Notes under the pieces: generated by a model
What the model was told of the DNA's origin: nothing
What the model saw: only the letters and a program-made list of their open reading frames with translations
Database searches by the model: none
In this document: piece by piece, positions 1 to 64,000 of the stretch
Position numbering within the stretch: the stretch's first letter is position 1
Layout of the letters: the number at the start of each line of letters is the position of its first letter
Virus record (IMG/VR): IMGVR_UViG_3300047673_000475
DNA length: 64,000 bases
Reading direction: 5' to 3' (one strand)
From: an uncultured virus (IMG/VR IMGVR_UViG_3300047673_000475)
Lineage: Duplodnaviria; Heunggongvirae; Uroviricota; Caudoviricetes
Position numbers and translations under genes: made by a program

Positions 1-2288
1 GCGCCAAACTCATCGAGTAGGAGCGGTGCTTCGCCCAAGCCCAGGTACTTCATGGCGACCACCTTAAAGGCGAGGTCGACGACTTCCTGCATGCCGCTAC
101 TGCCATTCTTGACGTCGTCGCGAATGTTCGCCCGGTCCTGCACCATCAGCGGGAACTTATAGTCGAGCTCTGCGCCACGATCCGTGGCCACCCCACAAGG
201 CTGGATCTCCAGCGGATAGGCCCAAATCTTCTTGATGAGATGGTTCATCTCGCGCACAAAGCGCCGAATGAAGCCGAGCAGCCCTTCTGCAATCAAGCCA
301 TCCGTGGGCGACATCTCCTTGACCATCAGCTTCAAGGTTTCGTCACGCAAGGCATACTGCGCAATCGTCTTTTCCAGCTCAGCGATAATGCCCTTCTGGA
401 GCTTCATCTCCTGCAAGGCCGAGTTCTTGTGGGCGAGCGACAGTTGCAAAGCATTGATCGCATTTTGGATCGCTTCGCGCCGCAGCATCTCCACCAGTTC
501 TTTGGTGGCCTCTTCGGCTTGGCCGATCATCTGCTCCAAACGCTGACCAGTGGCCTGCACGTCCGACATCTGGCGACGGTAGGCCATCGTTTGCTGCAAG
601 TGCTTATTGAGTCGGTTCAGCTTACCCGTCAGCTCTTCGACCGTACCCGTTACCTTGACCAACGACTCCGTCACCTCATTCAGGTTCGCATCACCGAGCT
701 GTTCAGCCTGTTTGATGAGTTCCTTGATGTCAGCGATTTCCCGTTCCTGTCGCTCAGCGGCGAGCTCTTGCACCAGATCCTGTTTAAGCAGATCGAGTTG
801 CATGAGGGCCACGCGGGGCGTCTTGATGACCATCTCGTGATGTAAGAGGTGATCCCAGAACGGTTGCAGTGCAGGCCAGTTCTTCACGCAGCGGTTAAAG
901 TCCATGTAGAGATTGAGGTAGGTCTGAAACGCCTCCATCTCCTCTTCGAGTGCCTTGATCTCGGCCTTCAGCTTGGTGATCTCTTCGCCACGTGATTCAA
1001 TCGCCGCCTCGTACTTCTGGATCACTTCGGCATCATAGCCCATCACCCACAGGTGATGACACTTCGGACACTCGATGTTCCCGGCTTGCTTATGCGACTC
1101 CATGTGCTGCTTCTTACCAGCGAAGTGCGCAATCTCCTTTTCCTTTTGCAGGATCAGGTCACGTCGCTCGAGCACCTTTTGACGGTTCTCGTTATTCTTG
1201 GTCTGACTGAAGCGCCGATCCTCATTCGAAGGGATCTCCGAGAAGCACGCAAAGAGCACCCCGTAGACCGATTCGAGTGCTCCCGCTGCCTGGGTAGCAC
1301 TGAAGCCTTCCAAGCCCAGCACGCGGCCTGAGAGGACCTTGTTGCGGGTTTCCTGAGCGAGGTGCAGACGACGCAGCAGCGCATCGACACCTTGCGCCCC
1401 CGTCTTCTTGAGCAAGTCCTGCTTTTCCTTCAGCTTGCCGTGTTCTTCCACCGCTTTATTCAGGAGCGCTTCGGTCGCGGCGATCTCTTGCTTGGTCGCA
1501 TCGATGTCCTCGGTAATCTGTTCAACCGAGTCGTACCCTTTCCAACCAAAGAAGGAGGCACGGTGGCGCAGCAGGTTATCCGAGATGGTGTAGAGCTCGG
1601 ACAAAATCTCTTCCTGCTCCGTCATAAACGACGACACGGGTCGCGGAAGCGGGGCGCGCTGGCGCTGCAGTCGCTCAATCTCCGCGATCAGGGTTTCGAC
1701 TTCCTGACTGAGCTTGCGCTCCTCTTCCTCGGTAACGATCTTGCTGGTTTCCGCCACCAGCTTGTTCTTGGCCATCTTCAACGCACCGGAAGTCACCGTA
1801 GCGGCTTCCTTCAGTCGCATGAATAAACCAATGGCGTAGGTGTAGTCCACGTCCGAGAGCATCGTAAACCACTTGCGGCGATCCGTCGGTCCCATCGTGT
1901 GGAAACGGACCGCATTGCGCAGCAGCTCATGGATGTCGTCATTGACACCGAACTCCGTCATCACCAGCTTGCGCTGCACAGTGATGGTGTGGCCGTCATT
2001 GAGTTCCTGGCCGTTCTTCAGGAAGCTGTGCTTATTGCCTTCCGAGAACCAGCTCTTGAGCACAAACGTGTTACCACGGTGAGTAATCGTTATGGTTTTA
2101 GAGCCATCTTTACTGTATTCCTTGGGCTCAGCAGGCAACGGGGTCAATTCCTTTACCAAGGAGGATTTGCCAGAGCCGTTGGTGCCGAGAATGAGTTGAA
2201 TGCGTTCAGCCGGACGGATCATAAAGCGGGTGTGCCCATTGAGCGCGATCCGCTTATATCCGACCAGCTCTAATGAGTTAATGAGCAT
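1..2288 (-). CDS. sbcC: SbcC/Rad50-like SMC ATPase (phiKZ gp165-like), C-terminus runs off window
   Basis: Absent from the ORF track (no stop in window). Manual translation from ATG 2288 gives MLINSLELVGYKR...ILGTNGSGKSS (Walker A), in-frame zinc hook CPKC near 1070, signature GSSGMQ and Walker B LLLDEFG at the window edge. Confidence 0.93.
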   Translation of the reverse strand, partial: MLINSLELVGYKRIALNGHTRFMIRPAERIQLILGTNGSGKSSLVKELTPLPAEPKEYSKDGSKTITITHRGNTFVLKSWFSEGNKHSFLKNGQELNDGHTITVQRKLVMTEFGVNDDIHELLRNAVRFHTMGPTDRRKWFTMLSDVDYTYAIGLFMRLKEAATVTSGALKMAKNKLVAETSKIVTEEEERKLSQEVETLIAEIERLQRQRAPLPRPVSSFMTEQEEILSELYTISDNLLRHRASFFGWKGYDSVEQITEDIDATKQEIAATEALLNKAVEEHGKLKEKQDLLKKTGAQGVDALLRRLHLAQETRNKVLSGRVLGLEGFSATQAAGALESVYGVLFACFSEIPSNEDRRFSQTKNNENRQKVLERRDLILQKEKEIAHFAGKKQHMESHKQAGNIECPKCHHLWVMGYDAEVIQKYEAAIESRGEEITKLKAEIKALEEEMEAFQTYLNLYMDFNRCVKNWPALQPFWDHLLHHEMVIKTPRVALMQLDLLKQDLVQELAAERQEREIADIKELIKQAEQLGDANLNEVTESLVKVTGTVEELTGKLNRLNKHLQQTMAYRRQMSDVQATGQRLEQMIGQAEEATKELVEMLRREAIQNAINALQLSLAHKNSALQEMKLQKGIIAELEKTIAQYALRDETLKLMVKEMSPTDGLIAEGLLGFIRRFVREMNHLIKKIWAYPLEIQPCGVATDRGAELDYKFPLMVQDRANIRDDVKNGSSGMQEVVDLAFKVVAMKYLGLGEAPLLLDEFG

Positions 2289-2366
2289 GTAAGCCTTCTA
2301 TTGCACAGCCTGATTCTGTCGTCAGACGATGGTTGAGCTGTGTGTTTTTTAACAGGACTCAAGAAA

Positions 2367-3383
2367 ATGGACCACCTTGCCGCCCAACTAGCGGGTCACG
2401 AGAGCCCGCAGGGGACCGTCAGTAAGTTCCACGTGTACTCACTGGGCCATGCTGCCGAGAACAAAGCCCTGAATTCCTTCGATCTGGAAATTACGCCGAT
2501 TGAGGATACGCCGATGGTGGACGGGGAGCTCTCCACCAATGCCAACCAGGTCCTCACCCAGGGCACCGACTTGACGGGTCAACAGTACCAGACCAACATG
2601 ACGTCCTCGGGGACCATCAGGGCCACCTGGCTGCCCGTGGGTCAAGCGAACCGGCTGACGGCACCCGATGTACGGCGCGGCGAACAGGTGATCATCTACC
2701 GGTACGGTGACACCGACAAGTATTACTGGAACACGATGCGCAATGACCTGAACTACCGTAAGCTCGAGACGGTGGTGTTTGGCATTAGCGCGACGGCGGC
2801 CGAAGGTGCGAGCCCGGACCAGACCAACACGTACTATGTGGAATTCAGTTCGCACAAGAAGTCCATCACGCTGATCACCACCAAGGCCAATGGCGAACCT
2901 TACGCCTATTCATTCCAGTTCGATACGGGTAACGGCAAGGTGCAGCTCGAGGATGACATCGGGAACGGAATGTTCCTGGATTCACAGCAACATCAGTGGC
3001 ACATCGAGAATGCGGATGGGTCGTTTTTTGACATGACCAAGAAAGCCATCACCGGACATGCCGACGATTCGATTAGCTGGACCACCAAGGACTGGTCGGT
3101 CAATGCCTCGAACAGCACCAGTGAAATCACCGAGACGCGCACGGTTAAAGCCACTACCGAAACTGTCACGGCAGAAACCACCCACAACGGTGATACGATC
3201 CATAACGGTAACATCGGCCTGAACGGTGACTTGACGACTGCGCCGGGCTCGTCGGGCACGGGTAAGATCAGCATCAAGGGCGAGGCTGAGCTGTTGGGCG
3301 ATCTGGACGTCAAGGGCAACATGACGGCAGTCACGATCGAGGCGACCGAATCGATCTTGGCCCCGAACCTGAAGTACAACTAA
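2367..3383 (+). CDS. Baseplate central spike-like virion protein (phiKZ gp164-like)
   Basis: N-terminal OB-like region (TAPDVRRGEQVIIYRY) followed by beta-helix-like Gly/Thr/Asn-rich repeats; divergent from sbcC as recalled for phiKZ-like phages. Confidence 0.7.
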   Translation: MDHLAAQLAGHESPQGTVSKFHVYSLGHAAENKALNSFDLEITPIEDTPMVDGELSTNANQVLTQGTDLTGQQYQTNMTSSGTIRATWLPVGQANRLTAPDVRRGEQVIIYRYGDTDKYYWNTMRNDLNYRKLETVVFGISATAAEGASPDQTNTYYVEFSSHKKSITLITTKANGEPYAYSFQFDTGNGKVQLEDDIGNGMFLDSQQHQWHIENADGSFFDMTKKAITGHADDSISWTTKDWSVNASNSTSEITETRTVKATTETVTAETTHNGDTIHNGNIGLNGDLTTAPGSSGTGKISIKGEAELLGDLDVKGNMTAVTIEATESILAPNLKYN

Positions 3384-3392
3384 AAAAGTAGG

Positions 3393-3427
3393 GACATAAG
3401 GGGAGGCCGAAGCCTCCCTCTATGCCG
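3393..3427. terminator. Hairpin flanked by GACATA/TATGCCG between convergent genes
   Basis: GGGAGGC-CGAA-GCCTCCC followed by TC-TATGCCG. Confidence 0.75.
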
Positions 3428-3435
3428 TTGTTGCT

Positions 3436-4713
3436 TCAGCCTGCGGTATTCCACTTGTTAAAGCCAGTGGGTGCTGTGTGCACGAAGTTGGTCGCGCCTG
3501 CGTTGATCGTCACTGCATCCGTGTTGGCATCCAGTGACACGCCGAGGTAGACCAGTCCCGCAGCACCGCCCGGTACGGCAATCGCCGCCAGCGGCAGACC
3601 CCCGAGACCCGTGGCCGGATTCTGGTTGGCAATCACGTCACCATTCCACTGCTGCGTCTGCGGGTTGTAGAACCAGCCGAGCTTCGCGTTCAGGTCAATC
3701 GCAATCCCTACCACGTCACCCTGTTTCGGAGTGGTGCCGATCGTCTGGGCGTTGCCACCGTTGTAGAAGATCCCCGCGGTTTGACCATCGGCCTCGGTGA
3801 AGATCATCATGCCGTTGGTGTCGGTGCCAAGCTGCTTGTTATTAAGCTGACTGGCGTTACAGATGCCAAAGCCGACTGCCCCAGCCAGCGTGTTGATCGT
3901 GGCTTCCGCGTAGAACTTGCCTGCTTGATGGCCAGCGGTACCACGCGCTGATTGCCAGCCGGTAACTGTGCTGGTCGCCGTCAGGTTAGTGTTGCTCAGC
4001 GTGATGCCTGGCGGAATCAACGCCGCATCCAACTGATCTACCGGGTCGGTCGGTTGCGTGCCACCCGTGAGCTTACCGATGTTAGCATTCACAAATGCTT
4101 CCAGATTGGCGTACTGCCCTTGCAGCGTCTGGAGTTGTTTAGTGAGCGCAATCACCTGCGACTCGGGCGTGTTGGTATTGGTGATGTTAGCCTGCCGGGC
4201 TGCTTCGGCACGGGCATGGTCGGACGCCGAGAGATTGGTCGTCGGCGACACCACCACCGTCTGAATCAACACGCTCGTCAGTCCCACGGTCGTCTTCACC
4301 AAATTGGCGATCTGTTGCTTTAAGAACGTGAGGTCCACGTAATTCGGCATCGCACCCAGGTCCACCGCCATCATCAGGTTGGTGTAGGGGACACCGCCCT
4401 TGGAGGGATAGCTGGCCACAAAGCTCGACGGCACGTAAGCGACCGCGCCAGACGACTGCTGCAGCGTGATGATGCACACCCCGTTGCCGAGGTCCGCCTG
4501 GTACTGGGCCTGCAGGTCACCCGAGGTTTGTTCGCGCGGCTGGTAATACTTGGTGTAAGGGTCGCCACCCGCCGCGATGATGTCCTCAAGCAGTCGGATC
4601 GAAATACAGGTGTACGACGCATTCGCCATCAATGCGTTGTTAAATGGCGAGGTGAGCGTAAAGACTCCGGCCGCCCCCAGCTCCGGAATCAGGTTGGTAG
4701 TGATAACAGCCAT
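3436..4713 (-). CDS. Virion-region protein with C-terminal SPRY/B30.2-like domain
   Basis: C-terminal ITLSNTNLTA..GKFYAEATI..VGFGIC..GDVVGIAIDL..WFY pattern is SPRY-like; preceded by a coiled coil. Confidence 0.7.
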   Translation of the reverse strand: MAVITTNLIPELGAAGVFTLTSPFNNALMANASYTCISIRLLEDIIAAGGDPYTKYYQPREQTSGDLQAQYQADLGNGVCIITLQQSSGAVAYVPSSFVASYPSKGGVPYTNLMMAVDLGAMPNYVDLTFLKQQIANLVKTTVGLTSVLIQTVVVSPTTNLSASDHARAEAARQANITNTNTPESQVIALTKQLQTLQGQYANLEAFVNANIGKLTGGTQPTDPVDQLDAALIPPGITLSNTNLTATSTVTGWQSARGTAGHQAGKFYAEATINTLAGAVGFGICNASQLNNKQLGTDTNGMMIFTEADGQTAGIFYNGGNAQTIGTTPKQGDVVGIAIDLNAKLGWFYNPQTQQWNGDVIANQNPATGLGGLPLAAIAVPGGAAGLVYLGVSLDANTDAVTINAGATNFVHTAPTGFNKWNTAG

Positions 4714-4725
4714 GCGGCGCTCCTA

Positions 4726-6033
4726 TTACGACGAGGCGAACTGCGGGTTCGACTTGGCAGCGACGAGGTAGTCGATCGTCTGGTAGTTGTACACGAGGTA
4801 CAGAATGTTGTTACGGATCAACTTCGTGTAGCCCAGCGGAATGCTGGAATATTGCGTCATCGATTCCGCCACCAGCAGCATCGTGGCCAAGGCCGACAAG
4901 AAGGCTTGCGTGCCCTGGCTCATGCGCGCGAAGTCCGTCGAGGTCGAGCTCACCGAGATGAGATCCGGGAACACGTCCGAGAGCTCGTACAGGTTATCGC
5001 GATTCTGGTCCGAGCCAATCATGGCGATGGCCAGCGACTTGTACGGATGCCCCATCACCGTGCCGTGCGCATTGATATGAGCACTTGGATAACTAGCGAA
5101 CTGGGGGAGCAGCGCGAGCGCATCCGTCAGATTCGTAATCGGAGAGTATATGCCCGCTTGACCCGTGGCGCGATCAGGGATCGCCATTTTGTTCCACCGC
5201 GGCACCAGTACAAACTCGGTGCGCTTGAAGATGTCCGGGAACACCGCGACCCATTCGGCCCGCGTATGCGCGCTGTTCGCCAGAATGTAGGCTTCCAGTG
5301 CATCGCTGATCGAGTCGACATTGTCACCCGCCATGCCGTACAGAATCAGCGTCCAGTCCGTCGAGATGAGCGTACCGGTACCAGCCGGATCATGCCAGTC
5401 GTAAGACATGACGATGATGTCGGTTTCCGGATTGTTCGCCTTGGCTGCCTGGATGTTCAGGAACAGCTGCGGTTTGGTGACCGCGCTGACTTCCGCTTGC
5501 ACTTGCGTGGCGGCTTTGAAAAAGTCGTCGAGCGGCGTGATCGGCGGGACGATGACGAAAGCCGATTCGTCGTATTCGTTCTGGAAGCTCGCATCGGCAA
5601 ACCAGATGCGGATAAACGAACCGGGATTGGCCACGTCGGTCCAGCTGACCCATTCAGGCAACCAGCGCGTCCCGTCGGTGACCATTGCCCCGGAGGCGAA
5701 GGTGTTAGCGGTAGCAGCAAACTGCATGAGGGCGCCTTCGAGCAAGACGTCCGCGTATTGTTGGCCAGCATTGTTAATGGTCTGGTTGTAGAACCAGGCG
5801 CAGATCGTGAGCACGCGCTTGGCGAGGTCTGCATCGACAACTTGGGCTGTCCCGTCGGTTGCGCTCAAGAACGACCAGAGCGTGACGTTCGGCGAACCCG
5901 CTGCGTCGGTGTAGAGGCCGATTTCGCGCGAGTAAGTCCGCGACACCGTGGAGAGTTCCCCGACGGCGTTGACTTGACCCGGCGTGTTGTTTGCGAACAG
6001 GGCGTGGCTCGCAAAACCTTTAAGTGTGTACAT
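4726..6033 (-). CDS. Conserved phiKZ-like virion structural protein
   Basis: 435 aa ORF with good codon bias and GGAG SD; N-terminus MYTLKGF..NNTPGQVNAVGELS resembles jumbo phage structural proteins. Confidence 0.7.
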   Translation of the reverse strand: MYTLKGFASHALFANNTPGQVNAVGELSTVSRTYSREIGLYTDAAGSPNVTLWSFLSATDGTAQVVDADLAKRVLTICAWFYNQTINNAGQQYADVLLEGALMQFAATANTFASGAMVTDGTRWLPEWVSWTDVANPGSFIRIWFADASFQNEYDESAFVIVPPITPLDDFFKAATQVQAEVSAVTKPQLFLNIQAAKANNPETDIIVMSYDWHDPAGTGTLISTDWTLILYGMAGDNVDSISDALEAYILANSAHTRAEWVAVFPDIFKRTEFVLVPRWNKMAIPDRATGQAGIYSPITNLTDALALLPQFASYPSAHINAHGTVMGHPYKSLAIAMIGSDQNRDNLYELSDVFPDLISVSSTSTDFARMSQGTQAFLSALATMLLVAESMTQYSSIPLGYTKLIRNNILYLVYNYQTIDYLVAAKSNPQFASS

Positions 6034-6144
6034 CGAGTAATCTCCAGCTGTTCTTCAACAGGTCGTGGACACCAGGGGATGGACCAAGTGTCTTGAAATC
6101 CATTAGAATAAGACTAAGCATAAAATGAAGCAATAGGGGCTATC

Positions 6145-6606
6145 ATGCTGGCATGGAAAACTTTCACTCTCTTGTGGCCGTTTCTGAAGGAGCTCTTCCT
6201 CGGAAAGAAAACACTGAGCGAGGCACTGAAGACCAACAAAGGACGCGTCTTTCTGATGATAGCCATCATCGGTTCAGTCGTGATGAACTTATGGTTGGTC
6301 CCTAACATTGTGCGGATTTCCACCGACTACGTGGAGCTCAAGCACAAGTATGATGATTTAAAGACGAGTGCCGACGAACATCCGAAGGTCGACACCCCGC
6401 CTGCACCGCCGCCTGTGAAGAAGTACACGTCGATGGTGCAGCCGGAGAAGATTACAGATGCGCTGCCTGCGTCCGCCCGGTCGCCTGCCAGTGCACCTGT
6501 AGTGCCGGAGGCTACGGTACAGCAGTGGTCCAGTTACGACGCCACCGTGGCGCGTTTTAATCAAATCCAGGCGCGCGAGCGGGCTGGCGGTTATAAGAGC
6601 AGGTAG
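6145..6606 (+). CDS. Inner-membrane protein, putative i-spanin
   Basis: Single TM segment (VFLMIAIIGSVVMNLWLV), then helical and Pro-rich region; directly upstream of a lipoprotein. Confidence 0.55.
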   Translation: MLAWKTFTLLWPFLKELFLGKKTLSEALKTNKGRVFLMIAIIGSVVMNLWLVPNIVRISTDYVELKHKYDDLKTSADEHPKVDTPPAPPPVKKYTSMVQPEKITDALPASARSPASAPVVPEATVQQWSSYDATVARFNQIQARERAGGYKSR

Positions 6607-6610
6607 ACTC

Positions 6611-7084
6611 ATGAAATCGCTAAAATACGCAATAGTGCTGGCCATTGGCCTCACGGGGTGCAATAGTTTTAACACCTACGAGCCTCCCCACGGGCCACGA
6701 GGTCGGCAAGAGCAGCGCGAGCAACCGAAGAAGCAGGATAAGGGCTTCTTCTCTTTCCTGTTTGGCAGTGACGATCAAGCTGCAAGTGAGGTGCCTGTCG
6801 AACAACCGGCTTCGACCACTGAGATCGTCATTGCGACACGCGACGAAGCGGGTAATGTGCTGTGTCCTTATATCAAACTGGTGCCGGTGCCGCAGCCTCC
6901 ATCCGTGCCAGTGGACCAGCTCAAGCAATTGAGCCCCAAGGATAAGGATGCGCTCATCCAGCTGCTCAATGATCACATCGATCAGATGCACCAGTATGCC
7001 ACGCGGGTGCGGGACCAGAGCGAGCGTCAGCGGCGACAATACGCGGCTGAGTGCAAACGCTGGTTCATGCTCCATCAGCAGTAA
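6611..7084 (+). CDS. Lipoprotein, putative o-spanin
   Basis: Signal peptide II with lipobox LTG-C; Pro-rich segment and C-terminal helix with extra Cys residues. Confidence 0.65.
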   Translation: MKSLKYAIVLAIGLTGCNSFNTYEPPHGPRGRQEQREQPKKQDKGFFSFLFGSDDQAASEVPVEQPASTTEIVIATRDEAGNVLCPYIKLVPVPQPPSVPVDQLKQLSPKDKDALIQLLNDHIDQMHQYATRVRDQSERQRRQYAAECKRWFMLHQQ

Positions 7085-7142
7085 AAAAAGTTATTTTGAC
7101 AGGGTAGGTTCATGTTTTGCGACATGCCTGCCCTGCAGTTCC

Positions 7143-9233
7143 ATGACACCATCTACGATCCGAGATTGGCTTCAGACCAATCTGTCGCTTTATGTCCACG
7201 GGGATTTGCGCAAACGCATTCCTTTACCTGGCGTTTATGCGATTCATTTTCCCCAGACCGATGAAGTCTTCTTCGGACAAACCAAGCACTTGTACCGAGG
7301 TCGGATTAAACACTTACGTGCGCTTAAACGGGGTGTAGCCGAAAACAAGGGTTTGCAACGTGCGTTTAAAGAAGGTAAGCGAACCTTTGATTTCTACTAC
7401 ATCAACCTCCCAGTCGAGGTGACGAAAGAGGTCGAGCAGGACTACTTAGACCTGCACCATGGACAACCTTACCTACTGAATCAGGCGAGGGCGTCTCGGA
7501 CACGCAAGAAACAATATATTCCCCCGAGGGATACTCTGACGAGCCCGAAACACTCTGATTCGGTACGAATAGAAAAGAAAGGATTACAGCGTATGTCAAG
7601 CGTAGAAGAAGTCGGTGCTGAGCCTGCTAAAGGCCAACCGGCGCTACTCGATGCCCCGCAAGGTGTAGTGTATCACACCGACGGAGGCTGCCGCCCGAAC
7701 CCTGGCCCTGGTGGCTGGGGCATTCATGGCTATCTGTACGCGGCTGCTAAGCCGAAGAAAGGTTCGGGCAATCCGGACCACATCGTGACTGCTGCGGGTT
7801 ATGTGACCAAGGTGGAGTACAACAAGCAGACCAATCATGACTGGACGCTCGCTGATTTCCAGGAATGGTTGAGCAATCCGCTTGCCCGTCGTAAGCACAT
7901 GGAAGTCACCCCGATCGCCTACATCGACGGGTATGGTTCTTTCAGTGCCGCGATCACCAACAACATCGCTGAGCTGGTGGCCGCGACCCAAGCACTGGAA
8001 CACGCCGCGCAGTACGACGTGAAGATTGTGCAGGTCCATTGCGATTCGAAGTACGTCTGCAACGGTCTGATGGATTACGTGCCGACCTGGATTCGCAACA
8101 ACTGGATCAAGTCCGACGGCATGGTTGTGAAGAATGCTGAGTACTGGAAGAAGCTCGTAAGCGCTCGCGACATCTTGACGAATCGGGGCGTGATGGTGCG
8201 CTTTGACTGGGTCAAGGGTCATAACGACCATCTGGGCAACGAGACGGCTGATCAGGCCGCCACCATCGGCGTGATGCTCTCCCAACGGGCCATGTTCGGC
8301 AAGTCCTGGAGCTTCGATCCGGACGGACCGGTCGCGACCACCTATGCGTCGATTGACACGTCCCCGGCCGACGGTTACTGGAAGTACGACACGGAAAAGC
8401 ATCCGTTTATCTCGATGCCCCGCATGTACTTTAACACCTGCACGGATTACTTCCGCGCGGGCGAGTACTATCTCAGTAACGGTCGTGAGGAAGAGCATCC
8501 GGGCAAACGTATCAGCGATGGCGCGTATGCGATTGTCAAACTGAAGACCCCCGACCCGGTGTTGGAACTGGTACGCGGTCATCAGAGCACGCTGGCCGAT
8601 AACGTCATGGCACTCGCCTCGGCGCGGCTGGACTTCATCTACCGCCCGGACATTCACAAGAAGCTCTCGCAGCACGGCCCGCTGGTGATGGTGCAGGACA
8701 ATCCGCGGCGGCTGGACACCTTCGATTTGCACAGTCTTGACAAGGACAAGCAGAAGGAACCGATCACGCGCGAGCACCAACCGCCGCACCTTGCAATGCG
8801 CGCGGTGGAGTCCATTGAGCTCCTGATGCACAAGCTCAACCAGTATCTGGCGAAGGACCCCGAGATTGTTGTCACGGATCTGACCGATATTCTGTATGAG
8901 AAGAGTCAAAAGGTCGTCAAGAAAGAGACGGTCGACATCTGCACGCTAAATCCGAAATACAATGTCGGGTTTGCGGCCATGGATGTTGATGCTAAGTATA
9001 AGACCGATGAAGGTATCGGCTCTGCGTCGGTGACCCTGACGCTTGGCATTGACCTCCTCGATCGGAACGCTCTGAAGCGCCTGGAGAATTCTCACCCGAA
9101 AGTCAGTTTAATTACCTGGCTGGAGGCCCCGCACATTTTCCGTTACGCCACGGTAGTTGAAACCGAGGAGGATTTGGGGATCTGGGCGGGTGTATACAGC
9201 AACGTGCGGATTGTGACACCGCAATCTCACTAA
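7143..9233 (+). CDS. rnhA: RNase H (phiKZ gp155-like) with in-frame N-terminal GIY-YIG-like domain; probable internal start at 7593
   Basis: HTDGGCRPNPGPGGWG, TNNIAELVA, HCDSKYV and WVKGH..GNETAD give the D-E-D-H-D set; upstream in-frame GVYAIHF..FFGQTKHLYRGRIKH. Confidence 0.9.
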   Translation: MTPSTIRDWLQTNLSLYVHGDLRKRIPLPGVYAIHFPQTDEVFFGQTKHLYRGRIKHLRALKRGVAENKGLQRAFKEGKRTFDFYYINLPVEVTKEVEQDYLDLHHGQPYLLNQARASRTRKKQYIPPRDTLTSPKHSDSVRIEKKGLQRMSSVEEVGAEPAKGQPALLDAPQGVVYHTDGGCRPNPGPGGWGIHGYLYAAAKPKKGSGNPDHIVTAAGYVTKVEYNKQTNHDWTLADFQEWLSNPLARRKHMEVTPIAYIDGYGSFSAAITNNIAELVAATQALEHAAQYDVKIVQVHCDSKYVCNGLMDYVPTWIRNNWIKSDGMVVKNAEYWKKLVSARDILTNRGVMVRFDWVKGHNDHLGNETADQAATIGVMLSQRAMFGKSWSFDPDGPVATTYASIDTSPADGYWKYDTEKHPFISMPRMYFNTCTDYFRAGEYYLSNGREEEHPGKRISDGAYAIVKLKTPDPVLELVRGHQSTLADNVMALASARLDFIYRPDIHKKLSQHGPLVMVQDNPRRLDTFDLHSLDKDKQKEPITREHQPPHLAMRAVESIELLMHKLNQYLAKDPEIVVTDLTDILYEKSQKVVKKETVDICTLNPKYNVGFAAMDVDAKYKTDEGIGSASVTLTLGIDLLDRNALKRLENSHPKVSLITWLEAPHIFRYATVVETEEDLGIWAGVYSNVRIVTPQSH

Positions 9234-9289
9234 CCTCGATGGGCTGCTGCTTATTACCGTCAGTGGTGGCCCATATTGGAGTTTTATCC

Positions 9290-9703
9290 ATGTTACGGTT
9301 AACGGCAAGTCTGAAATCTGCGGCGGCGGGGGTCCTCGAATCGTCATTGCCTGGACGGATGAAGCGACTAATCTTGGTGACGTCGATCGTCGCCCAGGCG
9401 AAGGAAACGCGCAGCTTGGATGTTCAGACGATTCGTAAGCTCAACAATCTCATGGACCTGGCTGGTGAGGAAAAGGCGATGGGTTTGCCCGCGTCGCTTT
9501 CCAAAGCCATCTGGGACGGCAAGACTTCGGTCGATGCCATAGCGTTGCTATCCAAGGGAGGTCCTCTTCCTGAATCCACCATCGGTGACCTCGTACAACA
9601 GATCAAGGCCTGCATCCCAGCGTGGTTGCGTTACGGTCGTGAAGGTGAGGTCGATGCGGATCTGCAGAAGTTGTTCCGTCATAAGTCCGAAGTGTTGGGC
9701 TAG
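9290..9703 (+). CDS. Hypothetical protein
   Basis: ATG with GGAG SD; ORF ends just before a hairpin. Confidence 0.7.
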   Translation: MLRLTASLKSAAAGVLESSLPGRMKRLILVTSIVAQAKETRSLDVQTIRKLNNLMDLAGEEKAMGLPASLSKAIWDGKTSVDAIALLSKGGPLPESTIGDLVQQIKACIPAWLRYGREGEVDADLQKLFRHKSEVLG

Positions 9704-9711
9704 TGCAACCG

Positions 9712-9768
9712 CGGTCATATTCCCACTAACCTCCCCAGTAATACGGGCGGGTTAGTGGGTTTATGCCG
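9712..9768. terminator. Long hairpin flanked by GTCATA/TATGCCG between convergent genes
   Basis: CCCACTAACC...GGTTAGTGGG followed by TT-TATGCCG. Confidence 0.75.
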
Positions 9769-9783
9769 GTCTGGCAACAGGGC

Positions 9784-10611
9784 TTACGACTTCAGGTTAT
9801 CGGTAATCTTGTCGACCGATTCGTTGATGCTCGTGTTAAACGCCATCACGCGGAAGTACATCGTCGAGAAGAACTCGAGCTCACAGGCGATCTGGTAGGC
9901 ACCGTCAGAGAGCTCTTGCGCCACTTCGTACGCCGTGCTTTCCATCTTGCCGTCCTTGAGCATCTGGACGATCTTTTCCATGTACTGGGTAGCTTCCTTC
10001 ACCTTCGCATTGAGCTTCTCGCGCGAGACGCTGTTGCTCAGCTTGGAGAGCGTGTCGACTTCACCGAAGACGAGTTCCCAGTCCTTGTTACGGGCGACGG
10101 CGTCACCGTACTTCATGGTCGTGTCGTGGCGACCCGGAGTGAAGCAGGCACCGATGTCTTTCAAGAGAGCGTCGCGTTCTTCTTGCAGGCCCTGGTAGAC
10201 CTTCGCCGAATTTTCCGTCGAGAAGCGCTGATACTCGTTGGTGATCAAGAGCGCCAAATACGTGGTGTACGTATTGAGCAGGTTCATCACCTTGGCCGAA
10301 TGCTCGGCGCCGCGCTTCAGTGCTGCGGCGAGTTCCAGGTAGTTGCTCTTCATGCCCTCGGGGCAGTAGACGGTCAGCGGGCTGATGTCGACGAAGTTGT
10401 GACGCTCCAGCAACTTCATGAAGCTCGCCTGATGGCGCGAAAGCGGCACCGGCTTGTCGGCGCCCGAAAAGCGTTGCGTGAAATCGAGGAAGTGTTTCTT
10501 GATGTCGGGAAACATGCTTTTGAGCATCCCGGTGACATCGAGTGCCTGGACGCTGAAAGTCTCCAGCGCCACAACGTCACGATGGTGACGCAGAGTTTGA
10601 AGCGAGTCCAT
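9784..10611 (-). CDS. Probable head/virion protein (phiKZ gp153-like)
   Basis: AGAAGGA SD, strong codon bias, N-terminal ALE protease motif; divergent from uvsX. Confidence 0.65.
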   Translation of the reverse strand: MDSLQTLRHHRDVVALETFSVQALDVTGMLKSMFPDIKKHFLDFTQRFSGADKPVPLSRHQASFMKLLERHNFVDISPLTVYCPEGMKSNYLELAAALKRGAEHSAKVMNLLNTYTTYLALLITNEYQRFSTENSAKVYQGLQEERDALLKDIGACFTPGRHDTTMKYGDAVARNKDWELVFGEVDTLSKLSNSVSREKLNAKVKEATQYMEKIVQMLKDGKMESTAYEVAQELSDGAYQIACELEFFSTMYFRVMAFNTSINESVDKITDNLKS

Positions 10612-10752
10612 AGGTGTCCTTCTGACTGGGGTAAGTTTGTAAGCCATAACATGCGCGTGGCGGTTATAGCTGTGTGGTATTTTTCACCGGCTACCGCCAT
10701 TATTTGTACGGCTGTGTTTCGTCATTCTCCATTTAAGACCAAAGCAAAGCAC

Positions 10753-12183
10753 ATGGAATTTCTTCAACCTAAAATCAACGCTGCGCCCAACGTGAAACTG
10801 ATGATTAACATCGGTGCACTGATGGACATTCCCACCGGCACTTATATCGAAGGGCGCAAGGGTGAGCACATCCTTAACGGCGGCCTGGCTACGCTCACCG
10901 GCGTCGTGGGGATTGGTAACAACTTCAAGTCCACGGTGATGCACTACCAGATGCTCACCGCGATGTCGCGTTTTCGTCAGGCTTCGGCCTCCACCTACGA
11001 CACAGAAGTCAACATTCAGGAATGGCACTTGATGGAAATGATCCGTCGAGTCGAAGGCCTGCACGAAGAAGACGTCCTGCAAACGGGACGCTGGATCATC
11101 ACCGACAAGACCATGCACACGGGCGACGACTGGTACGCCAAGCAACGGGAGTTCCTGGAAGAGAAAGCCAAGAACATCGGCAAGTGGTCGGTGGATACGC
11201 CATTTTGGAATCGCGATCGCTCGGGTCCGCTGCGCATGATCATCCCCACGTTCAATGAGATCGACTCCTTCACGGAATTCGAAACCTCGGACGTGATGGA
11301 CATGCAGGATAAGAACGATCTGGGTGAGTCGGGCGGTAACACGATTCACATGCGTCAGGGTCTCGCTAAGCTGCGCTTGCTGATGGAAGCGCCGCGTCTG
11401 AACGGTCAGGCGAATAACTACTCGCTGATGACCGCGCACATCGGCAAAGAGTCGACGATGCAAAATGCGGGTCCCGCCGGTTCGGTCCCGATCGTCAAAC
11501 TCAAGCACCTGAAAAACGGCGACAAGATCAAGGGCACGACCGACAAGTTCACCTTCATCACGCACAACTGCTGGCACGCTTATAACGCCTCGCCTTTGAT
11601 GGCGGCGGACAAGAACGGGCCGGAGTATCCGCGCGATTCCGATGACAAGGTCAAGCTCGATACGGACCTGAACACAGTCCAGTTGCGCAACCTGCGCTCC
11701 AAGTCGGGTCCGTCGGGCATGGCGATCACTTTGATCGTCTCACAAACCGAAGGCGTGTTGCCCTCGCTCACCGAGTTCCATCACATCCGCGAACAGGACT
11801 ACTACGGGCTCGTGGGTAGCAAGATCAACTACGCGCTTGCCCTCTATCCAGAGTGCAAACTGGGTCGCACTACCGTGCGTAGCAAGATCGATGAAGACGC
11901 GAAGCTGCGCCGCGCCTTAAACATCACTTCCGAGATGTGCCAGATGTCGTACATGTGGCATCACCTGGATGATCTGATGTGCACGCCTGAAGAGCTCTAC
12001 ACGGATCTCAAGGCCAAGGGTTACGACTGGGACCTGCTGCTCAATACGCGCGGCTGGTGGACCACGGACGAAGATCATCCGCTGCCTTTCCTCTCGACCA
12101 TGGATCTCTTGCGCATGCGCAAGGGTCTGTACCATCCGTACTGGTATCCGGTCGGCGTGGATGCCCTGAAGGCAGCAGCGTAA
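10753..12183 (+). CDS. uvsX: UvsX/RecA-like recombinase (phiKZ gp152-like)
   Basis: NIGALMDIPTG, P-loop variant GIGNNFKST, YDTE, IDSFT Walker B-like motif; true start at MEFLQPK. Confidence 0.88.
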   Translation: MEFLQPKINAAPNVKLMINIGALMDIPTGTYIEGRKGEHILNGGLATLTGVVGIGNNFKSTVMHYQMLTAMSRFRQASASTYDTEVNIQEWHLMEMIRRVEGLHEEDVLQTGRWIITDKTMHTGDDWYAKQREFLEEKAKNIGKWSVDTPFWNRDRSGPLRMIIPTFNEIDSFTEFETSDVMDMQDKNDLGESGGNTIHMRQGLAKLRLLMEAPRLNGQANNYSLMTAHIGKESTMQNAGPAGSVPIVKLKHLKNGDKIKGTTDKFTFITHNCWHAYNASPLMAADKNGPEYPRDSDDKVKLDTDLNTVQLRNLRSKSGPSGMAITLIVSQTEGVLPSLTEFHHIREQDYYGLVGSKINYALALYPECKLGRTTVRSKIDEDAKLRRALNITSEMCQMSYMWHHLDDLMCTPEELYTDLKAKGYDWDLLLNTRGWWTTDEDHPLPFLSTMDLLRMRKGLYHPYWYPVGVDALKAAA

Positions 12184-12347
12184 TGAACTGGCGGCTGAAG
12201 TTTAAGCAGCTGCTCTGTAAGCACCGGGTCAAGTGGGATGTCTGGACCGATCTGGTCCTCATCAAACGCCGGTGCGATTGCTGCCAGAAGGAATTCGTCG
12301 AAACCTACAACGGCTTTAAGGAATTGAACAAGCATGAGCGCAAATAA
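12183..12347 (+). CDS. Small putative zinc-binding protein
   Basis: TAATG coupling to uvsX; CKH...CDCC motif. Confidence 0.6.
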   Translation: MNWRLKFKQLLCKHRVKWDVWTDLVLIKRRCDCCQKEFVETYNGFKELNKHERK

Positions 12348-12624
12348 ACAAGAAGAAGTCGCCGTCGTGTCACCCTGCAAATTCATGATCAACGACGTCG
12401 TCGAACATGTCAAGTCTGGCGGGATGTACGTGGTCGCCGGACTGCCCACGGAGTACGTGCTCGAAAACACGCGCGAGCCTGCTTACGCGTACCGCATGGC
12501 GGACGGACGCATTTGCGTGCGCTGCCAGTCGGAGTTCGAGGACGGTCGTTTTGAATATCGTGGCCGGGCCGATGGCTCGACCTATCCCAGAGAAACCAGC
12601 CGCGGGATTCACCCGCGCGCGTAG
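12334..12624 (+). CDS. DUF1653-like protein
   Basis: HVKSGGMYVV...ENTREPAYAYR..DGRICVR..SEFEDGRF pattern. Confidence 0.7.
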   Translation: MSANKQEEVAVVSPCKFMINDVVEHVKSGGMYVVAGLPTEYVLENTREPAYAYRMADGRICVRCQSEFEDGRFEYRGRADGSTYPRETSRGIHPRA

Positions 12625-12633
12625 GAGCACCAA

Positions 12634-12993
12634 ATGAACACCGTAGCAGAAGTAACCCAAGAAGCACCCGCGCCGAAGCTGGACGCGAACCTGATCGACT
12701 ACGTGACGAATCGCCTGGCCGAATCCGGCCACCCGAATCCGAGCGCCTGGCAGACTTACGGCGAAGGCATCCACAGCGACGCCTACAGCACGATCGAGTT
12801 CCCGCGTCATCGCTTTCTGGTCAACCGTCAACTGCGCCAGCTGGTCGGCGCTGTCCCCGCCAACACCACGCAGATTCGTTTCTGTCTGGTCGATCAGGGC
12901 ACAGCGGACGATTGGATGCGCCTCTTCGAACAGATGGTCCTGCCATGCATGATGAAATTCAGCATTCCGCAATCGCACTACGCGAGCGCCTAA
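12634..12993 (+). CDS. Hypothetical protein
   Basis: AGGAG SD, good codon bias. Confidence 0.75.
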   Translation: MNTVAEVTQEAPAPKLDANLIDYVTNRLAESGHPNPSAWQTYGEGIHSDAYSTIEFPRHRFLVNRQLRQLVGAVPANTTQIRFCLVDQGTADDWMRLFEQMVLPCMMKFSIPQSHYASA

Positions 12994-13535
12994 ATCTGTT
13001 CGCCGAATGGCCGATTGTTAAGGGTCAAGAGTTCGTAGTCCCCCATGAACTTTTGACTCGCGAGATCTGGGACGCGATCATTGTGGTCGCCGGGGGTCGC
13101 AACTATAACCGCTACGAGGACTTTGTCCACTGGTTGGAGTTGCGCCTCATGAAAGAGGACTTGGTTGACTTACCCAGGATTGTGTTTGTCTCCGGCAAGG
13201 CCAGTAAGGGCGCTGATGATATGATTATCCGCTGGTGCAAAGAGAACGGCTTCCCGTGGGCAGAGTTTCCTGCCGACTGGGACGGGCTCGGACGGAGCGC
13301 AGGGTATGTGCGTAACGCTCAAATGGCACGAGTGGCAACCCATCTCATCACGTTCTGGGACGGTGAATCACGAGGCACGAAACACATGATCGAGCAGGGC
13401 AAGAAGTACGAGCTCGCGATGACGATCAACCTTGTGGAACCGGACGAGGACTGGCTTGAACGGATTAGGAAAACATCATGGCAGGAAACCGAGCAGCTGC
13501 TGAAGCGGTTATCTACGAATGGATCGAGAAGTTGA
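12945..13535 (+). CDS. DUF2493/YspA-like SLOG family protein (start uncertain)
   Basis: IVVAGGRNY, VSGKASKGAD, FPADWD..GRSAGYVRNAQM, FWDGESRGTKHMI. Confidence 0.85.
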   Translation: MHDEIQHSAIALRERLNLFAEWPIVKGQEFVVPHELLTREIWDAIIVVAGGRNYNRYEDFVHWLELRLMKEDLVDLPRIVFVSGKASKGADDMIIRWCKENGFPWAEFPADWDGLGRSAGYVRNAQMARVATHLITFWDGESRGTKHMIEQGKKYELAMTINLVEPDEDWLERIRKTSWQETEQLLKRLSTNGSRS

Positions 13536-14179
13536 TCCCCGAGTCGGGTAACACCGACATTTACCGCAACCTCTTTGCCAGCATGGACGACGCGGCGTTT
13601 GCCGTATGGATGGAAAAGCTCGAGCGGCAGGAGATTCGACTCGCGGTGATCGCGCCGAATTTGGCCGAGCACCCCACGGGTGGTGACAAGAAGCTCGTGC
13701 GTCTTGACATCGAACGGAACCTGAAGCTGGCTGATGAACTCGGTCACAACTTCTTTGAAAGGATCTGGATCGACAATGGCAACGATATTCCACCGTATCT
13801 GTCACCGATTCCGTACCTGGTGGTTGATCTCCCCCTGCGCCGTCAAGCGCAGTTGCTGGTCAAGAAGATCTCGATTCCTGAAGACTCTAAGTCCGTGGAC
13901 GATTTCACAGGCCAGCCGACCGGGAAGTCCAAGGGATCGAAGATCTCCTATCCGGAGACCCAGATCATGGCCGCCCTTAACCTGGACGCTAACCTCACCG
14001 AGATGCTTAAGTATCGAGGCGGGGATGAGAAAGGCTTTGATGCGCTCAATTCCGCTATCAGCAAAACTGGCGGCGTGTCGCTCAAGTCGATCGAGAAGCT
14101 GGGCACCCAGGTGAAGTCGACGCAGACGCTGTCCATCATTCTGACCTGCATGCATCTCAGTAACACTGGGCTTAATTAA
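13478..14179 (+). CDS. Virion RNA polymerase beta C-terminal subunit (phiKZ gp149-like)
   Basis: RRQAQLLVKKISIP..DDFTGQPTGKSKGSKISYPE..EMLKYRGGD parallels the beta C-terminal TQQPxxG region. Confidence 0.85.
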   Translation: MAGNRAAAEAVIYEWIEKLIPESGNTDIYRNLFASMDDAAFAVWMEKLERQEIRLAVIAPNLAEHPTGGDKKLVRLDIERNLKLADELGHNFFERIWIDNGNDIPPYLSPIPYLVVDLPLRRQAQLLVKKISIPEDSKSVDDFTGQPTGKSKGSKISYPETQIMAALNLDANLTEMLKYRGGDEKGFDALNSAISKTGGVSLKSIEKLGTQVKSTQTLSIILTCMHLSNTGLN

Positions 14180-14236
14180 GCAAGGTGTTGCCCATCGGCT
14201 CACGAGCGACAAGTTTCCCAACTGGACCACAGCCTA

Positions 14237-14353
14237 ATGGAAGAAGATCCGAACTCTCCGTGGTATGAGGATTCCTGCGACCGGGACGATCTGTTTCTCG
14301 CCTGTCTGATCCTTGAAGTCATTCTGATCGGGCTCTTAAAGGCCTGGTCTTAG
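14237..14353 (+). CDS. 38-aa membrane peptide
   Basis: Manual translation MEEDPNSPWYEDSCDRDDLFLACLILEVILIGLLKAWS; below ORF-track cutoff. Confidence 0.5.
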   Translation: MEEDPNSPWYEDSCDRDDLFLACLILEVILIGLLKAWS

Positions 14354-14362
14354 GAGCACATC

Positions 14363-14611
14363 GTGGGACTCTTTACTGACATCGGCTACGACCTACTCGC
14401 CAAGCAACGCCGTGAGCGCTTGATTCGTGAAGGCCGAGCCAATGAGAGTCTAGGCTTTATCAACCGTCCGGATCTGAACTATCCCTGGGACGAGGAGTCC
14501 CGCTTCACGACGATAGATGGCTGGATTTGCGTGATTCTTGCGCTGATTGGTCTGATCGGGATGGCGGCTATTATCTTGAGTGACCACCACGTCTGGAGCA
14601 ATCATGTCTGA
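14363..14611 (+). CDS. Small membrane protein
   Basis: AGGAG SD with GTG start; C-terminal TM helix. Confidence 0.7.
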   Translation: MGLFTDIGYDLLAKQRRERLIREGRANESLGFINRPDLNYPWDEESRFTTIDGWICVILALIGLIGMAAIILSDHHVWSNHV

Positions 14612-14702
14612 AGTGCATAAACGCCTGATGGCTCAAATCCGCGCTTGGAAACGAGCGCAGGACTCGGGCTGGGGCGTCATCGTCACACCGAAACAACAAT
14701 GA
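14604..14702 (+). CDS. 32-aa small protein
   Basis: GGAG SD, MSEVHKRLMAQIRAWKR...; stop overlaps next ATG (ATGA). Confidence 0.5.
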   Translation: MSEVHKRLMAQIRAWKRAQDSGWGVIVTPKQQ

Positions 14703-15088
14703 ATATCGACGCATATTTCGTCGACAAGTGGATCACGCTCGAACTGGCCTCGGCACTCTCTCGGGAGCCGCAGCCAGTCGGGCCCTTATTTCCCGAGCTT
14801 CGTAAAGCTGTGGGCCTCTATGCCTTGTACTTTCCGGAGCATGAATCCGTGTACTTTGGCGAAGCAGGTGACCTAGAGCACGCGAAAGCCGATCACCTGT
14901 ATAAACTTCGCTGTAACCGTCATGAAAACCCGGCTGTACAACAAGCTTTCAACGACGATCCGGAAGGCAAGGTCCTATTCTTCGCGATTTTTACGTCAAG
15001 TCGTGAGCAAGCGCGATCCCTTCTCGAGCAATTTCTAGCAGCCTATAAAGACTGCACTACTTTACTGAATAACGGGGTGCTGGAGTGA
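14699..15088 (+). CDS. Stand-alone degenerate GIY-YIG-like protein
   Basis: GLYALYF..VYFGEAGDL..H..LRCNRHENPAVQQAFN..LLEQFL..LLN. Confidence 0.7.
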   Translation: MNIDAYFVDKWITLELASALSREPQPVGPLFPELRKAVGLYALYFPEHESVYFGEAGDLEHAKADHLYKLRCNRHENPAVQQAFNDDPEGKVLFFAIFTSSREQARSLLEQFLAAYKDCTTLLNNGVLE

Positions 15089-15627
15089 GTGGTTTTAAAG
15101 CAGAGAGCGCGTGGCGCAATCCGAAAGACGTCGCGGACCCGAACGTATTCACCAATGATGACATGGAAGTCGTCGCCGGGGCTTTCGAGGCAGCGATTAA
15201 AACCGTGCTGGAGCAATACCGGGACGAGGCGCTCAGGGAAAAGCTCCTGATGTTTATCAACAACATCGTGGTGCAAGAAAAACCCTGGGTCTGGGTCTCG
15301 CCTGAAGGGCCGAGCCACGTGGATGATCTCTTCATGGTCGACGAGTTCACGCGTGATTTTATCATGCTGCTGACGTTCACCTTTTTTGCCCGCTGGGGTG
15401 AGGGAAAAGTAAAATTTACTGGCCTGATAGATACATTGAGCTGGGGATGCGCAGCCGATGAAGAAGGTGACGATAAAGGTTACGTGCTAATGTCGAAAGA
15501 CCTTAGCGCTCGTCTATCACCGACTGAGACTGTAAAAAAATACCTCAGAGCCAATAAGTGGGTCGTCGTGGCGATGCTGATCAAGCTATTCGTCAAACCG
15601 ACCAACGGCCAAATGCCGGAGGCCTGA
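15085..15627 (+). CDS. Hypothetical protein
   Basis: GTGA-coupled 180 aa ORF. Confidence 0.75.
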   Translation: MSGFKAESAWRNPKDVADPNVFTNDDMEVVAGAFEAAIKTVLEQYRDEALREKLLMFINNIVVQEKPWVWVSPEGPSHVDDLFMVDEFTRDFIMLLTFTFFARWGEGKVKFTGLIDTLSWGCAADEEGDDKGYVLMSKDLSARLSPTETVKKYLRANKWVVVAMLIKLFVKPTNGQMPEA

Positions 15628-15694
15628 GGGCCGATGGCGATGTCAGATATTTAACGGGGCGCCAGGTCAACAACAATAAGCCTGGCAGGAATGA

Positions 15695-16423
15695 ATGGAT
15701 CAATCAGCGGTTGCCGTCGTATACGCGGAGCTCGATGCTCTGCTCGATACACGGCTCGGGACCCTGGCACGCATGGGCAACCATGTAGCCGAAGCTGTAT
15801 TGTTGTCCGAGAGTTATCATAAACGCGACTGCGACGTGTTCGCAGGCGTGGATATGCAGGTCTACCGTGACCTGTACTCTAAGCGCGACGTAGAGACGTT
15901 AAAGTTCTCACGTGCGACTAAAGCGGTGTTCCTCCTGAATTCGCTAGTGCGTTATCTGAAGGAACAGGCGACTGTACGCCCGTATCACGAGAGTGCAAAA
16001 GTCGTCATTAATACGTTCCCTTACGTGCTGAGCGTCGAAGAAGAAGCTGAGTTGGGCAAGGTCATTGCGACCTGGATTTCAGGGCTCGCACCGGTTGAGC
16101 TCGTACATATGCGCCCACAAGAGCTTTCTCCTCTGTACGTTAAACAGCAGTCGTATTCGAGCCTGTTGATGTACGAGTACGATCCTTGGATGAGTCTGCA
16201 TTTTGGACCCACATCGAAGCAAGCAACGCCTATCCAAGATGTCTCAATATTCGCGCCAGCGATATTCTTCGCGGATAAGCCAAGCGACAAAGAGTTGCAG
16301 CAAGTCATTAAGCGCGCAGCCCATCCACTGCAAGCTGTAGAGATCCTGGGAAGGTCGCTCGTCGGCCTGAACTTGATCGATGTCGAATACTTCAGCATAA
16401 TTCGACCTTCCGAACCGGCATAA
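15695..16423 (+). CDS. Conserved phiKZ-like hypothetical protein (possibly HAD-like fold)
   Basis: YAELDALLDTRLGTL and INTFPYVL motifs; AGGA SD. Confidence 0.7.
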   Translation: MDQSAVAVVYAELDALLDTRLGTLARMGNHVAEAVLLSESYHKRDCDVFAGVDMQVYRDLYSKRDVETLKFSRATKAVFLLNSLVRYLKEQATVRPYHESAKVVINTFPYVLSVEEEAELGKVIATWISGLAPVELVHMRPQELSPLYVKQQSYSSLLMYEYDPWMSLHFGPTSKQATPIQDVSIFAPAIFFADKPSDKELQQVIKRAAHPLQAVEILGRSLVGLNLIDVEYFSIIRPSEPA

Positions 16424-16473
16424 ACGCCCCGCACCCCTCGACCCCACTTCTGGAGCGGTCGAGGTGGGTGCGG
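16416..16473. terminator. Long hairpin with TATGCCG tail on the minus strand
   Basis: CGGCATA followed by CCGCACCC-CTCGACC...GGTCGAG-GGGTGCGG; between convergent genes. Confidence 0.65.
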
Positions 16474-16503
16474 AGCACAGTCACGGTTTGGAGCGGGTTT
16501 CCG

Positions 16504-16950
16504 TTAGTCTGCGCCTTCAACGGGCGCAAACTGAGCGTGGAACGAATCGAAGTCTTGCTGAACCGGCGTAGTGGCAACTTCCCCTTCCACCAGGACGGGG
16601 TCGGGTACATCGCTTCCGAGCTTCGGAACCTCCCTTGGAACAGGTTCAGCGGCTTGGAAGTTATGCCCGCCGCTGCCCATCTGGCGCAGGATCTCAGCAA
16701 TGTTGGCGGCCATGCCTTCCTGGTTCATGACCTGCGCTTCTTCCACGCGCAGCTTCATCTTACCGAGCGCCTGGCGGTCCATGCCGTCGAGCACTTGGGC
16801 GATGGTGCCCACGATCTTGGGGTCGGCAAGGTTCTGCAGATCCTTAGCGAGTACGCCGACGATCTGCTTACGCATTCCTTGGGTATAGTCGAGTACGGCC
16901 TCGTCTGCGTCGACGGGACCGACTACTTCTGTGACTTGATCTGCAGACAT
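16504..16950 (-). CDS. Hypothetical protein
   Basis: AGGA SD; 148 aa acidic protein. Confidence 0.75.
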   Translation of the reverse strand: MSADQVTEVVGPVDADEAVLDYTQGMRKQIVGVLAKDLQNLADPKIVGTIAQVLDGMDRQALGKMKLRVEEAQVMNQEGMAANIAEILRQMGSGGHNFQAAEPVPREVPKLGSDVPDPVLVEGEVATTPVQQDFDSFHAQFAPVEGAD

Positions 16951-16968
16951 GGTCGTATTCCTAAACGG

Positions 16969-17006
16969 TTTCAGCGATATATTACTAACTAGAGATAAGT
17001 AACAAG
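16969..17006 (+). promoter_or_regulatory. Putative early (virion RNAP) promoter
   Basis: TTTCAGCGATATATTAC contains the phiKZ early consensus TATATTAC (16978-16985). Confidence 0.7.
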
Positions 17007-17102
17007 GTGTCCTTATCCAATGCCCCTATGCTCGATCGGGGGCTGGAGTCATAGTATCGGTCAAAAGGCACCGTAAATAGGCGAATTTACAAAGAGGGCG
17101 TT

Positions 17103-17663
17103 ATGTTCGTTGATCGCTGGAAGAACTGGGTGATGCGGGTCAGCCAGGGGCTGCGTGACCATAATACGCGCGCGCAATACGAAGCACTGAAAATACGGCT
17201 CAAGGAGATTCCGGAGAAGAAGCCGCATCGCAAGAGCTGCGAAGAAATTTTGACCCTGCTGGAGCCGGACAAGTACATTGGCTATCAGCCGTACTATGCC
17301 AAGCAGGTGAAGCTAGGTGAAGACATCGCCAATCTGGAGGCGTTCACTAAACGCCTCCTAGATACCTCGGCGATGGTATTGAAGGAAACGCCAATACCGC
17401 CTGGCTGGATGAAACCCGATGAAGTGCTGGTGCAGTTTGACCGGCTCTTTATCGCGAGTGGAGGCTACTACTTGGATGTGGCACAAAGCGTGCACAAGTT
17501 TAAGGTAGCGGGCCTGCGGCTGTGTGAGCTGATGCACGAATCAGACACCGCCACGCATGGCATCCACGAGCACAACTTTCGTATGCTGTCACGACTCTTT
17601 GTGCAGTTGCGGGAACTGAGCACCGCGTTGGTGGAGGTGGGGCTCGAGCAGGGCAAGAAGTAA
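17103..17663 (+). CDS. Hypothetical protein
   Basis: GAGG SD, 186 aa. Confidence 0.8.
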   Translation: MFVDRWKNWVMRVSQGLRDHNTRAQYEALKIRLKEIPEKKPHRKSCEEILTLLEPDKYIGYQPYYAKQVKLGEDIANLEAFTKRLLDTSAMVLKETPIPPGWMKPDEVLVQFDRLFIASGGYYLDVAQSVHKFKVAGLRLCELMHESDTATHGIHEHNFRMLSRLFVQLRELSTALVEVGLEQGKK

Positions 17664-17713
17664 AACAAGGCGCAGGACTTAATAGCGATTTACAATTGAA
17701 ACGCGAGGTACAA

Positions 17714-18139
17714 ATGGCAAAGAATCAGATGGCGAACATCCTCGCCAAAACCGACAAGGACGTAGGCGGCACATACGGTCCGAACGGGGTGCTCTCTCGC
17801 CTCTTCCGGAAGCTCTTGCTGACCATGAACGTCAATGAGAACCGGTGGAACATCCTAATGCATGCGTTCCTGAACGATCCGCGTAATGGCGTGCCCAATA
17901 CGCGTAAAGATCAGACCAGCATGCGGGGGAATTTGACGAAGGAATTCGCCCGGCCGCAGATGACGTGGAAGGTGTTCTGCAAGGCCATGATGTTCATGCA
18001 GTTTGTTCACTTCGAGGTGTGCATCATCGCGCGCGATAAACACGGGCGTGAAATTGCGTTTAGCACAGATGTGAATCTGGGCGACCGCACGGTGCCTACT
18101 CAGACTTTGACTGACAACACACCTAAGGGAGACGAATGA
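17714..18139 (+). CDS. Conserved hypothetical protein (possible DNA-binding)
   Basis: GAGGT SD; LSRLFR..RGNLTKE..MTWKVFCKA. Confidence 0.75.
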   Translation: MAKNQMANILAKTDKDVGGTYGPNGVLSRLFRKLLLTMNVNENRWNILMHAFLNDPRNGVPNTRKDQTSMRGNLTKEFARPQMTWKVFCKAMMFMQFVHFEVCIIARDKHGREIAFSTDVNLGDRTVPTQTLTDNTPKGDE

Positions 18140-18349
18140 GCCATCTTCGTTCCCGAGTGCGGTCAGCTCGGGTTGAACTAATTGAGCGCGAGGATAGAAG
18201 GAATGTTCAGTGATCGTGAACGCAAGGGAAGAGTGCGTTTCCCGAACATTAGTGATGAACGCCGCAGAGAGGCGTCCCAGGAGCAGTCAGACACTGGGGC
18301 AAACGCACAAGACAATACAAGGACGGGAGCCAAACCCGCGGAGAATGTC

Positions 18350-18916
18350 ATGCAAGCAGTAACCGAGGAAGTGCAGGTGCCGGTGCATCCGCTCGTTCTG
18401 GAAGACGGTAAGACGCACATTAACATCGATGCGTTTGCCCAGACTGAACTAGGACGGATGCTGGTGCATCAGTTCGCGTCAAAGTTCGAGCACCCGCAGT
18501 TCGGGCGCTTTCGCTCAGTCGAGGGATTCTGGGGCTATGTGCGTGATACGACGCGCGATGATCGCTGGCGTTACGTCTCCGGCATGACCGCCAAGCGCGA
18601 GACGCGTAACTTGGGGGTGCGCTGGATCGCCAATTTTCACCAGATCATTATGGAGGCGAACTACTTCAAGATCGAACAGAATGACCACCTCAAAGCGCTG
18701 TTTGTGGCGTCCGAGTTGCCGTTCGATCACTACTACATCTTTCGTGGTAAGGAAGCCAACGCCAACGACCCCGGTTTTCCGATTCGTCCTCAGATTGCTC
18801 CCTGGTTTACCCGCGGCATGGAGAGCATTCGTACGATGATGAAGGAAGGGCGTCGTCCGGATAAACCCGACTACAGCGACGTGTTCAATCCCAATCCGGA
18901 ACGGAACGGGCACTAA
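18350..18916 (+). CDS. Conserved phage protein, distantly NADAR-like (start uncertain)
   Basis: DGKTHINI..TELGRML..F.HP.FGRF.SVEGFW..LPFDHYY motif. Confidence 0.65.
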   Translation: MQAVTEEVQVPVHPLVLEDGKTHINIDAFAQTELGRMLVHQFASKFEHPQFGRFRSVEGFWGYVRDTTRDDRWRYVSGMTAKRETRNLGVRWIANFHQIIMEANYFKIEQNDHLKALFVASELPFDHYYIFRGKEANANDPGFPIRPQIAPWFTRGMESIRTMMKEGRRPDKPDYSDVFNPNPERNGH

Positions 18917-18938
18917 CGCAGTTCGCGTTGTATCGCTC

Positions 18939-18981
18939 GGGGAGGCTTCGGCCTCCCCTATGCCCCTTCTTCTTTTTTTTT
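18939..18981 (+). terminator. Hairpin plus TATGCC plus T-run
   Basis: GGGGAGGC-TTCG-GCCTCCCC-TATGCC followed by poly-T. Confidence 0.8.
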
Positions 18982-18996
18982 GTTTCGAGGACCAAC

Positions 18997-20523
18997 ATGC
19001 CGTCTATTACCGATGCGGTTCAGAGCGCTACTAACGCTGTGGCCGCGAGCACCAGCACGGCACTGACGGGTGTCAATGGTGCAATGTCTGCGCAGCAAGC
19101 AGCGCTGGCGCAAAATGCCTGGGTCGGCTCCGCTGATAATAAGCTCGCTACCGCCGACGTCTACAATCCACCGGGTGGCAATGCCATCATCACGGACGTC
19201 CAGAATCTGTTTCAGAAGTTTGACTTCTCTATCTCCGACGTCTTGCGCGGGGGTAAGTTTATCGCCCAGGAAGCCGGGGCGGTGATAGCAGGCTTGCGCA
19301 CGGGTCTGCGCGTCGCGGGTCAGATTCAGCGCGGGGTCACCATGCTGCAAAAGGGTGACATCATGGCGCGCATCCTCGGTGCGTCGCTGGTCACCAAAGG
19401 CGCACTGAACGCGCTTGGCCTAGCAGGACTGGATAATATCGCCGGTTCCATCAATGCAGGAATTGGGGCAGCCCAAGGTGCCGTGGGTCAGGCCGTGGGT
19501 CAAGTAGGTACGCAGATCTACGCCGAGCTCGGTGGCGTGATGCAACAAGTGGACCAAGCGTATGCGGGCGGCATGCAGGCGCTCGGGGAATGCATTAACT
19601 CGCTGGGCATCAGTGCGAACTTCAATATCAACGACGTTGGGGTAAAGGTCGGTCTGTATGCGGGGCTGATTCAAACCTCGTGCGGCTATGGGATTCCGAA
19701 TTCATTCGGTTCACTGACCGCAGCGATCTCGGATCGCGGCATGCTCGCGCAGATTACGGCGAGGGTGCTGCCTTCGGTGATTGCCAGCGGGGACGTGCAC
19801 AGCCTGATGTCGATTGGAGCAAGCCTGGGGGCGCGCGGCGCGTACGCCTACAACCCGAACATCCTGGCGGACTTCAGTTCGTCGTACTATCTGCCCCCGC
19901 CCTCGTCCAATACGAATCAGGTGGATTACGCGGACTGCTTTAGTAATCTGACCAGCGCGTATAGCACCGTTGATCCGGACTGGGCAACGCTCAATCGGGA
20001 AACCACCATTACCGATGCCGACGGTAATGACCTGACACAAAACGATCCGGCGTTTAATCTGAATGCGATTACCAATGGCTCGGATGACTTTAAGAAGGTG
20101 ATCCAGCAGGGCGTGACCAGTACCACGGATCGCACCAATAACGTGATGGCGTTGGCAGGGGTGGTACAGCAATCCACCGTGGCGGACAAACTGGCCTCAC
20201 AGTTTCCGATGACCGTGTTTGAGGGCAACAGTCAATCGGCTTCCACGCAAGATCCGCTGGCATTGGCTTCGGGTGCCCAAGCGATCACGGTACCGACGGG
20301 CTATTCGAATGTCTCGCCCAATACCGGACAAACGGTCAACCCGGCACCGGACCCGAAGACGATCAACCCGCAGACGGGCGGCGCTTACGACCTGAGCGAT
20401 CCGGGCGTGAAGAACCAGAACGGCTACTACATCTGGCCGGACGGTCACTGGCAGATTGGTGGCGTCTACACGAACAAGGATACGGGTCAAGGCTATGTAT
20501 CCAAGGGCATTACGTTCGACTAA
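18997..20523 (+). CDS. Probable virion (tail/baseplate) protein
   Basis: GAGG SD; Ala/Gly/Asn/Thr-rich 508 aa protein next to the tail cluster. Confidence 0.65.
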   Translation: MPSITDAVQSATNAVAASTSTALTGVNGAMSAQQAALAQNAWVGSADNKLATADVYNPPGGNAIITDVQNLFQKFDFSISDVLRGGKFIAQEAGAVIAGLRTGLRVAGQIQRGVTMLQKGDIMARILGASLVTKGALNALGLAGLDNIAGSINAGIGAAQGAVGQAVGQVGTQIYAELGGVMQQVDQAYAGGMQALGECINSLGISANFNINDVGVKVGLYAGLIQTSCGYGIPNSFGSLTAAISDRGMLAQITARVLPSVIASGDVHSLMSIGASLGARGAYAYNPNILADFSSSYYLPPPSSNTNQVDYADCFSNLTSAYSTVDPDWATLNRETTITDADGNDLTQNDPAFNLNAITNGSDDFKKVIQQGVTSTTDRTNNVMALAGVVQQSTVADKLASQFPMTVFEGNSQSASTQDPLALASGAQAITVPTGYSNVSPNTGQTVNPAPDPKTINPQTGGAYDLSDPGVKNQNGYYIWPDGHWQIGGVYTNKDTGQGYVSKGITFD

Positions 20524-20555
20524 GCGGCGCGGCGCATTTCAACGTCCGTTTTAAC

Positions 20556-20592
20556 GTCATAAGGGCCAGGGTTTCCCCTGGCCTCTATGCCG
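20556..20592. terminator. Hairpin flanked by GTCATA/TATGCCG between convergent genes
   Basis: GGCCAGG(G)-TTTC-(C)CCTGGCC followed by TC-TATGCCG. Confidence 0.75.
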
Positions 20593-20596
20593 TCGA

Positions 20597-22708
20597 TTAG
20601 TTACGGACGGTGCGACCAAAGATCGCGGAGACTAAACTGCCCGGCAGGGTATCCCCGGCAAAGCTGGCAAAGTGCGCCGTGCTATACCAGGTCTTCCAGC
20701 TTGTCATGGCGCGCGTCAAGTTAAGCTTGAACTTGTTCATCGAGTAAATCTGGTCCGTGAGACCCATGCCTGACAACACTGCCATGTAATCCGTGAAGGT
20801 ATTGTCATCGTCGAAGATCGAGCCGATGGTTTGCGCGGCATTGTTCAAGGCATCGGCACCTGCGCCGAGCGCGCCACCAATTGCTCCGCCGAGTGCTGCA
20901 CCTCCGATCGCAGTCAGCGGACCACCGCCTGCACCCACCACGCCTCCTGCGACCGCGCCCAGTTCACTGCCTGCTGCTGTGGCATTGGAGGAGAAACCCT
21001 GACTGATCGGCATCGCCAGCACGGTGGACATGTCCATGAACGTAATGCTCACTTCAATGCCCATCGCGTGGCCCTTGTTGTTAAAGCCCGTGTTACCCGT
21101 ACCGCGGGTAATGGACAAGCTCTCCACCATGGACAAACGCGACTGGCAGCGACCCCGGTCAAAGATCTCGCACAGGAACGGACTGGTGTACGACTGCTTA
21201 CCCGTCGCAATCGGCAAGGTCATCGCCAACAGCATCGCGAGCGGCACGTACAGATTCAGTAGCTGCGAGACGCGATTACCGTACGGGCTCACCAGGTTGA
21301 TGGTGTAGCTCATCCGCGGCAAGGACGCAGCCGAGGACTGCCAGGAACGCGGGATGTCCACGAACGCGGCCCCGCCCAGGGCTGCCAAGCCGGACAAGTG
21401 TAGGGAGTCCAGCCCGCCCTTGATGAAATTCCCCACGGCCCCGAAGGCACTGGTGACCATGCTACCGATGGCACCGCCGCCCAGATTACCATTGGCCAGA
21501 TCAAACTCCGCCGATCGCGCCTGGGAGGAGATGCTATTGATCTTCTGCGCAATTTCTGATTCCTGGGCTTGGCTGGAAAACGACTCACCCACCGGCCCGG
21601 TTGCGTTGACCCGGAAGCCGACAAAAGCCGACCCGTCATTGATCTCTGCACCGAGAAAATCAAAGAAGCCCGCATCGTAGGCCTGATTGGGCGCAGTCGT
21701 CCCCGTGTCGTCGTTATTGAGCGACTCCGTGGTCGAACTCTCGCCGCCGTTACCCGCCGCTTGGGGGATGGCCTGAGAGGAGCCCAGCCATTTCTTCAGG
21801 TAATCACTCCAGCCTGTGCCGCCGTTATCTTTCAGCGACTGGCTATACGCCTTCTGCACTGCGCTCGTCAGATCGAGGTTATCGGTATTAAACGCCTGCT
21901 TCAGGTTGTTCTGATGCAGGGTGGCCAGACGTTGCGCCCGGTTAGCCATCGCGTAGACGTTAATCGAACCGCCTTCGTTGATGATGTCGGGCAAGAGCTG
22001 ATGCAGTTGCGTCTGGGCCTTGGCGTCGAACTGATAGCCTTCGCCCAACTGCTGGGCCATCGAAGTGCCGCCAATGCGCGGCACAATCCCCATGTTCACT
22101 GCAATCTGGTTGACGATGGTGGTCACCGCATTCCAGTAAAGCGGCATGGCGGGCTTCGAGTAGTAGAACTTACTCGAGGGCTTTTGCAGAAAGAAGCGCG
22201 CCGCGTTACCGAGGAGCGTGACTGCCAGCAACTTCCATGACAGGATCGAGACCACAAAACCAGCGGCACGCCCCAGCTCATAAAACGCCGACGGTGCGCG
22301 ACCGGTACGCGCCAGCGTACCGGCACTGGTGTTATAGAAGCCGGTGAAGAAGGTCGTCAGTGAATTGAACGAAGGCAAGCCACAGCGGATATTGATGATC
22401 TGTGAGTTCGCCGCGATCGCTTCCCCGTAGTAGCGACCATAGCCGGTATTCCCAGCCCGATTGACCTGGTTGGGGTTCCAACTCCCATTCGGCGCGCGTG
22501 GTTTCAGATCCGCGTTGCGGGTAAACTGCGGGGGCGGATTGATACACAAACTCCCACCCGGACGGGTGTCCTGAAAGTCCAGACTCACCGGTGTGAAGAT
22601 CCGGTTTTGCTGATCCACCGGCTGCAGGTGAGACAGGTTCACCAGAAAAGACTGCCGCACCCAGGACGCGTCTTTTTCAAGATTGTTCAGCGAGACTGTT
22701 GAAGCCAC
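20597..22708 (-). CDS. Baseplate-region structural protein (phiKZ gp182-like)
   Basis: GTG start with AGGAG SD; INPPPQFTRNAD and LVSPYGN motifs; follows the tape measure gene. Confidence 0.75.
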   Translation of the reverse strand: MASTVSLNNLEKDASWVRQSFLVNLSHLQPVDQQNRIFTPVSLDFQDTRPGGSLCINPPPQFTRNADLKPRAPNGSWNPNQVNRAGNTGYGRYYGEAIAANSQIINIRCGLPSFNSLTTFFTGFYNTSAGTLARTGRAPSAFYELGRAAGFVVSILSWKLLAVTLLGNAARFFLQKPSSKFYYSKPAMPLYWNAVTTIVNQIAVNMGIVPRIGGTSMAQQLGEGYQFDAKAQTQLHQLLPDIINEGGSINVYAMANRAQRLATLHQNNLKQAFNTDNLDLTSAVQKAYSQSLKDNGGTGWSDYLKKWLGSSQAIPQAAGNGGESSTTESLNNDDTGTTAPNQAYDAGFFDFLGAEINDGSAFVGFRVNATGPVGESFSSQAQESEIAQKINSISSQARSAEFDLANGNLGGGAIGSMVTSAFGAVGNFIKGGLDSLHLSGLAALGGAAFVDIPRSWQSSAASLPRMSYTINLVSPYGNRVSQLLNLYVPLAMLLAMTLPIATGKQSYTSPFLCEIFDRGRCQSRLSMVESLSITRGTGNTGFNNKGHAMGIEVSITFMDMSTVLAMPISQGFSSNATAAGSELGAVAGGVVGAGGGPLTAIGGAALGGAIGGALGAGADALNNAAQTIGSIFDDDNTFTDYMAVLSGMGLTDQIYSMNKFKLNLTRAMTSWKTWYSTAHFASFAGDTLPGSLVSAIFGRTVRN

Positions 22709-22728
22709 GGCTGCTCCTACGAAATAAA

Positions 22729-22750
22729 GAGGGGAGCCGAAGCTCCCCTC
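22729..22750 (-). terminator. Hairpin after tape measure gene
   Basis: GAGGGGAGC-CGAA-GCTCCCCTC, followed by TTTATTT on the minus strand. Confidence 0.7.
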
Positions 22751-22753
22751 GTG

Positions 22754-25700
22754 TTAAGCCACTTTGGACATGGAAACCGGAGCAGACGTCATCGGCTGCG
22801 GTGTCTTCCTTTGCATAGCATCAGGCGAGAGCGTGCCCGTCGGTGTCTTCGCGTTCGCTTGAGAATTACTCCCTTGCTTACCTGCGAAACCCACGAGTTG
22901 TTGCAACGCCGTTAGCATCTGCTTTTGGACATCGAGCGATTGCTTAAGCACATCGGAGACCGGACCGAGTGTTTTGGCCAGATCTTGCGACTGGGCTTGG
23001 CTTTGTGCCGCCAGATCCTTACTGCGGTTCTGGAAGCCCCCCATCGCAGCCGCGGTTTGGCTATTGATGGAATCAGGCAGCGCACTGACTGCCGCGCTTG
23101 CGCCAGTATCGGCGGGCGCTGCATCCGAGCTCACCACAGGGGTGGACTTCAGCGCCGGGGCCGGACCAGGGGTCTGATCCGCGACCTTGATAATACCGCC
23201 TGCTGCTCCACCTGTCGCATCTCCCCCACCCGTCGCCGGGGCACTGCCCGTCGAGGCAACTTGGGTACCCGCCTCGCCCGGCTTCGCATTCGGGTCCGGC
23301 TTGCCACCGAGCTGGCCTTGCTGGGCCTGACCGAGGTAAGCCTGGAACTTCGCCTGACGATCGCTCAGCCCGTTCGTGCCACCGTTGATCGCTTTCGTGA
23401 CCGAGAGCACATCGCCTGCTTTCGCAGCCGCTGAAGACACCCGATCCTTCCAGTACGCCAGTGCGATCTTAGCGGCATTAGCCGGGTCAGAGGCGAGATC
23501 CGGATTGTTCACCAGATCCAAACCCGTCATCTTGCCGTACTTGGCGTAGTTGGCCTTACCGGTCAACTGGACGACCCCGCGCCCCCGATAGGTCCAGCCA
23601 TCATCAGGCGCTGTGTTCCCCATGCGACCACCGTAGATCCGATTCGCAATCGCTTGCGGACCGCCAGCAGCCACATTGGCAGCATCCCCTTCGCCATTAA
23701 AGTGCGACTTAAAGAGACTCGCGAGCACCGAGGGCCGATAGTTCAGATTTTCCGAGAGTGACTTAAAGCCACCACTCTCATGGTCCATCTGCGCCATGAA
23801 CATCGCTTGCTCAGTCGGGTCACTCATGCCTGCGGTTTTCATCGCCGCAATCAACGCACCCTTAATCGCCGAGGCCGAAGCAGTGAGCGTGGCACCAATC
23901 TTACCCGCAGCCCCCTTCGCGGCCTGGTAGCCAGACTTCAGCGCATCGCCTGCGCCTGAGATGAGACTAGACGCCGCCGAGCCGACGGAGCTGGCAACAT
24001 TCTTCGTCGCATCCCACGCATTGCCTGCAAACTGTTTGGTCTTATCCCAAGCGTTACTGATACCTGACTTAAGATTATCCATCCAGCTCGGCTCAGGCTT
24101 GTTATCGCCCTTGGTGGCTGCGTCGTGCTTCGCGCTGTCCTTGGCCTTGTCTGCTTTCTCGTTCGTCTTCTTGTCTTTATCCTTTTCGACGTCCTTATCG
24201 TTGGCAGCCTGGACTTCATCCATCACCGCTTTCACGTCATCCGCCCCCGCACTCAATTGCTTCTCACCCGGAATCGGCGAGACCATCGAGTTGTACGGGT
24301 CCGCAGGCATGCGAATGCCTTGCAGGAACGTCTTCTTCTCAGCCGCTGACAGTTTGTCATTGGCATCCGACAAAGCCGTGCCCTTCTTGACGTTATTCAG
24401 GATGGTCAAGTGGGTGATAAACACCGGCTTGAATCGACGGACGTACCAGGTCGCGAAGTTCTGCACCTGATCCTTATCCTTCAGATCCACCCCGAGGCCT
24501 TCCACTGCACTCTTGATGTCCACCTTCTTCGGATCAATCTGCGCCTGACCACCCACGTACGTGACACCCGGCATCAGGGCGTTTTCCAGTGCGAACACTT
24601 TGTGTACGTTGCCGTCATCGTCCGGTTTCCAGCCGTACTGCGCGTACCGGATCTTCGAGAGATCGTCGAGCTTGTTCCGGGTCAGGAGCTTGTAGCCCCC
24701 GTACACTGCAGCCCCAGCTGCTGCAATACCCAGAGCAGGCAAGAGCACAGGCGAAGCAAGCACCGCCCCAAGTCCAGTAAGGAGTGCCCCGCCTGCAGCG
24801 CCTGCAAGGCCCAATGCTCCACCTTCAACACCGAGTAGACCAGCAGCCCCAGAAGCAAGAGACCACCCAGTCGCAGCATCACCTGCATAGCCCAACCCCT
24901 TTCCAATGGTATCGTGCCCGGTGGCATTAGCCAGTGCCGAGGCGCCGGTGAGCGCCATGCCTGCACCGAAGCCTTTGCCCCATTTCAGACCACCCATGAT
25001 CCGGCCGCCGAGACCTTGCTTAGCCGCACTGCCGACGATGTTTTCAGCCGCGCCTGCTGCTGCACTGGCGCCGCCCTTACCGAAGAGTCGCCCCACACCC
25101 GGAATCCTGCGCAGGAGTTTGCCTCCAGGGATTTTGCCGAGGAGCTTATCAGCAATCGTTTGTTCGACTGCGGACTCGACCCCATCAACCAGACCGCCCT
25201 TGGAGTCGTCTTCGTCATCGTCCTTCTTTTTCTTGCGTTTGAACAGACCGCTGAGCAGGCTGAGAATACCGCCCTTCTTCTGGCCGTCCTCACCTTGACC
25301 GCTCTGACCCAGGTGCTTCTTCCATTCCTCTTCGAGCTGTTCCTTACGCGACTTGTGCTGATCCTCGATCGAGCCCTTACGGATTTTGTGCTGTGCAGGC
25401 AGCCGGTCTTTGAGCAAGTCACGAATCTCTTCCACGGCGGACATCAGCTTCTTGCCGCCACCAAAGAAAATCCCCGTCTTGCCAAAGAGCGAACCCAGTC
25501 CGCTGAACATGCCCTTGCCCAGACCGAACGCATGACCGATGCCTTGGTTCACACCCCCCGCCAACCACTTAAGTGCGCCGAAGCCGCCGCCGAGAATCTT
25601 CGTCGCCCCGGACAGAATTCGACCAATACCGTGCTTCAACTGGTTGCCGTTCTTATCGTACAGGCCGCGCTTGAATTCCTCTTCGTCGAGTACCGTCACA

Positions 25701-28700
25701 CCCTTGTAGTTGTAGACTTCGCCATCAATGTCTTTGGGACTCTTGATCGGTTTGTCATTGACTGCCGAGTGATAGCCACCGGCGCGCATCGTCTTCGCGT
25801 CGAGTGCCTTACGCAGTCGCTTCGGATGATCCTTATCGAACACGTAGACATCTTGCGGACCATTGGCGTAACCCATCACGCCTTTGATCGCCAGCTCACC
25901 GAGTTTAGCGATCGCTTTGTAGCCCGCCAGAGGGCCGCCCAAGAGGTTGCCACCGAGGAAGCTACCGAGCTTGCTGGCGACCTTGATACCGGCACCCAGC
26001 CCCCTCAGGGCCTTCTTACCGAGCCCTTCTCGCACATAGGCGGTCGAGGCCTGCTCTTCAGTCATCACAATGCCCGAGGCATCGGCCACTGCACCCTGAA
26101 TGTCCCGCCATGTCTTGACCGGTTTGCCCGTCTTGACATCGAAATATTCTCCGGCCTTCAGGCGTGCACCATAGAGCAAGACCTTACGCGGGCCCGTCTC
26201 TTCCGAATACACATCCTTAAAGCCACGGGCCTTGTCGAGCACCTTGCCTGCGATGCCACTGGCGATGCCACCCACAGCCTTAGCCGTACCGAAGAGGCCC
26301 CCGAAGCTGCTGCCGACTAACCAGTTACCCAGCTTGCCTGCGCCCTTCATACCACCCCAAGCACCCGACGCGAGGCTCTTGACGCCGTCCTTGATTGACT
26401 TGTTCCACCAGCGCACCTTGCGACCCGTACCTGCTGCGCCCGTCGGGATCGAACCATCCGCAGCATTACCCACCACCATCACTGGCAGCGCGTCAGCGAA
26501 GCGTTCCTGAATGGCTTTGATGCCGTCACTCATCGAGCTGACGCCTTCGGAGAGTTTCTCCAGCAACGTCTCGATGTGGTTCTTGGCATTCTCGTGCAGG
26601 GCACGGGCACCGGAAGCTGTCCGATTGGCGAACTCACGGGCATGATCGCGAGCATTGCTAAAGAAACCACCGGCCTGCTGACTACCTGCGGCGTGCAACC
26701 CTGCCACACCCTGGACAGCCGAGTGAGCGCTCGAACTCATCGCGGCAACGGTTTGTTCGACCAGCTGACCAATCTGCGGGGTCGGCACCCCGAGCTTTTG
26801 CAGATAGTTCGCCAGTTGTTGCTTATACTTCGGCGTTCCTGCTTGAGCGCTCGGTTGCTGACTGTACAAGCCCGGCGCGGCCGTCGTCGGCACCAGGCTC
26901 GGTGTAATCAGGCCAGGTGTGGCAAAGGACGGCACCGGACCCGCGGCCAGCTGAGACAGTGCCTGATGCACGCCACCCCGATTGACTCGACCCTTGGTCG
27001 CCGCATTACCCCGACGGCGCCGACGGCGCGGACCCACTGCCGCTGCGGCTGAGCCGGGCTGTCCACCAGGTTGTTGACGGAAACCCTGCGCTGCGCTACC
27101 CGCGGCCGGATGGAAGTCACTGCCGTAATAGTAGTCGAAGAACTGCTCAAGCTTCACGCCATCTTCGTCATCATTGAGCAGACCCGCTTCATTCAAGAAG
27201 TCGTTCATGCCCAAGTTAGAGAAGTGTTGCACCTTTTCACGGGAAGCCGAAGCGTACTGACCGAGCGCGTTGTACTGATTAGCAAAGGAATGCTTGCGCT
27301 CGTTCTCGTGATCGTTACGGAAGTACGAACGGAACAGATCAGAGAAGGTATCGGCATGATCCGCTGCCTCGCCATCGTAACGGCGTCGGTTACCGAGCAC
27401 TTCTTCGCCGCCCAGTCGTCCCTTGACATTGTTACGCAGGAGTTGGCTGCCGAGAATCTTCTTCTGTTCCGGCGTGAGCGTCTTACCGGTCTTACTGGTA
27501 ACTTCATCGATCAGGCTATCGACCGAGTCAGTCGTCCACTTACGCTCGTTATCCTTGACCAGGGACTTAAACGCGTTCTTGCGCACATTGCTTTGCGTGT
27601 CGAACTTGTTCTTGGTGTAGTCGTAATGCGTCATCTCGACGTTTGGATCACCCGTGCGTGTGATCTGCAACTCACGCAGAATCCGCGCAAGGTAACCAGG
27701 GATGATCTCGTTGAGCGACTTGGCCGACTGACGGCTAAAGTACGAGGGCTCACCCATCCCTTCGACAGTATCCTTCTGCAAGCCCGTCTGCATCTTCTGC
27801 GAACTCTTGACGTTCATCTTCAAGAGACGCACCAGACCGTCAGTAATGCCACCATTCTCCCCCTTCGAGGAGCGGGCCCACTCACCGAGCATCTGCGGGA
27901 TATTCTCCACGCCATACTGCAGCTTGTTACCGAACTTCTTCACCCCTGGCATCTTCGACAGATGGGGTGCCATCTTCTTAGCGAGCCACTGGCCGATGAT
28001 ACCCGTGCCAAACGCACCAGCCACCATCCCACCAGCATGATACGGGTCGGTCTGCATGCCCATCGCACGCGCCATGTCATCGGCATCCAAGACGCCGTTT
28101 AACATATCAAGCCCTGAGCGGCCATGACCCAGGCCGCCCTTCACCGTACGCAGGGCTGACTTCTTCAAGTTGTTGGTGAAGTTGCCGAGGAACTCTTGAC
28201 CGCGCCCGAGGATCGTCCCACCAATCAGCTTCATCGCCTGTTGCTTGGCCATGTCCTTGAAGGTGTCTGACGCTTTAAGCTTGGCTTGCTCGGGCAGCGC
28301 GGTATTGTGCACTACGCTTTGCAAGAGCAGTCGCATCTCGGCGTTGCTGCGCTTGGCTTCTTCCAGCGCGTCTACAGCAACGAAGTAATGGCGGTATTGG
28401 AGCTCGAGCGACTTGCGATGGTAGTTAGCGGTAACGTTGGCTTGGTAATCCACAAGCTGAGTGATACCAACGCGAAGCGCATCCATCTGGTTGAGTTTGT
28501 CCCGATGGCGGACTTGTTCGAGGCCTTCACGGAGTCGATCCTTAGTGTCTGATTCTGTGGTTTGTTTGTATTGGAGTTGGGACTGCACCTGGGCGAAGCC
28601 TGCGAGCATCGCACTGATCTCGGCCTCGCGAGGATCATAGTTCGAGGTACCCGGCTTGGCATCGGCCGTCTCAGTCCAGTCCTTCACTTGCTTCTTGAGC

Positions 28701-29059
28701 TTGTCGGGCATCGCCTGCTCCACCTTCGGGAGCAAGCGTGCCGTCGTGCGCTTCAAGTCGTTCATGAACGGCCGGATTTCCTTGGTCGTATCATCGTATA
28801 GACTTTTTATCGATCCGAACGATTTCTCGGCGAGATCATACGCGGAGCCGTATCCCCGAGGAAGTGCTTTCTCAATGACTCCCTTGATAAACTCGGAGTT
28901 CTTGGCCGACATGCTGATGCCTTCTTTCAGGCCAGCACCGACTTTGGTAACCGGCTTGCGGTTATCCTTCGGCGGCTTGAGATCGAAATCGAAATCAGGC
29001 ACGTCAAGGTTCTTGTCGAACTGGAAATCGTTCAACGTGAATTTTTGTTGCTTGGCCAT
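22754..29059 (-). CDS. Tape measure/tail-associated lysin (phiKZ gp181-like) with C-terminal GH19 domain
   Basis: About 2100 aa, helical and Gly-rich with TM-like segments; AQMDHESGGF..ENLNY..YRGRGVVQLTGKANY..INGGTNGLSDR. Confidence 0.88.
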   Translation of the reverse strand: MAKQQKFTLNDFQFDKNLDVPDFDFDLKPPKDNRKPVTKVGAGLKEGISMSAKNSEFIKGVIEKALPRGYGSAYDLAEKSFGSIKSLYDDTTKEIRPFMNDLKRTTARLLPKVEQAMPDKLKKQVKDWTETADAKPGTSNYDPREAEISAMLAGFAQVQSQLQYKQTTESDTKDRLREGLEQVRHRDKLNQMDALRVGITQLVDYQANVTANYHRKSLELQYRHYFVAVDALEEAKRSNAEMRLLLQSVVHNTALPEQAKLKASDTFKDMAKQQAMKLIGGTILGRGQEFLGNFTNNLKKSALRTVKGGLGHGRSGLDMLNGVLDADDMARAMGMQTDPYHAGGMVAGAFGTGIIGQWLAKKMAPHLSKMPGVKKFGNKLQYGVENIPQMLGEWARSSKGENGGITDGLVRLLKMNVKSSQKMQTGLQKDTVEGMGEPSYFSRQSAKSLNEIIPGYLARILRELQITRTGDPNVEMTHYDYTKNKFDTQSNVRKNAFKSLVKDNERKWTTDSVDSLIDEVTSKTGKTLTPEQKKILGSQLLRNNVKGRLGGEEVLGNRRRYDGEAADHADTFSDLFRSYFRNDHENERKHSFANQYNALGQYASASREKVQHFSNLGMNDFLNEAGLLNDDEDGVKLEQFFDYYYGSDFHPAAGSAAQGFRQQPGGQPGSAAAAVGPRRRRRRGNAATKGRVNRGGVHQALSQLAAGPVPSFATPGLITPSLVPTTAAPGLYSQQPSAQAGTPKYKQQLANYLQKLGVPTPQIGQLVEQTVAAMSSSAHSAVQGVAGLHAAGSQQAGGFFSNARDHAREFANRTASGARALHENAKNHIETLLEKLSEGVSSMSDGIKAIQERFADALPVMVVGNAADGSIPTGAAGTGRKVRWWNKSIKDGVKSLASGAWGGMKGAGKLGNWLVGSSFGGLFGTAKAVGGIASGIAGKVLDKARGFKDVYSEETGPRKVLLYGARLKAGEYFDVKTGKPVKTWRDIQGAVADASGIVMTEEQASTAYVREGLGKKALRGLGAGIKVASKLGSFLGGNLLGGPLAGYKAIAKLGELAIKGVMGYANGPQDVYVFDKDHPKRLRKALDAKTMRAGGYHSAVNDKPIKSPKDIDGEVYNYKGVTVLDEEEFKRGLYDKNGNQLKHGIGRILSGATKILGGGFGALKWLAGGVNQGIGHAFGLGKGMFSGLGSLFGKTGIFFGGGKKLMSAVEEIRDLLKDRLPAQHKIRKGSIEDQHKSRKEQLEEEWKKHLGQSGQGEDGQKKGGILSLLSGLFKRKKKKDDDEDDSKGGLVDGVESAVEQTIADKLLGKIPGGKLLRRIPGVGRLFGKGGASAAAGAAENIVGSAAKQGLGGRIMGGLKWGKGFGAGMALTGASALANATGHDTIGKGLGYAGDAATGWSLASGAAGLLGVEGGALGLAGAAGGALLTGLGAVLASPVLLPALGIAAAGAAVYGGYKLLTRNKLDDLSKIRYAQYGWKPDDDGNVHKVFALENALMPGVTYVGGQAQIDPKKVDIKSAVEGLGVDLKDKDQVQNFATWYVRRFKPVFITHLTILNNVKKGTALSDANDKLSAAEKKTFLQGIRMPADPYNSMVSPIPGEKQLSAGADDVKAVMDEVQAANDKDVEKDKDKKTNEKADKAKDSAKHDAATKGDNKPEPSWMDNLKSGISNAWDKTKQFAGNAWDATKNVASSVGSAASSLISGAGDALKSGYQAAKGAAGKIGATLTASASAIKGALIAAMKTAGMSDPTEQAMFMAQMDHESGGFKSLSENLNYRPSVLASLFKSHFNGEGDAANVAAGGPQAIANRIYGGRMGNTAPDDGWTYRGRGVVQLTGKANYAKYGKMTGLDLVNNPDLASDPANAAKIALAYWKDRVSSAAAKAGDVLSVTKAINGGTNGLSDRQAKFQAYLGQAQQGQLGGKPDPNAKPGEAGTQVASTGSAPATGGGDATGGAAGGIIKVADQTPGPAPALKSTPVVSSDAAPADTGASAAVSALPDSINSQTAAAMGGFQNRSKDLAAQSQAQSQDLAKTLGPVSDVLKQSLDVQKQMLTALQQLVGFAGKQGSNSQANAKTPTGTLSPDAMQRKTPQPMTSAPVSMSKVA

Positions 29060-29134
29060 AAACACAGGCTCCAATGATGTCGGGCTGCACGTGAGCCCCT
29101 CATAGGTTTGGGCTTAAAACCCGCAGGATAAGAT

Positions 29135-30763
29135 ATGCCGCAAAAATCCGACGTGCCATTTAACGTGAGTATCCTTGAACTCACGGAGAAAAAGCTCGTG
29201 GGGGTGAAGCCTGTTACGAAACAGGACATCTTCGATGGCGCGACCCACAACTTCGATGAAGGCGGACTCTTCTCGGTGAGCATCTTCGGCAAAGTCGGGG
29301 ATGAGCGCCGGAGTCAGCGCTTTTCATTTGTCGACATCAAGGCCCCGGTGTTCCATCCGGTGATCTATCGGGCACTCGCCCAGCTCAAGCGTCTCTATGC
29401 CGCGATCATGGCGGGCACCGAGTACGCCGTGTGGAATCCCGAAACCAAAGACTTTGAGCGCAGCAATTCGATTACCGGCCGTACCGGCTACGCGTTCTTT
29501 CTGGAATACTGGAAGCTGATCGAATTCGGTGACACCAAGAGTGTGACACGGGAAATGAATGTGTCGCTCTTGAAGAAGTTCCAGAGCGTGGCGCTGACGA
29601 GCAAAGTGATCGTGATGCCTGCGGGGATGCGGGACGTGGAGCTTGACGGTGGTCGGGTGCAGATGGATGAGATCAACACCTTTTACCGCAAACTGCTGGC
29701 GATCTCCAACACCATCTCCGAAGCGTCGGTCAAGACCGCGCCGGAAGTCATCAACACCGCACGCTACAACTTGCAGCTCACCTTTAACCAGCTGTACGAC
29801 ATGCTGGAAAACATGGTGCAGGGCAAGAAGAAGCTGCTGATGGGTAAGTGGGCGTCACGGCGGATTCAGGACGGCACGCGAAACGTGATTACCGCGATGG
29901 ATACCTCCAGTCCCTATCTGGGAGCACCCGATGCGGTGGGCTTTAATAACACCGTGATCGGCCTGTACCAGATGCTGAAAGCGGCACGCCCGATTGCGAT
30001 GTACAACATTCGCAATGGCTTTCTCTCCAAGGTGTTCTTTGAAGTAGGTCGGCCCGTTAAGCTGATTGACAAGAAGACGCTGCGCCCGGTTGAAGTCACG
30101 CTTAAGACGCAAAGCTACGATCGCTGGATGACCAACGAAGGCATCGAGAAGGTGATCACGTCCTTTGGTGACGAAGACCTGCGCCATAAACCGTTGGAGA
30201 TTGAAGGGTATTACCTGGGTCTGATTTACAAGGGCCCGGACGGGACCTACAAGATCTTCCAGGACATCGGCGATGTGCCGATTGATCGCAGTCGCAAGGA
30301 TGTGACGCCACTCACCTTCTGTGAGTTGCTGTATCTGTCGACCTTCCAGGCGATTAATGGCTTGCCGCTCTTTGTGACGCGCTACCCGGTGACAGGGGTA
30401 GGCTCGATCTATCCGTCGCTCGCCTATGTGAAGACGACGATTAAGGCTGAGGTCCGCAAGGAGCTCGACGAGCAATGGCATCTGCGTCTGGATGCGCCCG
30501 TGGCGTATCAGTTCCCGATTGCAGGCGGGGCCTTTATCAACTCGCTGGTGCCGCACTCGGCCAAGCTCGGCAAACTGGGCGCTGACTTTGACGGCGATAC
30601 TGCTTCGGGTAACGTCACGTATTCGGACGAATCCATCGCGGAAGTCAAGGCACACCTGAGTAAGAAGCGCGCCTACGTGGGTACCGACGGCTCCTTCATG
30701 TCCAGTATCGAGGTCTCGACCGTGTCCTTGGTGTTCCACAATCTGACAGGTTACGATTCATGA
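29135..30763 (+). CDS. Virion RNA polymerase beta-prime subunit (phiKZ gp180-like)
   Basis: GLFSVSIFG, TRNVIT, TRYP and catalytic GADFDGD motifs. Confidence 0.95.
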   Translation: MPQKSDVPFNVSILELTEKKLVGVKPVTKQDIFDGATHNFDEGGLFSVSIFGKVGDERRSQRFSFVDIKAPVFHPVIYRALAQLKRLYAAIMAGTEYAVWNPETKDFERSNSITGRTGYAFFLEYWKLIEFGDTKSVTREMNVSLLKKFQSVALTSKVIVMPAGMRDVELDGGRVQMDEINTFYRKLLAISNTISEASVKTAPEVINTARYNLQLTFNQLYDMLENMVQGKKKLLMGKWASRRIQDGTRNVITAMDTSSPYLGAPDAVGFNNTVIGLYQMLKAARPIAMYNIRNGFLSKVFFEVGRPVKLIDKKTLRPVEVTLKTQSYDRWMTNEGIEKVITSFGDEDLRHKPLEIEGYYLGLIYKGPDGTYKIFQDIGDVPIDRSRKDVTPLTFCELLYLSTFQAINGLPLFVTRYPVTGVGSIYPSLAYVKTTIKAEVRKELDEQWHLRLDAPVAYQFPIAGGAFINSLVPHSAKLGKLGADFDGDTASGNVTYSDESIAEVKAHLSKKRAYVGTDGSFMSSIEVSTVSLVFHNLTGYDS

Positions 30764-33700
30764 TTTTCTACAACAACTTTTTTCGACGCTTTGGGGTGCG
30801 CACGGCTTCGCAGTTGACGAACCCGCCCATGCCCAAGCTCGATTTGCTGGAGTTGCCGCGCGAGTCGATCTTTCACTACGTGAGTGAAAGCGCGGTGGAC
30901 ATCGGGCCGCGCTCGGATGAATTCCTCTTCCGGCATGTGGCGCGTCCCATCCCGATCATGCACCAGATCGAGTTGCTCTCGGATAAGGGCATGCCGCGAC
31001 GCGTCGCGGTGCCGGTGGAAACGGAGATTCGCAAGTACCATCAGCATCATCGGCGCTTTCGTCGTCAGATCAACCTGAGCGCCGCGCTGCGGGATGTGAA
31101 TGTCCCGTTCGTGATGAACTACGGCTTCCTGGCAGGGCTCTACCGTTATCAGCGCTCAATGTTCGCGGAGTACAACCGCTGGTACAATATTGCGGCGACC
31201 GTCTGGAAGCGTATTGGTGATCTGGCCAAAGACTCGACCCGCCATCAGTTCATCGAAATCCGGCTGCCCAAGATTCTGCCCGGTTTGACGGATCTGCGCA
31301 TTGCTTCGGAGTCGTTGATTGAGGGGGACGTGCTGAGCGTCGCCACCGAAGGCATCAAGCTGGCGCTCGAGTCGGTCGATCAGGAGTATCTGGACCTGGT
31401 CCAAGCCTCGCCCCATTACGTCGATAGCATGGCGCTGGAAGCAATGAACCAGCGCACGCTCAAGGTGTTCCATACGCCCGAAGCATTGATGCTGCTCGAG
31501 CTGTGGAAGTGGGCAGGTGATGCGCGTCATAGCTCGCTGATTGCCAACGTCAATGATGAGCATCTGGATCGCGTGAATCTGATCTTCACGGAATCGGGTC
31601 GCTGGTTCGTGGTGAACCTGGGTGTGATCAATCGTTGGCGCGTGGCCACTGAGGAAGAGCTCGCGGCGAATCCGCAAGCGAATCAGAAGGGGCTCTCACC
31701 AGTGCAGATGCAGCGTCGCTTGCTGCGTATGTCGATGTCGCTCTTTCAAGTACGCACCGACGTGGGTCCGGAAGCCGAAGACGCCGCCCAAGACGAAGAG
31801 TCGATCCAGGCAGCGGACGCGCAAGATGCGAGTGCTGATGGAGTACCGGAAGCGCAACACTACGATCCCGATGAGCAGTTCGATGCGGGTAAGGGCGACG
31901 AGGAAGACGAGAGTCTCTTGCCGACCTTTAAGCAAACGGGGAGTCTGCCCAAGGTCGATCCGATTACGGGCGAAGCGATTCTGAAGCCGACCGCGGTCAA
32001 GACCACCACGGTCAAGACCACGCCGACCGATGAATTCACCCCCACGGAGAAGGCCGAGGACTTTGTCTTTGACCCGACTGAGGACGCGCAGATTGAAAAG
32101 GATCTGCAAGAGCTCGATAAGTTCAGTCGTCAAGCGGTCGCAGTGGGCTCGGGTGAGATTCCGCACCCGGCGGAAGTGGTCGAGCTGAACGACGTGCCGC
32201 AACCGGAAGACGGTGTGATTGCCTTGCTCAATCGCCTGGCGGACGATGGCATGGTGAGTGCAGCCGAGTATCGCCGCTTCACGCAACTGGCCCAATCCCC
32301 CAAGAACCTGCCCGCTCCCAAGGGTGAAGGGAATCTGCACGACTTCTCGCAAGTCCAGCCGCACGAAACCAAGATGGATAAGTCCCCTGCCATCAAGGAC
32401 ATTCCGACGGTGCTGGATAAGACGATGTTGAAATCGTCGTTGCTCGAATTCGATCAGCGCTACATCGAGACGCTGTTGGAAAAGGACGTGGCAGGTATGG
32501 TGCTGGCCTTGCAAAATGCTGGCATCTGCGTGACGTCCTACGAGCGTGAAGAGGTGGATGACGTGATGGGTTCGTACGTGATGTACCACGTACGGATTGT
32601 GCCGGTCCAGGGTACGGCTTCGACGCTGCACTTTAAGCTGCCGCTGTTGCAAGACGACGGCACCTACATGGCCAACGGCACGCGCTATCGCATCCGCAAG
32701 CAAAAGGGTGACATGCCGATCCGTAAGATCGCCCCGGACCGCGTGGCACTGACCTCCTACTACGGTAAGGTGTTTGTCTCGCGCAGCGAGAAGCGCGTGA
32801 ATGATCGCGCGCAATGGCTGCGTAATGCGATCATGGCCATGGGGTTGGATAACGAAAACACCACGGTGGTGAATCTGCATCCGGGTGACGTGTTCGACAA
32901 CCTCTTTGAAGCGCCGCGTCTGTATTCTTCGATGGCGATGGGTTTCCGCGGATTCACGGTCGATTCGGCGCACTTCCCGAAGAAGCTCAACTTCCTCTTT
33001 GATCACTCGAAGCGCGACAAGCTCTACGGGCCGGACGTGGTCAAGGCGCTCGAAGTGGACGGTCGTTTGGTGTGTGGTCAGGCCGAAGGGGGTGACTACA
33101 TCGTCATGGATCGTGAGGGGGACTTCTTCCTTGCGACGCTTAAAGACGGTGTCAGTCTTGTCACGGGGGATGCAGTCCCGCCTTTGGAAGAGTTGCTTGA
33201 TCTGGAGTCGAAGAAGGCGCCGGTCGAGTTTGCTGAACTGAAGGTGCTGGGTCGCACGATTCCGTTGGCCGTGGTGCTGGGCTACCAACTGGGCTTGGAA
33301 AAGCTCATGCGGGCGCTGAAAGTCACAGCGCGTCGAGTGAATGCCGGTCAGCGCCTGAACCTGCAAGATAACGAGTACGCGATTGCATTCTCGGACGAGA
33401 CGTTGATCTTCCCGCGCGATAACACCTTTGCGGCGATGATCCTCGGGGGCTTTAACGAGTTCCACCGTCAGATCCGTAACTACAGCGTGTTCGAGTTTGA
33501 TCGGCGCGGCGTCTATCTGAACATCCTCGAAGGCAACGGGCGTTCGGAGCGGTACCTGCGTGAGATCGATTTGATGTACCAGATGTTTATCGATCCGATC
33601 ACACGGGAAATCTTGCAGGGCATGAAAGAGCCGCTGACCTTCCAGGGTCTGCTGGTGCGCGCGGTGGAGATGCTGCTCTCGGATACTCACCCGGATGAGC

Positions 33701-35298
33701 TCGATCCGAAGTACATGCGGATCAAGGGCTACGAGCGTATGGCGGGTGCCGTGTATGCGGAACTGATTCGGGCGATCCGGATTCATAACGGGCGTCCGGG
33801 CAAGAACAAGCATCCGATCGATCTGAACCCGTACGCAGTCTGGACGGCCATTCAGACCGACCCGGCGAAGAACCAGGTGTCGGACATCAACCCGGTGGAA
33901 AACCTGAAGGACGTCGAAGCGGTGACCTTCTCGGGCACCGGCGGTCGAGGCAGTCGCTCGATGACTAAACGCACGCGTCAGTACCATCGCAACGACATGG
34001 GGACCATCTCCGAGTCGACGAAGGACAGCTCGGACGTGGCCATCAACACCTACCTGTCCGCGGACCCGCAGTTTAATTCGCTGCGCGGGACGTCTAATCC
34101 GTACGAGATCGGGGTGACAGGGGCGACGGCACTGCTCTCAACGGCAGCTCTCTTGTCGCCCGGCTCGGATCGCGACGATGCGAAGCGGGTGAACTTCGTG
34201 GGGATTCAACACTCTCACGGGATTGCCTGCGCGGGTTACACACAAGCATCGGTGCGCACCGGGTATGAACAGGTGCTGGCTCACCGGACCTCGGACCTCT
34301 ACGCTTACACGGCCAAGAAGGACGGCAAGGTAATCAGTGTCTCGGACACCGGCATGGTGATCGAGTATGCGGATGGCACGCGCAAGGGCATCGAGCTGGG
34401 GCGGCGTTATGGCAACGCAGCCGGTCTGACTGTCGCGCATGAAGTGGTGGCAGACGTGCAGGAAGGACAGACGTTTAAGGCAGGCGACCTCTTGTGTCAC
34501 AACACCGGCTTCTTCGAGCGTGATACGTTGAATCCGAATCAGGTGGTGTGGAAGGCCGGGACGATTGTCAAAACGGTTCTGTTGGAGTCGACCGATACCC
34601 TGGAAGACTCCTCGGCGATTAGCAAACGGGTGTCGGGTCTCTTGACCACGAAGACCACCAAGGTGCGTAAGATCGTGGTGAACTTCGATCAAGCCGTGCA
34701 TCGGTTGGTGAAAACCGGCCAGCGCGTGGGCAGCGAGGACATCTTATGCATAATCGAGGACGCGGTCACCGCGAACAATCACCTCTTTGATGAGGAGTCG
34801 CTGGACACCTTGCGCAATCTGTCTGCTCAGGTGCCGCTCTCCAAGACCAAGGGCGTGGTCGAGCGCATTGAAGTCTTCTATCATGGGGACAAAGAGGACA
34901 TGTCGGAGTCGCTGCGGCAACTGACGAACATGTCGGATCGTGAGATGGCGAAGCGCCATAAGTCCGCTGGACGAAAGGGCTTCACGGGAAGTACCGATGA
35001 GGGCTTCCGGGTCGACGGAGAACCACTGGCGTTGGATACGGTGGCGATTCAGATCTACATCACGGCTGATGTGAGCGCAGGGGTCGGCGACAAGGGTGTG
35101 TTTGCCAACCAGATGAAGACGGTGTTCGGTAAGGTGATGGAGAACGAACTGAAGACGGAGTCGGGCACAGTCATCGACTGCGTATTCGGTTACAAGAGTG
35201 TCTACGATCGTATTGTGAATAGCCCTGCGATTATCGGCACTACTACCACCCTGCTGGACGTGATTGCTAAACGAGCAGTCGCTGCCTACAAGAGCTAA
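30760..35298 (+). CDS. Virion RNA polymerase beta subunit (phiKZ gp178-like)
   Basis: ANGTRY, DDAKRVNF, EDSSAIS, GDKGVFANQMKTV; ATGA-coupled to beta-prime. Confidence 0.93.
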   Translation: MIFYNNFFRRFGVRTASQLTNPPMPKLDLLELPRESIFHYVSESAVDIGPRSDEFLFRHVARPIPIMHQIELLSDKGMPRRVAVPVETEIRKYHQHHRRFRRQINLSAALRDVNVPFVMNYGFLAGLYRYQRSMFAEYNRWYNIAATVWKRIGDLAKDSTRHQFIEIRLPKILPGLTDLRIASESLIEGDVLSVATEGIKLALESVDQEYLDLVQASPHYVDSMALEAMNQRTLKVFHTPEALMLLELWKWAGDARHSSLIANVNDEHLDRVNLIFTESGRWFVVNLGVINRWRVATEEELAANPQANQKGLSPVQMQRRLLRMSMSLFQVRTDVGPEAEDAAQDEESIQAADAQDASADGVPEAQHYDPDEQFDAGKGDEEDESLLPTFKQTGSLPKVDPITGEAILKPTAVKTTTVKTTPTDEFTPTEKAEDFVFDPTEDAQIEKDLQELDKFSRQAVAVGSGEIPHPAEVVELNDVPQPEDGVIALLNRLADDGMVSAAEYRRFTQLAQSPKNLPAPKGEGNLHDFSQVQPHETKMDKSPAIKDIPTVLDKTMLKSSLLEFDQRYIETLLEKDVAGMVLALQNAGICVTSYEREEVDDVMGSYVMYHVRIVPVQGTASTLHFKLPLLQDDGTYMANGTRYRIRKQKGDMPIRKIAPDRVALTSYYGKVFVSRSEKRVNDRAQWLRNAIMAMGLDNENTTVVNLHPGDVFDNLFEAPRLYSSMAMGFRGFTVDSAHFPKKLNFLFDHSKRDKLYGPDVVKALEVDGRLVCGQAEGGDYIVMDREGDFFLATLKDGVSLVTGDAVPPLEELLDLESKKAPVEFAELKVLGRTIPLAVVLGYQLGLEKLMRALKVTARRVNAGQRLNLQDNEYAIAFSDETLIFPRDNTFAAMILGGFNEFHRQIRNYSVFEFDRRGVYLNILEGNGRSERYLREIDLMYQMFIDPITREILQGMKEPLTFQGLLVRAVEMLLSDTHPDELDPKYMRIKGYERMAGAVYAELIRAIRIHNGRPGKNKHPIDLNPYAVWTAIQTDPAKNQVSDINPVENLKDVEAVTFSGTGGRGSRSMTKRTRQYHRNDMGTISESTKDSSDVAINTYLSADPQFNSLRGTSNPYEIGVTGATALLSTAALLSPGSDRDDAKRVNFVGIQHSHGIACAGYTQASVRTGYEQVLAHRTSDLYAYTAKKDGKVISVSDTGMVIEYADGTRKGIELGRRYGNAAGLTVAHEVVADVQEGQTFKAGDLLCHNTGFFERDTLNPNQVVWKAGTIVKTVLLESTDTLEDSSAISKRVSGLLTTKTTKVRKIVVNFDQAVHRLVKTGQRVGSEDILCIIEDAVTANNHLFDEESLDTLRNLSAQVPLSKTKGVVERIEVFYHGDKEDMSESLRQLTNMSDREMAKRHKSAGRKGFTGSTDEGFRVDGEPLALDTVAIQIYITADVSAGVGDKGVFANQMKTVFGKVMENELKTESGTVIDCVFGYKSVYDRIVNSPAIIGTTTTLLDVIAKRAVAAYKS

Positions 35299-35390
35299 CT
35301 GAGTGTGGTTGCCCTCATTGCGGTGAGGGTGACCTACTCGGCCTTTTTTCACGTCCTTTCAACGTTTACGTCTACTAGACAGGAAAAGCT

Positions 35391-35588
35391 ATGCAATTGC
35401 AAGATTCGCATCGGACCGTCGCGACACTCGGCAATGCCGCTGAGTTGGTTGCGGCTATCGTCCAGGGAGTCGTCGGTAACGACGTAGCGGACACCATCGA
35501 CGGGTCGCCCCTCACGCGCGGCACGATTTTCAATCTGGCTCAGCTCAAGTTCCAAGAGAGCGCGGGCAAAGTTCTGGGAGCCGACTAA
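35391..35588 (+). CDS. Small hypothetical protein
   Basis: AGGA SD; ends 1 nt before the next gene. Confidence 0.65.
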   Translation: MQLQDSHRTVATLGNAAELVAAIVQGVVGNDVADTIDGSPLTRGTIFNLAQLKFQESAGKVLGAD

Positions 35589-35589
35589 C

Positions 35590-37044
35590 ATGCTGAGCCT
35601 TCAAGCCCTCGAGAGCGCGCTGCCGTTGGCCGAGCGCTTCGACCAGCGCAAGCTGCTGGTGCTGCCGCGTGCGGACACCCCGCTGGAAATGCTGGTGAAC
35701 CGCACCCGCAGTCCCGAAACCGTCACGTCCTCGCACGATGGCGTAACGATCAAGGTCGACCTGCAACAACTCGCGGCGTCGGCGGCGATCAAAGATCCGG
35801 TCTTTGGGGATTCGGATCACGATAACATCTTCGACCAGATCGCCGAAGTCTGTATTCCGGCGGTGCAGTCGCACGTGAAGTTCGCCAAGGAAGTGGTGGC
35901 TCCGGCCGTCGACGATCTGGTCACGCGCGTGACCGACATTCTGTCGCAGCACACCCCGAGCCAGTTGCTCGGCATGGAAGTGCGGATCGACGAATTGCCC
36001 GCACCGCTCACGAATGCTGCATTCGATGCGATGGTGCGCAAGTTCGAAGAAACGCCGCTGGATTCCCCGGCGCTGAACTTCAACCTGCCGGATCAAACCG
36101 GCGCGGAAATCGTCGAACTGATGAAGACCGGTTCGGCTTCGCTTGATGCCGACATCGAACAGTTTGCCGCCACCCTGGGTGACGGTTGCCTGATCGACGT
36201 GTGGGCGAAAGCCTTCCAGCAACGTCAAGCCGACATCAACGACGCACGCGTGCATCGCTTCGTCGATCTGCTCAATTCGCCCGACTGTGGCGTGGACAAC
36301 GCACTCATCATCTTCTTGCTGGCGCGCAAGCTGATCGACAACCCGCTCGACGGGATCACGATGAGCCTGCAGCAGTACGAAACGCTGATGGCGGACTTCC
36401 GCGATCAAGCCGCGGCCTTCCTGTGCCGGGAACTGAATGCTTACGAGCAAGCCGAATCGGCAGGCGCGCTGGTGATCAGCCTGAGCAGCAACGAGATCGT
36501 CGTCAACCCGCAGCTCTACAAGCAGTACATCGAGAACGGTGGCGAGAACGAAGTGCTCTTCGGCAATCTGCTGCAATCGAACCCGTACGTGATGCTCGAG
36601 GACATCGAAGCGAACGCCGGGACGCTGAAGCGCGCGTGGGACAACCACGCAGCCTTGACCGCCACGGTCGAAGCGAACCGCAAGTTCGCCCGCACCAAGG
36701 AAGCGCTCTCGACGGTGTTTCGTCGTCAGCTGCGTGAGCTCGCCGATGAGGATCTCGCGAACCTCGACGTCGCGGCCACCACGGCCAAGTTCGATGAGCT
36801 GCTTGACGAAGTGGTCGAGTCGGATCTGGAATGCCTGTACACGCTGGGCCTGAAGCTCGTGTGCCGCGCGCGTTTCTCGAAGACCGAAGCCGAGCGTATC
36901 CTCGCTGGGATCGATCGCATCAAGAAGAAGAACCCGTCGCTCGAAGTACGTGAAGCGGCCGCTATCTCGGTGATCGAATACGTCGCCTGGTGGGTCGGCT
37001 CGCAGCTGCAAGTGGTCGACGCGGGTTTCAAGCAATCCATCTAA
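35590..37044 (+). CDS. Virion head protein (phiKZ gp177-like)
   Basis: Synteny between RNAP beta and protease; N-terminal ALE motif; strong codon bias. Confidence 0.7.
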   Translation: MLSLQALESALPLAERFDQRKLLVLPRADTPLEMLVNRTRSPETVTSSHDGVTIKVDLQQLAASAAIKDPVFGDSDHDNIFDQIAEVCIPAVQSHVKFAKEVVAPAVDDLVTRVTDILSQHTPSQLLGMEVRIDELPAPLTNAAFDAMVRKFEETPLDSPALNFNLPDQTGAEIVELMKTGSASLDADIEQFAATLGDGCLIDVWAKAFQQRQADINDARVHRFVDLLNSPDCGVDNALIIFLLARKLIDNPLDGITMSLQQYETLMADFRDQAAAFLCRELNAYEQAESAGALVISLSSNEIVVNPQLYKQYIENGGENEVLFGNLLQSNPYVMLEDIEANAGTLKRAWDNHAALTATVEANRKFARTKEALSTVFRRQLRELADEDLANLDVAATTAKFDELLDEVVESDLECLYTLGLKLVCRARFSKTEAERILAGIDRIKKKNPSLEVREAAAISVIEYVAWWVGSQLQVVDAGFKQSI

Positions 37045-37059
37045 GCGCGGGGGTAAGTC

Positions 37060-37785
37060 ATGGACGTGAGTAAACTCATTCGCGATCCCAAACGGGTCCA
37101 GGCTTACCTCGAAGAACTTCCAAACGGGAGCCTCGTGTGCAAGAAGCCGGTGAAGATCTATATTCCGGTGCGCTTCGCAGAACGGGGCCTCGCTCAGATC
37201 GGCATTGAAACCTACATTGTGGGCGTCTATGCGATTGTCGTAGAAGATGTGTACTATGGCGTCTCCATGGTGAACGCCATGTTGCCCATCGAACCGACGG
37301 CGACCCTGAAGATGCAAATCGACGGGGATGAGTATTACGAGTTCAGCTTCGATGCGGGTAGCGTCGTGGTCACAAGCACGGATCTGGTGAAGACCGACGT
37401 GTTGGTGTACAAAATCTACGACGAGATCATTTCGAAGGGCCGGGTACCTTGGTACTTGGGCTATCTGGAGCTCGGGAAAATCTTCGACACGGCGCTGTAT
37501 CACGCCGGAGCCAATATCGGGGCCAACCAGGAAGTCACGGAGCTGATCATTTCGATGATCTCGCGCTCGGAGAAGGATCGCAACCAGTACTACCGGACCA
37601 CGATCGAAGACCTCTCCCAGCTCATGGTCGTGAAGCCTGCGTTCATTCCGCTGCGCTCCGTGCAGTACGCAGCGACCAATACGACCAACAAGCTCGCCGG
37701 GTCGTACTTTGGAGATGCTCTGGTGTCTGCTCTCGTGAATCCGGCGGATCGCGTGGAGCGCATCGAGTCTCTCTTGCGAGCATAA
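37060..37785 (+). CDS. phiKZ gp176-like protein (proposed virion RNAP-associated subunit)
   Basis: GRVPWYLGY, KLAGSYF..ALVNP..IESLLR; immediately upstream of the protease. Confidence 0.7.
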   Translation: MDVSKLIRDPKRVQAYLEELPNGSLVCKKPVKIYIPVRFAERGLAQIGIETYIVGVYAIVVEDVYYGVSMVNAMLPIEPTATLKMQIDGDEYYEFSFDAGSVVVTSTDLVKTDVLVYKIYDEIISKGRVPWYLGYLELGKIFDTALYHAGANIGANQEVTELIISMISRSEKDRNQYYRTTIEDLSQLMVVKPAFIPLRSVQYAATNTTNKLAGSYFGDALVSALVNPADRVERIESLLRA

Positions 37786-37805
37786 GTCAACAAGTCGAGA
37801 ACACA

Positions 37806-38606
37806 ATGGGCAATCAAATTCGATTCGCGTGTACGGCACTCGCGGCATCGAACAAGAGCGGGGTGTTGAAGAAAGACGAGAACGGCTACTACGAACTGGT
37901 GGTCGGCGCGCTGAACGTCTTCAATTCAATTGGTCAGTACTACGTGTACGATCAAGCCCGTGATCTGTTCGAAGGCTCGAGCACCTTCATGCGACGCGTG
38001 AAGCGCGGCGTGCTGCGTGGTGAGCTGGGTCATCCCAAGCCACTGCCTGGCATGAGTGAAGAGCAGTTTGCACAACGCGTGATGTCGATCTATGAAGACA
38101 ACGTGTGCTGCCACCACAAGGAGATCTACCTGGATTTCGATCGGGTGAAGGATGACCACGGTAACCCCGTGATCGCCATCATCTCGCGCGTCTATCCGTC
38201 GGGTCCCCATGGCGAGCAGCTGCGGCGGAGTCTGGACAATCCGAACGAGAACGTCTGCTTCTCGATCCGGGCGTTCACCGATGACTTCATGGAACGCGGC
38301 ACCTGCAAGCGCATCTTGCGCACGATCGTCACCTGGGACCAAGTGTTGGAACCCGGACTGGCGGCCGCTGAGAAGTTCAAGGCACCGGCCCTGGAAGGAG
38401 CGCATGTGGGGGCGAGCGATCGCAACACGCATGACTTCGACCATCTGTTTAGCCGGGGTCAGATCGAGCGCGGCATCAAACGCAACTCGATGTACGGGGT
38501 AGCTCAGGAATCAGCTATCTTGACGGGGCAGGAATTATTTTCTGCCATGGGTTGGGACACGACCGAAACCGAAGGGGCGAAGAAGCCCGCCTTCTTGCAG
38601 TGGTGA
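37806..38606 (+). CDS. Prohead (head maturation) protease (phiKZ gp175-like)
   Basis: GELGHP (His), CFSIRA (Ser), VTWDQVLEPG (Asp). Confidence 0.92.
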   Translation: MGNQIRFACTALAASNKSGVLKKDENGYYELVVGALNVFNSIGQYYVYDQARDLFEGSSTFMRRVKRGVLRGELGHPKPLPGMSEEQFAQRVMSIYEDNVCCHHKEIYLDFDRVKDDHGNPVIAIISRVYPSGPHGEQLRRSLDNPNENVCFSIRAFTDDFMERGTCKRILRTIVTWDQVLEPGLAAAEKFKAPALEGAHVGASDRNTHDFDHLFSRGQIERGIKRNSMYGVAQESAILTGQELFSAMGWDTTETEGAKKPAFLQW

Positions 38607-38622
38607 TCCCACCGTAAGGCTG

Positions 38623-38651
38623 CCCCAGGGGAAACCCTGGGGTTTATGCCG
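38623..38651 (+). terminator. Hairpin plus TATGCCG
   Basis: CCCCAGGG-GAAA-CCCTGGGG-TT-TATGCCG. Confidence 0.75.
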
Positions 38652-38671
38652 CTAAACCGCATGATTCAAAG

Positions 38672-38700
38672 AAAACTCAACGATATATCACTAACCAGAG
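38672..38700 (+). promoter_or_regulatory. Putative early promoter
   Basis: AAAACTCAACGATATATCACTAACCAGAG, near-identical to the 16969 copy. Confidence 0.65.
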
Positions 38701-38802
38701 CAAAAACAGAAGCACTCAAATACGCGGATTATTTTACGCGCGTGACTCCTGCTATGCGATAACAGTATCGTCCCTAAACACGAGGAATTCTCTGCATCTA
38801 TC

Positions 38803-39288
38803 ATGGAAGATATTTCGAAAGTCATCCTGACCTTCAAAGACCAGCAGTACTCGCTGACCAAAGTCATGGCCAAAGCTGGCTCCGGTAGCATCGCTTCTGT
38901 CGAGGTAAAGGACATCAACTTCTCCGACGCAGCGCTTGCCATGATCGACCTCTCGCAAGACTGTCCGCAGTTCCATGGCGGCACGATCAGTTTCTTCAAG
39001 CTCGAAGGCAAGTTTATCGTCTTCGGCGGGCGCGATCACGTCAGTCGCGACCTGCAACAGGGTAAGACTCACATCTCCGGCCACATCCTTTCCAGTCCCG
39101 CGCTCAAAGCTGCGCGCATCGACACGCCGGTGGCAGCAGCTCCGGCGGCAGTGGAAGCATTGGCCGACAAGTTCAACTCGGTGCCCTCCAACCGCACTGA
39201 GGTGAGAACGCCGCGGAAGCCGTACGGGAGCCGCCCGACGATTTCTCGGCAGCCTTCCGGCGGCAACCAGTACGCTCGAAGCAAATAG
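38803..39288 (+). CDS. Hypothetical protein
   Basis: 161 aa ORF with good codon bias downstream of a promoter motif. Confidence 0.75.
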   Translation: MEDISKVILTFKDQQYSLTKVMAKAGSGSIASVEVKDINFSDAALAMIDLSQDCPQFHGGTISFFKLEGKFIVFGGRDHVSRDLQQGKTHISGHILSSPALKAARIDTPVAAAPAAVEALADKFNSVPSNRTEVRTPRKPYGSRPTISRQPSGGNQYARSK

Positions 39289-39361
39289 TGGTTCTTGAGC
39301 TCAAGGACTCCAGGTAGTAACTCTCTTTTCATCACCATTCTGATAAACAAGGAAACGTATC

Positions 39362-39847
39362 ATGACCACGACTGTTAAAGAATCCATCGTCTTCAAGCCG
39401 GAAACGCGTGAACTGGCCGACAAGATCAAGAAGCACATCCACATCGATCCGAAGACCGGCCTCGCCGATCCGGAAAAGCTGAAGGGCGTGTACGTCGAAC
39501 TGCTGCCCGAAGGCGTGAGCGCCGACACCGTGCTCGCGATCGACAACCACAACACGCGTTTCGCTGCCGCATCGTTCCTGGCACTCGGCGAAACCGGCGT
39601 CGACTTCTTCAAGAAGCACAAGAGCGTGAACGAAGTGACGGCCACGTTCCCGACGGTCGGCAAGTCGAAGTTCGAAGGCGTTTTCGAGCGTTCGTCGCAA
39701 GTGCGCGCACCGGGCCAAGAGCCGACCACCAAGTTCGGCACCGGCTCGCTGAAGCTCGACTTCTACGGCGGTTCGCAATCGCGTGGCGAATTCAAGAAGG
39801 TGCGTGATCACCTGACGGACATCGCCGCGTCGGCGCTGAGCGACTAA
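39362..39847 (+). CDS. Hypothetical protein, probably highly expressed
   Basis: AAGGA SD, extreme codon bias, followed by its own hairpin. Confidence 0.85.
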   Translation: MTTTVKESIVFKPETRELADKIKKHIHIDPKTGLADPEKLKGVYVELLPEGVSADTVLAIDNHNTRFAAASFLALGETGVDFFKKHKSVNEVTATFPTVGKSKFEGVFERSSQVRAPGQEPTTKFGTGSLKLDFYGGSQSRGEFKKVRDHLTDIAASALSD

Positions 39848-39888
39848 GCCAGCTCCGCATCCGTTTACGGGGGCAGTTGCTGAGGAAT

Positions 39889-39916
39889 ACTCCCAGGGGT
39901 TTCGGCCTCTGGGAGT
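39889..39916 (+). terminator. Hairpin terminator
   Basis: ACTCCCAGGGG-TTTCGG-CCTCTGGGAGT followed by T-rich sequence. Confidence 0.65.
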
Positions 39917-39951
39917 TTGTGACATCTTATTTTTTTGTTGTTGCAGGGACC

Positions 39952-40725
39952 ATGAAAGAACAAAACCGCAAAGAAAACGTGCAGTTGATCATCACTTTGG
40001 ACCAAGCGGGTCGCCCCGTGTACAAGGATGGTGCTCCGGCGCTCTTAAACCACTCTCTGAGCCGTCTGAAGAACATCTTGCAGGGTCAGGTGCTGCATTG
40101 CGCAGAAGAGGCGTATAGCGCCTGTAATGCGACGCAGGCTATTTCCCACCTGATTGACCACAACGGTCAGCTGAGCACGGATTTGATCAACGCCTATCGC
40201 GAAGACAACCAGCTCTATCTGGGCGAAGTGTCCAATCTCGAAACCCAACACTGGCTGGTCGACTATCAGCACGGTGCGATCCACCGGCTGGTGCAGCGCA
40301 GTAACACTCCGAGCCTCACGGGCTTCGTGAGTCGCATCCACGTCGCGCAGCTCTTTAACCAGAAGGCGCCCGACGGTGCAGTCGTCGGCAATGTCCTCTT
40401 CGATGAGGAGTCGCTGGACGCGAACGGTTACGTGCTCGAGCGCACGGACTGGGAATCCCTTAACTACCGTACGGGAGGTCCGACCTGTGGACGCATCCGC
40501 CATCTCGTCTACCGACACACCAGCATCCCCAAGTCCTACCCCGCAGTTCTTTCTCTGGACAATTCAGCTTGGGCAGCACAGGCTGCTGCGCGCACGAAGC
40601 GCGACATCGAGCGCCGAGTCGACGTCAACCCCGACGGCGTCGTCGACCCTACCCTCGGATTCGGCAACGTCAAGCACGACGTCATCGACCCCATCACCGG
40701 CTACCGCCGACCCGTCTGGGGCTGA
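39952..40725 (+). CDS. Hypothetical protein
   Basis: AGGGA SD, 257 aa. Confidence 0.75.
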   Translation: MKEQNRKENVQLIITLDQAGRPVYKDGAPALLNHSLSRLKNILQGQVLHCAEEAYSACNATQAISHLIDHNGQLSTDLINAYREDNQLYLGEVSNLETQHWLVDYQHGAIHRLVQRSNTPSLTGFVSRIHVAQLFNQKAPDGAVVGNVLFDEESLDANGYVLERTDWESLNYRTGGPTCGRIRHLVYRHTSIPKSYPAVLSLDNSAWAAQAAARTKRDIERRVDVNPDGVVDPTLGFGNVKHDVIDPITGYRRPVWG

Positions 40726-41113
40726 AACCCCTTACCTGATAGGTCGGGATGTCGATCACATTAAACTGATTGACACCACCGCCAAGTCAGGGGTCCTGGC
40801 GTTTGCACCGGATTGGGAGAATGTAAAGGCGTACAAGGACGGGCGCTTAAACGAGCAGAGCTACACGGAACTCTACGAAGACAAGATGGTGGAGTCGCGT
40901 GACATGCATCGAGCGGCGTGGGATCGCCTCTCCGTGTATCCGTACGCAGCGTATGGGTGCTACTGCCCGGCTGGGGTGTTCTGTCACCGATTACTATTCA
41001 TTCACCATGCAAAAGCTCACCTAGAGTCGATGGGATGGAGAGTGAAGTTAATGGGTGAAATAACCAAAGATCATTTTCCGAAACCGGAGCTCCCTGATGC
41101 CACGTCATCTTAA
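40487..41113 (+). CDS. DUF488-like protein overlapping the upstream gene
   Basis: GGAGGT SD plus GTG at 40487; LWTIQLGQHRL, IDTTAKSG..FAPDW, CYC..G.FCHRL. Confidence 0.7.
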   Translation: MDASAISSTDTPASPSPTPQFFLWTIQLGQHRLLRARSATSSAESTSTPTASSTLPSDSATSSTTSSTPSPATADPSGAETPYLIGRDVDHIKLIDTTAKSGVLAFAPDWENVKAYKDGRLNEQSYTELYEDKMVESRDMHRAAWDRLSVYPYAAYGCYCPAGVFCHRLLFIHHAKAHLESMGWRVKLMGEITKDHFPKPELPDATSS

Positions 41114-41498
41114 TCTCGATACTCGTTTGCAGTTGTTCTTGCATCACCACGCGCGTGACGAAGCAACGTATAACTGCATGATGCTCGAGATTCAGATGGG
41201 GTATCTGCGCACCCTGCAGCGACTGCGCCTGTCCTTTGATTGTGGCGTGCAAGCCGCCGCCTGGTGCTTCACGCCTGCCATCATTGATCAGCAGGACGAA
41301 TGGTGGAACCCAAGCGGGCGGCCCGGCTACCACCTCGTCTTTGTGTTAGCGACGGGGGACGAGTTTGGCTTTACCTTGAGCCTCGATCACGATTGTAAGA
41401 TTGATTCGATCTGGCACAAGGACTACTGGCAGACCCGCGCTTGGCTTAAAGAGCAGGCGCGCTTTCGCGTTCCGTTTATTCGCGACGTACTTATCTAA
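41097..41498 (+). CDS. Hypothetical protein
   Basis: GGAG SD; overlaps the previous stop. Confidence 0.7.
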   Translation: MPRHLNLDTRLQLFLHHHARDEATYNCMMLEIQMGYLRTLQRLRLSFDCGVQAAAWCFTPAIIDQQDEWWNPSGRPGYHLVFVLATGDEFGFTLSLDHDCKIDSIWHKDYWQTRAWLKEQARFRVPFIRDVLI

Positions 41499-41509
41499 AG
41501 AGAATTACA

Positions 41510-42937
41510 ATGCCGTTCGTAAAAGAAGAAACGCGGGCGCTCGCCCGTATCGTCAAGATCGATGAGATCAAGCCGATCAAGAAAGCCGACCGTCTGGAAA
41601 TTGCGGTCGTTGGGGGGTGGGAATGTGTGGTCCAGAAGGAACTGTACAAGGTCGGGGACTTTGCTGTCTACTTCGAGATCGACGCGGCGGTTCCGTTGGA
41701 TAGCCCAGTGTGGGGTGACTTCGACAAGCGCTACCTGCTGATCCGGCAAGACACGGAAAACGGCGGGAAGGAATACGCCGTGATCAAGACCCTCAAGCTG
41801 CGCGGCGTGCGCTCGCAGGGTCTGCTCATGCAGCTGAAGAATCTCGAAAGCATTCCGGCTTTGCTCAAGATCGCCACTGCCACTGCGCAGGGTGAAGAGG
41901 AAGCCAACGTCACGCAGGAGCTCGAGATTCTCAAGTACGTGAATCCGGTCGAGTACAAACTGTACCTGCGCCGTCTGGCAGAAGAAGCAGGCGAGCGCGG
42001 GCGACAGACCAAGAGCTGGTGGTGGAAGCTGCGCATGAAGTTGATCGACGGCATTTTGGTCGACGGCCTGCAAGACTTCCCGCGTGGGCATGTGAAGTCC
42101 GATGAAGAGCGTGTCCAGAACCTGAAAAAGGAATACGACAGGCTCGTCAAGGAAGGCGATGACTGGGAAGGTTCAGTCAAGCTCGATGGTGAATCCGCCA
42201 TGGCCTACCAGGATCTGGATACCGGCGACATCGGCCTGGCTCAACGCAACTGGTCGCTGCGCACCGAGTTTGTCCCCTACACCCGCAAGGAATCGTTCAA
42301 GGTCTATGTGTCGGACTGGATGCGTTTCGTGCCACGGCGCTTGCGCGGTGGTGAGTGCGAGGTGCCGCGCTGGAAGAAGGGCTTCGATCCGACGGGGGTG
42401 CCGTTGGTGCGCTGGATGCTCAACCAAGGTATCGTGCAGAATCTGAAAGCGCTCAATCGAGCGCTGATGATGGACGTGTCGATTGCTAAGGGGATTGGGC
42501 TGGCATTCGCTCACGGCAAGATCGTGGCGATTCAAGGCGAGATGGTCGGACCGAAGTTCAACGGCAATGCTGAAAAGCTGGCCGAAAACCGCTTCTACGT
42601 GTATCGCGCCTACGGCAATGGGACCTACCGATTCACGCCGGATGAAACCAAGGCAATCGCCGCTTACTTGGGTTTGGATTACATCCCGGTTGATCCGAAG
42701 CTGGCCCGTATCAAGTTGCCTGCGGACATGAACGAGTTGCTCAAGCTCGCCGACGGTAAGTCGGCACTGCTGGCGACGTCGCCGTCTGATCCGAAGCCGA
42801 CGTTGCGCGAAGGACTAGTGATGAAGAATCACGAGACAGGCCAGTCGTTCAAGGTGATCTCCAACAAGTGGCTCGAATTGATGGGCGAGTTGGAGGGCGA
42901 GGAAGAAGAAGCGCAAGAAGCGGCCGCAACTGCCTAA
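41510..42937 (+). CDS. RNA ligase (DRB0094/Rnl2-like, N-terminal OB-like domain)
   Basis: IKKADRLEIAVVGGWECVV, LRGVRSQGLL, motif I KLDGES, IQGEMVG, REGLVMK, FKVISNKWL. Confidence 0.9.
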   Translation: MPFVKEETRALARIVKIDEIKPIKKADRLEIAVVGGWECVVQKELYKVGDFAVYFEIDAAVPLDSPVWGDFDKRYLLIRQDTENGGKEYAVIKTLKLRGVRSQGLLMQLKNLESIPALLKIATATAQGEEEANVTQELEILKYVNPVEYKLYLRRLAEEAGERGRQTKSWWWKLRMKLIDGILVDGLQDFPRGHVKSDEERVQNLKKEYDRLVKEGDDWEGSVKLDGESAMAYQDLDTGDIGLAQRNWSLRTEFVPYTRKESFKVYVSDWMRFVPRRLRGGECEVPRWKKGFDPTGVPLVRWMLNQGIVQNLKALNRALMMDVSIAKGIGLAFAHGKIVAIQGEMVGPKFNGNAEKLAENRFYVYRAYGNGTYRFTPDETKAIAAYLGLDYIPVDPKLARIKLPADMNELLKLADGKSALLATSPSDPKPTLREGLVMKNHETGQSFKVISNKWLELMGELEGEEEEAQEAAATA

Positions 42938-42996
42938 CGGCATAACGACATAAAAGCCAGAAAAGACCCGCAAAGGTCTTTTCTGGCTCTATGCCG
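42938..42996. terminator. Bidirectional hairpin flanked by CGGCATA, GACATA and TATGCCG
   Basis: AGCCAGAAAAGACC-loop-GGTCTTTTCTGGCT-C-TATGCCG between convergent genes. Confidence 0.8.
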
Positions 42997-43021
42997 CTAT
43001 CACTCTTTTTTTGGTTTCGTC

Positions 43022-43942
43022 TTAGAACGTGACGTTCACCGAGAGGGAATCGCTACCGGTCAGACCGGCTTGAACTTGCGCCGCGCCAGCAGCGAGATCG
43101 CTGATGCCTTGAGCGTAGTTCGAGGTACCCCAGTTCGCCACATCAGCGGCGATCGAATCGACGAACGGTGCACGCTCGTACGGGTTCGCGCCCGTGATGT
43201 TGATACCGTTGAGCAGCGTCTGGTTGAACGCGTCGACACCCAGGCCAAACTGCGCAATACCGGCGAACTCGACGTCGTACGCCACGATTTCGCCGCCGCT
43301 GTTCAGATCGCGCTGACCAGTGACTTCGCCCGAGGTCTTCGGGAACATGTTCGTCACGAGCCAGGACTTGTTGACCTTGGTGTGGGTCGGGTCCGGTTCG
43401 ATGAACGCGCAGGTCATCGTGTAACGGTCCGGCAGCATGTCGGTGACTTGGTTGCCCGCGATCGTGTTGATCGAGGCGACCTTGCTGTTCGGGTCCATCA
43501 TGCAGTACTGAATCCAGCCGCGCAGGAAGCGGTTGATCGGCATGCCGTACTTTTCGTTCCAGCGGAAGTTCGGCTGCGAGCGGCTTTCCTTCACGTCGGT
43601 GAATTCTTCTTGCACCTGACCGCCACCGCCGACGGGGTTACCGTCCGTGGTGTCGACCGTGAGCGTGGAGCTCAGGCCCGTGATGGTGAGCGGGTGCAGC
43701 TCGACCAGGGCGCGCAGCGTGCCGATCCAGTAGTCCGGGTTCGGCAGGTCCGAGAAAGCGGTCGGGGCTTCGATCAGCAGAGCGATCAGGTTCCGGCGCA
43801 CGTACGCCTGATTACCGACCCACTCCGTCAGATCCGGTGCGTAACCCATTTGTGCGGAATACTGCAGATCCGCCATCGGGATATTCACGCCAGCGCCGAA
43901 CGCGTAACCTTGCGGCAACAGCGTTTGTGCGATACGGCTCAT
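43022..43942 (-). CDS. Tail tube protein (phiKZ gp30-like)
   Basis: YVRRNLIALLIEAP, EKYGMPI, FIEPDPT, LVTNMFP; directly downstream of the sheath. Confidence 0.88.
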   Translation of the reverse strand: MSRIAQTLLPQGYAFGAGVNIPMADLQYSAQMGYAPDLTEWVGNQAYVRRNLIALLIEAPTAFSDLPNPDYWIGTLRALVELHPLTITGLSSTLTVDTTDGNPVGGGGQVQEEFTDVKESRSQPNFRWNEKYGMPINRFLRGWIQYCMMDPNSKVASINTIAGNQVTDMLPDRYTMTCAFIEPDPTHTKVNKSWLVTNMFPKTSGEVTGQRDLNSGGEIVAYDVEFAGIAQFGLGVDAFNQTLLNGINITGANPYERAPFVDSIAADVANWGTSNYAQGISDLAAGAAQVQAGLTGSDSLSVNVTF

Positions 43943-44008
43943 GTAAAACTCCTGTTCTTAAGAATGTCAGCTAGAGAGGGAGCCGTAGCTCCCCCACCCG
44001 TGGATTGC

Positions 44009-46147
44009 TTAGGTCGCGATCAGCTGCTGGGCCGTACCACCCGAGGTGGTCGACAGATCCGACGAACGATTCGCCTGGATGATCAGCGTTTCCACCGTAT
44101 CCATGTTGTCCGCGTAGATCTTCAGCATCAGCGTCCAGCTGTAGCCGCGTTGCGTGTCGTCTGCCGTGAAGTAGCAGTTCGGGATGATCGTGAAGCGACC
44201 ATCGAAGCGCTGGTTCGTCTGCTTCACCGCTTCCTTGTTCACCTGGTCGACCAACTGGCCAGGCTTCAGCTTGCTGTTGCCGCTGAACTTGCGACGGATA
44301 CGGTCGCCGACCTTCTCGAGTTCCACGCAGCCCATCATGGTGAAGAAGCTGGTGAGCACCGAGGTGTCGTCGTCGTACACCGTCTTGAACGCCGGGAAGT
44401 AGTACGAGCGACGGCCGTACGACTCCACCCACACGAGACCGTTGTCCCAGTCGCTGTTGCGCACCGAGGCAGGCGTGAAGGTCACGTTGATGTCCGTCAT
44501 CAGCGTCACTTGATTCAGCGGGTCGCTGTCGAACGAGTACACCGACTTCCACACGCCGTCGCCCGCGCCCATGTACTTCGCCGCTTTCGCTGCGAACTCG
44601 ATGGTGAGCGGCAAGCGCTTGCCGTACAGGCTGTTGATCAGCGTGCCGGAGCGACCGATGATCATGCCGCGCATCGTGGCGGTGCCGAAGTAGTCCGACT
44701 CCGGGTACATCTGCAAACGCGTACGCAGCGCGATGGCGAGAGCCGATTCCTGAGCCGCCGTCATCACCTGGCCGCTGCCGTCGTAGACGGAGAGCACCAC
44801 CGCGGTATCCTTACGGACCGAGATGAATTGGCACAGGTCGTACTTCGTTTCGAGCGGGAAGCCCGTGTCGTACAGGATCGATTCCGGATACGTAGCCGTA
44901 TCTTGCAGGTACGCATTCGGATCAGCGTAACCCGCCACTGCCGCGGACACCAGCGTCGCGAACGACGCATCATTCATCGTGCCGTCCGAACCACCCGACG
45001 CGTAGATCGTCGAATTCTGCGTGAAGCGCACGGCGTTAGCCGCTTGCGTGACCACCTGGAACGAATGATACGGCACGTTCTGGCTCGACACGCCCGACAC
45101 GAAGTTGAACAGGTACTCTTCACCTGCTGCGCCCGTGAAGTCGCTGAAGGCACCCGCTACCGGGTACTCCGCTGCGTAGAACAGACCCAACACCGTGGCG
45201 ACGTTCGCGTCGTACACCTTCAGCTTGCCGAACGGACCCCACACCGGCGGCGTACCGTCGGTCGGTTGCAGATTCTGGTAAGCCTGGATCAGGCGGTCGC
45301 CGACGTACATTTTCTGCGTCGTCGACTTGTCGATCACGCCGGGCTTGAAACCCAGGTCGTAGTACTGCGAGCCATCGCGGCCTGCCACAATGGCAGCCGT
45401 ACCGTTAGCGCTCGGCTTGTTAGCGAACGCAAAGCGGAACGGGTACATCAGATCGTCGGTGATGTACGCGTCGTTGATCGGCGTGCTCGACACCGAGGTG
45501 GGCGCCCACATACGGAAGCCGTGCCAGTTGCCTTCGGCACCGATGTGCGGCACTTCCAGATCAAAGATCGGGTAGCGCTGCGATTGAGCGGACGCGCCGT
45601 CAGTCATGTCGCCCGGAATGATCTCGCCCGCACCGAAGTTGGTCGTGCCGTCTTCTTCCGGGGTGATGTAGGCCGTAACCCACTTCACTTGATAGCCTGC
45701 GATCGTGGCACCTTCGCCGGTCACTGGAACCGGGTTGCCGCCCGTGTCGAGCTTGATCGAGCCGTCGACGTTACGGACATAATCCGGCACGTTAGTCGGC
45801 AACACATCGAGGTAGACGCGCAGGTTCGCGCGCGGCGCTGCATCCGTCGGAATGACCCGCTCGATCATCATCTGGTTGCCCGCTGCATTGAGCGTGTTGG
45901 CCAGCACAGTTTGGTGGTTAGCGTACGACTTCAGATAGTCGAACGTGTCGGCACCGTACATCTGGGTCATGCCGTCACCGCCGACCAGCATCGGTTGGCT
46001 CGGGCCAGGGCCAGTCTGCGCAAACAGATAGACCTTCGCCAGGTGGGTCGGCAGGTTCTCCGGAATCGGAACCAGTGCTCGGGTGCTGTTATCCTGCACG
46101 CCGAGGAAGTTCGTCATCGGAGCGGCGTTGATAATTGCATTCGCCAT
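44009..46147 (-). CDS. Tail sheath protein (phiKZ gp29-like)
   Basis: 712 aa; GVQDNS..PTHL..FAQTGP, GGSDGT, YDTGF, YPES..FGT, GYSW. Confidence 0.92.
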   Translation of the reverse strand: MANAIINAAPMTNFLGVQDNSTRALVPIPENLPTHLAKVYLFAQTGPGPSQPMLVGGDGMTQMYGADTFDYLKSYANHQTVLANTLNAAGNQMMIERVIPTDAAPRANLRVYLDVLPTNVPDYVRNVDGSIKLDTGGNPVPVTGEGATIAGYQVKWVTAYITPEEDGTTNFGAGEIIPGDMTDGASAQSQRYPIFDLEVPHIGAEGNWHGFRMWAPTSVSSTPINDAYITDDLMYPFRFAFANKPSANGTAAIVAGRDGSQYYDLGFKPGVIDKSTTQKMYVGDRLIQAYQNLQPTDGTPPVWGPFGKLKVYDANVATVLGLFYAAEYPVAGAFSDFTGAAGEEYLFNFVSGVSSQNVPYHSFQVVTQAANAVRFTQNSTIYASGGSDGTMNDASFATLVSAAVAGYADPNAYLQDTATYPESILYDTGFPLETKYDLCQFISVRKDTAVVLSVYDGSGQVMTAAQESALAIALRTRLQMYPESDYFGTATMRGMIIGRSGTLINSLYGKRLPLTIEFAAKAAKYMGAGDGVWKSVYSFDSDPLNQVTLMTDINVTFTPASVRNSDWDNGLVWVESYGRRSYYFPAFKTVYDDDTSVLTSFFTMMGCVELEKVGDRIRRKFSGNSKLKPGQLVDQVNKEAVKQTNQRFDGRFTIIPNCYFTADDTQRGYSWTLMLKIYADNMDTVETLIIQANRSSDLSTTSGGTAQQLIAT

Positions 46148-46430
46148 TTCGCGATTCCTTAGTTGAATGGTATGGTTTCGAAGACGATGCTGAACATCCT
46201 GGCGTCCTCTGGTGAGGCTGACCGTATCCCTCCAAATCAGTTGGCCAAAAACACCAGCTGCAGGAAAATGTCAGTCATAAGTATTTAAAATTTAATTCGC
46301 CGGGGCTGCTACAGAGGGGTACTTTCGAGCTGCAAAGCGCCCAAGTAAAAATCGCCATAGGATGGGCAGTAAGTTTTCACTATGAATAGACACTTTGGTC
46401 CAAGCGACCCCAACCACTCTGGGATGAAAC

Positions 46431-47348
46431 ATGAGTATCTTCAGAACAGCCTACGACACGAAAGCTTGCGAAGGCTTCGCGGTCAGTAAGCTCCAAGGCG
46501 AAGTCGCCAAAGCAATGACCGTGGGCTGGCTGAGCCCGGTAGCCGATACGCCCATCCGTCAGGTTGACGGCAGCGATACGCTCACCTCCACCATCCCGAG
46601 CTTTTTGCATCCGCTCCTGATCGAACGCGAAGGCAACCAACTCGATCTGGTTATCGACACGCGACCCTTCGGCAAATGGAATCCGCATCAGCGCGAGTTC
46701 GTCGTGCGCAATCCGATCGAATACGATTTGCTGGTGTTTCGCGCCAAGCTGAACTCGATCTGGTTGTCGCACCCAGCCGAAGTGCTGCGCGATGTGTCGC
46801 CCTTTGCCATGCAGGTGTTCTGTGCCTGGATCAGCGAGAACGTCTCGCGCCGCTTTGCGCTCGATCCGCTCGAACAGATGAAGCTGGCAGTCTACACGGG
46901 CTTCTTCTATCAGTCGCTCTTTACCGACATGAAGGAGCTCACCGAGCGCGATAAGCTGCGCATGGTGCAGTCGATTGCCAAGAACACGCACGCGAAGAAC
47001 ACCGACGTGCTCGACGTGCTCGATCAATTCACTGCGCCGCTCACCGGCATCAAAGAGTTCTGTGATCGCGCTGAAGAAGTGACGGGTTCGATCCGCCTGC
47101 AAGACTTTAACGTCGGGGTGCTCTACCAGATTCTGGGGCGCACCTGGTTCGGTCCGAATGCACCGGAACTCATCGCCGTGGCCCTCGAGCATCCGCCGAC
47201 GTGGCTGTCCATCATGATGGCGGCGACCAGCGAACGCACGTTCAAGAACTCGCAGATCGCCAAGATTGCGGAGCGCTCCAGCATGTCGGTGAACCAGCAG
47301 TTTGCGCGCCAGATCGTGAACCTCGTGAACGTGGCGATGGGCAAGTAA
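46431..47348 (+). CDS. Virion protein (phiKZ gp28-like)
   Basis: Divergent from the sheath; WFG..ALEHPPTW motif. Confidence 0.75.
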   Translation: MSIFRTAYDTKACEGFAVSKLQGEVAKAMTVGWLSPVADTPIRQVDGSDTLTSTIPSFLHPLLIEREGNQLDLVIDTRPFGKWNPHQREFVVRNPIEYDLLVFRAKLNSIWLSHPAEVLRDVSPFAMQVFCAWISENVSRRFALDPLEQMKLAVYTGFFYQSLFTDMKELTERDKLRMVQSIAKNTHAKNTDVLDVLDQFTAPLTGIKEFCDRAEEVTGSIRLQDFNVGVLYQILGRTWFGPNAPELIAVALEHPPTWLSIMMAATSERTFKNSQIAKIAERSSMSVNQQFARQIVNLVNVAMGK

Positions 47349-47365
47349 CTTCTCCAAGGCAGGCT

Positions 47366-49939
47366 ATGGCTTACGACTACCTCGAAGCATACGCGCTGTC
47401 AAACGTGTGGTGTGCTCCCTACCAGGATAATCAGGCGATCCTTGAACTGGCTCGTCTGACTCCGGTAGGGGGTGCGTTCAATTATTTCAAGGTTCAGAAC
47501 AATACGGTCTGGTTCCCGGTCAAGAAGACACGCTTTCATGTCTACTCGATTGGCCAAGTCAACCCGATGCTGCTGGGGATCTACACCAAGTGGACCTGGA
47601 ATACGTTTGCTGACGCGTGCAACAAAGAGAACCTGATGGTGGACCTGTATGCGAACAGTGGCCTGCAAATGCCGCGTACGCAAAGCTGGTACATGATCAC
47701 GGAGAATCACAACCTGATCGTCGCGGTGCAAGTGCAGCCGAAGATCAACATCAACCTCGACACCGAGCCGCTCTTCTTGCGGGTCTATAGCAACGCGTAT
47801 TACAAGTCGCAAGCGGCCACCGATGCGAGCGCGAAGATCTATGTCGAGGGTCGCACCCCGCTGAACACCGACGCGATCCTCACGTTGCAAAACGATCTGG
47901 CTGCTTACAAAGCGAAGCAAGGCGTGGTGTATGCGTACGTGAATGGCTACAAGGTCAGTCAGATCGATCTGTTCACGGTCAATGTCGGTGATGTGGTCGA
48001 ATTCGTTTATGACGCCTCGATCTACAAGGTGGTGGACTTCAAGGTCAGTGACCTGCAGTCTTTCACCAGTACGCTCGACACCAAGCAGAAGTGGCTCCTT
48101 CACTATGCGGGCAATGTCAACGAGATCGACTACGAAGACGACATCGATGTCTTCGTCTGTCAGCCGCAACCCTCCAATCGCTGGAAGGGCGTGTATTACC
48201 ATCGCAATGCAGGCGACAGTCTGCGCATGGTCACGCACAAAGACTATGCGATTGTTCCGGCCTATGTGAATGCATTCTGTTCGGACCAGGGTTGGGACCC
48301 GATGCAGTGCTACGTGCGACTGCATATTCGCAATGGGGGCTGGAACCGCTCGCTGGTGTTCGAGCATAACCGCATCCATGAGCTCTACAAGCTGCCGGAT
48401 AACCTGATCCGTGGGGCGCTGCTCGGGATCAACTCGAACGTCGAGAACTGGAAGGCAGCGAACCTGGAGTCGTCGACCTATACGCAGATCATGGGCTCGT
48501 TGATGCCGGTGCTCTCGAAGGCGGAAGTCGAAGACGCGCTGGGTTACAACGCGATCAGTAAGCTGCTGGGTGATACGCCGCAGCAAGTGCGGATCGAATC
48601 CAGCCAGAACGTGGTGGACGTGCCGTATGGCTTGCAGGTGAAGTCCACCGGGTACGAGTACGACAGCAATGGCGCGCTGCTAGGCTGGACCTCGCATCAG
48701 GCAGGTTCGATCTACGCGTGCGGTTACTCGAACGCTACCCTGGTGGAGCTCATTTCGGGCACAGGCAATACCCAACTGGATGAGAACTACGGGATCGCGT
48801 CGCAAACGCTGGATTCAGCAACCGATTACCGGATGTACACCTGTCCGATCGTGGGTGGAGTGCCGACCAACGTCTGGACGGATGTGACGGGCTCGGGCGC
48901 GTACGCAGTGGATGCGAATGGCAAACTCACCTGGCTGGTGGACCCAACCAAGTTCTACACGCTGGTGCGCGGTGATCGCTTCTTCTTGGCGTATTCGCTG
49001 GATCTGACCACCACTGACGGCTTGCTGGAATTCACGCTCACGCAGCGCATGCATCGCAATAACCAGACGACCAACTGGACCATGCAGATCCCAATGGGTG
49101 AGCTGGACCTGTGGTTAAATGGCAAGGCGCTGGTGGAGAATATTGACTACTATGTCAATTTTCCGCAGATCGTGATCGTCAACAAAGCGTTTCGGCTGGC
49201 GGGCAGCGGCACCCAGCACGTGGACATTCGCTTCACGGGCTTTTGCAATGCCGACAAAACCCGTACGCCCCAAGAGGACAAGGGTTTTATCCAGTACGGG
49301 CTGCTCTCGGATAACAACCGCTTTGACATCCGTGACGACAAGGTGCTGCGCATCCAGGTAAATGGAGCGACGCTTGATCGTTCCGCGTTGCTGTTCCAGG
49401 AAGGCAATGCCGGGGTCTCGGCCCCCAACGCCCTGAATGGCACGCCGTACTTGGTGCGCGACATCGTGGTGCCGCTGCGCGGGTTGACAACGACCGATAC
49501 GTATTCGTTGCGAGCCATCGCCATGGAAACGGATCAGGTGGTAAGCGACTACATGTCGCAGTATTACCCGATGCCGCAACCGAGTGGGCCGGATCAGATC
49601 GAACAGAAATGGGCGGTCTACAGTCCCTTTGCCTGCAAGCTGCTGTACGACATGAACAATGGCTTGCTGGATGATCCGCGCATGTACCTGCAGTACAACG
49701 ACGACGTAGTGCGCGAGCTGTGTGCGCCGTACGCGTATCTGCTCACGATGGACCCGACTCAGCCAGCCAACACACCGGACCTGCGCTTTGTCGAAATCCA
49801 TCCGCATGACTTGATGACGGTGATTGGCACCTCGATCTACCACTACAAGTTCTTGCTGCGCGCTGTCAACCTGTATCTGAATGGGTTGGTGAATCTGGCC
49901 AACTTTGTCAACATCCAAAACTACACAGGTGGAAGTTAA
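47366..49939 (+). CDS. Virion/baseplate structural protein (phiKZ gp27-like)
   Basis: NVWCAPYQD N-terminus; synteny in the sheath-terminase block. Confidence 0.8.
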   Translation: MAYDYLEAYALSNVWCAPYQDNQAILELARLTPVGGAFNYFKVQNNTVWFPVKKTRFHVYSIGQVNPMLLGIYTKWTWNTFADACNKENLMVDLYANSGLQMPRTQSWYMITENHNLIVAVQVQPKININLDTEPLFLRVYSNAYYKSQAATDASAKIYVEGRTPLNTDAILTLQNDLAAYKAKQGVVYAYVNGYKVSQIDLFTVNVGDVVEFVYDASIYKVVDFKVSDLQSFTSTLDTKQKWLLHYAGNVNEIDYEDDIDVFVCQPQPSNRWKGVYYHRNAGDSLRMVTHKDYAIVPAYVNAFCSDQGWDPMQCYVRLHIRNGGWNRSLVFEHNRIHELYKLPDNLIRGALLGINSNVENWKAANLESSTYTQIMGSLMPVLSKAEVEDALGYNAISKLLGDTPQQVRIESSQNVVDVPYGLQVKSTGYEYDSNGALLGWTSHQAGSIYACGYSNATLVELISGTGNTQLDENYGIASQTLDSATDYRMYTCPIVGGVPTNVWTDVTGSGAYAVDANGKLTWLVDPTKFYTLVRGDRFFLAYSLDLTTTDGLLEFTLTQRMHRNNQTTNWTMQIPMGELDLWLNGKALVENIDYYVNFPQIVIVNKAFRLAGSGTQHVDIRFTGFCNADKTRTPQEDKGFIQYGLLSDNNRFDIRDDKVLRIQVNGATLDRSALLFQEGNAGVSAPNALNGTPYLVRDIVVPLRGLTTTDTYSLRAIAMETDQVVSDYMSQYYPMPQPSGPDQIEQKWAVYSPFACKLLYDMNNGLLDDPRMYLQYNDDVVRELCAPYAYLLTMDPTQPANTPDLRFVEIHPHDLMTVIGTSIYHYKFLLRAVNLYLNGLVNLANFVNIQNYTGGS

Positions 49940-51705
49940 TGGACGTCTTGGGTAAATCAACCCTGATGATGCCGCTGGGGGCTACCCTTGGCGCATCCAT
50001 TGGGAATACCAGCGTCACGGGCACGGACGGGGGTGTCCCCGTCTATAACCCGGACAGCGGGTTTCGGATCTGGGCATTGTCCGAGGTCTATCGTGGCCAG
50101 GTGGGCACCAACATGTACGTGCCGAATGTGGGCGACTACGTGGTGGATAACTCACCGGGCTCCAATGCGTGGTATCGGGTCGCCGCTCTGGACCAGACTA
50201 CGCTCATTCCAACCCTCCTCTCAATCACCACCGCAGCGACGGGGGAATTCAGCGAGGACGATCTGCTCATGGGCGTCGGCCCTGGGACGCAGTCCGATAC
50301 CTATCGCTGCTACCTCGATCAGAGCGTGATGCCGTTCTCGATGGCGGTCGACGTGCGTCTGGTGGTGGGCGGTAGCCAGGCATCGTACGCGAAGATCTTC
50401 AAGGGCGCCATCCTCGGTGATGATGGTACGGTGATTTCGGCGTTTTACGATCAGTCGGGCAACCTGCTGGGCGAGAACGTGCCGCTCGAAGTCGTGCAAA
50501 CGTCGCAACAAGGCGTGGTCACCACCGCACTGAAGGTCATCAAGCAGTGCTACACCAAGGTCGCGCTGCTCGATGGCGAGATTGTCACCGTGGTGATCTA
50601 CGCGGCGGATGGCACGGTGCTCTCCAAGCGCCAGCTGCTGATTGAGAACACGGCGTTTATCCGCTCGACCGATGCGAGCGAGAAGTACATCACTGGTATC
50701 TCGATGACTTCGCCGTTTATGAGCTCGAGCGATCCGAACACGTTGGTCTACCCGATCAATGTGCCCAAGGATGGTCTGAACCTGATGGGACAGGTCCATT
50801 ACTCGGACGGGACTACGGGCTCGATGCCGGTCGACGGGACCAAGTTCCAGCTCTTCGGGCTGGACGCGTACGTGGCCACCATCGTCGGTCAGAAGTTCAA
50901 GCTGGTGCTCAAGTACAATCTGTCGCAAGACGAGCTGGTGTACGGCGCCACAGCCAATGTCGATGGGTCGGGCGGAGCCGCTTTCATCCAGGAAACGTAC
51001 AACGCTACCACCGAGAATGTCGACGGTGCGTACACGCTTAAGCTCTTCTGCGTGCCGCGCTTCATTGACTCGGTCAACGGCTGGTATCTGGATTGGTACC
51101 TCTTTAACCTCGATCGCAACCTTGCGCAACTGGTCACGCCGTATGTGACGTTCGCACCGAATAGCCCGGCCTTCTTGCCGCACGGCTACGGCGTGAATCA
51201 ACAGTTGCAGGTGCAGTTGAAGCTCTCGGATGTGAATCCGGCCTACAAGAACGTGCAGTTCACGCAGACCATCGGGCTCGTGCTCAATCGTGACGGTACG
51301 GATAAGACGGGCACCAACTGGACCATTGCGTACGATCCGGGTCAGACGCCTGCGTATGGCTTGAACACCCATGCGTCGACGACCTTCGTGAACCAGAACC
51401 TGATGCAGGTGTACATCAATCAGGGTCTCACGGACTTCGACACGTTCCTCGACCAGGTGTACTACCCGGCCAAGCCGCTCACCGATCCGAACGTCGAGAC
51501 GCAGGCACCGCAACCGAACATGTTCGCGTTGCTGCTGCCCAACCAGGCACCGGTGGAGTTCCCGATCAGTCAGTGGGCTTCTCAGCTGGCGATTGGTCAG
51601 GCCATTGCGGCAGGCAGCACGCTCGTGGTGAAGTTCTTCTTCCGCACGCCGGAGAACGACCTCGAGCTGGCACTCTGTCCGATGGCAGTCTGGCAAACCA
51701 ACTAA
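49939..51705 (+). CDS. Virion structural protein (phiKZ gp26-like)
   Basis: TAATG-coupled; YVPNVGDYV motif; synteny. Confidence 0.75.
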   Translation: MDVLGKSTLMMPLGATLGASIGNTSVTGTDGGVPVYNPDSGFRIWALSEVYRGQVGTNMYVPNVGDYVVDNSPGSNAWYRVAALDQTTLIPTLLSITTAATGEFSEDDLLMGVGPGTQSDTYRCYLDQSVMPFSMAVDVRLVVGGSQASYAKIFKGAILGDDGTVISAFYDQSGNLLGENVPLEVVQTSQQGVVTTALKVIKQCYTKVALLDGEIVTVVIYAADGTVLSKRQLLIENTAFIRSTDASEKYITGISMTSPFMSSSDPNTLVYPINVPKDGLNLMGQVHYSDGTTGSMPVDGTKFQLFGLDAYVATIVGQKFKLVLKYNLSQDELVYGATANVDGSGGAAFIQETYNATTENVDGAYTLKLFCVPRFIDSVNGWYLDWYLFNLDRNLAQLVTPYVTFAPNSPAFLPHGYGVNQQLQVQLKLSDVNPAYKNVQFTQTIGLVLNRDGTDKTGTNWTIAYDPGQTPAYGLNTHASTTFVNQNLMQVYINQGLTDFDTFLDQVYYPAKPLTDPNVETQAPQPNMFALLLPNQAPVEFPISQWASQLAIGQAIAAGSTLVVKFFFRTPENDLELALCPMAVWQTN

Positions 51706-51723
51706 CGCTTTGGCGTCCTCAGC

Positions 51724-51762
51724 GTCATAAGGCCCAGGGGGAAACCCCTGGGCTCTATGCTG
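51724..51762. terminator. Hairpin flanked by GTCATA/TATGCTG between convergent genes
   Basis: GCCCAGGGG-GAAA-CCCCTGGGC-TC-TATGCTG. Confidence 0.75.
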
Positions 51763-51778
51763 TCGTTCTACCAACGGC

Positions 51779-54046
51779 TTACCAACGAGCGCCTGAGGCT
51801 GTCGAATACACGCCGTAGTTAGCCGGTGCACCAAACATGTCCACATGCGTCATCGGTAACTCGCTCGTCACCAGCATCCCCGTATTGTGACCGAGGTACT
51901 GGTTCTGCTGGCTTTGCTGGTACAGGTTCGAGGTCCTCACCTTATTGCGCTTGGTTTCCCGAGCACTGCGGATGAGTTCGTCCACCGAATAGATCTCATC
52001 CTGTTCGAGGATGATCTTCTTATCCAGCATACGCAGCTCCTGCTCCAGACGCGCGGCCACAAAGTCATCGTGCTCACCGGTGAGTGCGTTGTAGATCTCC
52101 TCGATGCGACTGCGCACAGTCTGTTGCTCCATGCGCCGGAAGAAGTCCTCTTGCGACTCAGTCTGCTTGGTTTTGACTGCACACATAACCTGGCGGGGAT
52201 CGATGCCATAGTGTTGCAGGTTCTTGCCATGCATGAGGAACCAGTGACACAACAACCAGCCGATCACCAAGTCATCGTGTTCGCCATCTTCGTGGTCGAT
52301 GCGACCATTCTTGTACACGAGACCGAGGATCTGCCCGGCGAGCATCTTGTCATGCACCTTCATGCCGCTGCGCTGGGCCGCAGCTTGAAGCACCTGACCA
52401 TACAAGGCATTGCGACTGTTGGCCCCCGAACCGGAGGTGGCAAAGCCGAACGTGGTCTTGTAGCGCACGTAGATGTCAGTCGGACGACGACCGATTGGCA
52501 CCTTGATTTCCTTGAAGCGATCCGGATACTCGTCGTAATCCTGCACCACCTTGTTAAAGACGCGTTTAAACGGATCTTCGCCATAGTTGGGCAACATCAG
52601 GAGCAGGTAGTCCAGCAACATCGCCCCAGTGGAGCGCCGCTCGATGACTGCTGTGATGTTCGAATACCTGACAAGCGTATCGCACACCCACTTGGAGAAG
52701 GTAATCAGGTTGGTTTCGTTATACGAGCCCGCTGCGACCACCTCCAGGGTTTCCACATCCATCAAGACGAGGGAAATGTCATCGCCCCCGCCTGCTTCAG
52801 ACGTATCCATGCCAAGCACGAATTTGCCGGTCGCCATGCGCTCTTCAATCTCTTCCTGTGCAATGTACCAGCGCGTGATGTAGCCGTCCGGATCACTGAT
52901 GGAAGTGTAGAGCTCGTCCAGACGCGACGAAGCGATCATCTCAGCCGTGCTGGTGGAGAGCGGGGAGCTTTCCGTACCCGAGGTCCACAGGTTAAAGTAA
53001 TCTCGGTTCGCATCATCACCGGTCTGCAGCGATTCTTCAATCTTCTGCTTGAGCCACTCATCGCTCTTACCCAACTGACGGTGACTGAAGGTGCCATTGA
53101 TCCGGAACAGACCCGCGCGGCTATTACGACGGACCATGCGATCGAGTTCAGCCCAGTTCTGGCAGTCGAAGAACTTCTCAGTCCACGAAGCTGAGTCTTC
53201 CAGCAGCTTGTAGATGAAGCGACCATCGCGGTCGTCCTTCTTGCCTGCGGTCGTCGTCAGGATCGTCCCGTACGGCGCGCCCGCGGCCTTGGCCCGTTCC
53301 ACAGCGGCGCCGGTAGCAGCCAGAGCAGCAGGCAATGCAATCGCGATATTGGGCTGGAACGGCGGCTCGTCGATGTGGAAGATCGCGGTCGTGAGACCTC
53401 GACCCATGTTGTACGCACGCTTCGGGCTCGATTGCGGCACGTGCGTGTTGTACGAATTCTTCAAGGCCTTCACGGTGATTTCTTCACCGTTCTGCGCATC
53501 GTCCTTCGAGCGTTGGCTCAGGTACGGTGGCAGCTCGGACATGATTTCCTTGATCCGCTCGATATTCTTGCGGCGCAGGTTATCGTCCTTCGTCAACAGG
53601 TTGATGCTGGTACCCGTACAGACGACGTTCATCAGGTAGCTCATCAGCGTATCAGTCGAGAACGACTTGCCGGTCTGACGTGGCTGAATGAGCGTAAAGA
53701 AGATGTGGTTAAAGAAGGACCAGTAGAGCGCAATGTTCGCCCGGTTGGCTTCCAAGGGCACCGCATCGGAACCGGAGTTACCCGGAGCCCGTGCGATTTC
53801 CCGGAAGAAGTACCAGGGGTTGATCTTGCACTCGACAGCGATCATGTACATCTGCTCAGGAGTGAGGTCCTTGCTGAAGGGGTCCACCCCTTGCAGTTTC
53901 GGATTCACCAGCGCGAGCAGGAAGGCGTGGTTCTTGATACCCATCGAGCGATACACCGCTGCCAGACGAATCCAACTTTTGTTGGTGGTCTTGGTGTCGA
54001 TGATCGCGGTCGGATAACGATACCAGTCCTGTTCGAAGAGTATGAT
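51779..54046 (-). CDS. terL: Terminase large subunit (phiKZ gp25-like); proposed non-AUG (ATC) start at 54046
   Basis: QPRQTGKS Walker A, FHIDEP Walker B, LGMDTSE and HDDLV nuclease motifs; frame open upstream of GTG 53956 through ILFEQDWYRYPTAIIDTKTTNKSW. Confidence 0.93.
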   Translation of the reverse strand: MILFEQDWYRYPTAIIDTKTTNKSWIRLAAVYRSMGIKNHAFLLALVNPKLQGVDPFSKDLTPEQMYMIAVECKINPWYFFREIARAPGNSGSDAVPLEANRANIALYWSFFNHIFFTLIQPRQTGKSFSTDTLMSYLMNVVCTGTSINLLTKDDNLRRKNIERIKEIMSELPPYLSQRSKDDAQNGEEITVKALKNSYNTHVPQSSPKRAYNMGRGLTTAIFHIDEPPFQPNIAIALPAALAATGAAVERAKAAGAPYGTILTTTAGKKDDRDGRFIYKLLEDSASWTEKFFDCQNWAELDRMVRRNSRAGLFRINGTFSHRQLGKSDEWLKQKIEESLQTGDDANRDYFNLWTSGTESSPLSTSTAEMIASSRLDELYTSISDPDGYITRWYIAQEEIEERMATGKFVLGMDTSEAGGGDDISLVLMDVETLEVVAAGSYNETNLITFSKWVCDTLVRYSNITAVIERRSTGAMLLDYLLLMLPNYGEDPFKRVFNKVVQDYDEYPDRFKEIKVPIGRRPTDIYVRYKTTFGFATSGSGANSRNALYGQVLQAAAQRSGMKVHDKMLAGQILGLVYKNGRIDHEDGEHDDLVIGWLLCHWFLMHGKNLQHYGIDPRQVMCAVKTKQTESQEDFFRRMEQQTVRSRIEEIYNALTGEHDDFVAARLEQELRMLDKKIILEQDEIYSVDELIRSARETKRNKVRTSNLYQQSQQNQYLGHNTGMLVTSELPMTHVDMFGAPANYGVYSTASGARW

Positions 54047-54055
54047 AATGTCACC

Positions 54056-54874
54056 TCATTCGGTTAATGGAGAAAAGAGCCAACCCTTGTAGGGGGTAGC
54101 GGCTCCCTTTCGTGCCTTATGATTGCGATACCCGACGATGTCGAGCTTTAGCAATCGGCAAGCGTGTTTGACTGAACAAAAAAGTGTGCGTTCACCTGTT
54201 TCGATATTCTCTCCGACAATATCGCAGACCCTGCCTAGCGTGTACTCCTCGCTATCATCCGGAGCAAGGAATTCAGGCCATGGTTTTCCGTCATCGAACT
54301 TGTACACCCGGCCTAGGTGTTTGATTCGACCGGCTGCCACAGACCAGAGGTGGATGAACATGACCGACTGGGTCACACCGGCTTTTCGAGCACACTCGCT
54401 TACCGAGTAGTAGCTCTCCATTTCGCCAGTCTCTACGTCTTTGGACAAAACCTTGAGCTGGTTGCTAAACAACCCGTGCTCTCGGGCATGCTTCATGTTT
54501 TCTTCACCAGTGACCCACTCGAGGTTATCCCAAACGTTGTTCAGCTTGTCACCGTCGATATGGTTCACTTGCAATTCATCGAAGCTGATCTCTTTGTGTC
54601 GTTCAGGTTTATCCACGAACAGCAAAGCTACCAGCCGATGGACTAAGTAGTTTTTCCAAATCCCATCGTCACAGAGCGTGGTAATTACGTACCCTCTCCC
54701 GGCAATCCGCGTGAAGTGTTTCTCGCCTGTAATGAGATTGATGAGCTCGCCACGCTTGTTAATCACCACATGACTTTGACCAACTGGGACTTGGTAATAC
54801 CCTTTGTAGTAGGGATGCTCGCCCGTAAACGGGGGAACATAGCTGTCTACAACATTGTCTATTGTTTCGTTCAT
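54056..54874 (-). CDS. Free-standing HNH homing endonuclease with NUMOD1-like C-terminal DNA-binding repeats
   Basis: [45 protein letters not shown]; visibly AT-richer than neighbours. Confidence 0.92.
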
Positions 54875-54915
54875 TTACTTGCCCTGAGTCTTCTGTAAAT
54901 GTAATCATACTGATG

Positions 54916-54943
54916 CGGCATAGAGGGAGGCCGAAGCCTCCCC
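54916..54943 (-). terminator. Hairpin plus TATGCCG on the minus strand
   Basis: Minus strand reads GGGAGGC-TTCG-GCCTCCC-TC-TATGCCG. Confidence 0.75.
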
Positions 54944-54951
54944 CATACGCG

Positions 54952-55362
54952 CTAGATGAAGCTACTTTGCTTGAGCGCTCTTAATTTGTCCGTGATCAAA
55001 TCCACGTACGCATCAATGGCGTAGAGCTTTTGCACTTCGTCTTCTACATAACCGGGACACAGGGCAGGCAATGTAACCGCTAAGTCACATGCCCGACGAA
55101 TCAGTTCCGGTGCATCATTGGTCGTCGTTGAAAACAACTGGTAAGCCAGGTGTTTCTTCTTCGGCCATTGCCAGAGCGAGTAGCCCGTCTCGAACTGCAA
55201 GCGCTGACAGTAGATGGTGATGTCGTAACCCGAATGATGAATCACCCGAAGCGTATTACGGCGATTCGTCTGGATCACGATCTCTTGCTGGAACGACCTG
55301 TTACCCTTTACGTGCTCCAGCCACAGGAACCCTCGGGTAGCTAACCTCTTCAAAAGCGACAT
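54952..55362 (-). CDS. Hypothetical protein
   Basis: ORF fills the gap between neighbours; AGGT SD. Confidence 0.65.
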   Translation of the reverse strand: MSLLKRLATRGFLWLEHVKGNRSFQQEIVIQTNRRNTLRVIHHSGYDITIYCQRLQFETGYSLWQWPKKKHLAYQLFSTTTNDAPELIRRACDLAVTLPALCPGYVEDEVQKLYAIDAYVDLITDKLRALKQSSFI

Positions 55363-55389
55363 GGTAGAACCTGGTCGTGCGACCAAGCC

Positions 55390-56631
55390 TTATGCAGCGG
55401 CGCTCTGGGAGTAATACCGCATCGAATACGCGCGGGCGATCAAGTACAGCAGTATCCCGGTGCGCACAGCCGCAATCACACTGGAGTTCTTATTGTTAGT
55501 CGCGAGCTTCACGATCTTTTCTGCTTTCTCCCGCAGCGAGAACAGAGCAGGGTCCGTGGACCGCGAACTCATGTACACACCACGCAAGCGTGTGAGTAGG
55601 CTGGCCAAGTCCGTAGAATTCCTCACCAAGTTCCGATTCTCCGCGAGGTAGTCAAAACTGTGGATCAGGGTTTCGTTAAGCAGCTCTTCGATCATGCTCG
55701 CGCCGGACTGGCGGTAATTGTCCGACATCCATTCGAGCGATTCGCGGAAAAGACGGGGCGGCATCGTCTTCATCTGCTTCTCGATAACAGTGAGAAGCTC
55801 TTCGCGAATAAAGGAGTTCCGGTCGGTGATGATCGAGTTGATGTACCTGGTGTAAGCCAGGAGGTTTTTCGACTTGTCCTTCAAGATCTCGACCCCGTCG
55901 TGTTCGACTAGCGAACTCGTCGAGCTGATCTTGATACCCTGCCGATGCACTTGCAAGAAGACATCGTAAATGTTTTTCAACATGTCACGAATCCGGCCTT
56001 GCGTATCATTGAGCAAATAAATGACGGTGCTATCGGGGTCCATCAGTTCGATGGCTTTGCGGTGAAGACCGGTCGGGCTGATCACTTCTTCGGCGCGGGC
56101 ATTGAGCACTGCGGCCCAAGAGCCGTACTGTTTAATCGCATACTTAAACGTCAGGGCTGCATACGTGGCTTCTGCCGTCGCACGATCCGCCGGGTACTTA
56201 AAGTGCCGGTACAGACGGGATGTGAGGAACTTGTACTGCATCACCAGGACGACATCCAACATCGCCTGATGACGCTGAGCGTCGCTTAGCTTCTTGCTGT
56301 GGAGCAACGCATGCAAGAGCCAGGCACAGGAAAGATTGAGCGTGTCGGAGGACACCACCCAGTCACTGTTGACCGTGGGCAGCGCCACCAGCCGTGCTTC
56401 GAGTGTGCTTTCGTCCGCTTGGAGAATCTCGGTGAACCAGCGGTCTTTATCACTGTCAGTAAAGCGCACCACTTGCACACCGGTCAGGTTCCCGCCAAAG
56501 AACTCGATGTGGTCCTGGTTTTTATGGGCGAAACCGACTGTGTACAAATGGATGCGTTTGGCCAATTGCGCGTCCAGCGCGAGGTGGGCACACTCGCTCT
56601 CAAACACGCCCTTGATAGAAACGTCTACCAT
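55390..56631 (-). CDS. Conserved phiKZ-like protein
   Basis: 413 aa; KNQDHIEFFGGNLTGV, DTQGRIR, YMSSRS; GAGGA SD. Confidence 0.8.
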   Translation of the reverse strand: MVDVSIKGVFESECAHLALDAQLAKRIHLYTVGFAHKNQDHIEFFGGNLTGVQVVRFTDSDKDRWFTEILQADESTLEARLVALPTVNSDWVVSSDTLNLSCAWLLHALLHSKKLSDAQRHQAMLDVVLVMQYKFLTSRLYRHFKYPADRATAEATYAALTFKYAIKQYGSWAAVLNARAEEVISPTGLHRKAIELMDPDSTVIYLLNDTQGRIRDMLKNIYDVFLQVHRQGIKISSTSSLVEHDGVEILKDKSKNLLAYTRYINSIITDRNSFIREELLTVIEKQMKTMPPRLFRESLEWMSDNYRQSGASMIEELLNETLIHSFDYLAENRNLVRNSTDLASLLTRLRGVYMSSRSTDPALFSLREKAEKIVKLATNNKNSSVIAAVRTGILLYLIARAYSMRYYSQSAAA

Positions 56632-56677
56632 TTAGCATCCTCTCAGATAGGGCAACGATACACAGAATTAGGATCAA

Positions 56678-56706
56678 CGGCATAAAGGCGAGGCCGAAGC
56701 CCCGCC
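56678..56706 (-). terminator. Hairpin plus TATGCCG on the minus strand
   Basis: Minus strand reads GGCGGGGC-TTCG-GCCTCGCC-TT-TATGCCG. Confidence 0.75.
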
Positions 56707-56734
56707 GTTTACACCATCCGTTCCAGGGATGAGA

Positions 56735-57811
56735 TTACTTACGTGCGCGCACGCGTTGGCGAGGCGCCAACGTAACGAGACGAACACGGAAGCTTTCGAG
56801 GGCAGCGTCACCATTGGCCACGGGGACCGTCGGGTCTTCGCCGTTAGCCTGGTTCTGCGGGACTTCACCCTCCTTCTTGGGTGCGGGGACCTTGTCGTCA
56901 CCCGCGCCGATGGCAGCTTGCGCTTCAGGGCTCAAAGCACCCGGATCGTTCGGCAAGGCCGAGACCGGTTGCACGACCGGTTGACCCGTGTCGGTATTGC
57001 CTTCTTCCAGCGCAGGCGCCACCCCGCTGTCTTCACCAGCCGGAGCTTCGGCAGCGGCAGCGGCTTCTTCAGCGGCGATCTTCGCGATCTCGACCACACG
57101 CGAGGTGATCGACGGATCTTGCGGGCAGGGATTGGTTGCCGGGTCACCTGCGACGCCTTCACCACCTTGTTGGGCCGTCACATCACCGGCCGTACCCACA
57201 CCGTCCGCGCCGTCGTTGCCACCGTTACCGAGATCGGTTTCCGGATTCACCACGCCTTCGACGAATTCTTCGAACGAACGATAGAACTTGCCACCCAGCC
57301 GCTTGGTCAGGGCTTCCATCGCTTCGGACAGATATTCGACTTCTTCCTTGGGTGCGCCACCCAGACCGTTGACCGAGGGCAAAGTGCCGTCGACCACCAC
57401 CACGAATTCCTTCGGGCGGCTTTCGCTGTCTTCGTTCATCAGCGCATCGGCCACATCGACCACGTCAGCGTCGGTGATGTCAGCTTTCGCCACACCGTAC
57501 ACTTGCAGGTCAGCACCTTCGGCACCAGGGGCACCGATTTCGCCGTTGACTTCGCTCACCGGCTGGACCGACTGCTGTTGGTTGTTGCTGATGGATTCGA
57601 CGATCTTTTGCATGACCGTCACGTCTTGGGCTTGGCTTTCCGTGGCCACTACACCCTCACCTTGGCTCGGCTCTTTGGCGTAGGCCACATCCAGCGCCTT
57701 GGTGAAGATCTCGGACAACGGACCGCTCATCACGATGGTCGGCTCGTTAGGACGCGAGGTCATCTCGACCGTCTCGCCTTCCAGCGCCATTCGGAACATG
57801 CTCTTGCTCAT
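56735..57811 (-). CDS. Acidic head-associated protein with several AxE protease motifs
   Basis: AAGGA SD at MSKSMFRMALE; GPLSEIFTKALDVAYAK, VATESQ, PALEE, AALES. Confidence 0.75.
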   Translation of the reverse strand: MSKSMFRMALEGETVEMTSRPNEPTIVMSGPLSEIFTKALDVAYAKEPSQGEGVVATESQAQDVTVMQKIVESISNNQQQSVQPVSEVNGEIGAPGAEGADLQVYGVAKADITDADVVDVADALMNEDSESRPKEFVVVVDGTLPSVNGLGGAPKEEVEYLSEAMEALTKRLGGKFYRSFEEFVEGVVNPETDLGNGGNDGADGVGTAGDVTAQQGGEGVAGDPATNPCPQDPSITSRVVEIAKIAAEEAAAAAEAPAGEDSGVAPALEEGNTDTGQPVVQPVSALPNDPGALSPEAQAAIGAGDDKVPAPKKEGEVPQNQANGEDPTVPVANGDAALESFRVRLVTLAPRQRVRARK

Positions 57812-58400
57812 GGGTTCTTTCCTTAGGGAGTAGGAACGGAATTGGAGATTCACAGTATTGCTATCTACAGGATAAAAGATCCTGCTGCGTGCGGTGCATA
57901 ACAAGATAGGGGAACACGATAAAAACCCGCCCGCCGCGCCCCTAAGACGGGTTTGCAACGCTGGGCGGGTTTTCGACCATGCGGTGTCATTCATCAACAA
58001 TACAATCCAATACCTATCCAAAACTATCTCTGTCGCTGCGCTCGTGCTTTGCTTCCTCTCCCTAGCGCGCCAGCGCTCACTCTCTAGGTTGACAAACCCC
58101 GGTCTAAACTTTTTAAAAAGGGGAAGGGGGACCAAGCCCCTTCCCCGATAAGTTAATATCGGGTTTAGAAGCTAAGTACTTGATTTATAAGGATAAAGTA
58201 AAAAAATACTGTGTAGGAACTTAGATATGTGTCAAGGAGCAGAGGCGACGCGGAGCGAAGCGGAGGAAGAGAATTAAGCGTAGAGAGGGGCGGAGCCCCT
58301 CTCTTTATTATTCCCTAGAAAGGAATACTCCCTGGAGTCATACTCTGTAAGAATAGAATATTTAATTACAAGACCAGACTGAGCCGGGCACAGTAGCCTG
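57812..58400. other. Large structured non-coding region between divergent late and early genes
   Basis: Several hairpins and palindromes around an AT-rich core; no credible ORF. Confidence 0.6.
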
Positions 58401-58473
58401 GCTCTTATGCCGCTGAGTCGTGATCCTAGAAAGATTCAACCATATATTCTCCCGGCGAGCACAAGCAAGTAAA
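58381..58473 (+). promoter_or_regulatory. Hairpin-TATGCCG plus early promoter module, copy 1
   Basis: TATGCCG..GAGTCGTG..AAAGATTCAACCATATATTCTCCCGGC..AGCAAGTAA. Confidence 0.7.
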
Positions 58474-58511
58474 GACTTGCAGCTCGTTCCTGTCACTACA
58501 CGCCGAGACCT

Positions 58512-58742
58512 ATGCCTGAACGTTTTACAGCCATCCTGGCTAACTTTAAGAAGATCCATGAGGAAACTCAGGATCTCACGCGAGACCGTAGCTGTCGTCA
58601 ACCGCCTCACGGCATGCAGTGGCTGATACGAAATCGTAAACGGACTAACTGTGCGTCGTCGGATTGGTCGGCGATTCATGGTCATGGTGGTCCGTGCAAT
58701 TGCGGCTTGATGGATAGCCATCGTCGCTTGAAAACCCATTAA
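58512..58742 (+). CDS. Small hypothetical early protein
   Basis: First ORF after the promoter motif; His/Cys-rich C-terminus. Confidence 0.5.
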   Translation: MPERFTAILANFKKIHEETQDLTRDRSCRQPPHGMQWLIRNRKRTNCASSDWSAIHGHGGPCNCGLMDSHRRLKTH

Positions 58743-58760
58743 CCGTTCAAGGAGAACGAC

Positions 58761-59096
58761 ATGAGTGAAGAACGTTTCCAGTGTGCTGAAGACTTCTCCC
58801 GCGATCACCCCGCGGCCGTGAAGTATCTCGAGCGCCTCCCGTACGATCGGGACAAGGGTTCGACACTGGCCCAGTTCATGAAGACGCTCACGTGGGAGTT
58901 TCGCACGGAGCACACGATCGAAGCACAGGTGAATGCCAATGCGACGATCGTGCATGAGCTCTCACCGGGGCGACTGCACAGCTTTCCGATCTGGGGCGAG
59001 TTGCTCTGGAAGGACAGCAGTGGCAACCACCAGGAGCCCGAGCTCTTCGACTCGATGGAATGCTTCGCGGCATTCTGTTTGGCGAAGTGGTGGTAG
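58761..59096 (+). CDS. Hypothetical early protein
   Basis: AAGGAG SD. Confidence 0.8.
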   Translation: MSEERFQCAEDFSRDHPAAVKYLERLPYDRDKGSTLAQFMKTLTWEFRTEHTIEAQVNANATIVHELSPGRLHSFPIWGELLWKDSSGNHQEPELFDSMECFAAFCLAKWW

Positions 59097-59110
59097 TCGG
59101 GTAATATAGG

Positions 59111-59204
59111 GGCCTGGGGTAACCCAGGCCTTTATGCCGTAGAGTCGTGGATTGAAAAAGATTTCAACCATATATTCTCCGGCTGAGTTAGAGCAAGTAA
59201 CAAG
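59111..59204 (+). promoter_or_regulatory. Hairpin-TATGCCG plus early promoter module, copy 2
   Basis: TATGCCG..GAGTCGTG..AAAGATTTCAACCATATATTCTCCGGC..AGAGCAAGTAACAAG. Confidence 0.7.
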
Positions 59205-59253
59205 TTCTAACCACTTTCGTTGTTCAACCTCTTCTCAAGCAATTGGAGAAACC

Positions 59254-59517
59254 ATGTCGCAAAACAAGCCCTTTCGCTTCGTTCGTCCGGACCACCTCTT
59301 TCGCAAGTCTGAAGCGAAGGACCATACGCCGAAGCGCAGGCAACTCCTGGACATCTACGACATCGAAGAAATGTCAGTGTTCGAGGAGGTTCAGGAAGTC
59401 TCGCTGCGCCATGAGCTGAATCTGCCTGAGCAGTTCGGCTTAGCAGAGGAGACCTCCTTCGGCTACACTGAAGCCTGGTCGAGTGACGCCCTCGATGCAC
59501 TCTTCGCAGCCGAGTAA
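59254..59517 (+). CDS. Small early protein with acidic C-terminus
   Basis: GGAG SD. Confidence 0.75.
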   Translation: MSQNKPFRFVRPDHLFRKSEAKDHTPKRRQLLDIYDIEEMSVFEEVQEVSLRHELNLPEQFGLAEETSFGYTEAWSSDALDALFAAE

Positions 59518-59595
59518 GCTGTAGTACCGACAGGGGAGAGAAGATGCTCCCCTGTTTTTGAATACCCCCTACATTTAAACAAGGAAGCAAAAGCC

Positions 59596-60021
59596 ATGTT
59601 CGCTCTGCACATCAACGCCGCTCATCGTTCTAACGTCATCCGCGCTACGGTGCGCCGTACGCTGGAAGAAGATACCGTTACTGGCCATGTGAGCCGCAGC
59701 TGGTCGCAGGAAGAAGACATCGTCCTGGAAGCAGGTACAGTGTTGGGTAAGACCGAAGTCCTCTCGACGATCTTTGGCAAGAAGATCACCACGATGGTCG
59801 TCGAAGGCCTGGACGGTCTGGGGCTGAATCTCACGACCGATACGTCGGCACGCGATTCGATCTTCGGTGAAAACAGCGTGACAGTGGTTCGCATCCAGTC
59901 GGACGTCGAATCCCTGCTGAGCGCCGCACGGGTGTCGCGCCCGATGCCGCGTCGCAATGTCGAAGAAGTGCGCATCTCGGTGCGCCGTGCAGAACGTCCG
60001 CGTACGCGCTTCGGCTTCTAA
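59596..60021 (+). CDS. Hypothetical early protein (probable paralog of the next gene)
   Basis: AAGGA SD; Arg-rich tail. Confidence 0.8.
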   Translation: MFALHINAAHRSNVIRATVRRTLEEDTVTGHVSRSWSQEEDIVLEAGTVLGKTEVLSTIFGKKITTMVVEGLDGLGLNLTTDTSARDSIFGENSVTVVRIQSDVESLLSAARVSRPMPRRNVEEVRISVRRAERPRTRFGF

Positions 60022-60087
60022 GCCCGCCCGACACATTCAGCCAGGGGTGACCCCTGGCGTACCTCATTCCTGACAAGGAGAATTACC

Positions 60088-60690
60088 ATGCTGAGCATCA
60101 ACAACCTGCCTGACTACGAGTATCGCGCTAACGAAACAGCAGCGGAGCGGGCTGAACGACGGCTGCGTGAACTGCGTGCGCGTCCGCAAGCCCTGAACGT
60201 GACGTACATCACGAACGAAGATCGCTTCGGTGGTCGTCGTGAGTCGCAGGAGCACCGTCGCAACGAGCTCGTGCGTCTTTACGAAGGCGCGATCGTCGGT
60301 GTCGAGTACAACGAAGGCAGCTTCTACGGTCGCCGTATCAAGTCTTTCATGGTGGAAGGCATCGAGCATCTGCCGCTGACGCTGGAAGTCGTCGAGAAGA
60401 ACCCGAACGGTATCTACGGTGCCACGACCATCAAGATCTACAAGATTGCTTCGATGCAGCCGACGATGTCGCACGCTCACACCGAAGTGCATCATGAGCA
60501 TACGGCCTTCGGTACCAAGACGACGACTGTGCACGTAGAAGAAACCTATGCGCCGCATCGCCCGACGGTCACGATGACAGTGGGTCGTCCGGCTCGTCGC
60601 GAAACCTACAGCACGGAAGAAGCTGTGGGCACCCTCGCAGGCGCGCTGCTTGGCATGGCCATGGTTGGCCTAAGCCGTAGCCGTCGCTAG
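60088..60690 (+). CDS. Hypothetical early protein with C-terminal hydrophobic segment
   Basis: AAGGAG SD; AVGTLAGALLGMAMVGL followed by SRSRR. Confidence 0.8.
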   Translation: MLSINNLPDYEYRANETAAERAERRLRELRARPQALNVTYITNEDRFGGRRESQEHRRNELVRLYEGAIVGVEYNEGSFYGRRIKSFMVEGIEHLPLTLEVVEKNPNGIYGATTIKIYKIASMQPTMSHAHTEVHHEHTAFGTKTTTVHVEETYAPHRPTVTMTVGRPARRETYSTEEAVGTLAGALLGMAMVGLSRSRR

Positions 60691-60692
60691 AC

Positions 60693-60731
60693 GACATAGC
60701 GGCCTGGGGGCAACCCCAGGCCAGTGTGCCG
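60693..60731 (+). terminator. Hairpin flanked by GACATA/TGTGCCG
   Basis: GGCCTGGGG-GCAA-CCCCAGGCC-AG-TGTGCCG. Confidence 0.7.
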
Positions 60732-60783
60732 TTTAAATAATCTCAGTTTTTACATCCCTCTTTTCATCTCTTGGAGTATTACC

Positions 60784-60966
60784 ATGATCGATCACGCAAA
60801 CAAAGACTACCTCGCTGACAGCGCCAAGCTCGTGAACACAGTGAAGAAGGTTGCCTTCGTCGTTCTGTGCTTCATGACCTTTGGTGGCGTCTTGGCTACC
60901 ACCTGCGAAATGGGTCACTCGATGCAGATGGCGCGCATCGCTGAGATCCAATCTCAAGGCCAATAA
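60784..60966 (+). CDS. Small membrane protein
   Basis: GGAG SD; TM segment VAFVVLCFMTFGGVLA. Confidence 0.7.
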   Translation: MIDHANKDYLADSAKLVNTVKKVAFVVLCFMTFGGVLATTCEMGHSMQMARIAEIQSQGQ

Positions 60967-60976
60967 GGAGCTCTCA

Positions 60977-61303
60977 ATGTACGGAACCAGTATTGTCAGT
61001 CACTTGCTTACCTTGCGTTATCAGGATGCACAACAGTCGCAAGCGCAAGCCACGATCAACGAGCTCAAGAAAGCACTGCAACGCTATGTGTTGCCTGAAG
61101 GTCCGGGTAGCCAACGTAAAGTGATCGCCCTGCCGAACCAAACGTTCCTGGCTGAGCTCTTTGGGTTTACCCTGCCGCGCGCCGGTGACGCACAGCACCC
61201 CGTATTGGGCAATATCGAATGGCAAGACCATTGGTTGATCTTCGATCAGTTCAATGTCTGCATCGGTGAGACCAGCGTTAACCTGCTCGCCCCGTCGCAC
61301 TGA
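60977..61303 (+). CDS. Hypothetical protein
   Basis: TAAGGAG SD. Confidence 0.75.
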   Translation: MYGTSIVSHLLTLRYQDAQQSQAQATINELKKALQRYVLPEGPGSQRKVIALPNQTFLAELFGFTLPRAGDAQHPVLGNIEWQDHWLIFDQFNVCIGETSVNLLAPSH

Positions 61304-61341
61304 GTCGTTCGCATAACCCCCTCGTAACAAGGAGAGCCAAA

Positions 61342-61875
61342 ATGGCCGAAACTAACACTACAGCAATTCCCGTCACCTCGCTGAAGGCTCACACGGAAGA
61401 GATCCGTAAGATTGCTAACCTGAGCCTCGATCAGCGCATCATCGGTAAGTTCAAGTTCGCCAGCGGTGATTTGGATACCACGCTGTGGGCAGGCAAGGTG
61501 CGTGACAGCCTGCGTGCCATGGCTGATCTCATCATCATGGCCGATCGTGCAGGGGTGAAGCCTGCGGATCTGCGCCGCAAACGCGCCTACAACGTCGTGG
61601 TCGATAATCTGCGGGTGCTCATGCAGAATGTCATCATGGTGAAGCTGGGCGAAGATGCTCAGTATGCTTTCGCGCTTGAGCGCGGTTTCGAGGAACTCCT
61701 CAAGCGCGAGTGCAAAGTGATTGACGATGAGTCGGCTGTCAAGTGCAAGATCCGCTTCGTCAAGCCCCGCGAACTCACGCATGACGGTGAGTATCCGGTT
61801 TACGAACGCGTGACGATGCGCTTTGATGGCCAGTTCGAAGTGTCGTTCATTGACGGCGCGCGCTATGGCTCGTAA
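61342..61875 (+). CDS. Hypothetical protein
   Basis: AAGGAG SD, 177 aa. Confidence 0.8.
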   Translation: MAETNTTAIPVTSLKAHTEEIRKIANLSLDQRIIGKFKFASGDLDTTLWAGKVRDSLRAMADLIIMADRAGVKPADLRRKRAYNVVVDNLRVLMQNVIMVKLGEDAQYAFALERGFEELLKRECKVIDDESAVKCKIRFVKPRELTHDGEYPVYERVTMRFDGQFEVSFIDGARYGS

Positions 61876-62059
61876 TAAGGCACTCCTGCTCAGGGAGATC
61901 AAGAACGATCTAGCTCAGGCAACCCATGTGCTAGAGTCTGCTGAGCTTCAGACACTGACCTTTCAGGAGATCAAGACGGCCGCGGCCTCGGCAACTCAAG
62001 CCGCTGCTGCCTTGCATCGCTTGGCTGGAATGCTGGATGTGGAAGCCGATCACACTTAA
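61865..62059 (+). CDS. Small helical hypothetical protein
   Basis: Overlaps the previous stop and fills the gap. Confidence 0.6.
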   Translation: MARNKALLLREIKNDLAQATHVLESAELQTLTFQEIKTAAASATQAAAALHRLAGMLDVEADHT

Positions 62060-62069
62060 GGAGCCCGTG

Positions 62070-62324
62070 ATGCATGAGCAACGTCAAGGTACCATCAACG
62101 AATTCGGCGAGTCCGGTGGATTCACGATCACGCAAGGCGAAGGCGCACTCACGCCCGCTGATCCGGCTTACGATCCCTATGAAGCCGAGAAATACGCCCG
62201 CGCTGCGGCCATAGTCAAGATCAAGTTCTGTTCGGGCGGCCGCGCAAGCGACTTGGAAATCACGCGTTTTGAAGCCGAGGTACTGGTCGAAGCGCTTGAC
62301 ACTTTCATCGCCTCGACTAAATAA
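62070..62324 (+). CDS. Hypothetical protein
   Basis: TAAGGAG SD. Confidence 0.75.
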   Translation: MHEQRQGTINEFGESGGFTITQGEGALTPADPAYDPYEAEKYARAAAIVKIKFCSGGRASDLEITRFEAEVLVEALDTFIASTK

Positions 62325-62371
62325 CGGTCTCTTAGCTACTCCCTTGCCCCTCGCCTGAGGGGTGAGTTAAT

Positions 62372-62398
62372 AGAGGGGCTTCGGCTCCTCTTTTTTTT
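62372..62398 (+). terminator. Canonical intrinsic terminator
   Basis: AGAGGGGC-TTCG-GCTCCTCT followed by a T-run. Confidence 0.85.
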
Positions 62399-62419
62399 GG
62401 TCTTTTCTCTAGGTTTGTG

Positions 62420-62608
62420 ATGGCAAAAAAGGAAGTAGGACTGGTGGAACTCCCCCACGGGCATATCGGTGCGTTCTTTAGCAAGAACTGCCTGTACAAT
62501 CTGCACGCACTCCAGACGAGCCTGCCGCTTCACGAGAGTAAAGAGCTGGTGGTCGTCAAATGGCCCGGTCAAGTCGACCCTCCAGCGCCTCCTTCGAAGC
62601 AAAAATGA
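62420..62608 (+). CDS. Small hypothetical protein
   Basis: AGGT SD; short ORF. Confidence 0.5.
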   Translation: MAKKEVGLVELPHGHIGAFFSKNCLYNLHALQTSLPLHESKELVVVKWPGQVDPPAPPSKQK

Positions 62609-62703
62609 TGGGATGCTTTCTTGGTATGTCGGGATACCTAAATTACATGAGAGGGGACGAGAAGCCCTTCTTATTTTCCCAACCTACCCGCGTGAGAACT
62701 AGC

Positions 62704-62976
62704 ATGCCTAACGCGCGCTTTACCGAAGACGAGCTTCAGGCGATCCTGATTAAGCTCAAAGTTTCCTTGCATGGCAAACTGCGGGAATGCAAGGCTCTGA
62801 CCTCTAACATCGGGCAACTCGTGCGCCTCGCTCAGATCGAGCAGACGCTCAAACACCCCGAAGCGTTGGGTGGCGACACGGTCCACAAACTGAACACCTA
62901 CCAGACAATGCTCAACGAGGTGAAGGCTTACATCAAGGCTATCGAAGACGGTAGCGCTACCCCACTTGCTGCGTAA
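62704..62976 (+). CDS. Hypothetical protein
   Basis: GAG SD; helical 90 aa. Confidence 0.7.
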   Translation: MPNARFTEDELQAILIKLKVSLHGKLRECKALTSNIGQLVRLAQIEQTLKHPEALGGDTVHKLNTYQTMLNEVKAYIKAIEDGSATPLAA

Positions 62977-62984
62977 GGTCGACG

Positions 62985-63251
62985 ATGTACTCTATTTCCT
63001 CGACCCGCGAGAATCAACCGCCTGCTTTTTGGACGGAAGAGCGACAGCGTTGCAGTGACATGTACGTGGCAGCAAAACGAGAACGTAAGCGTGTTGAGCG
63101 TGAGCACACCAAAATGTTGCTTGACATGAATTCCGCTTACGGCCTGGCTACGGCCTACTTTCGCTCGGGGGTTGTGCTGCGAAGGATCAATCTCTTCTCG
63201 CTCGCCATCGAACAGTTCGATCGCGCGTACCAGTTGCTAGTACTCTTTTAA
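62985..63251 (+). CDS. Hypothetical protein containing an NSAYG motif
   Basis: TAAGGT SD. Confidence 0.7.
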   Translation: MYSISSTRENQPPAFWTEERQRCSDMYVAAKRERKRVEREHTKMLLDMNSAYGLATAYFRSGVVLRRINLFSLAIEQFDRAYQLLVLF

Positions 63252-63309
63252 TAAACACCAGGGGCGACGCCAGGCTTGCCCAAGTACCACACAGACCACT
63301 GAGATTCAC

Positions 63310-63909
63310 ATGAACCAGAAAGCTCTTTCCTTCTTCTTCGCCAACTACGACTTCAAGAATTTCGAAGCGACAAACGCAGATGAAGGGTTTATCGAAAACC
63401 ATATCAACTCGCTGTATACGCCCGACGAGCAACCCGTGATGCGGCTCGTGCGTCGCACGGTGCGCGAACTGAGTGCTCACCCGGCGCTCGCCACCGACTT
63501 CGTGTTCGATGCGGGCTCCCACCAGGGCATGTACCGTCGCCTGGAAGGCTATCGCGTGAATGTCGACGAGCAACTCGTCATGAAGATCACGATCGAGATG
63601 GGCGAAGATGCCGGAACCTACGTCGCGGCCAAGGTCATCTACCCGAAGCTCGAGAAAGCGGCGAAGCGCGAATTCGGCAAGCGCTGGCAGAAAGCGGCCG
63701 GAGTCGACTTCGACTATGCGGCGGCCTTCAGCCAGATGCGCAATCTCGTGAGCCAGCTCTCCAACAGCTGCGTCTTCAAGGTCGATGAGAACGGCGTGGG
63801 CTTCACGCTCACCATCATGCCGCTCACCAAGGGCCTGGTAGACTTCGCTAAGGGGCAGGAAGCCGCCGCGGGAACCTTCGTGAAGATCCAGTTGCGCAAC
63901 GCTGCATAA
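63310..63909 (+). CDS. Hypothetical protein
   Basis: 199 aa, strong codon bias. Confidence 0.85.
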   Translation: MNQKALSFFFANYDFKNFEATNADEGFIENHINSLYTPDEQPVMRLVRRTVRELSAHPALATDFVFDAGSHQGMYRRLEGYRVNVDEQLVMKITIEMGEDAGTYVAAKVIYPKLEKAAKREFGKRWQKAAGVDFDYAAAFSQMRNLVSQLSNSCVFKVDENGVGFTLTIMPLTKGLVDFAKGQEAAAGTFVKIQLRNAA

Positions 63910-63919
63910 GCCGCTACAG

Positions 63920-63957
63920 CGGCATACGGGCAGCCCTAGGGCTGCCCGCTATGACCG
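63920..63957. terminator. Hairpin flanked by CGGCATA/TATGACCG
   Basis: CGGGCAGCC-CTAG-GGCTGCCCG-C-TATGACCG. Confidence 0.7.
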
Positions 63958-64000
63958 TGTTACCGATAGCCACCAATCAAACTGCGTACAAAGCGGTTAA

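Follow-up and report, generated by a model that had tools for sequence, protein, structure and literature searches.

TATG-tailed gene-end hairpins as probable transcription terminators in a high-GC chimallivirus genome

The GC-rich hairpins with a TATG-type tail found at gene ends of this uncultured, nucleus-forming jumbo phage are in all probability transcription terminators like those mapped in phiKZ and 201phi2-1. The element is already known as a chimallivirus terminator, since RNA 3′ ends have been mapped to this motif in both of those phages, and at the level of annotation the genome provides a clear high-GC example of it. The phiKZ sites could pass for standard intrinsic terminators owing to a U-richness that is missing from this high-GC case, and the turnover of the stems shows that the letters of the tail are what is conserved: at gene ends orthologous to those of Burkholderia phage FLC9 the tail is kept in 41 of 42 hairpins, with the stem differing in 40 of those 41.

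Genome, motif and position

The source DNA is a 313-kb chimallivirus genome related to FLC9, which was scanned over its whole length (313,315 bp, 56% GC); the window referred to below is the 64,000-nucleotide stretch of it in which individual sites were described. Homologues of chimallin (E 3.9e-33), gp55, gp68 and gp123 are encoded in the genome, along with virion RNA polymerase subunits in the window, where two phiKZ-type subunit genes occupy 29135..35298 (+), the first (29135–30763) being a PHIKZ180 homologue and the second lying at 30760–35298. These homologues bear out the phiKZ-type phage recognized in an earlier reading of the window from its letters (the sequence-only reading) and place the hairpin and tail in a chimallivirus with both virion and non-virion RNA polymerases.

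Across the 313,315 bp, a TATG[ACT]C tail followed 63 of 209 strand-specific intergenic hairpins and none of the 688 in coding sequence, the intergenic set including four tail-less hairpins wrongly counted as intergenic through one gene-call correction; with the uncorrected gene calls, 60 of 108 gene-end hairpins carried the tail. When only strong hairpins (dG <= −12) and the pattern TATG[ACT][CT] were considered, tails were present at 79 of 180 intergenic and 2 of 304 coding hairpins. Comparison with shuffled intergenic DNA, which the sequence-only reading had proposed, gave a strong excess: shuffling the 25 nt downstream yielded 10.3 ± 2.2 tails (maximum 19 in 1000) against the 79 observed, and TATGCCG occurs in 47 copies in the 210 intergenic regions against 2.6 ± 1.7 expected (200 shuffles). 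Stable structure lies upstream of 49 of the 57 TATGCCG copies, as a raw count without a background rate.

The tail begins 0–2 nt from the last G–C pair in 56 of the 79 cases, the spacing first noted in the window, and most sites are indeed free of poly-U: five consecutive T occur within the first 9 nt in 2/79, and a delayed run of at least five T is present at nt 10–25 in 13/79. The tail is not fixed as had been claimed, TATGCCG accounting for only 35 of the 79, TATGACG for 12 and TATGCCC for seven, with others making up the remainder. C or T precedes TATG in 73/79, G occupies position 7 in 56/79 and T follows in 43/79. Loops are of 4 nt in 64 of the 79 tailed hairpins, the tetraloop types being UUCG and GAAA.

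A same-strand stop codon lies within 100 nt upstream of 60/79 tails and within 300 nt of three more, with none within 300 nt of the other 16. The claim that the tail follows the direction of transcription therefore stands as a tendency but not as a rule, with these 16 tails and the sites at 58381 and 60693 as exceptions. At tandem junctions 40 of 93 sense hairpins were tailed against 12 of 49 antisense ones (p = 0.043). At convergent junctions 25 of 27 strand-hairpins carried the tail genome-wide, in agreement with the earlier report of tails on both strands at most of them, and six of the seven convergent junctions listed in the window have the bidirectional form.

Sites in the window

All 14 GC-rich hairpins with a TATG-type tail that had been reported in the window were found as described. 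Between a baseplate gene and a virion gene that converge, a bidirectional hairpin at 3392..3427 (stem-loop 3401–3418) carries TATGCCG (3421–3427) on the plus strand and TATGTCC on the minus strand. Two sites have longer, bulged stems. The first, at 9712..9768 (stem-loop ~9722–9759), is bidirectional, with TATGCCG (9762–9768) on the plus and TATGACC on the minus strand, and occupies the convergent junction 9239–9703 (+)/9784–10647 (−); the second, at 16416..16476, carries TATGCCG on the minus strand (16422–16416), 3′ of the gene at 16504–16875 (−), its plus strand being tail-less. The hairpin at 18939..18982 (+) is followed by TATGCCC and one of the delayed U-tracts, and that at 20555..20592, again at a convergent junction, by TATGCCG (+) and TATGACG (−). 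A further site absent from the sequence-only reading lies at 22720..22750 (−) after a 2106-aa tail gene, where the hairpin is followed by TTTATTTCG, a phiKZ-like TATT variant.

The hairpin and TATGCCG at 38623..38651 (+) lie 3′ of the head maturation protease gene, and about 34 nt past the tail an AT-rich box, AACGATATATCAC, at 38670..38695 (+) resembles phiKZ early promoters and may be a promoter. The bidirectional hairpin at 42938..42996 (stem-loop 42956–42987) has TATGCCG on the plus strand and tandem tails, TATGTCG then TATGCCG, on the minus strand, and the one at 51723..51762, between a virion gene and a terminase gene, has TATGCTG (+) and TATGACG (−). Hairpins with TATGCCG are present at 54916..54944 (−), 56678..56706 (−), 58381..58412 (+) and 59111..59139 (+). 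The third of these lies in a divergent intergenic region with no plus gene upstream, and early-promoter-like boxes are found at 58438 and 59166. At 60692..60731 there are tails on both strands (TGTGCCG on plus, TATGTCG on minus) despite the tandem (+/+) junction. The last bidirectional hairpin, at 63920..63956, has TATGACC (+) and TATGCCG (−). The contrast case is the hairpin at 62373..62398 (+), reported as a canonical terminator at 62372 and verified as a plain U8 terminator.

Counterparts in phiKZ and 201phi2-1

The phiKZ terminator motif was published as BCCYCCCCHWWDGGGRRGGBYTTATKYYGT in 61 regions (Putzeys et al., 2024; PMC10914365), and motif A of 201phi2-1 at 59 of 132 terminators (Poppeliers et al., 2024; PMC11512511); both publications read the sites as intrinsic terminators predicted by ARNold. 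Eight 201phi2-1 terminators, including 179552 and 229201 with TTTATGCCG, are active in reporter assays (PMC11512511). Re-mapping of the published hairpin ends placed TATG[ACT]Y at 41 of 91 for 201phi2-1 and at 36 of 93 for phiKZ, and the broader TAT[AGT]HY at 73/91 and 67/93, respectively. The commonest mapped 3′ end is TATGYY|G (19/41 in 201phi2-1, 12/36 in phiKZ). The presence of the motif at mapped RNA 3′ ends supports the earlier suggestion of a termination or 3′-end signal.

The element resembles the phiKZ motif in its GC hairpin, its spacing of about 2 nt and its TAT-K-YY-G-T tail, in its intergenic position near stop codons and in being bidirectional between convergent genes. It differs in having G at position 4 in 88% of TAT tails (52% in phiKZ) and in a C-richer tail with a mean of 3.35 T in 8 nt (4.26 in phiKZ). 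The stems are also far more varied, some fitting the phiKZ consensus CCYCCCC...GGGRRGG (as GGGAGG/CCTCCC) and many deviating, and the 3′ ends, mapped in phiKZ, are here predicted from sequence. With motif A of 201phi2-1 the tail is the same, TATGCCG being the commonest 7-mer there (12/38), and an early-promoter box is often found downstream.

The consensus elemental pause is G−10, Y−1 and G+1. Taking TATGNY as the end, 44 of 60 sites here have G+1 and only 18 of 60 have G−10; the G−10 of 201phi2-1 (42/48) and phiKZ (40/47) is a stem base.

Action of the tail

Very probably a GC-rich RNA hairpin, free in sequence and kept in structure, forms just past the stop codon and the polymerase stalls in the tail; the longest RNA would end at TATGYY|G, some 8 nt from the stem, and exonucleases would trim some ends back toward the stem. 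With a tail on each side, one hairpin could serve both directions. The tail would stand in for the U-tract chiefly through its letters and less through weakness of the hybrid, and would serve mainly middle and late transcripts of the non-virion polymerase. In the mapped phages pooled, the first hairpin end was tailed after 25 of 55 late promoters against 3 of 22 early ones (p = 0.009), a post hoc split with promoter classes assigned by motif that is not significant when each phage is taken separately (p = 0.66 and 0.056); this split is absent in the present genome, where four of nine early-like boxes precede a TATG tail. Mapped ends reached +6 or beyond at 23 of the 45 sites having a 5′ CATA against 9 of the 32 lacking it (p = 0.06), and A is avoided at mapped ends, which poly(A) tailing would lead one to expect; because of this CATA-linked spread and A avoidance, they cannot separate termination from trimming.

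Like the canonical intrinsic terminator, the element has a stable GC hairpin (dG <= −12 by selection) with tetraloops and, as mapped in the relatives, about 8 nt from the stem to the longest 3′ end. It is unlike it in the near absence of five-T runs and in the strength of the RNA:DNA hybrid of the tail, −8.8 kcal/mol (n = 60) against −3.6 for U-rich tails (n = 4). The sites might nevertheless be ordinary, somewhat weak intrinsic terminators, with a partly U-rich tail after the hairpin and the usual mechanism on any multisubunit polymerase, their shared tail due to common descent or copying, which we hold to be a serious possibility although an unlikely one. An 8-nt distance is standard for intrinsic terminators, and the phage polymerase is without a rudder, so that a weaker signal might suffice. 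Such terminators are also the published reading, and the host polymerase stops at 201phi2-1 TTTATG tails in uninfected P. chlororaphis without phage proteins, meaning that phage-specific reading is not required at those sites (PMC11512511). The six reporter-tested terminators that equal or exceed lambda T0 are all TTTAT-tailed, the tails of the other two beginning with TTATATG and AATATG. Against this reading, T is scarce (two to four in the first 8 nt of 66/72 tails, with stem-proximal TT in only 21/60), the hybrid is strong, and at several sites with AATATG tails reads drop by 96–99.96% during infection (e.g. 1457, 50665, 222993, 289834). That stems were replaced while tails stayed also argues against simple copying of one terminator.

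Tail conservation in FLC9, the strong hybrid and the late-transcript bias make it plausible that the tail is a sequence-read stop for a phage polymerase, perhaps by way of the GP123 pocket for TATG. In the T7 class II terminator and the sigma70-dependent pause at promoter-like elements, too, the polymerase pauses or stops at a short fixed sequence that it reads, the T7 element being hairpin-independent and used by a single-subunit enzyme; here, a hairpin is typical and the polymerase is multisubunit. A hairpin-independent terminator of the T7 class II type was rejected: it should be avoided on the sense strand of genes, but genes avoid TATG of any kind, and equally on the two strands (0.52/0.52). 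Genic depletion of TATG is also seen in the tail-less SPN3US, and sense-strand genic TATGHY (0.42) shows a small extra depletion relative to other TATG (0.58).

As a specific form of the phage-terminator reading, the non-virion polymerase could recapture the non-template TATG of the tail in its GP123 late-promoter pocket, add 2–3 more nt and stall at Y|G, with the hairpin freeing the RNA. This route is tentative and somewhat doubtful. Start and stop would then share a single four-letter signal, and we regard with similar reserve the wider proposal that early virion-polymerase transcripts end at U-richer hairpins instead. By general RNA polymerase geometry, an end at TATGYY|G would put TATG at −6..−3, within the open bubble, and in the mapped phages the tail is commoner on late than on early transcripts. 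GP123 is a core beta-like, not sigma-like, subunit that binds non-template TATG base-specifically (PMC12809450), and the homologue here retains eight of 14 pocket residues, H185Y and Y406F being conservative. At position 406 the nine tail-bearing phages have Y or F and four tail-less chimalliviruses have H or W, and OBP has F406 and the tail although nested in a well-supported tail-less clade; however, the label needs three changes on the tree and 54 of 500 shuffles do equally well. The pocket is also described as incomplete in the transcribing complex, with an initiation register of −3..+1 (PMC12809450), and any TATG substitution cripples the promoter, yet TATT and TATA tails are common at efficient ends. 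SPN3US and BUCTxx100 avoid genic TATG (0.60 and 0.72 of expectation) yet are tail-less (1/65 and 5/86), BUCTxx100 sharing most of the invariant pocket positions, and hairpin plus tail within genes (2 observed, 1.5 expected) shows no avoidance beyond background. The phiKZ late promoter has the same non-template TATG (PMC4666361; PMC12809450), and the pocket subunit gene is present here, but none of the 77 mapped tails coincides with a start and promoter TATG precedes C in 0/22 cases in 201phi2-1.

In the papers searched, the way in which the two phage polymerases terminate is left unaddressed, the main texts of PMC12809450, PMC7618050 and a 2026 review (PMC13282480) making no mention of termination. 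Whether a polymerase reads the tail is directly testable, as purified phiKZ nvRNAP and a TATG-bound structure exist; if true, two-barrel polymerases would have a termination mechanism not described before, and the tail would provide polymerase-specific terminators for synthetic biology.

It is improbable that the hairpin and UAUGCCG are bound by a protein of phage or host to cut, protect or export mRNA from the nucleus, the mapped ends being processing ends. Those ends are scattered over the tail (+1, +3, +5, +6), partly tracking the extent of pairing, and the motif is enriched on transcripts believed to arise within the phage nucleus (PMC10612078), but the mapped 3′ end falls before or within much of the conserved GYYG, and most mature RNAs therefore lack the final G. 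Read depth also drops by a median of 97% across the site, the reporters behave in a termination-like way without phage proteins, and antisense-facing tails at tandem junctions would suit the stopping of antisense transcription.

It is very improbable that the general design is a CAUA/UAUG extension of the stem to which a phage protein binds, as had been put forward earlier. Tails able to pair flank 19 of 61 distinct sites, and motifs A and B were taken as an elongated stem, with B its extension, in 201phi2-1 (PMC11512511), but a 5′ CATA is present at one of 42 one-sided sites and in register at only six of the 19 two-sided ones, 12 of which lie at convergent junctions, the tail of the other strand accounting there for the 5′ CATA.

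The coupled terminate-and-restart element that had also been proposed, in which the TATG of the tail, the late promoter consensus, would be the promoter of the next gene, is hardly credible: at a few sites (201phi2-1 P020, phiKZ P049) a second TATG close behind the hairpin does serve as a start, and one such double is present in this genome, but a start lies within −3..+4 of the G of the tail in 0/77 mapped tails of phiKZ and 201phi2-1 (nearest +5), C is next in none of 22 TATG starts of 201phi2-1, and tails at convergent junctions point into the opposing gene. Restart would instead be from separate downstream promoters, the putative early-type boxes lying 26–42 nt downstream of the tail in five of ten cases.

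The genome and its gene-end hairpins

The window belongs to a genome of 313,315 bp (one contig, 56% GC). Burkholderia phage FLC9 is the closest annotated relative of this genome, with 77% identity across 69% of a 20-kb query and a median protein identity of 62% over 296 best hits. Within the window, genes were found for a baseplate protein, tail sheath, terminase, head protease and two phiKZ-type RNA polymerase subunits, with homologues of chimallin (E 3.9e-33), gp55, gp68 and gp123 located outside it. The phage is a jumbo phage of the nucleus-forming type and has both virion and non-virion polymerases. From position 63458 on, the window runs from the contig end into the contig start with an overlap of ~127 bases, and the assembly is therefore circular or terminally redundant. 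A free-standing HNH endonuclease gene (54056-54874, minus strand) lies immediately upstream of the gene for the terminase large subunit.

All fourteen hairpins with a TATG-type tail listed in the sequence-only reading were found in the window, and their abundance is real and far above chance. Across the whole genome, 63 of 209 intergenic hairpins, counted per strand (a total including four tail-less hairpins from a half-wrong hand correction of one gene call), are followed by TATG[ACT]C, against none of 688 coding hairpins. The gene calls are those of this analysis; uncorrected, they place a tail at 60/108 gene-end hairpins. At a threshold of -12 kcal/mol or better, TATG[ACT][CT] follows 79/180 intergenic versus 2/304 coding hairpins, the 79 comparing with 10.3 ± 2.2 for shuffled tails (maximum 19 in 1000), and intergenic TATGCCG occurs 47 times against 2.6 ± 1.7 in shuffles. 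The tail family thus stood, but its supposedly fixed wording did not, TATGCCG accounting for only 35 of the 79 tails; the consensus is stem-YY-TATG-(C>A>T)-C-G-(T/C), starting 0-2 nt past the last G-C pair in 56/79.

Tails were found at 25/27 convergent, 40/93 tandem-sense, 12/49 tandem-antisense and 2/11 divergent strand-hairpins, with a same-strand stop codon at most 100 nt away for 60 of 79 and none within 300 nt for 16. The coding count of 0/688 represents background rather than avoidance, because two hairpins with tails were seen in genes against 1.5 expected. Avoidance of the tail itself in genes (40 versus 98 expected from 60 shuffling rounds) was rejected, as the deficit is explained by a general avoidance of TATG on both strands. 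No Rfam match at the gathering score was detected within the window.

It should also be noted that three hairpins at tandem plus-strand junctions (genome positions 158646, 168833 and 225697, window orientation, the reverse complement of contig C1) carry TATGCCG on the antisense strand only, with a U-rich sense-side stretch in two; these may stop antisense transcription or serve two polymerases, one per strand. The 806-aa ORF 9763-12183 (plus strand) takes its start codon from the ATG of a terminator tail and is a real gene only from residue ~326 onward, this part being kept in 12/12 nucleus-forming relatives giving a hit (FLC9 94%, phiKZ 40%). Its first part is an antisense shadow of gene 9784-10647 (minus strand), and ORF 10684-11577 (minus strand) is likewise a shadow ORF.

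A published terminator family and its conserved tail

The hairpin with its tail belongs to the published family of terminators of phiKZ type and is therefore an element already known. In the available text for phiKZ, 61 terminators classed as intrinsic have a hairpin followed by TTAT, with the motif BCCYCCCCHWWDGGGRRGGBYTTATKYYGT (Putzeys et al., 2024; PMC10914365), and that for 201phi2-1 gives a phiKZ-type motif at 59/132 ends and eight terminators active in uninfected P. chlororaphis (Poppeliers et al., 2024; PMC11512511). The presence of a matching motif at mapped ends of both phages bears out the suggestion of a termination signal, and transcription termination is very probably the role of the element. 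A literature search for TATGCCG returned, in the text available, a single match, a PCR primer in the announcement of Klebsiella phage Miami (PMC7844079).

Of 50 tail-ending genes with an FLC9 orthologue, 42 have a hairpin in FLC9; the tail is kept in 41 of these and the stem differs in 40 of the 41. The conserved part is thus the tail and not the stem. For the 8-nt hybrid with its end at TATGNY, the median of the stacking energy is -8.8 kcal/mol (n=60), compared with -3.6 for four U-rich tails and -1.5 kcal/mol for U8, and the two stem-proximal tail bases are TT in just 21/60. A plain U-tract mechanism therefore fits poorly and is a poor description for this genome.

Fourteen hand-picked relatives, ten of them from 313 phage records, were compared. 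Besides the 60/108 of this genome, a TATG[ACT]Y tail was found at gene-end hairpins of FLC9 (58/106), FLC4-3B (77/128), FLC8 (40/89), RAY (55/85), Goslar (19/43), 201phi2-1 (48/99) and phiKZ (47/102), and at 30/74 in OBP, which has its own TATGTTTG-like variant. It was rare in SPN3US (1/65), BUCTxx100 (5/86), Aphrodite1 (6/70), GXNNE2 (9/76), phiR1-37 (1/70) and PBS1 (1/19), where TTATTT-like tails predominate. Despite its tail, OBP clusters with tail-less phages by gp123. TATG is also among the most avoided 4-mers in genes of this genome on both strands (0.53 of expectation), as in FLC9, FLC4-3B, SPN3US and BUCTxx100 but not phiR1-37 or PBS1, which is probably an avoidance of stray late promoters.

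Published coordinates (PMC10914365 Tables S3 and S4 for phiKZ, all 149 starts and 129/133 ends) were placed on the phiKZ and 201phi2-1 genomes, two ends per genome being skipped at tile edges. A tail is present at 41/91 mapped hairpin ends in 201phi2-1 and 36/93 in phiKZ. RNA ends lie at positions 1, 3, 5 and 6 of the tail by a 3'-end method that moves ends away from A; the commonest and nearly farthest, immediately after TATGYY and before G (19/41 in 201phi2-1, 12/36 in phiKZ), lies 8 nt beyond the stem at the usual offset. From these ends, this position may be the release point, shorter ends arising by trimming, but ends at +6 or beyond were found at 23/45 sites with a 5' CATA able to lengthen the stem versus 9/32 without (p=0.06). 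Correlations of end position with tail or stem (0.10 and 0.25) were not significant, and at the small number of long-spacer sites the RNA ends close to the stem. Read drop was larger where the ends carry TATG (median 0.974 versus 0.915, p=7e-6), but this was set aside as support because of p=0.14 versus U-rich hairpins and a dependence on end-calling position.

Polymerases and readings of the tail

The virion polymerase transcribes the early genes, and the non-virion polymerase the late genes and probably the middle ones as well (PMC10612078, available text). With phiKZ and 201phi2-1 pooled, the first hairpin end had a tail after 3/22 early and 25/55 late promoters (Fisher p=0.009; ends shared with early promoters left out of the 55), and early-only ends had one in 3/14 versus 43/83 for middle/late-only ends (p=0.044), in a post hoc test prompted by the 201phi2-1 table with neither phage significant alone. 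The split was absent in this genome, where a tail follows 4/9 early-like boxes.

The non-virion enzyme requires TATG at the start (PMC4666361) and holds the non-template TATG in a pocket of its core subunit GP123 (PMC12809450), and the rudder is missing in the phage polymerase (PMC7618050), according to the text available of each. Binding of the promoter TATG by GP123, together with the pocket residues kept here (8/14 in the homologue), suggests that the promoter pocket could read the tail as a stop: the elongating enzyme would recapture the TATG and stall two or three bases past it, whereupon the hairpin would release it. This is considered rather unlikely. In the transcribing complex, the pocket is reported to be incomplete (PMC12809450), TATT and TATA tails function well in phiKZ and 201phi2-1, TATG is still avoided in genes of tail-less phages, and on the tree the association of pocket residue 406 with the tail does not reach significance (54/500 shuffles do as well). 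Host polymerase also stops at TTTATG tails without any phage protein (PMC11512511). The two reporter terminators not reported in the available text to match lambda T0 are those not starting TTTAT, with read drops in infection of 98.6% and 99.96%; these two cases give only a hint.

The literature search, which lacked most subscription papers, found no paper proposing or testing a stop through the pocket. Known comparison systems are T7 class II termination and sigma70-dependent pausing, and the elemental pause has the consensus G-10/Y-1/G+1. The elemental pause is mentioned in the available text of PMC11685472, which does not give the consensus, and a word search of that of a 2026 review (PMC13282480) gave no hits for termination. 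Although the element is known, the mechanistic question is now sharper and directly testable: if the tail is read by sequence, the non-virion polymerase would stop on CCTATGCCG and AATATGCCG and not on TACG/TTTG, and host polymerase would track U content.

Restart and extended-stem readings

An extended CAUA/UAUG stem had also been proposed; a 5' CATA occurs at only 1/42 one-sided sites, with the register kept in 6/19 two-sided sites. Restart, in which the TATG of the tail would be the promoter for the next gene, fails at the mapped tails, 0/77 having a start within -3..+4 of the G (the nearest, at +5, lies at a second TATG) and 0/22 TATG starts of 201phi2-1 having C next.

Starts after mapped terminators belong mostly to separate promoters 21-58 nt downstream. 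About ten early-promoter-like boxes (…ATATAT[TC][AC]…), resembling the phiKZ TATATTAC promoters, were found in this genome. In window orientation every one of them is on the plus strand (16975, 38679, 58438 and 59166 in the window), and five of ten lie 26-42 nt past a tail.

A divergent non-coding region of 600 bp (57790-58370), closed on the plus strand by the tail at 58381, gave no Rfam match and is 74% identical in FLC9. It contains two hairpins (58120 and 58283) with stems that differ from FLC9 yet still pair, as well as two GC-rich tracts that are complementary to each other, CTCTGTCGCTGCGCTC... and ...GAGGCGACGCGGAGCGAAGCGGAG. The region may serve as a site for replication or packaging, or else specify a structured RNA.

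Follow-up and report, generated by a model that had tools for sequence, protein, structure and literature searches.

A probable AUC start codon for the large terminase of a phiKZ-like jumbo phage, and the likely exchange of terminase start regions among its relatives

Where does translation of an essential gene begin when the codons for its conserved N-terminus include no ATG, GTG, or TTG? This question is raised by a large terminase gene (TerL) in the window analyzed here, a stretch of 64,000 nucleotides from an uncultured virus (IMG/VR IMGVR_UViG_3300047673_000475). The window comes from a virus contig of 71.9 kb that belongs to a phiKZ-like jumbo phage; among named phages, Burkholderia phage FLC9 is the nearest. 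Three neighbors on the minus strand define the locus: a 144-amino-acid open reading frame (ORF), a 272-amino-acid HNH gene, and the terminase frame, which is open from stop to stop between 54055 and 51779. If an ATC at 54046 is the start, then TerL spans 51779..54046 on the minus strand and encodes 755 amino acids. Its place in the phiKZ gp25 family of large terminases is evidenced by full-length homology (89% identity to FLC9 gp25, and 42% identity to phiKZ gp25 over 93% of its length), by a profile match to PHROG 2, the terminase large subunit (E = 2.4e-56), and by a T4 gp17-like fold, as the AlphaFold model (mean pLDDT 86) has T4 gp17 as its top Foldseek match (E = 1.7e-21).

The start region of the terminase gene

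Across the junction between the two genes, the minus strand reads GAA TGA GGT GAC ATT ATC ATA CTC TTC, exactly as the first-pass annotation had given it. That annotation had also placed the HNH gene and TerL in one frame, separated by a single TGA, and the ORF coordinates bear this out, with the HNH stop at 54058-54056. It was likewise correct that TerL has no ATG, GTG, or TTG from the HNH stop to codon 31; counting the ATC as codon 1, the first in-frame GTG (53956) is codon 31 and the first in-frame ATG (53944) is codon 35. The conserved N-terminus has no canonical start, and at the Met-equivalent position it carries an AUH codon (AUU, AUC, or AUA), namely, the ATC at 54044..54046 on the minus strand, the putative start codon. 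When ortholog starts are aligned, as had been suggested, this ATC falls on the annotated ATG of FLC9 gp25 and on the ATG of close relatives.

An extended Shine-Dalgarno (SD) sequence, GAGGTGA (54051..54057, minus strand), overlaps the HNH stop, so that the TGA lies inside it, 9 nucleotides ahead of the ATC. This overlap had been read correctly, as had the distance of 7 nucleotides from GAGG to the ATC, which corresponds to an aligned spacing of 6. The in-frame neighbors of the ATC are ATT (54049-54047) and ATA (54043-54041), and their aligned spacings from GAGGU are 3 and 9, respectively. Paired with an anti-SD motif assumed for this host, whose own sequence may differ, GAGGTGA forms a duplex of -11.3 kcal/mol, the strongest among the 10 terminase alleles with an ATT, ATC, or ATA (ATH) start described below. 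On both strands of the contig, a match of at least 7 nucleotides to the SD consensus at an aligned spacing of 4 to 7 precedes 6 of 5,057 ATH triplets; the arrangement of SD and ATC exceeds chance.

The ATC is not a sequencing error. A check of the base at 54044 found only ATC letters at 54044-54046 in four of four sequencing runs, read as contigs rather than raw reads. Two of these runs (X1 and X2) are possibly the source of the contig itself, while two others, X6 (depth 12.5) and X7 (depth 4.7), are not flagged as its source. The same ATC is present in three other IMG/VR contigs (L001 to L003).

Gene callers assume that TerL begins downstream, at GTG 53956 (53954..53956, minus strand) or ATG 53944, and so without its first 30 to 34 residues. 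Both codons are present in nine of nine close alleles, and members of the database cluster include TerL calls of 721 or 722 amino acids. Nevertheless, we consider such a start very unlikely. No SD lies ahead of either codon, and the GTG sits within a predicted helix (residues 23 to 34) that a start there would be expected to cut. Moreover, codons 2 to 30 (53957..54043, minus strand), which precede the GTG, are conserved and predicted to be folded. Between the window and its relative L004, which has an ATT at the Met position, these codons differ by seven synonymous and no replacement changes (binomial p = 2e-5). The remaining five pairs among the four close ATH alleles give p values from 7e-6 to 0.03, and pS is well above pN in six of six pairs. 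Judging from these substitutions, purifying selection acts on codons 2 to 30 in ATH alleles. The N-terminal motif is also kept in 112 of 120 homologs, as scored with a simple pattern. Coding constraint extends from the ATC at 54046 onward: ahead of the Met position, the upstream in-frame stop varies in distance and no residues are conserved. In the AlphaFold model, built from a 102-row alignment, pLDDT is 95 to 96 over residues 1 to 30; an earlier model from a 7-row alignment, with a pLDDT of 38, was discarded.

Start codons across the TerL family and the SD sequences paired with them

A survey of the family started from 315 sequences, 313 of which had a TerL match. After removal of 31 sequences that ran into a contig edge or whose N-terminus did not align, 282 were usable, and these collapsed to 178 distinct start contexts. 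An ATG, GTG, or TTG stands at or shortly ahead of the Met position in 168 of the 178: ATG at the Met position in 120, ATG up to three codons upstream in 39, ATG 4 to 10 codons upstream in 4, GTG in 4, and TTG in 1. The other 10 contexts, which have neither an ATG at the Met position or in the 10 codons ahead of it nor a GTG or TTG at the position itself, without exception carry ATT, ATC, or ATA exactly there. Across the 178 contexts, ATG is replaced by ATH, GTG, and TTG only, and never by CTG, ACG, AAG, or AGG.

Four of the 10 ATH alleles belong to the FLC9-like group, the window with ATC and L004, L006, and L009 with ATT. The other six are distant (57 to 71% identity): L186 has ATA, L165, L195, and L199 have ATC, and L235 and Xanthomonas phage RTH11 have ATT; four of these six are known from one metagenomic contig apiece. 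No NTG codon occurs from the upstream stop to codon 25 in five alleles (the window, L004, L006, L186, and L199). In the other five, a nearby NTG makes the start ambiguous, most of all in RTH11 and L009, which have a GTG three codons upstream of the Met position. That of RTH11 overlaps an HNH stop as GTGA and is annotated as the start. L195 and L165 have a TTG or GTG further upstream, and L235, like L009, has a TTG at codon 3. Among 120 database homologs, four have Ile at the Met position beneath an odd extension, and four begin at Met35. One of the former, P0015, corresponds to locus L165/L166; the seven other flagged homologs were compared at the protein level.

How often the start state changed was estimated on a FastTree tree of 90 of the 178 contexts, those at 56% identity or above. 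The reconstruction has 10 changes, at least 8 of them forced by well-supported branches, and ATH states are no more clustered on the tree than shuffled labels. By this phylogenetic estimate, the AUH state arose or was exchanged many times.

The ATH codons are paired with stronger SD sequences. The median duplex energy is -8.65 kcal/mol for ATH alleles versus -5.7/-5.9 kcal/mol for ATG alleles (p = 4e-6), and the contrast persists when the close clade is collapsed to one member (p = 5e-5). The aligned SD spacing is 4 to 7 in all 10 ATH alleles. When each ATH allele was set beside a nearby ATG relative, its SD was the stronger in 9 of 10 such pairs, which were picked by hand and are not all strict sisters; L195, for example, has TAAGGAGATTATC-ATC where L202 has AAGAAGATTATC-ATG. 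Within the close group, the SD sequences of ATG alleles are often weak (-2.4 to -6.4 kcal/mol). A strong SD likely compensates for the weak AUC codon. It is plausible that the weak start limits the terminase level, and the stronger SD may offset that limit.

Could the ATC instead mark a mutant gene that is broken or almost silent, in a phage that is a dead end or is complemented? ATH states lie on tree tips with ATG sisters, as short-lived mutations would, and run X6 holds two related phages together. Yet both of the X6 phages have ATH starts, and the complete genomes G001 (ATC) and G002 (ATT) have one TerL apiece. An ATT allele reaches a depth of 533 in run X12, which may be its source. The SD is strengthened in 10 of 10 ATH alleles, and the replacements of ATG are limited to ATH, GTG, and TTG. 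We therefore regard a broken allele as highly unlikely.

The available comparisons are at most suggestive of ATH starts being specific to TerL. Contexts without ATG number 0 of 48 for the tail-tube gene (Fisher p = 0.12 versus TerL) and 0 of 16 for a neighbor gene (p = 0.07), contrasts that are not significant; for the tail-tube control, 16 of 80 loci were dropped for an unaligned N-terminus and the remainder were collapsed. A search for odd starts genome-wide returned only TerL as lacking a usable ATG, GTG, or TTG among 63 FLC9 orthologs (80 tried). An apparent GTA start at 40823 was rejected because coding continues upstream, which indicates that the corresponding FLC9 start is mis-set.

The HNH gene and the likely exchange of start regions

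Immediately upstream of TerL lies a free-standing, I-HmuI-like HNH endonuclease gene of 272 amino acids (54056..54874, minus strand; PF13392, E = 9e-10; PF22083, E = 1.3e-6). Its product is 28% identical to PhiPA3 gp210 and 38% identical to an ORF that precedes TerL in phage RTH11. An HNH gene of this type is found ahead of TerL in 7 of the 178 contexts, of which three are ATH and four (L008, whose HNH is 85% identical, L121, L314, and L087) are ATG.

The first-pass annotation had proposed that initiation at AUC (or AUU) is coupled to HNH termination and that this ties the HNH gene to an essential gene. The comparative evidence gives good support to initiation at AUC or an adjacent in-frame AUH codon; it does not support the dependence on HNH termination, given the ATT alleles without an HNH gene, or the proposed tie, and this part of the proposal is probably wrong. 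The HNH link is unneeded, because the gene is absent from 7 of the 10 ATH alleles and 4 of the 7 HNH alleles start with ATG. It is accordingly improbable that AUC is used only by re-initiation after the HNH stop, with TerL synthesis dependent on HNH. Some observations do fit such coupling: the TGA within the SD of the window, an HNH stop no more than 10 nucleotides from the TerL start in seven of seven loci, and the occurrence of ATH in 3 of 7 HNH-bearing versus 7 of 171 HNH-less contexts (Fisher p = 0.004). When that association was tested on independent pairs, the median p was 1; the number of pairs was too small for significance. L004, L006, and L009 combine ATT with a GGTG-type SD and have no ORF ending within 140 nucleotides. 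More broadly, the nearest upstream ORF ends 93 to 178 nucleotides away in five HNH-less ATH alleles, and in the other two, no ORF of at least 100 amino acids was found within 200 nucleotides upstream. In the window, HNH termination overlapping the SD may add some re-initiation, which is not required.

As the alternative to initiation, UGA readthrough had been offered, with an HNH-TerL fusion as the functional terminase. The shared frame and the single TGA of the window are what this would need, but the arrangement is not conserved: the frames differ in four of seven HNH loci, and the three in-frame loci use TGA, TAG (L008), and TAA. HNH-less ATT alleles cannot use readthrough at all, and it leaves an SD at initiation spacing unexplained. 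No suppressor tRNA, nor any Ile or Met tRNA, is among the 4, 1, 4, and 8 tRNAs that ARAGORN called in G001, G002, G003, and FLC9, respectively; in FLC9, Rfam has 10 matches against the 8 of ARAGORN, and 2 were left untyped. In the window, no tRNA reading AUC or a stop was found. A functional fusion is thus very unlikely, and an SD-led start at AUC is the reading that we carry forward.

What, then, is the HNH gene doing at this site? Joints in run X6 and a comparison with L004 delimit an 859-nucleotide HNH cassette (54056..54914, minus strand) that replaces the 111-nucleotide intergenic leader of the HNH-less allele. In X6, HNH and HNH-less alleles are found together at similar depth. A trace of exchange comes from L006 (ATT, no HNH) and L008 (ATG, HNH): between them, 13 differences fall in the first 30 nucleotides of TerL, 5 in the 2,170 that follow, and 3 in the 420 upstream of the insertion. 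The concentration of differences in the first 30 nucleotides indicates that the cassette extends over the SD and 10 codons into TerL, and the 10-codon tract looks like what co-conversion after a cut near the TerL start would leave. A cassette-borne start swap is documented by this single pair; which allele was the donor, and where the cut fell, are inferences. Between the window and L004, no short conversion tract was found; their divergence is about 10% throughout the gene and about 1% upstream.

An HNH domain with a NUMOD-like part (PF13392 and PF22083), optional presence at one site, and a co-converted flank are all consistent with homing, and the gene ahead of TerL likely encodes a free-standing homing endonuclease whose target is the 5' region of TerL. 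Because the cassette carries the SD (and in one case 10 codons), homing would overwrite the recipient start codon, in either direction. We consider the HNH likely to be a hitchhiker that swaps start regions, not the cause of the AUH start. A search of 51000-57000 for a group I intron against Rfam (E ≤ 1) returned nothing, although divergent phage introns can escape such a search, and a conserved upstream exon frame for such an intron was not found.

One further possibility is that TerL takes its start from an ATG further upstream, for example, the one within a TATGAT ahead of the HNH gene, with splicing, ribosome bypass, or a frameshift connecting the two. From this ATG, the window reads MITFTED, which resembles MILFEED, presumably by chance, and in one database protein (P0133) the upstream ATG is open and in frame. 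Across loci, its distance to the Met position is 40, 40, 42, 43, 44, 44, or 52 nucleotides, mostly out of frame or interrupted by a stop, and no Rfam match at E ≤ 1 was obtained in 51000-57000. The TATG (54906..54909, minus strand) also has another plausible role: it agrees with the late-promoter motif of phiKZ as defined in PMC4666361, in which the G would be +1, and it is a candidate late promoter for the HNH-TerL pair. Joining of an upstream ATG to TerL is extremely improbable. The MITFTED peptide (ATG 54908) was separately considered as a relic or spliced start of TerL and rejected, its frame being lost in L008 and in HNH-less leaders. The TATG motif itself is present in L008 and HNH-less leaders too. 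A search for sigma-70 promoters in 53800-55100 found none.

Proposed initiation and its relation to known systems

We propose that TerL probably starts at AUC 54046, by de novo initiation of the ordinary kind that is guided by the SD, giving the full-length protein at a modest rate. The late transcript would begin at the TATG site, the 30S subunit would bind at GAGGUGA, and fMet-tRNA would decode AUC in the P site. The choice of AUC among three adjacent in-frame AUH codons follows from spacing and alignment. Translation would yield a normal 755-amino-acid TerL at a modest, IF3-sensitive rate; the sensitivity is expected because IF3 represses near-cognate starts (PMC5499595, PMC2268962). A search for a phage-encoded IF3 gave no IF3_C match in five records. 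Across the family, the start region behaves like a small unit that can be exchanged and that takes one of two forms: AUG preceded by a weaker SD, or AUH preceded by a strong one.

Weak start codons that follow strong SDs are already known; a recurring, mobile start switch in an essential gene is a new variation on them. In PMC5499595, infC (AUU/AUC) and pcnB (AUU) are described as near-cognate starts subject to IF3 discrimination, and near-cognate Ile codons are quoted as reaching, in E. coli reporters, 1 to 2% of the output from AUG. TerL shares the near-cognate Ile codon with both genes, but the infC start, as described there, is conserved and autoregulatory, whereas that of TerL is polymorphic within one phage genus. 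In Staphylococcus aureus, cvfC1 (AUU) and ccpN (AUA) start behind extended SDs, as shown by Ribo-RET (PMC13009471). These resemble TerL in combining AUH with an extended SD; they are conserved bacterial starts, while the start of TerL, predicted from sequence, has switched repeatedly in a phage gene that is essential. The ebpA gene of Enterococcus faecalis is reported to have an AUH start as well (PMC4447247).

Two other terminase genes offer parallels. Streptococcus phage TP-J34 terS has a predicted AUU start, AAGGAGGT-6 nt-ATT, in DNA that was re-sequenced (PMC3952083), and so shares with TerL a terminase subunit, a predicted AUH start, and a near-perfect SD. Unlike TerL, it encodes a small subunit; the phage is temperate and unrelated, and the prediction is a single case, with no comparative or mobile-element dimension. 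The terminase of Streptomyces phage Hau3 likewise has nonstandard decoding, through UUA bypassing that was proposed to sense the host translation state; this is an internal bypass of inserts and not a matter of the start codon (PMC10732093). For the nuclease, the related protein is PhiPA3 gp210, an HNH homing endonuclease inside a group I intron of an RNA polymerase gene (PMC11620839). Both occur in phiKZ-like phages beside a conserved essential gene, but the window HNH is free-standing upstream of TerL, with no intron found and its nuclease activity predicted. A literature search returned no report of a non-AUG start in a phiKZ-like TerL; most subscription papers and supplements lay outside its scope.

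For annotation, the consequence is immediate. Gene callers truncate ATH terminases (to 721 amino acids) or give them spurious extensions, with effects on a gene that is a standard marker for phages and on any cloning of it. For experiment, the family provides natural, near-isogenic allele pairs of one essential gene (ATG, ATT, or ATC, with or without HNH), which would make it possible to ask whether near-cognate starts lower output or instead hold its level and add IF3 sensitivity. And in the L006/L008 pair, a homing cassette is seen to carry the ribosome-binding site and first codons of its host gene.

A wider reading is that jumbo phages repeatedly trade AUG for AUH with a strong SD, which puts the packaging motor under the control of host IF3, while the HNH shuffles start modules between coinfecting phages. 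We hold this reading to be doubtful. If the gating by IF3 is true, then terminase output would track the host initiation state late in infection. If the roles of both IF3 and the HNH are true, then losing the ATG may in itself be a way to evade HNH cleavage, and a selfish nuclease would be rewriting the translation of an essential gene.

Predicted folds in leaders at loci lacking the HNH cassette

Every one of the seven HNH-less leaders of the large terminase gene (TerL) has a predicted fold in which a long stem surrounds both a smaller hairpin and the TATG motif, a candidate phiKZ-type late promoter element (L004, positions 2920-2985; also L011, L026, L009, L006, L012, and L017). Fold z scores, calculated for windows picked by eye, span -1.7 to -3.0 across these leaders, and both-sided changes occur at two of the seven consensus pairs. 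The stem is common to ATG and ATT alleles, and it is absent from loci where the HNH cassette stands. Possibly, this predicted stem represents a structured leader or promoter element.

An HNH gene ahead of TerL is also present in Xanthomonas phage RTH11 (L021), where an intact ORF of 262-268 aa at 692-1498 is missing from the record's annotation; in its place the record gives a short ORF and another on the antisense strand. The stop codon of the HNH ORF shares bases with a GTG, in the sequence GTGA.

Other features of the window and its relatives

The tRNA clusters of two complete related genomes, G001 and G003 (L408 and L407), adjoin another HNH-like ORF and contain low-scoring calls for tRNA-Phe(AAA) and tRNA-His(ATG), at which Burkholderia phage FLC9 carries the anticodons GAA and GTG. 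The two low-scoring calls may be decaying tRNAs. In the window, a G+C-rich hairpin (54919-54942) lies past a 144-aa gene, and a 24-nt inverted copy of this hairpin occurs at a second site on the same source contig. Jumbo-phage TerL loci are also filed within records of bacterial genomes, among them Caballeronia and Paraburkholderia, on contigs of 140-290 kb (L302-L308, genome_contigs).

Start codons and tandem isoleucine codons

The annotated start of FLC9 gp32 (window 40823) is an internal GTG, and sequence upstream of it still shows coding similarity. In a second group of TerL proteins (P0006, P0135, and P0136; 87% identical), 755-aa ATG calls stand beside truncated 721-aa calls; judged from these protein calls, the split probably reflects the same start codon polymorphism.

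An in-frame Ile codon immediately 5' of the inferred TerL start was found in 5 of 10 alleles with ATT, ATC, or ATA at the Met position versus 14 of 120 ATG alleles (P = 0.006). This extra codon occupies 54047-54049 in the window and recurs at L009, L165, L186, and L195. Such tandem weak starts may act additively.
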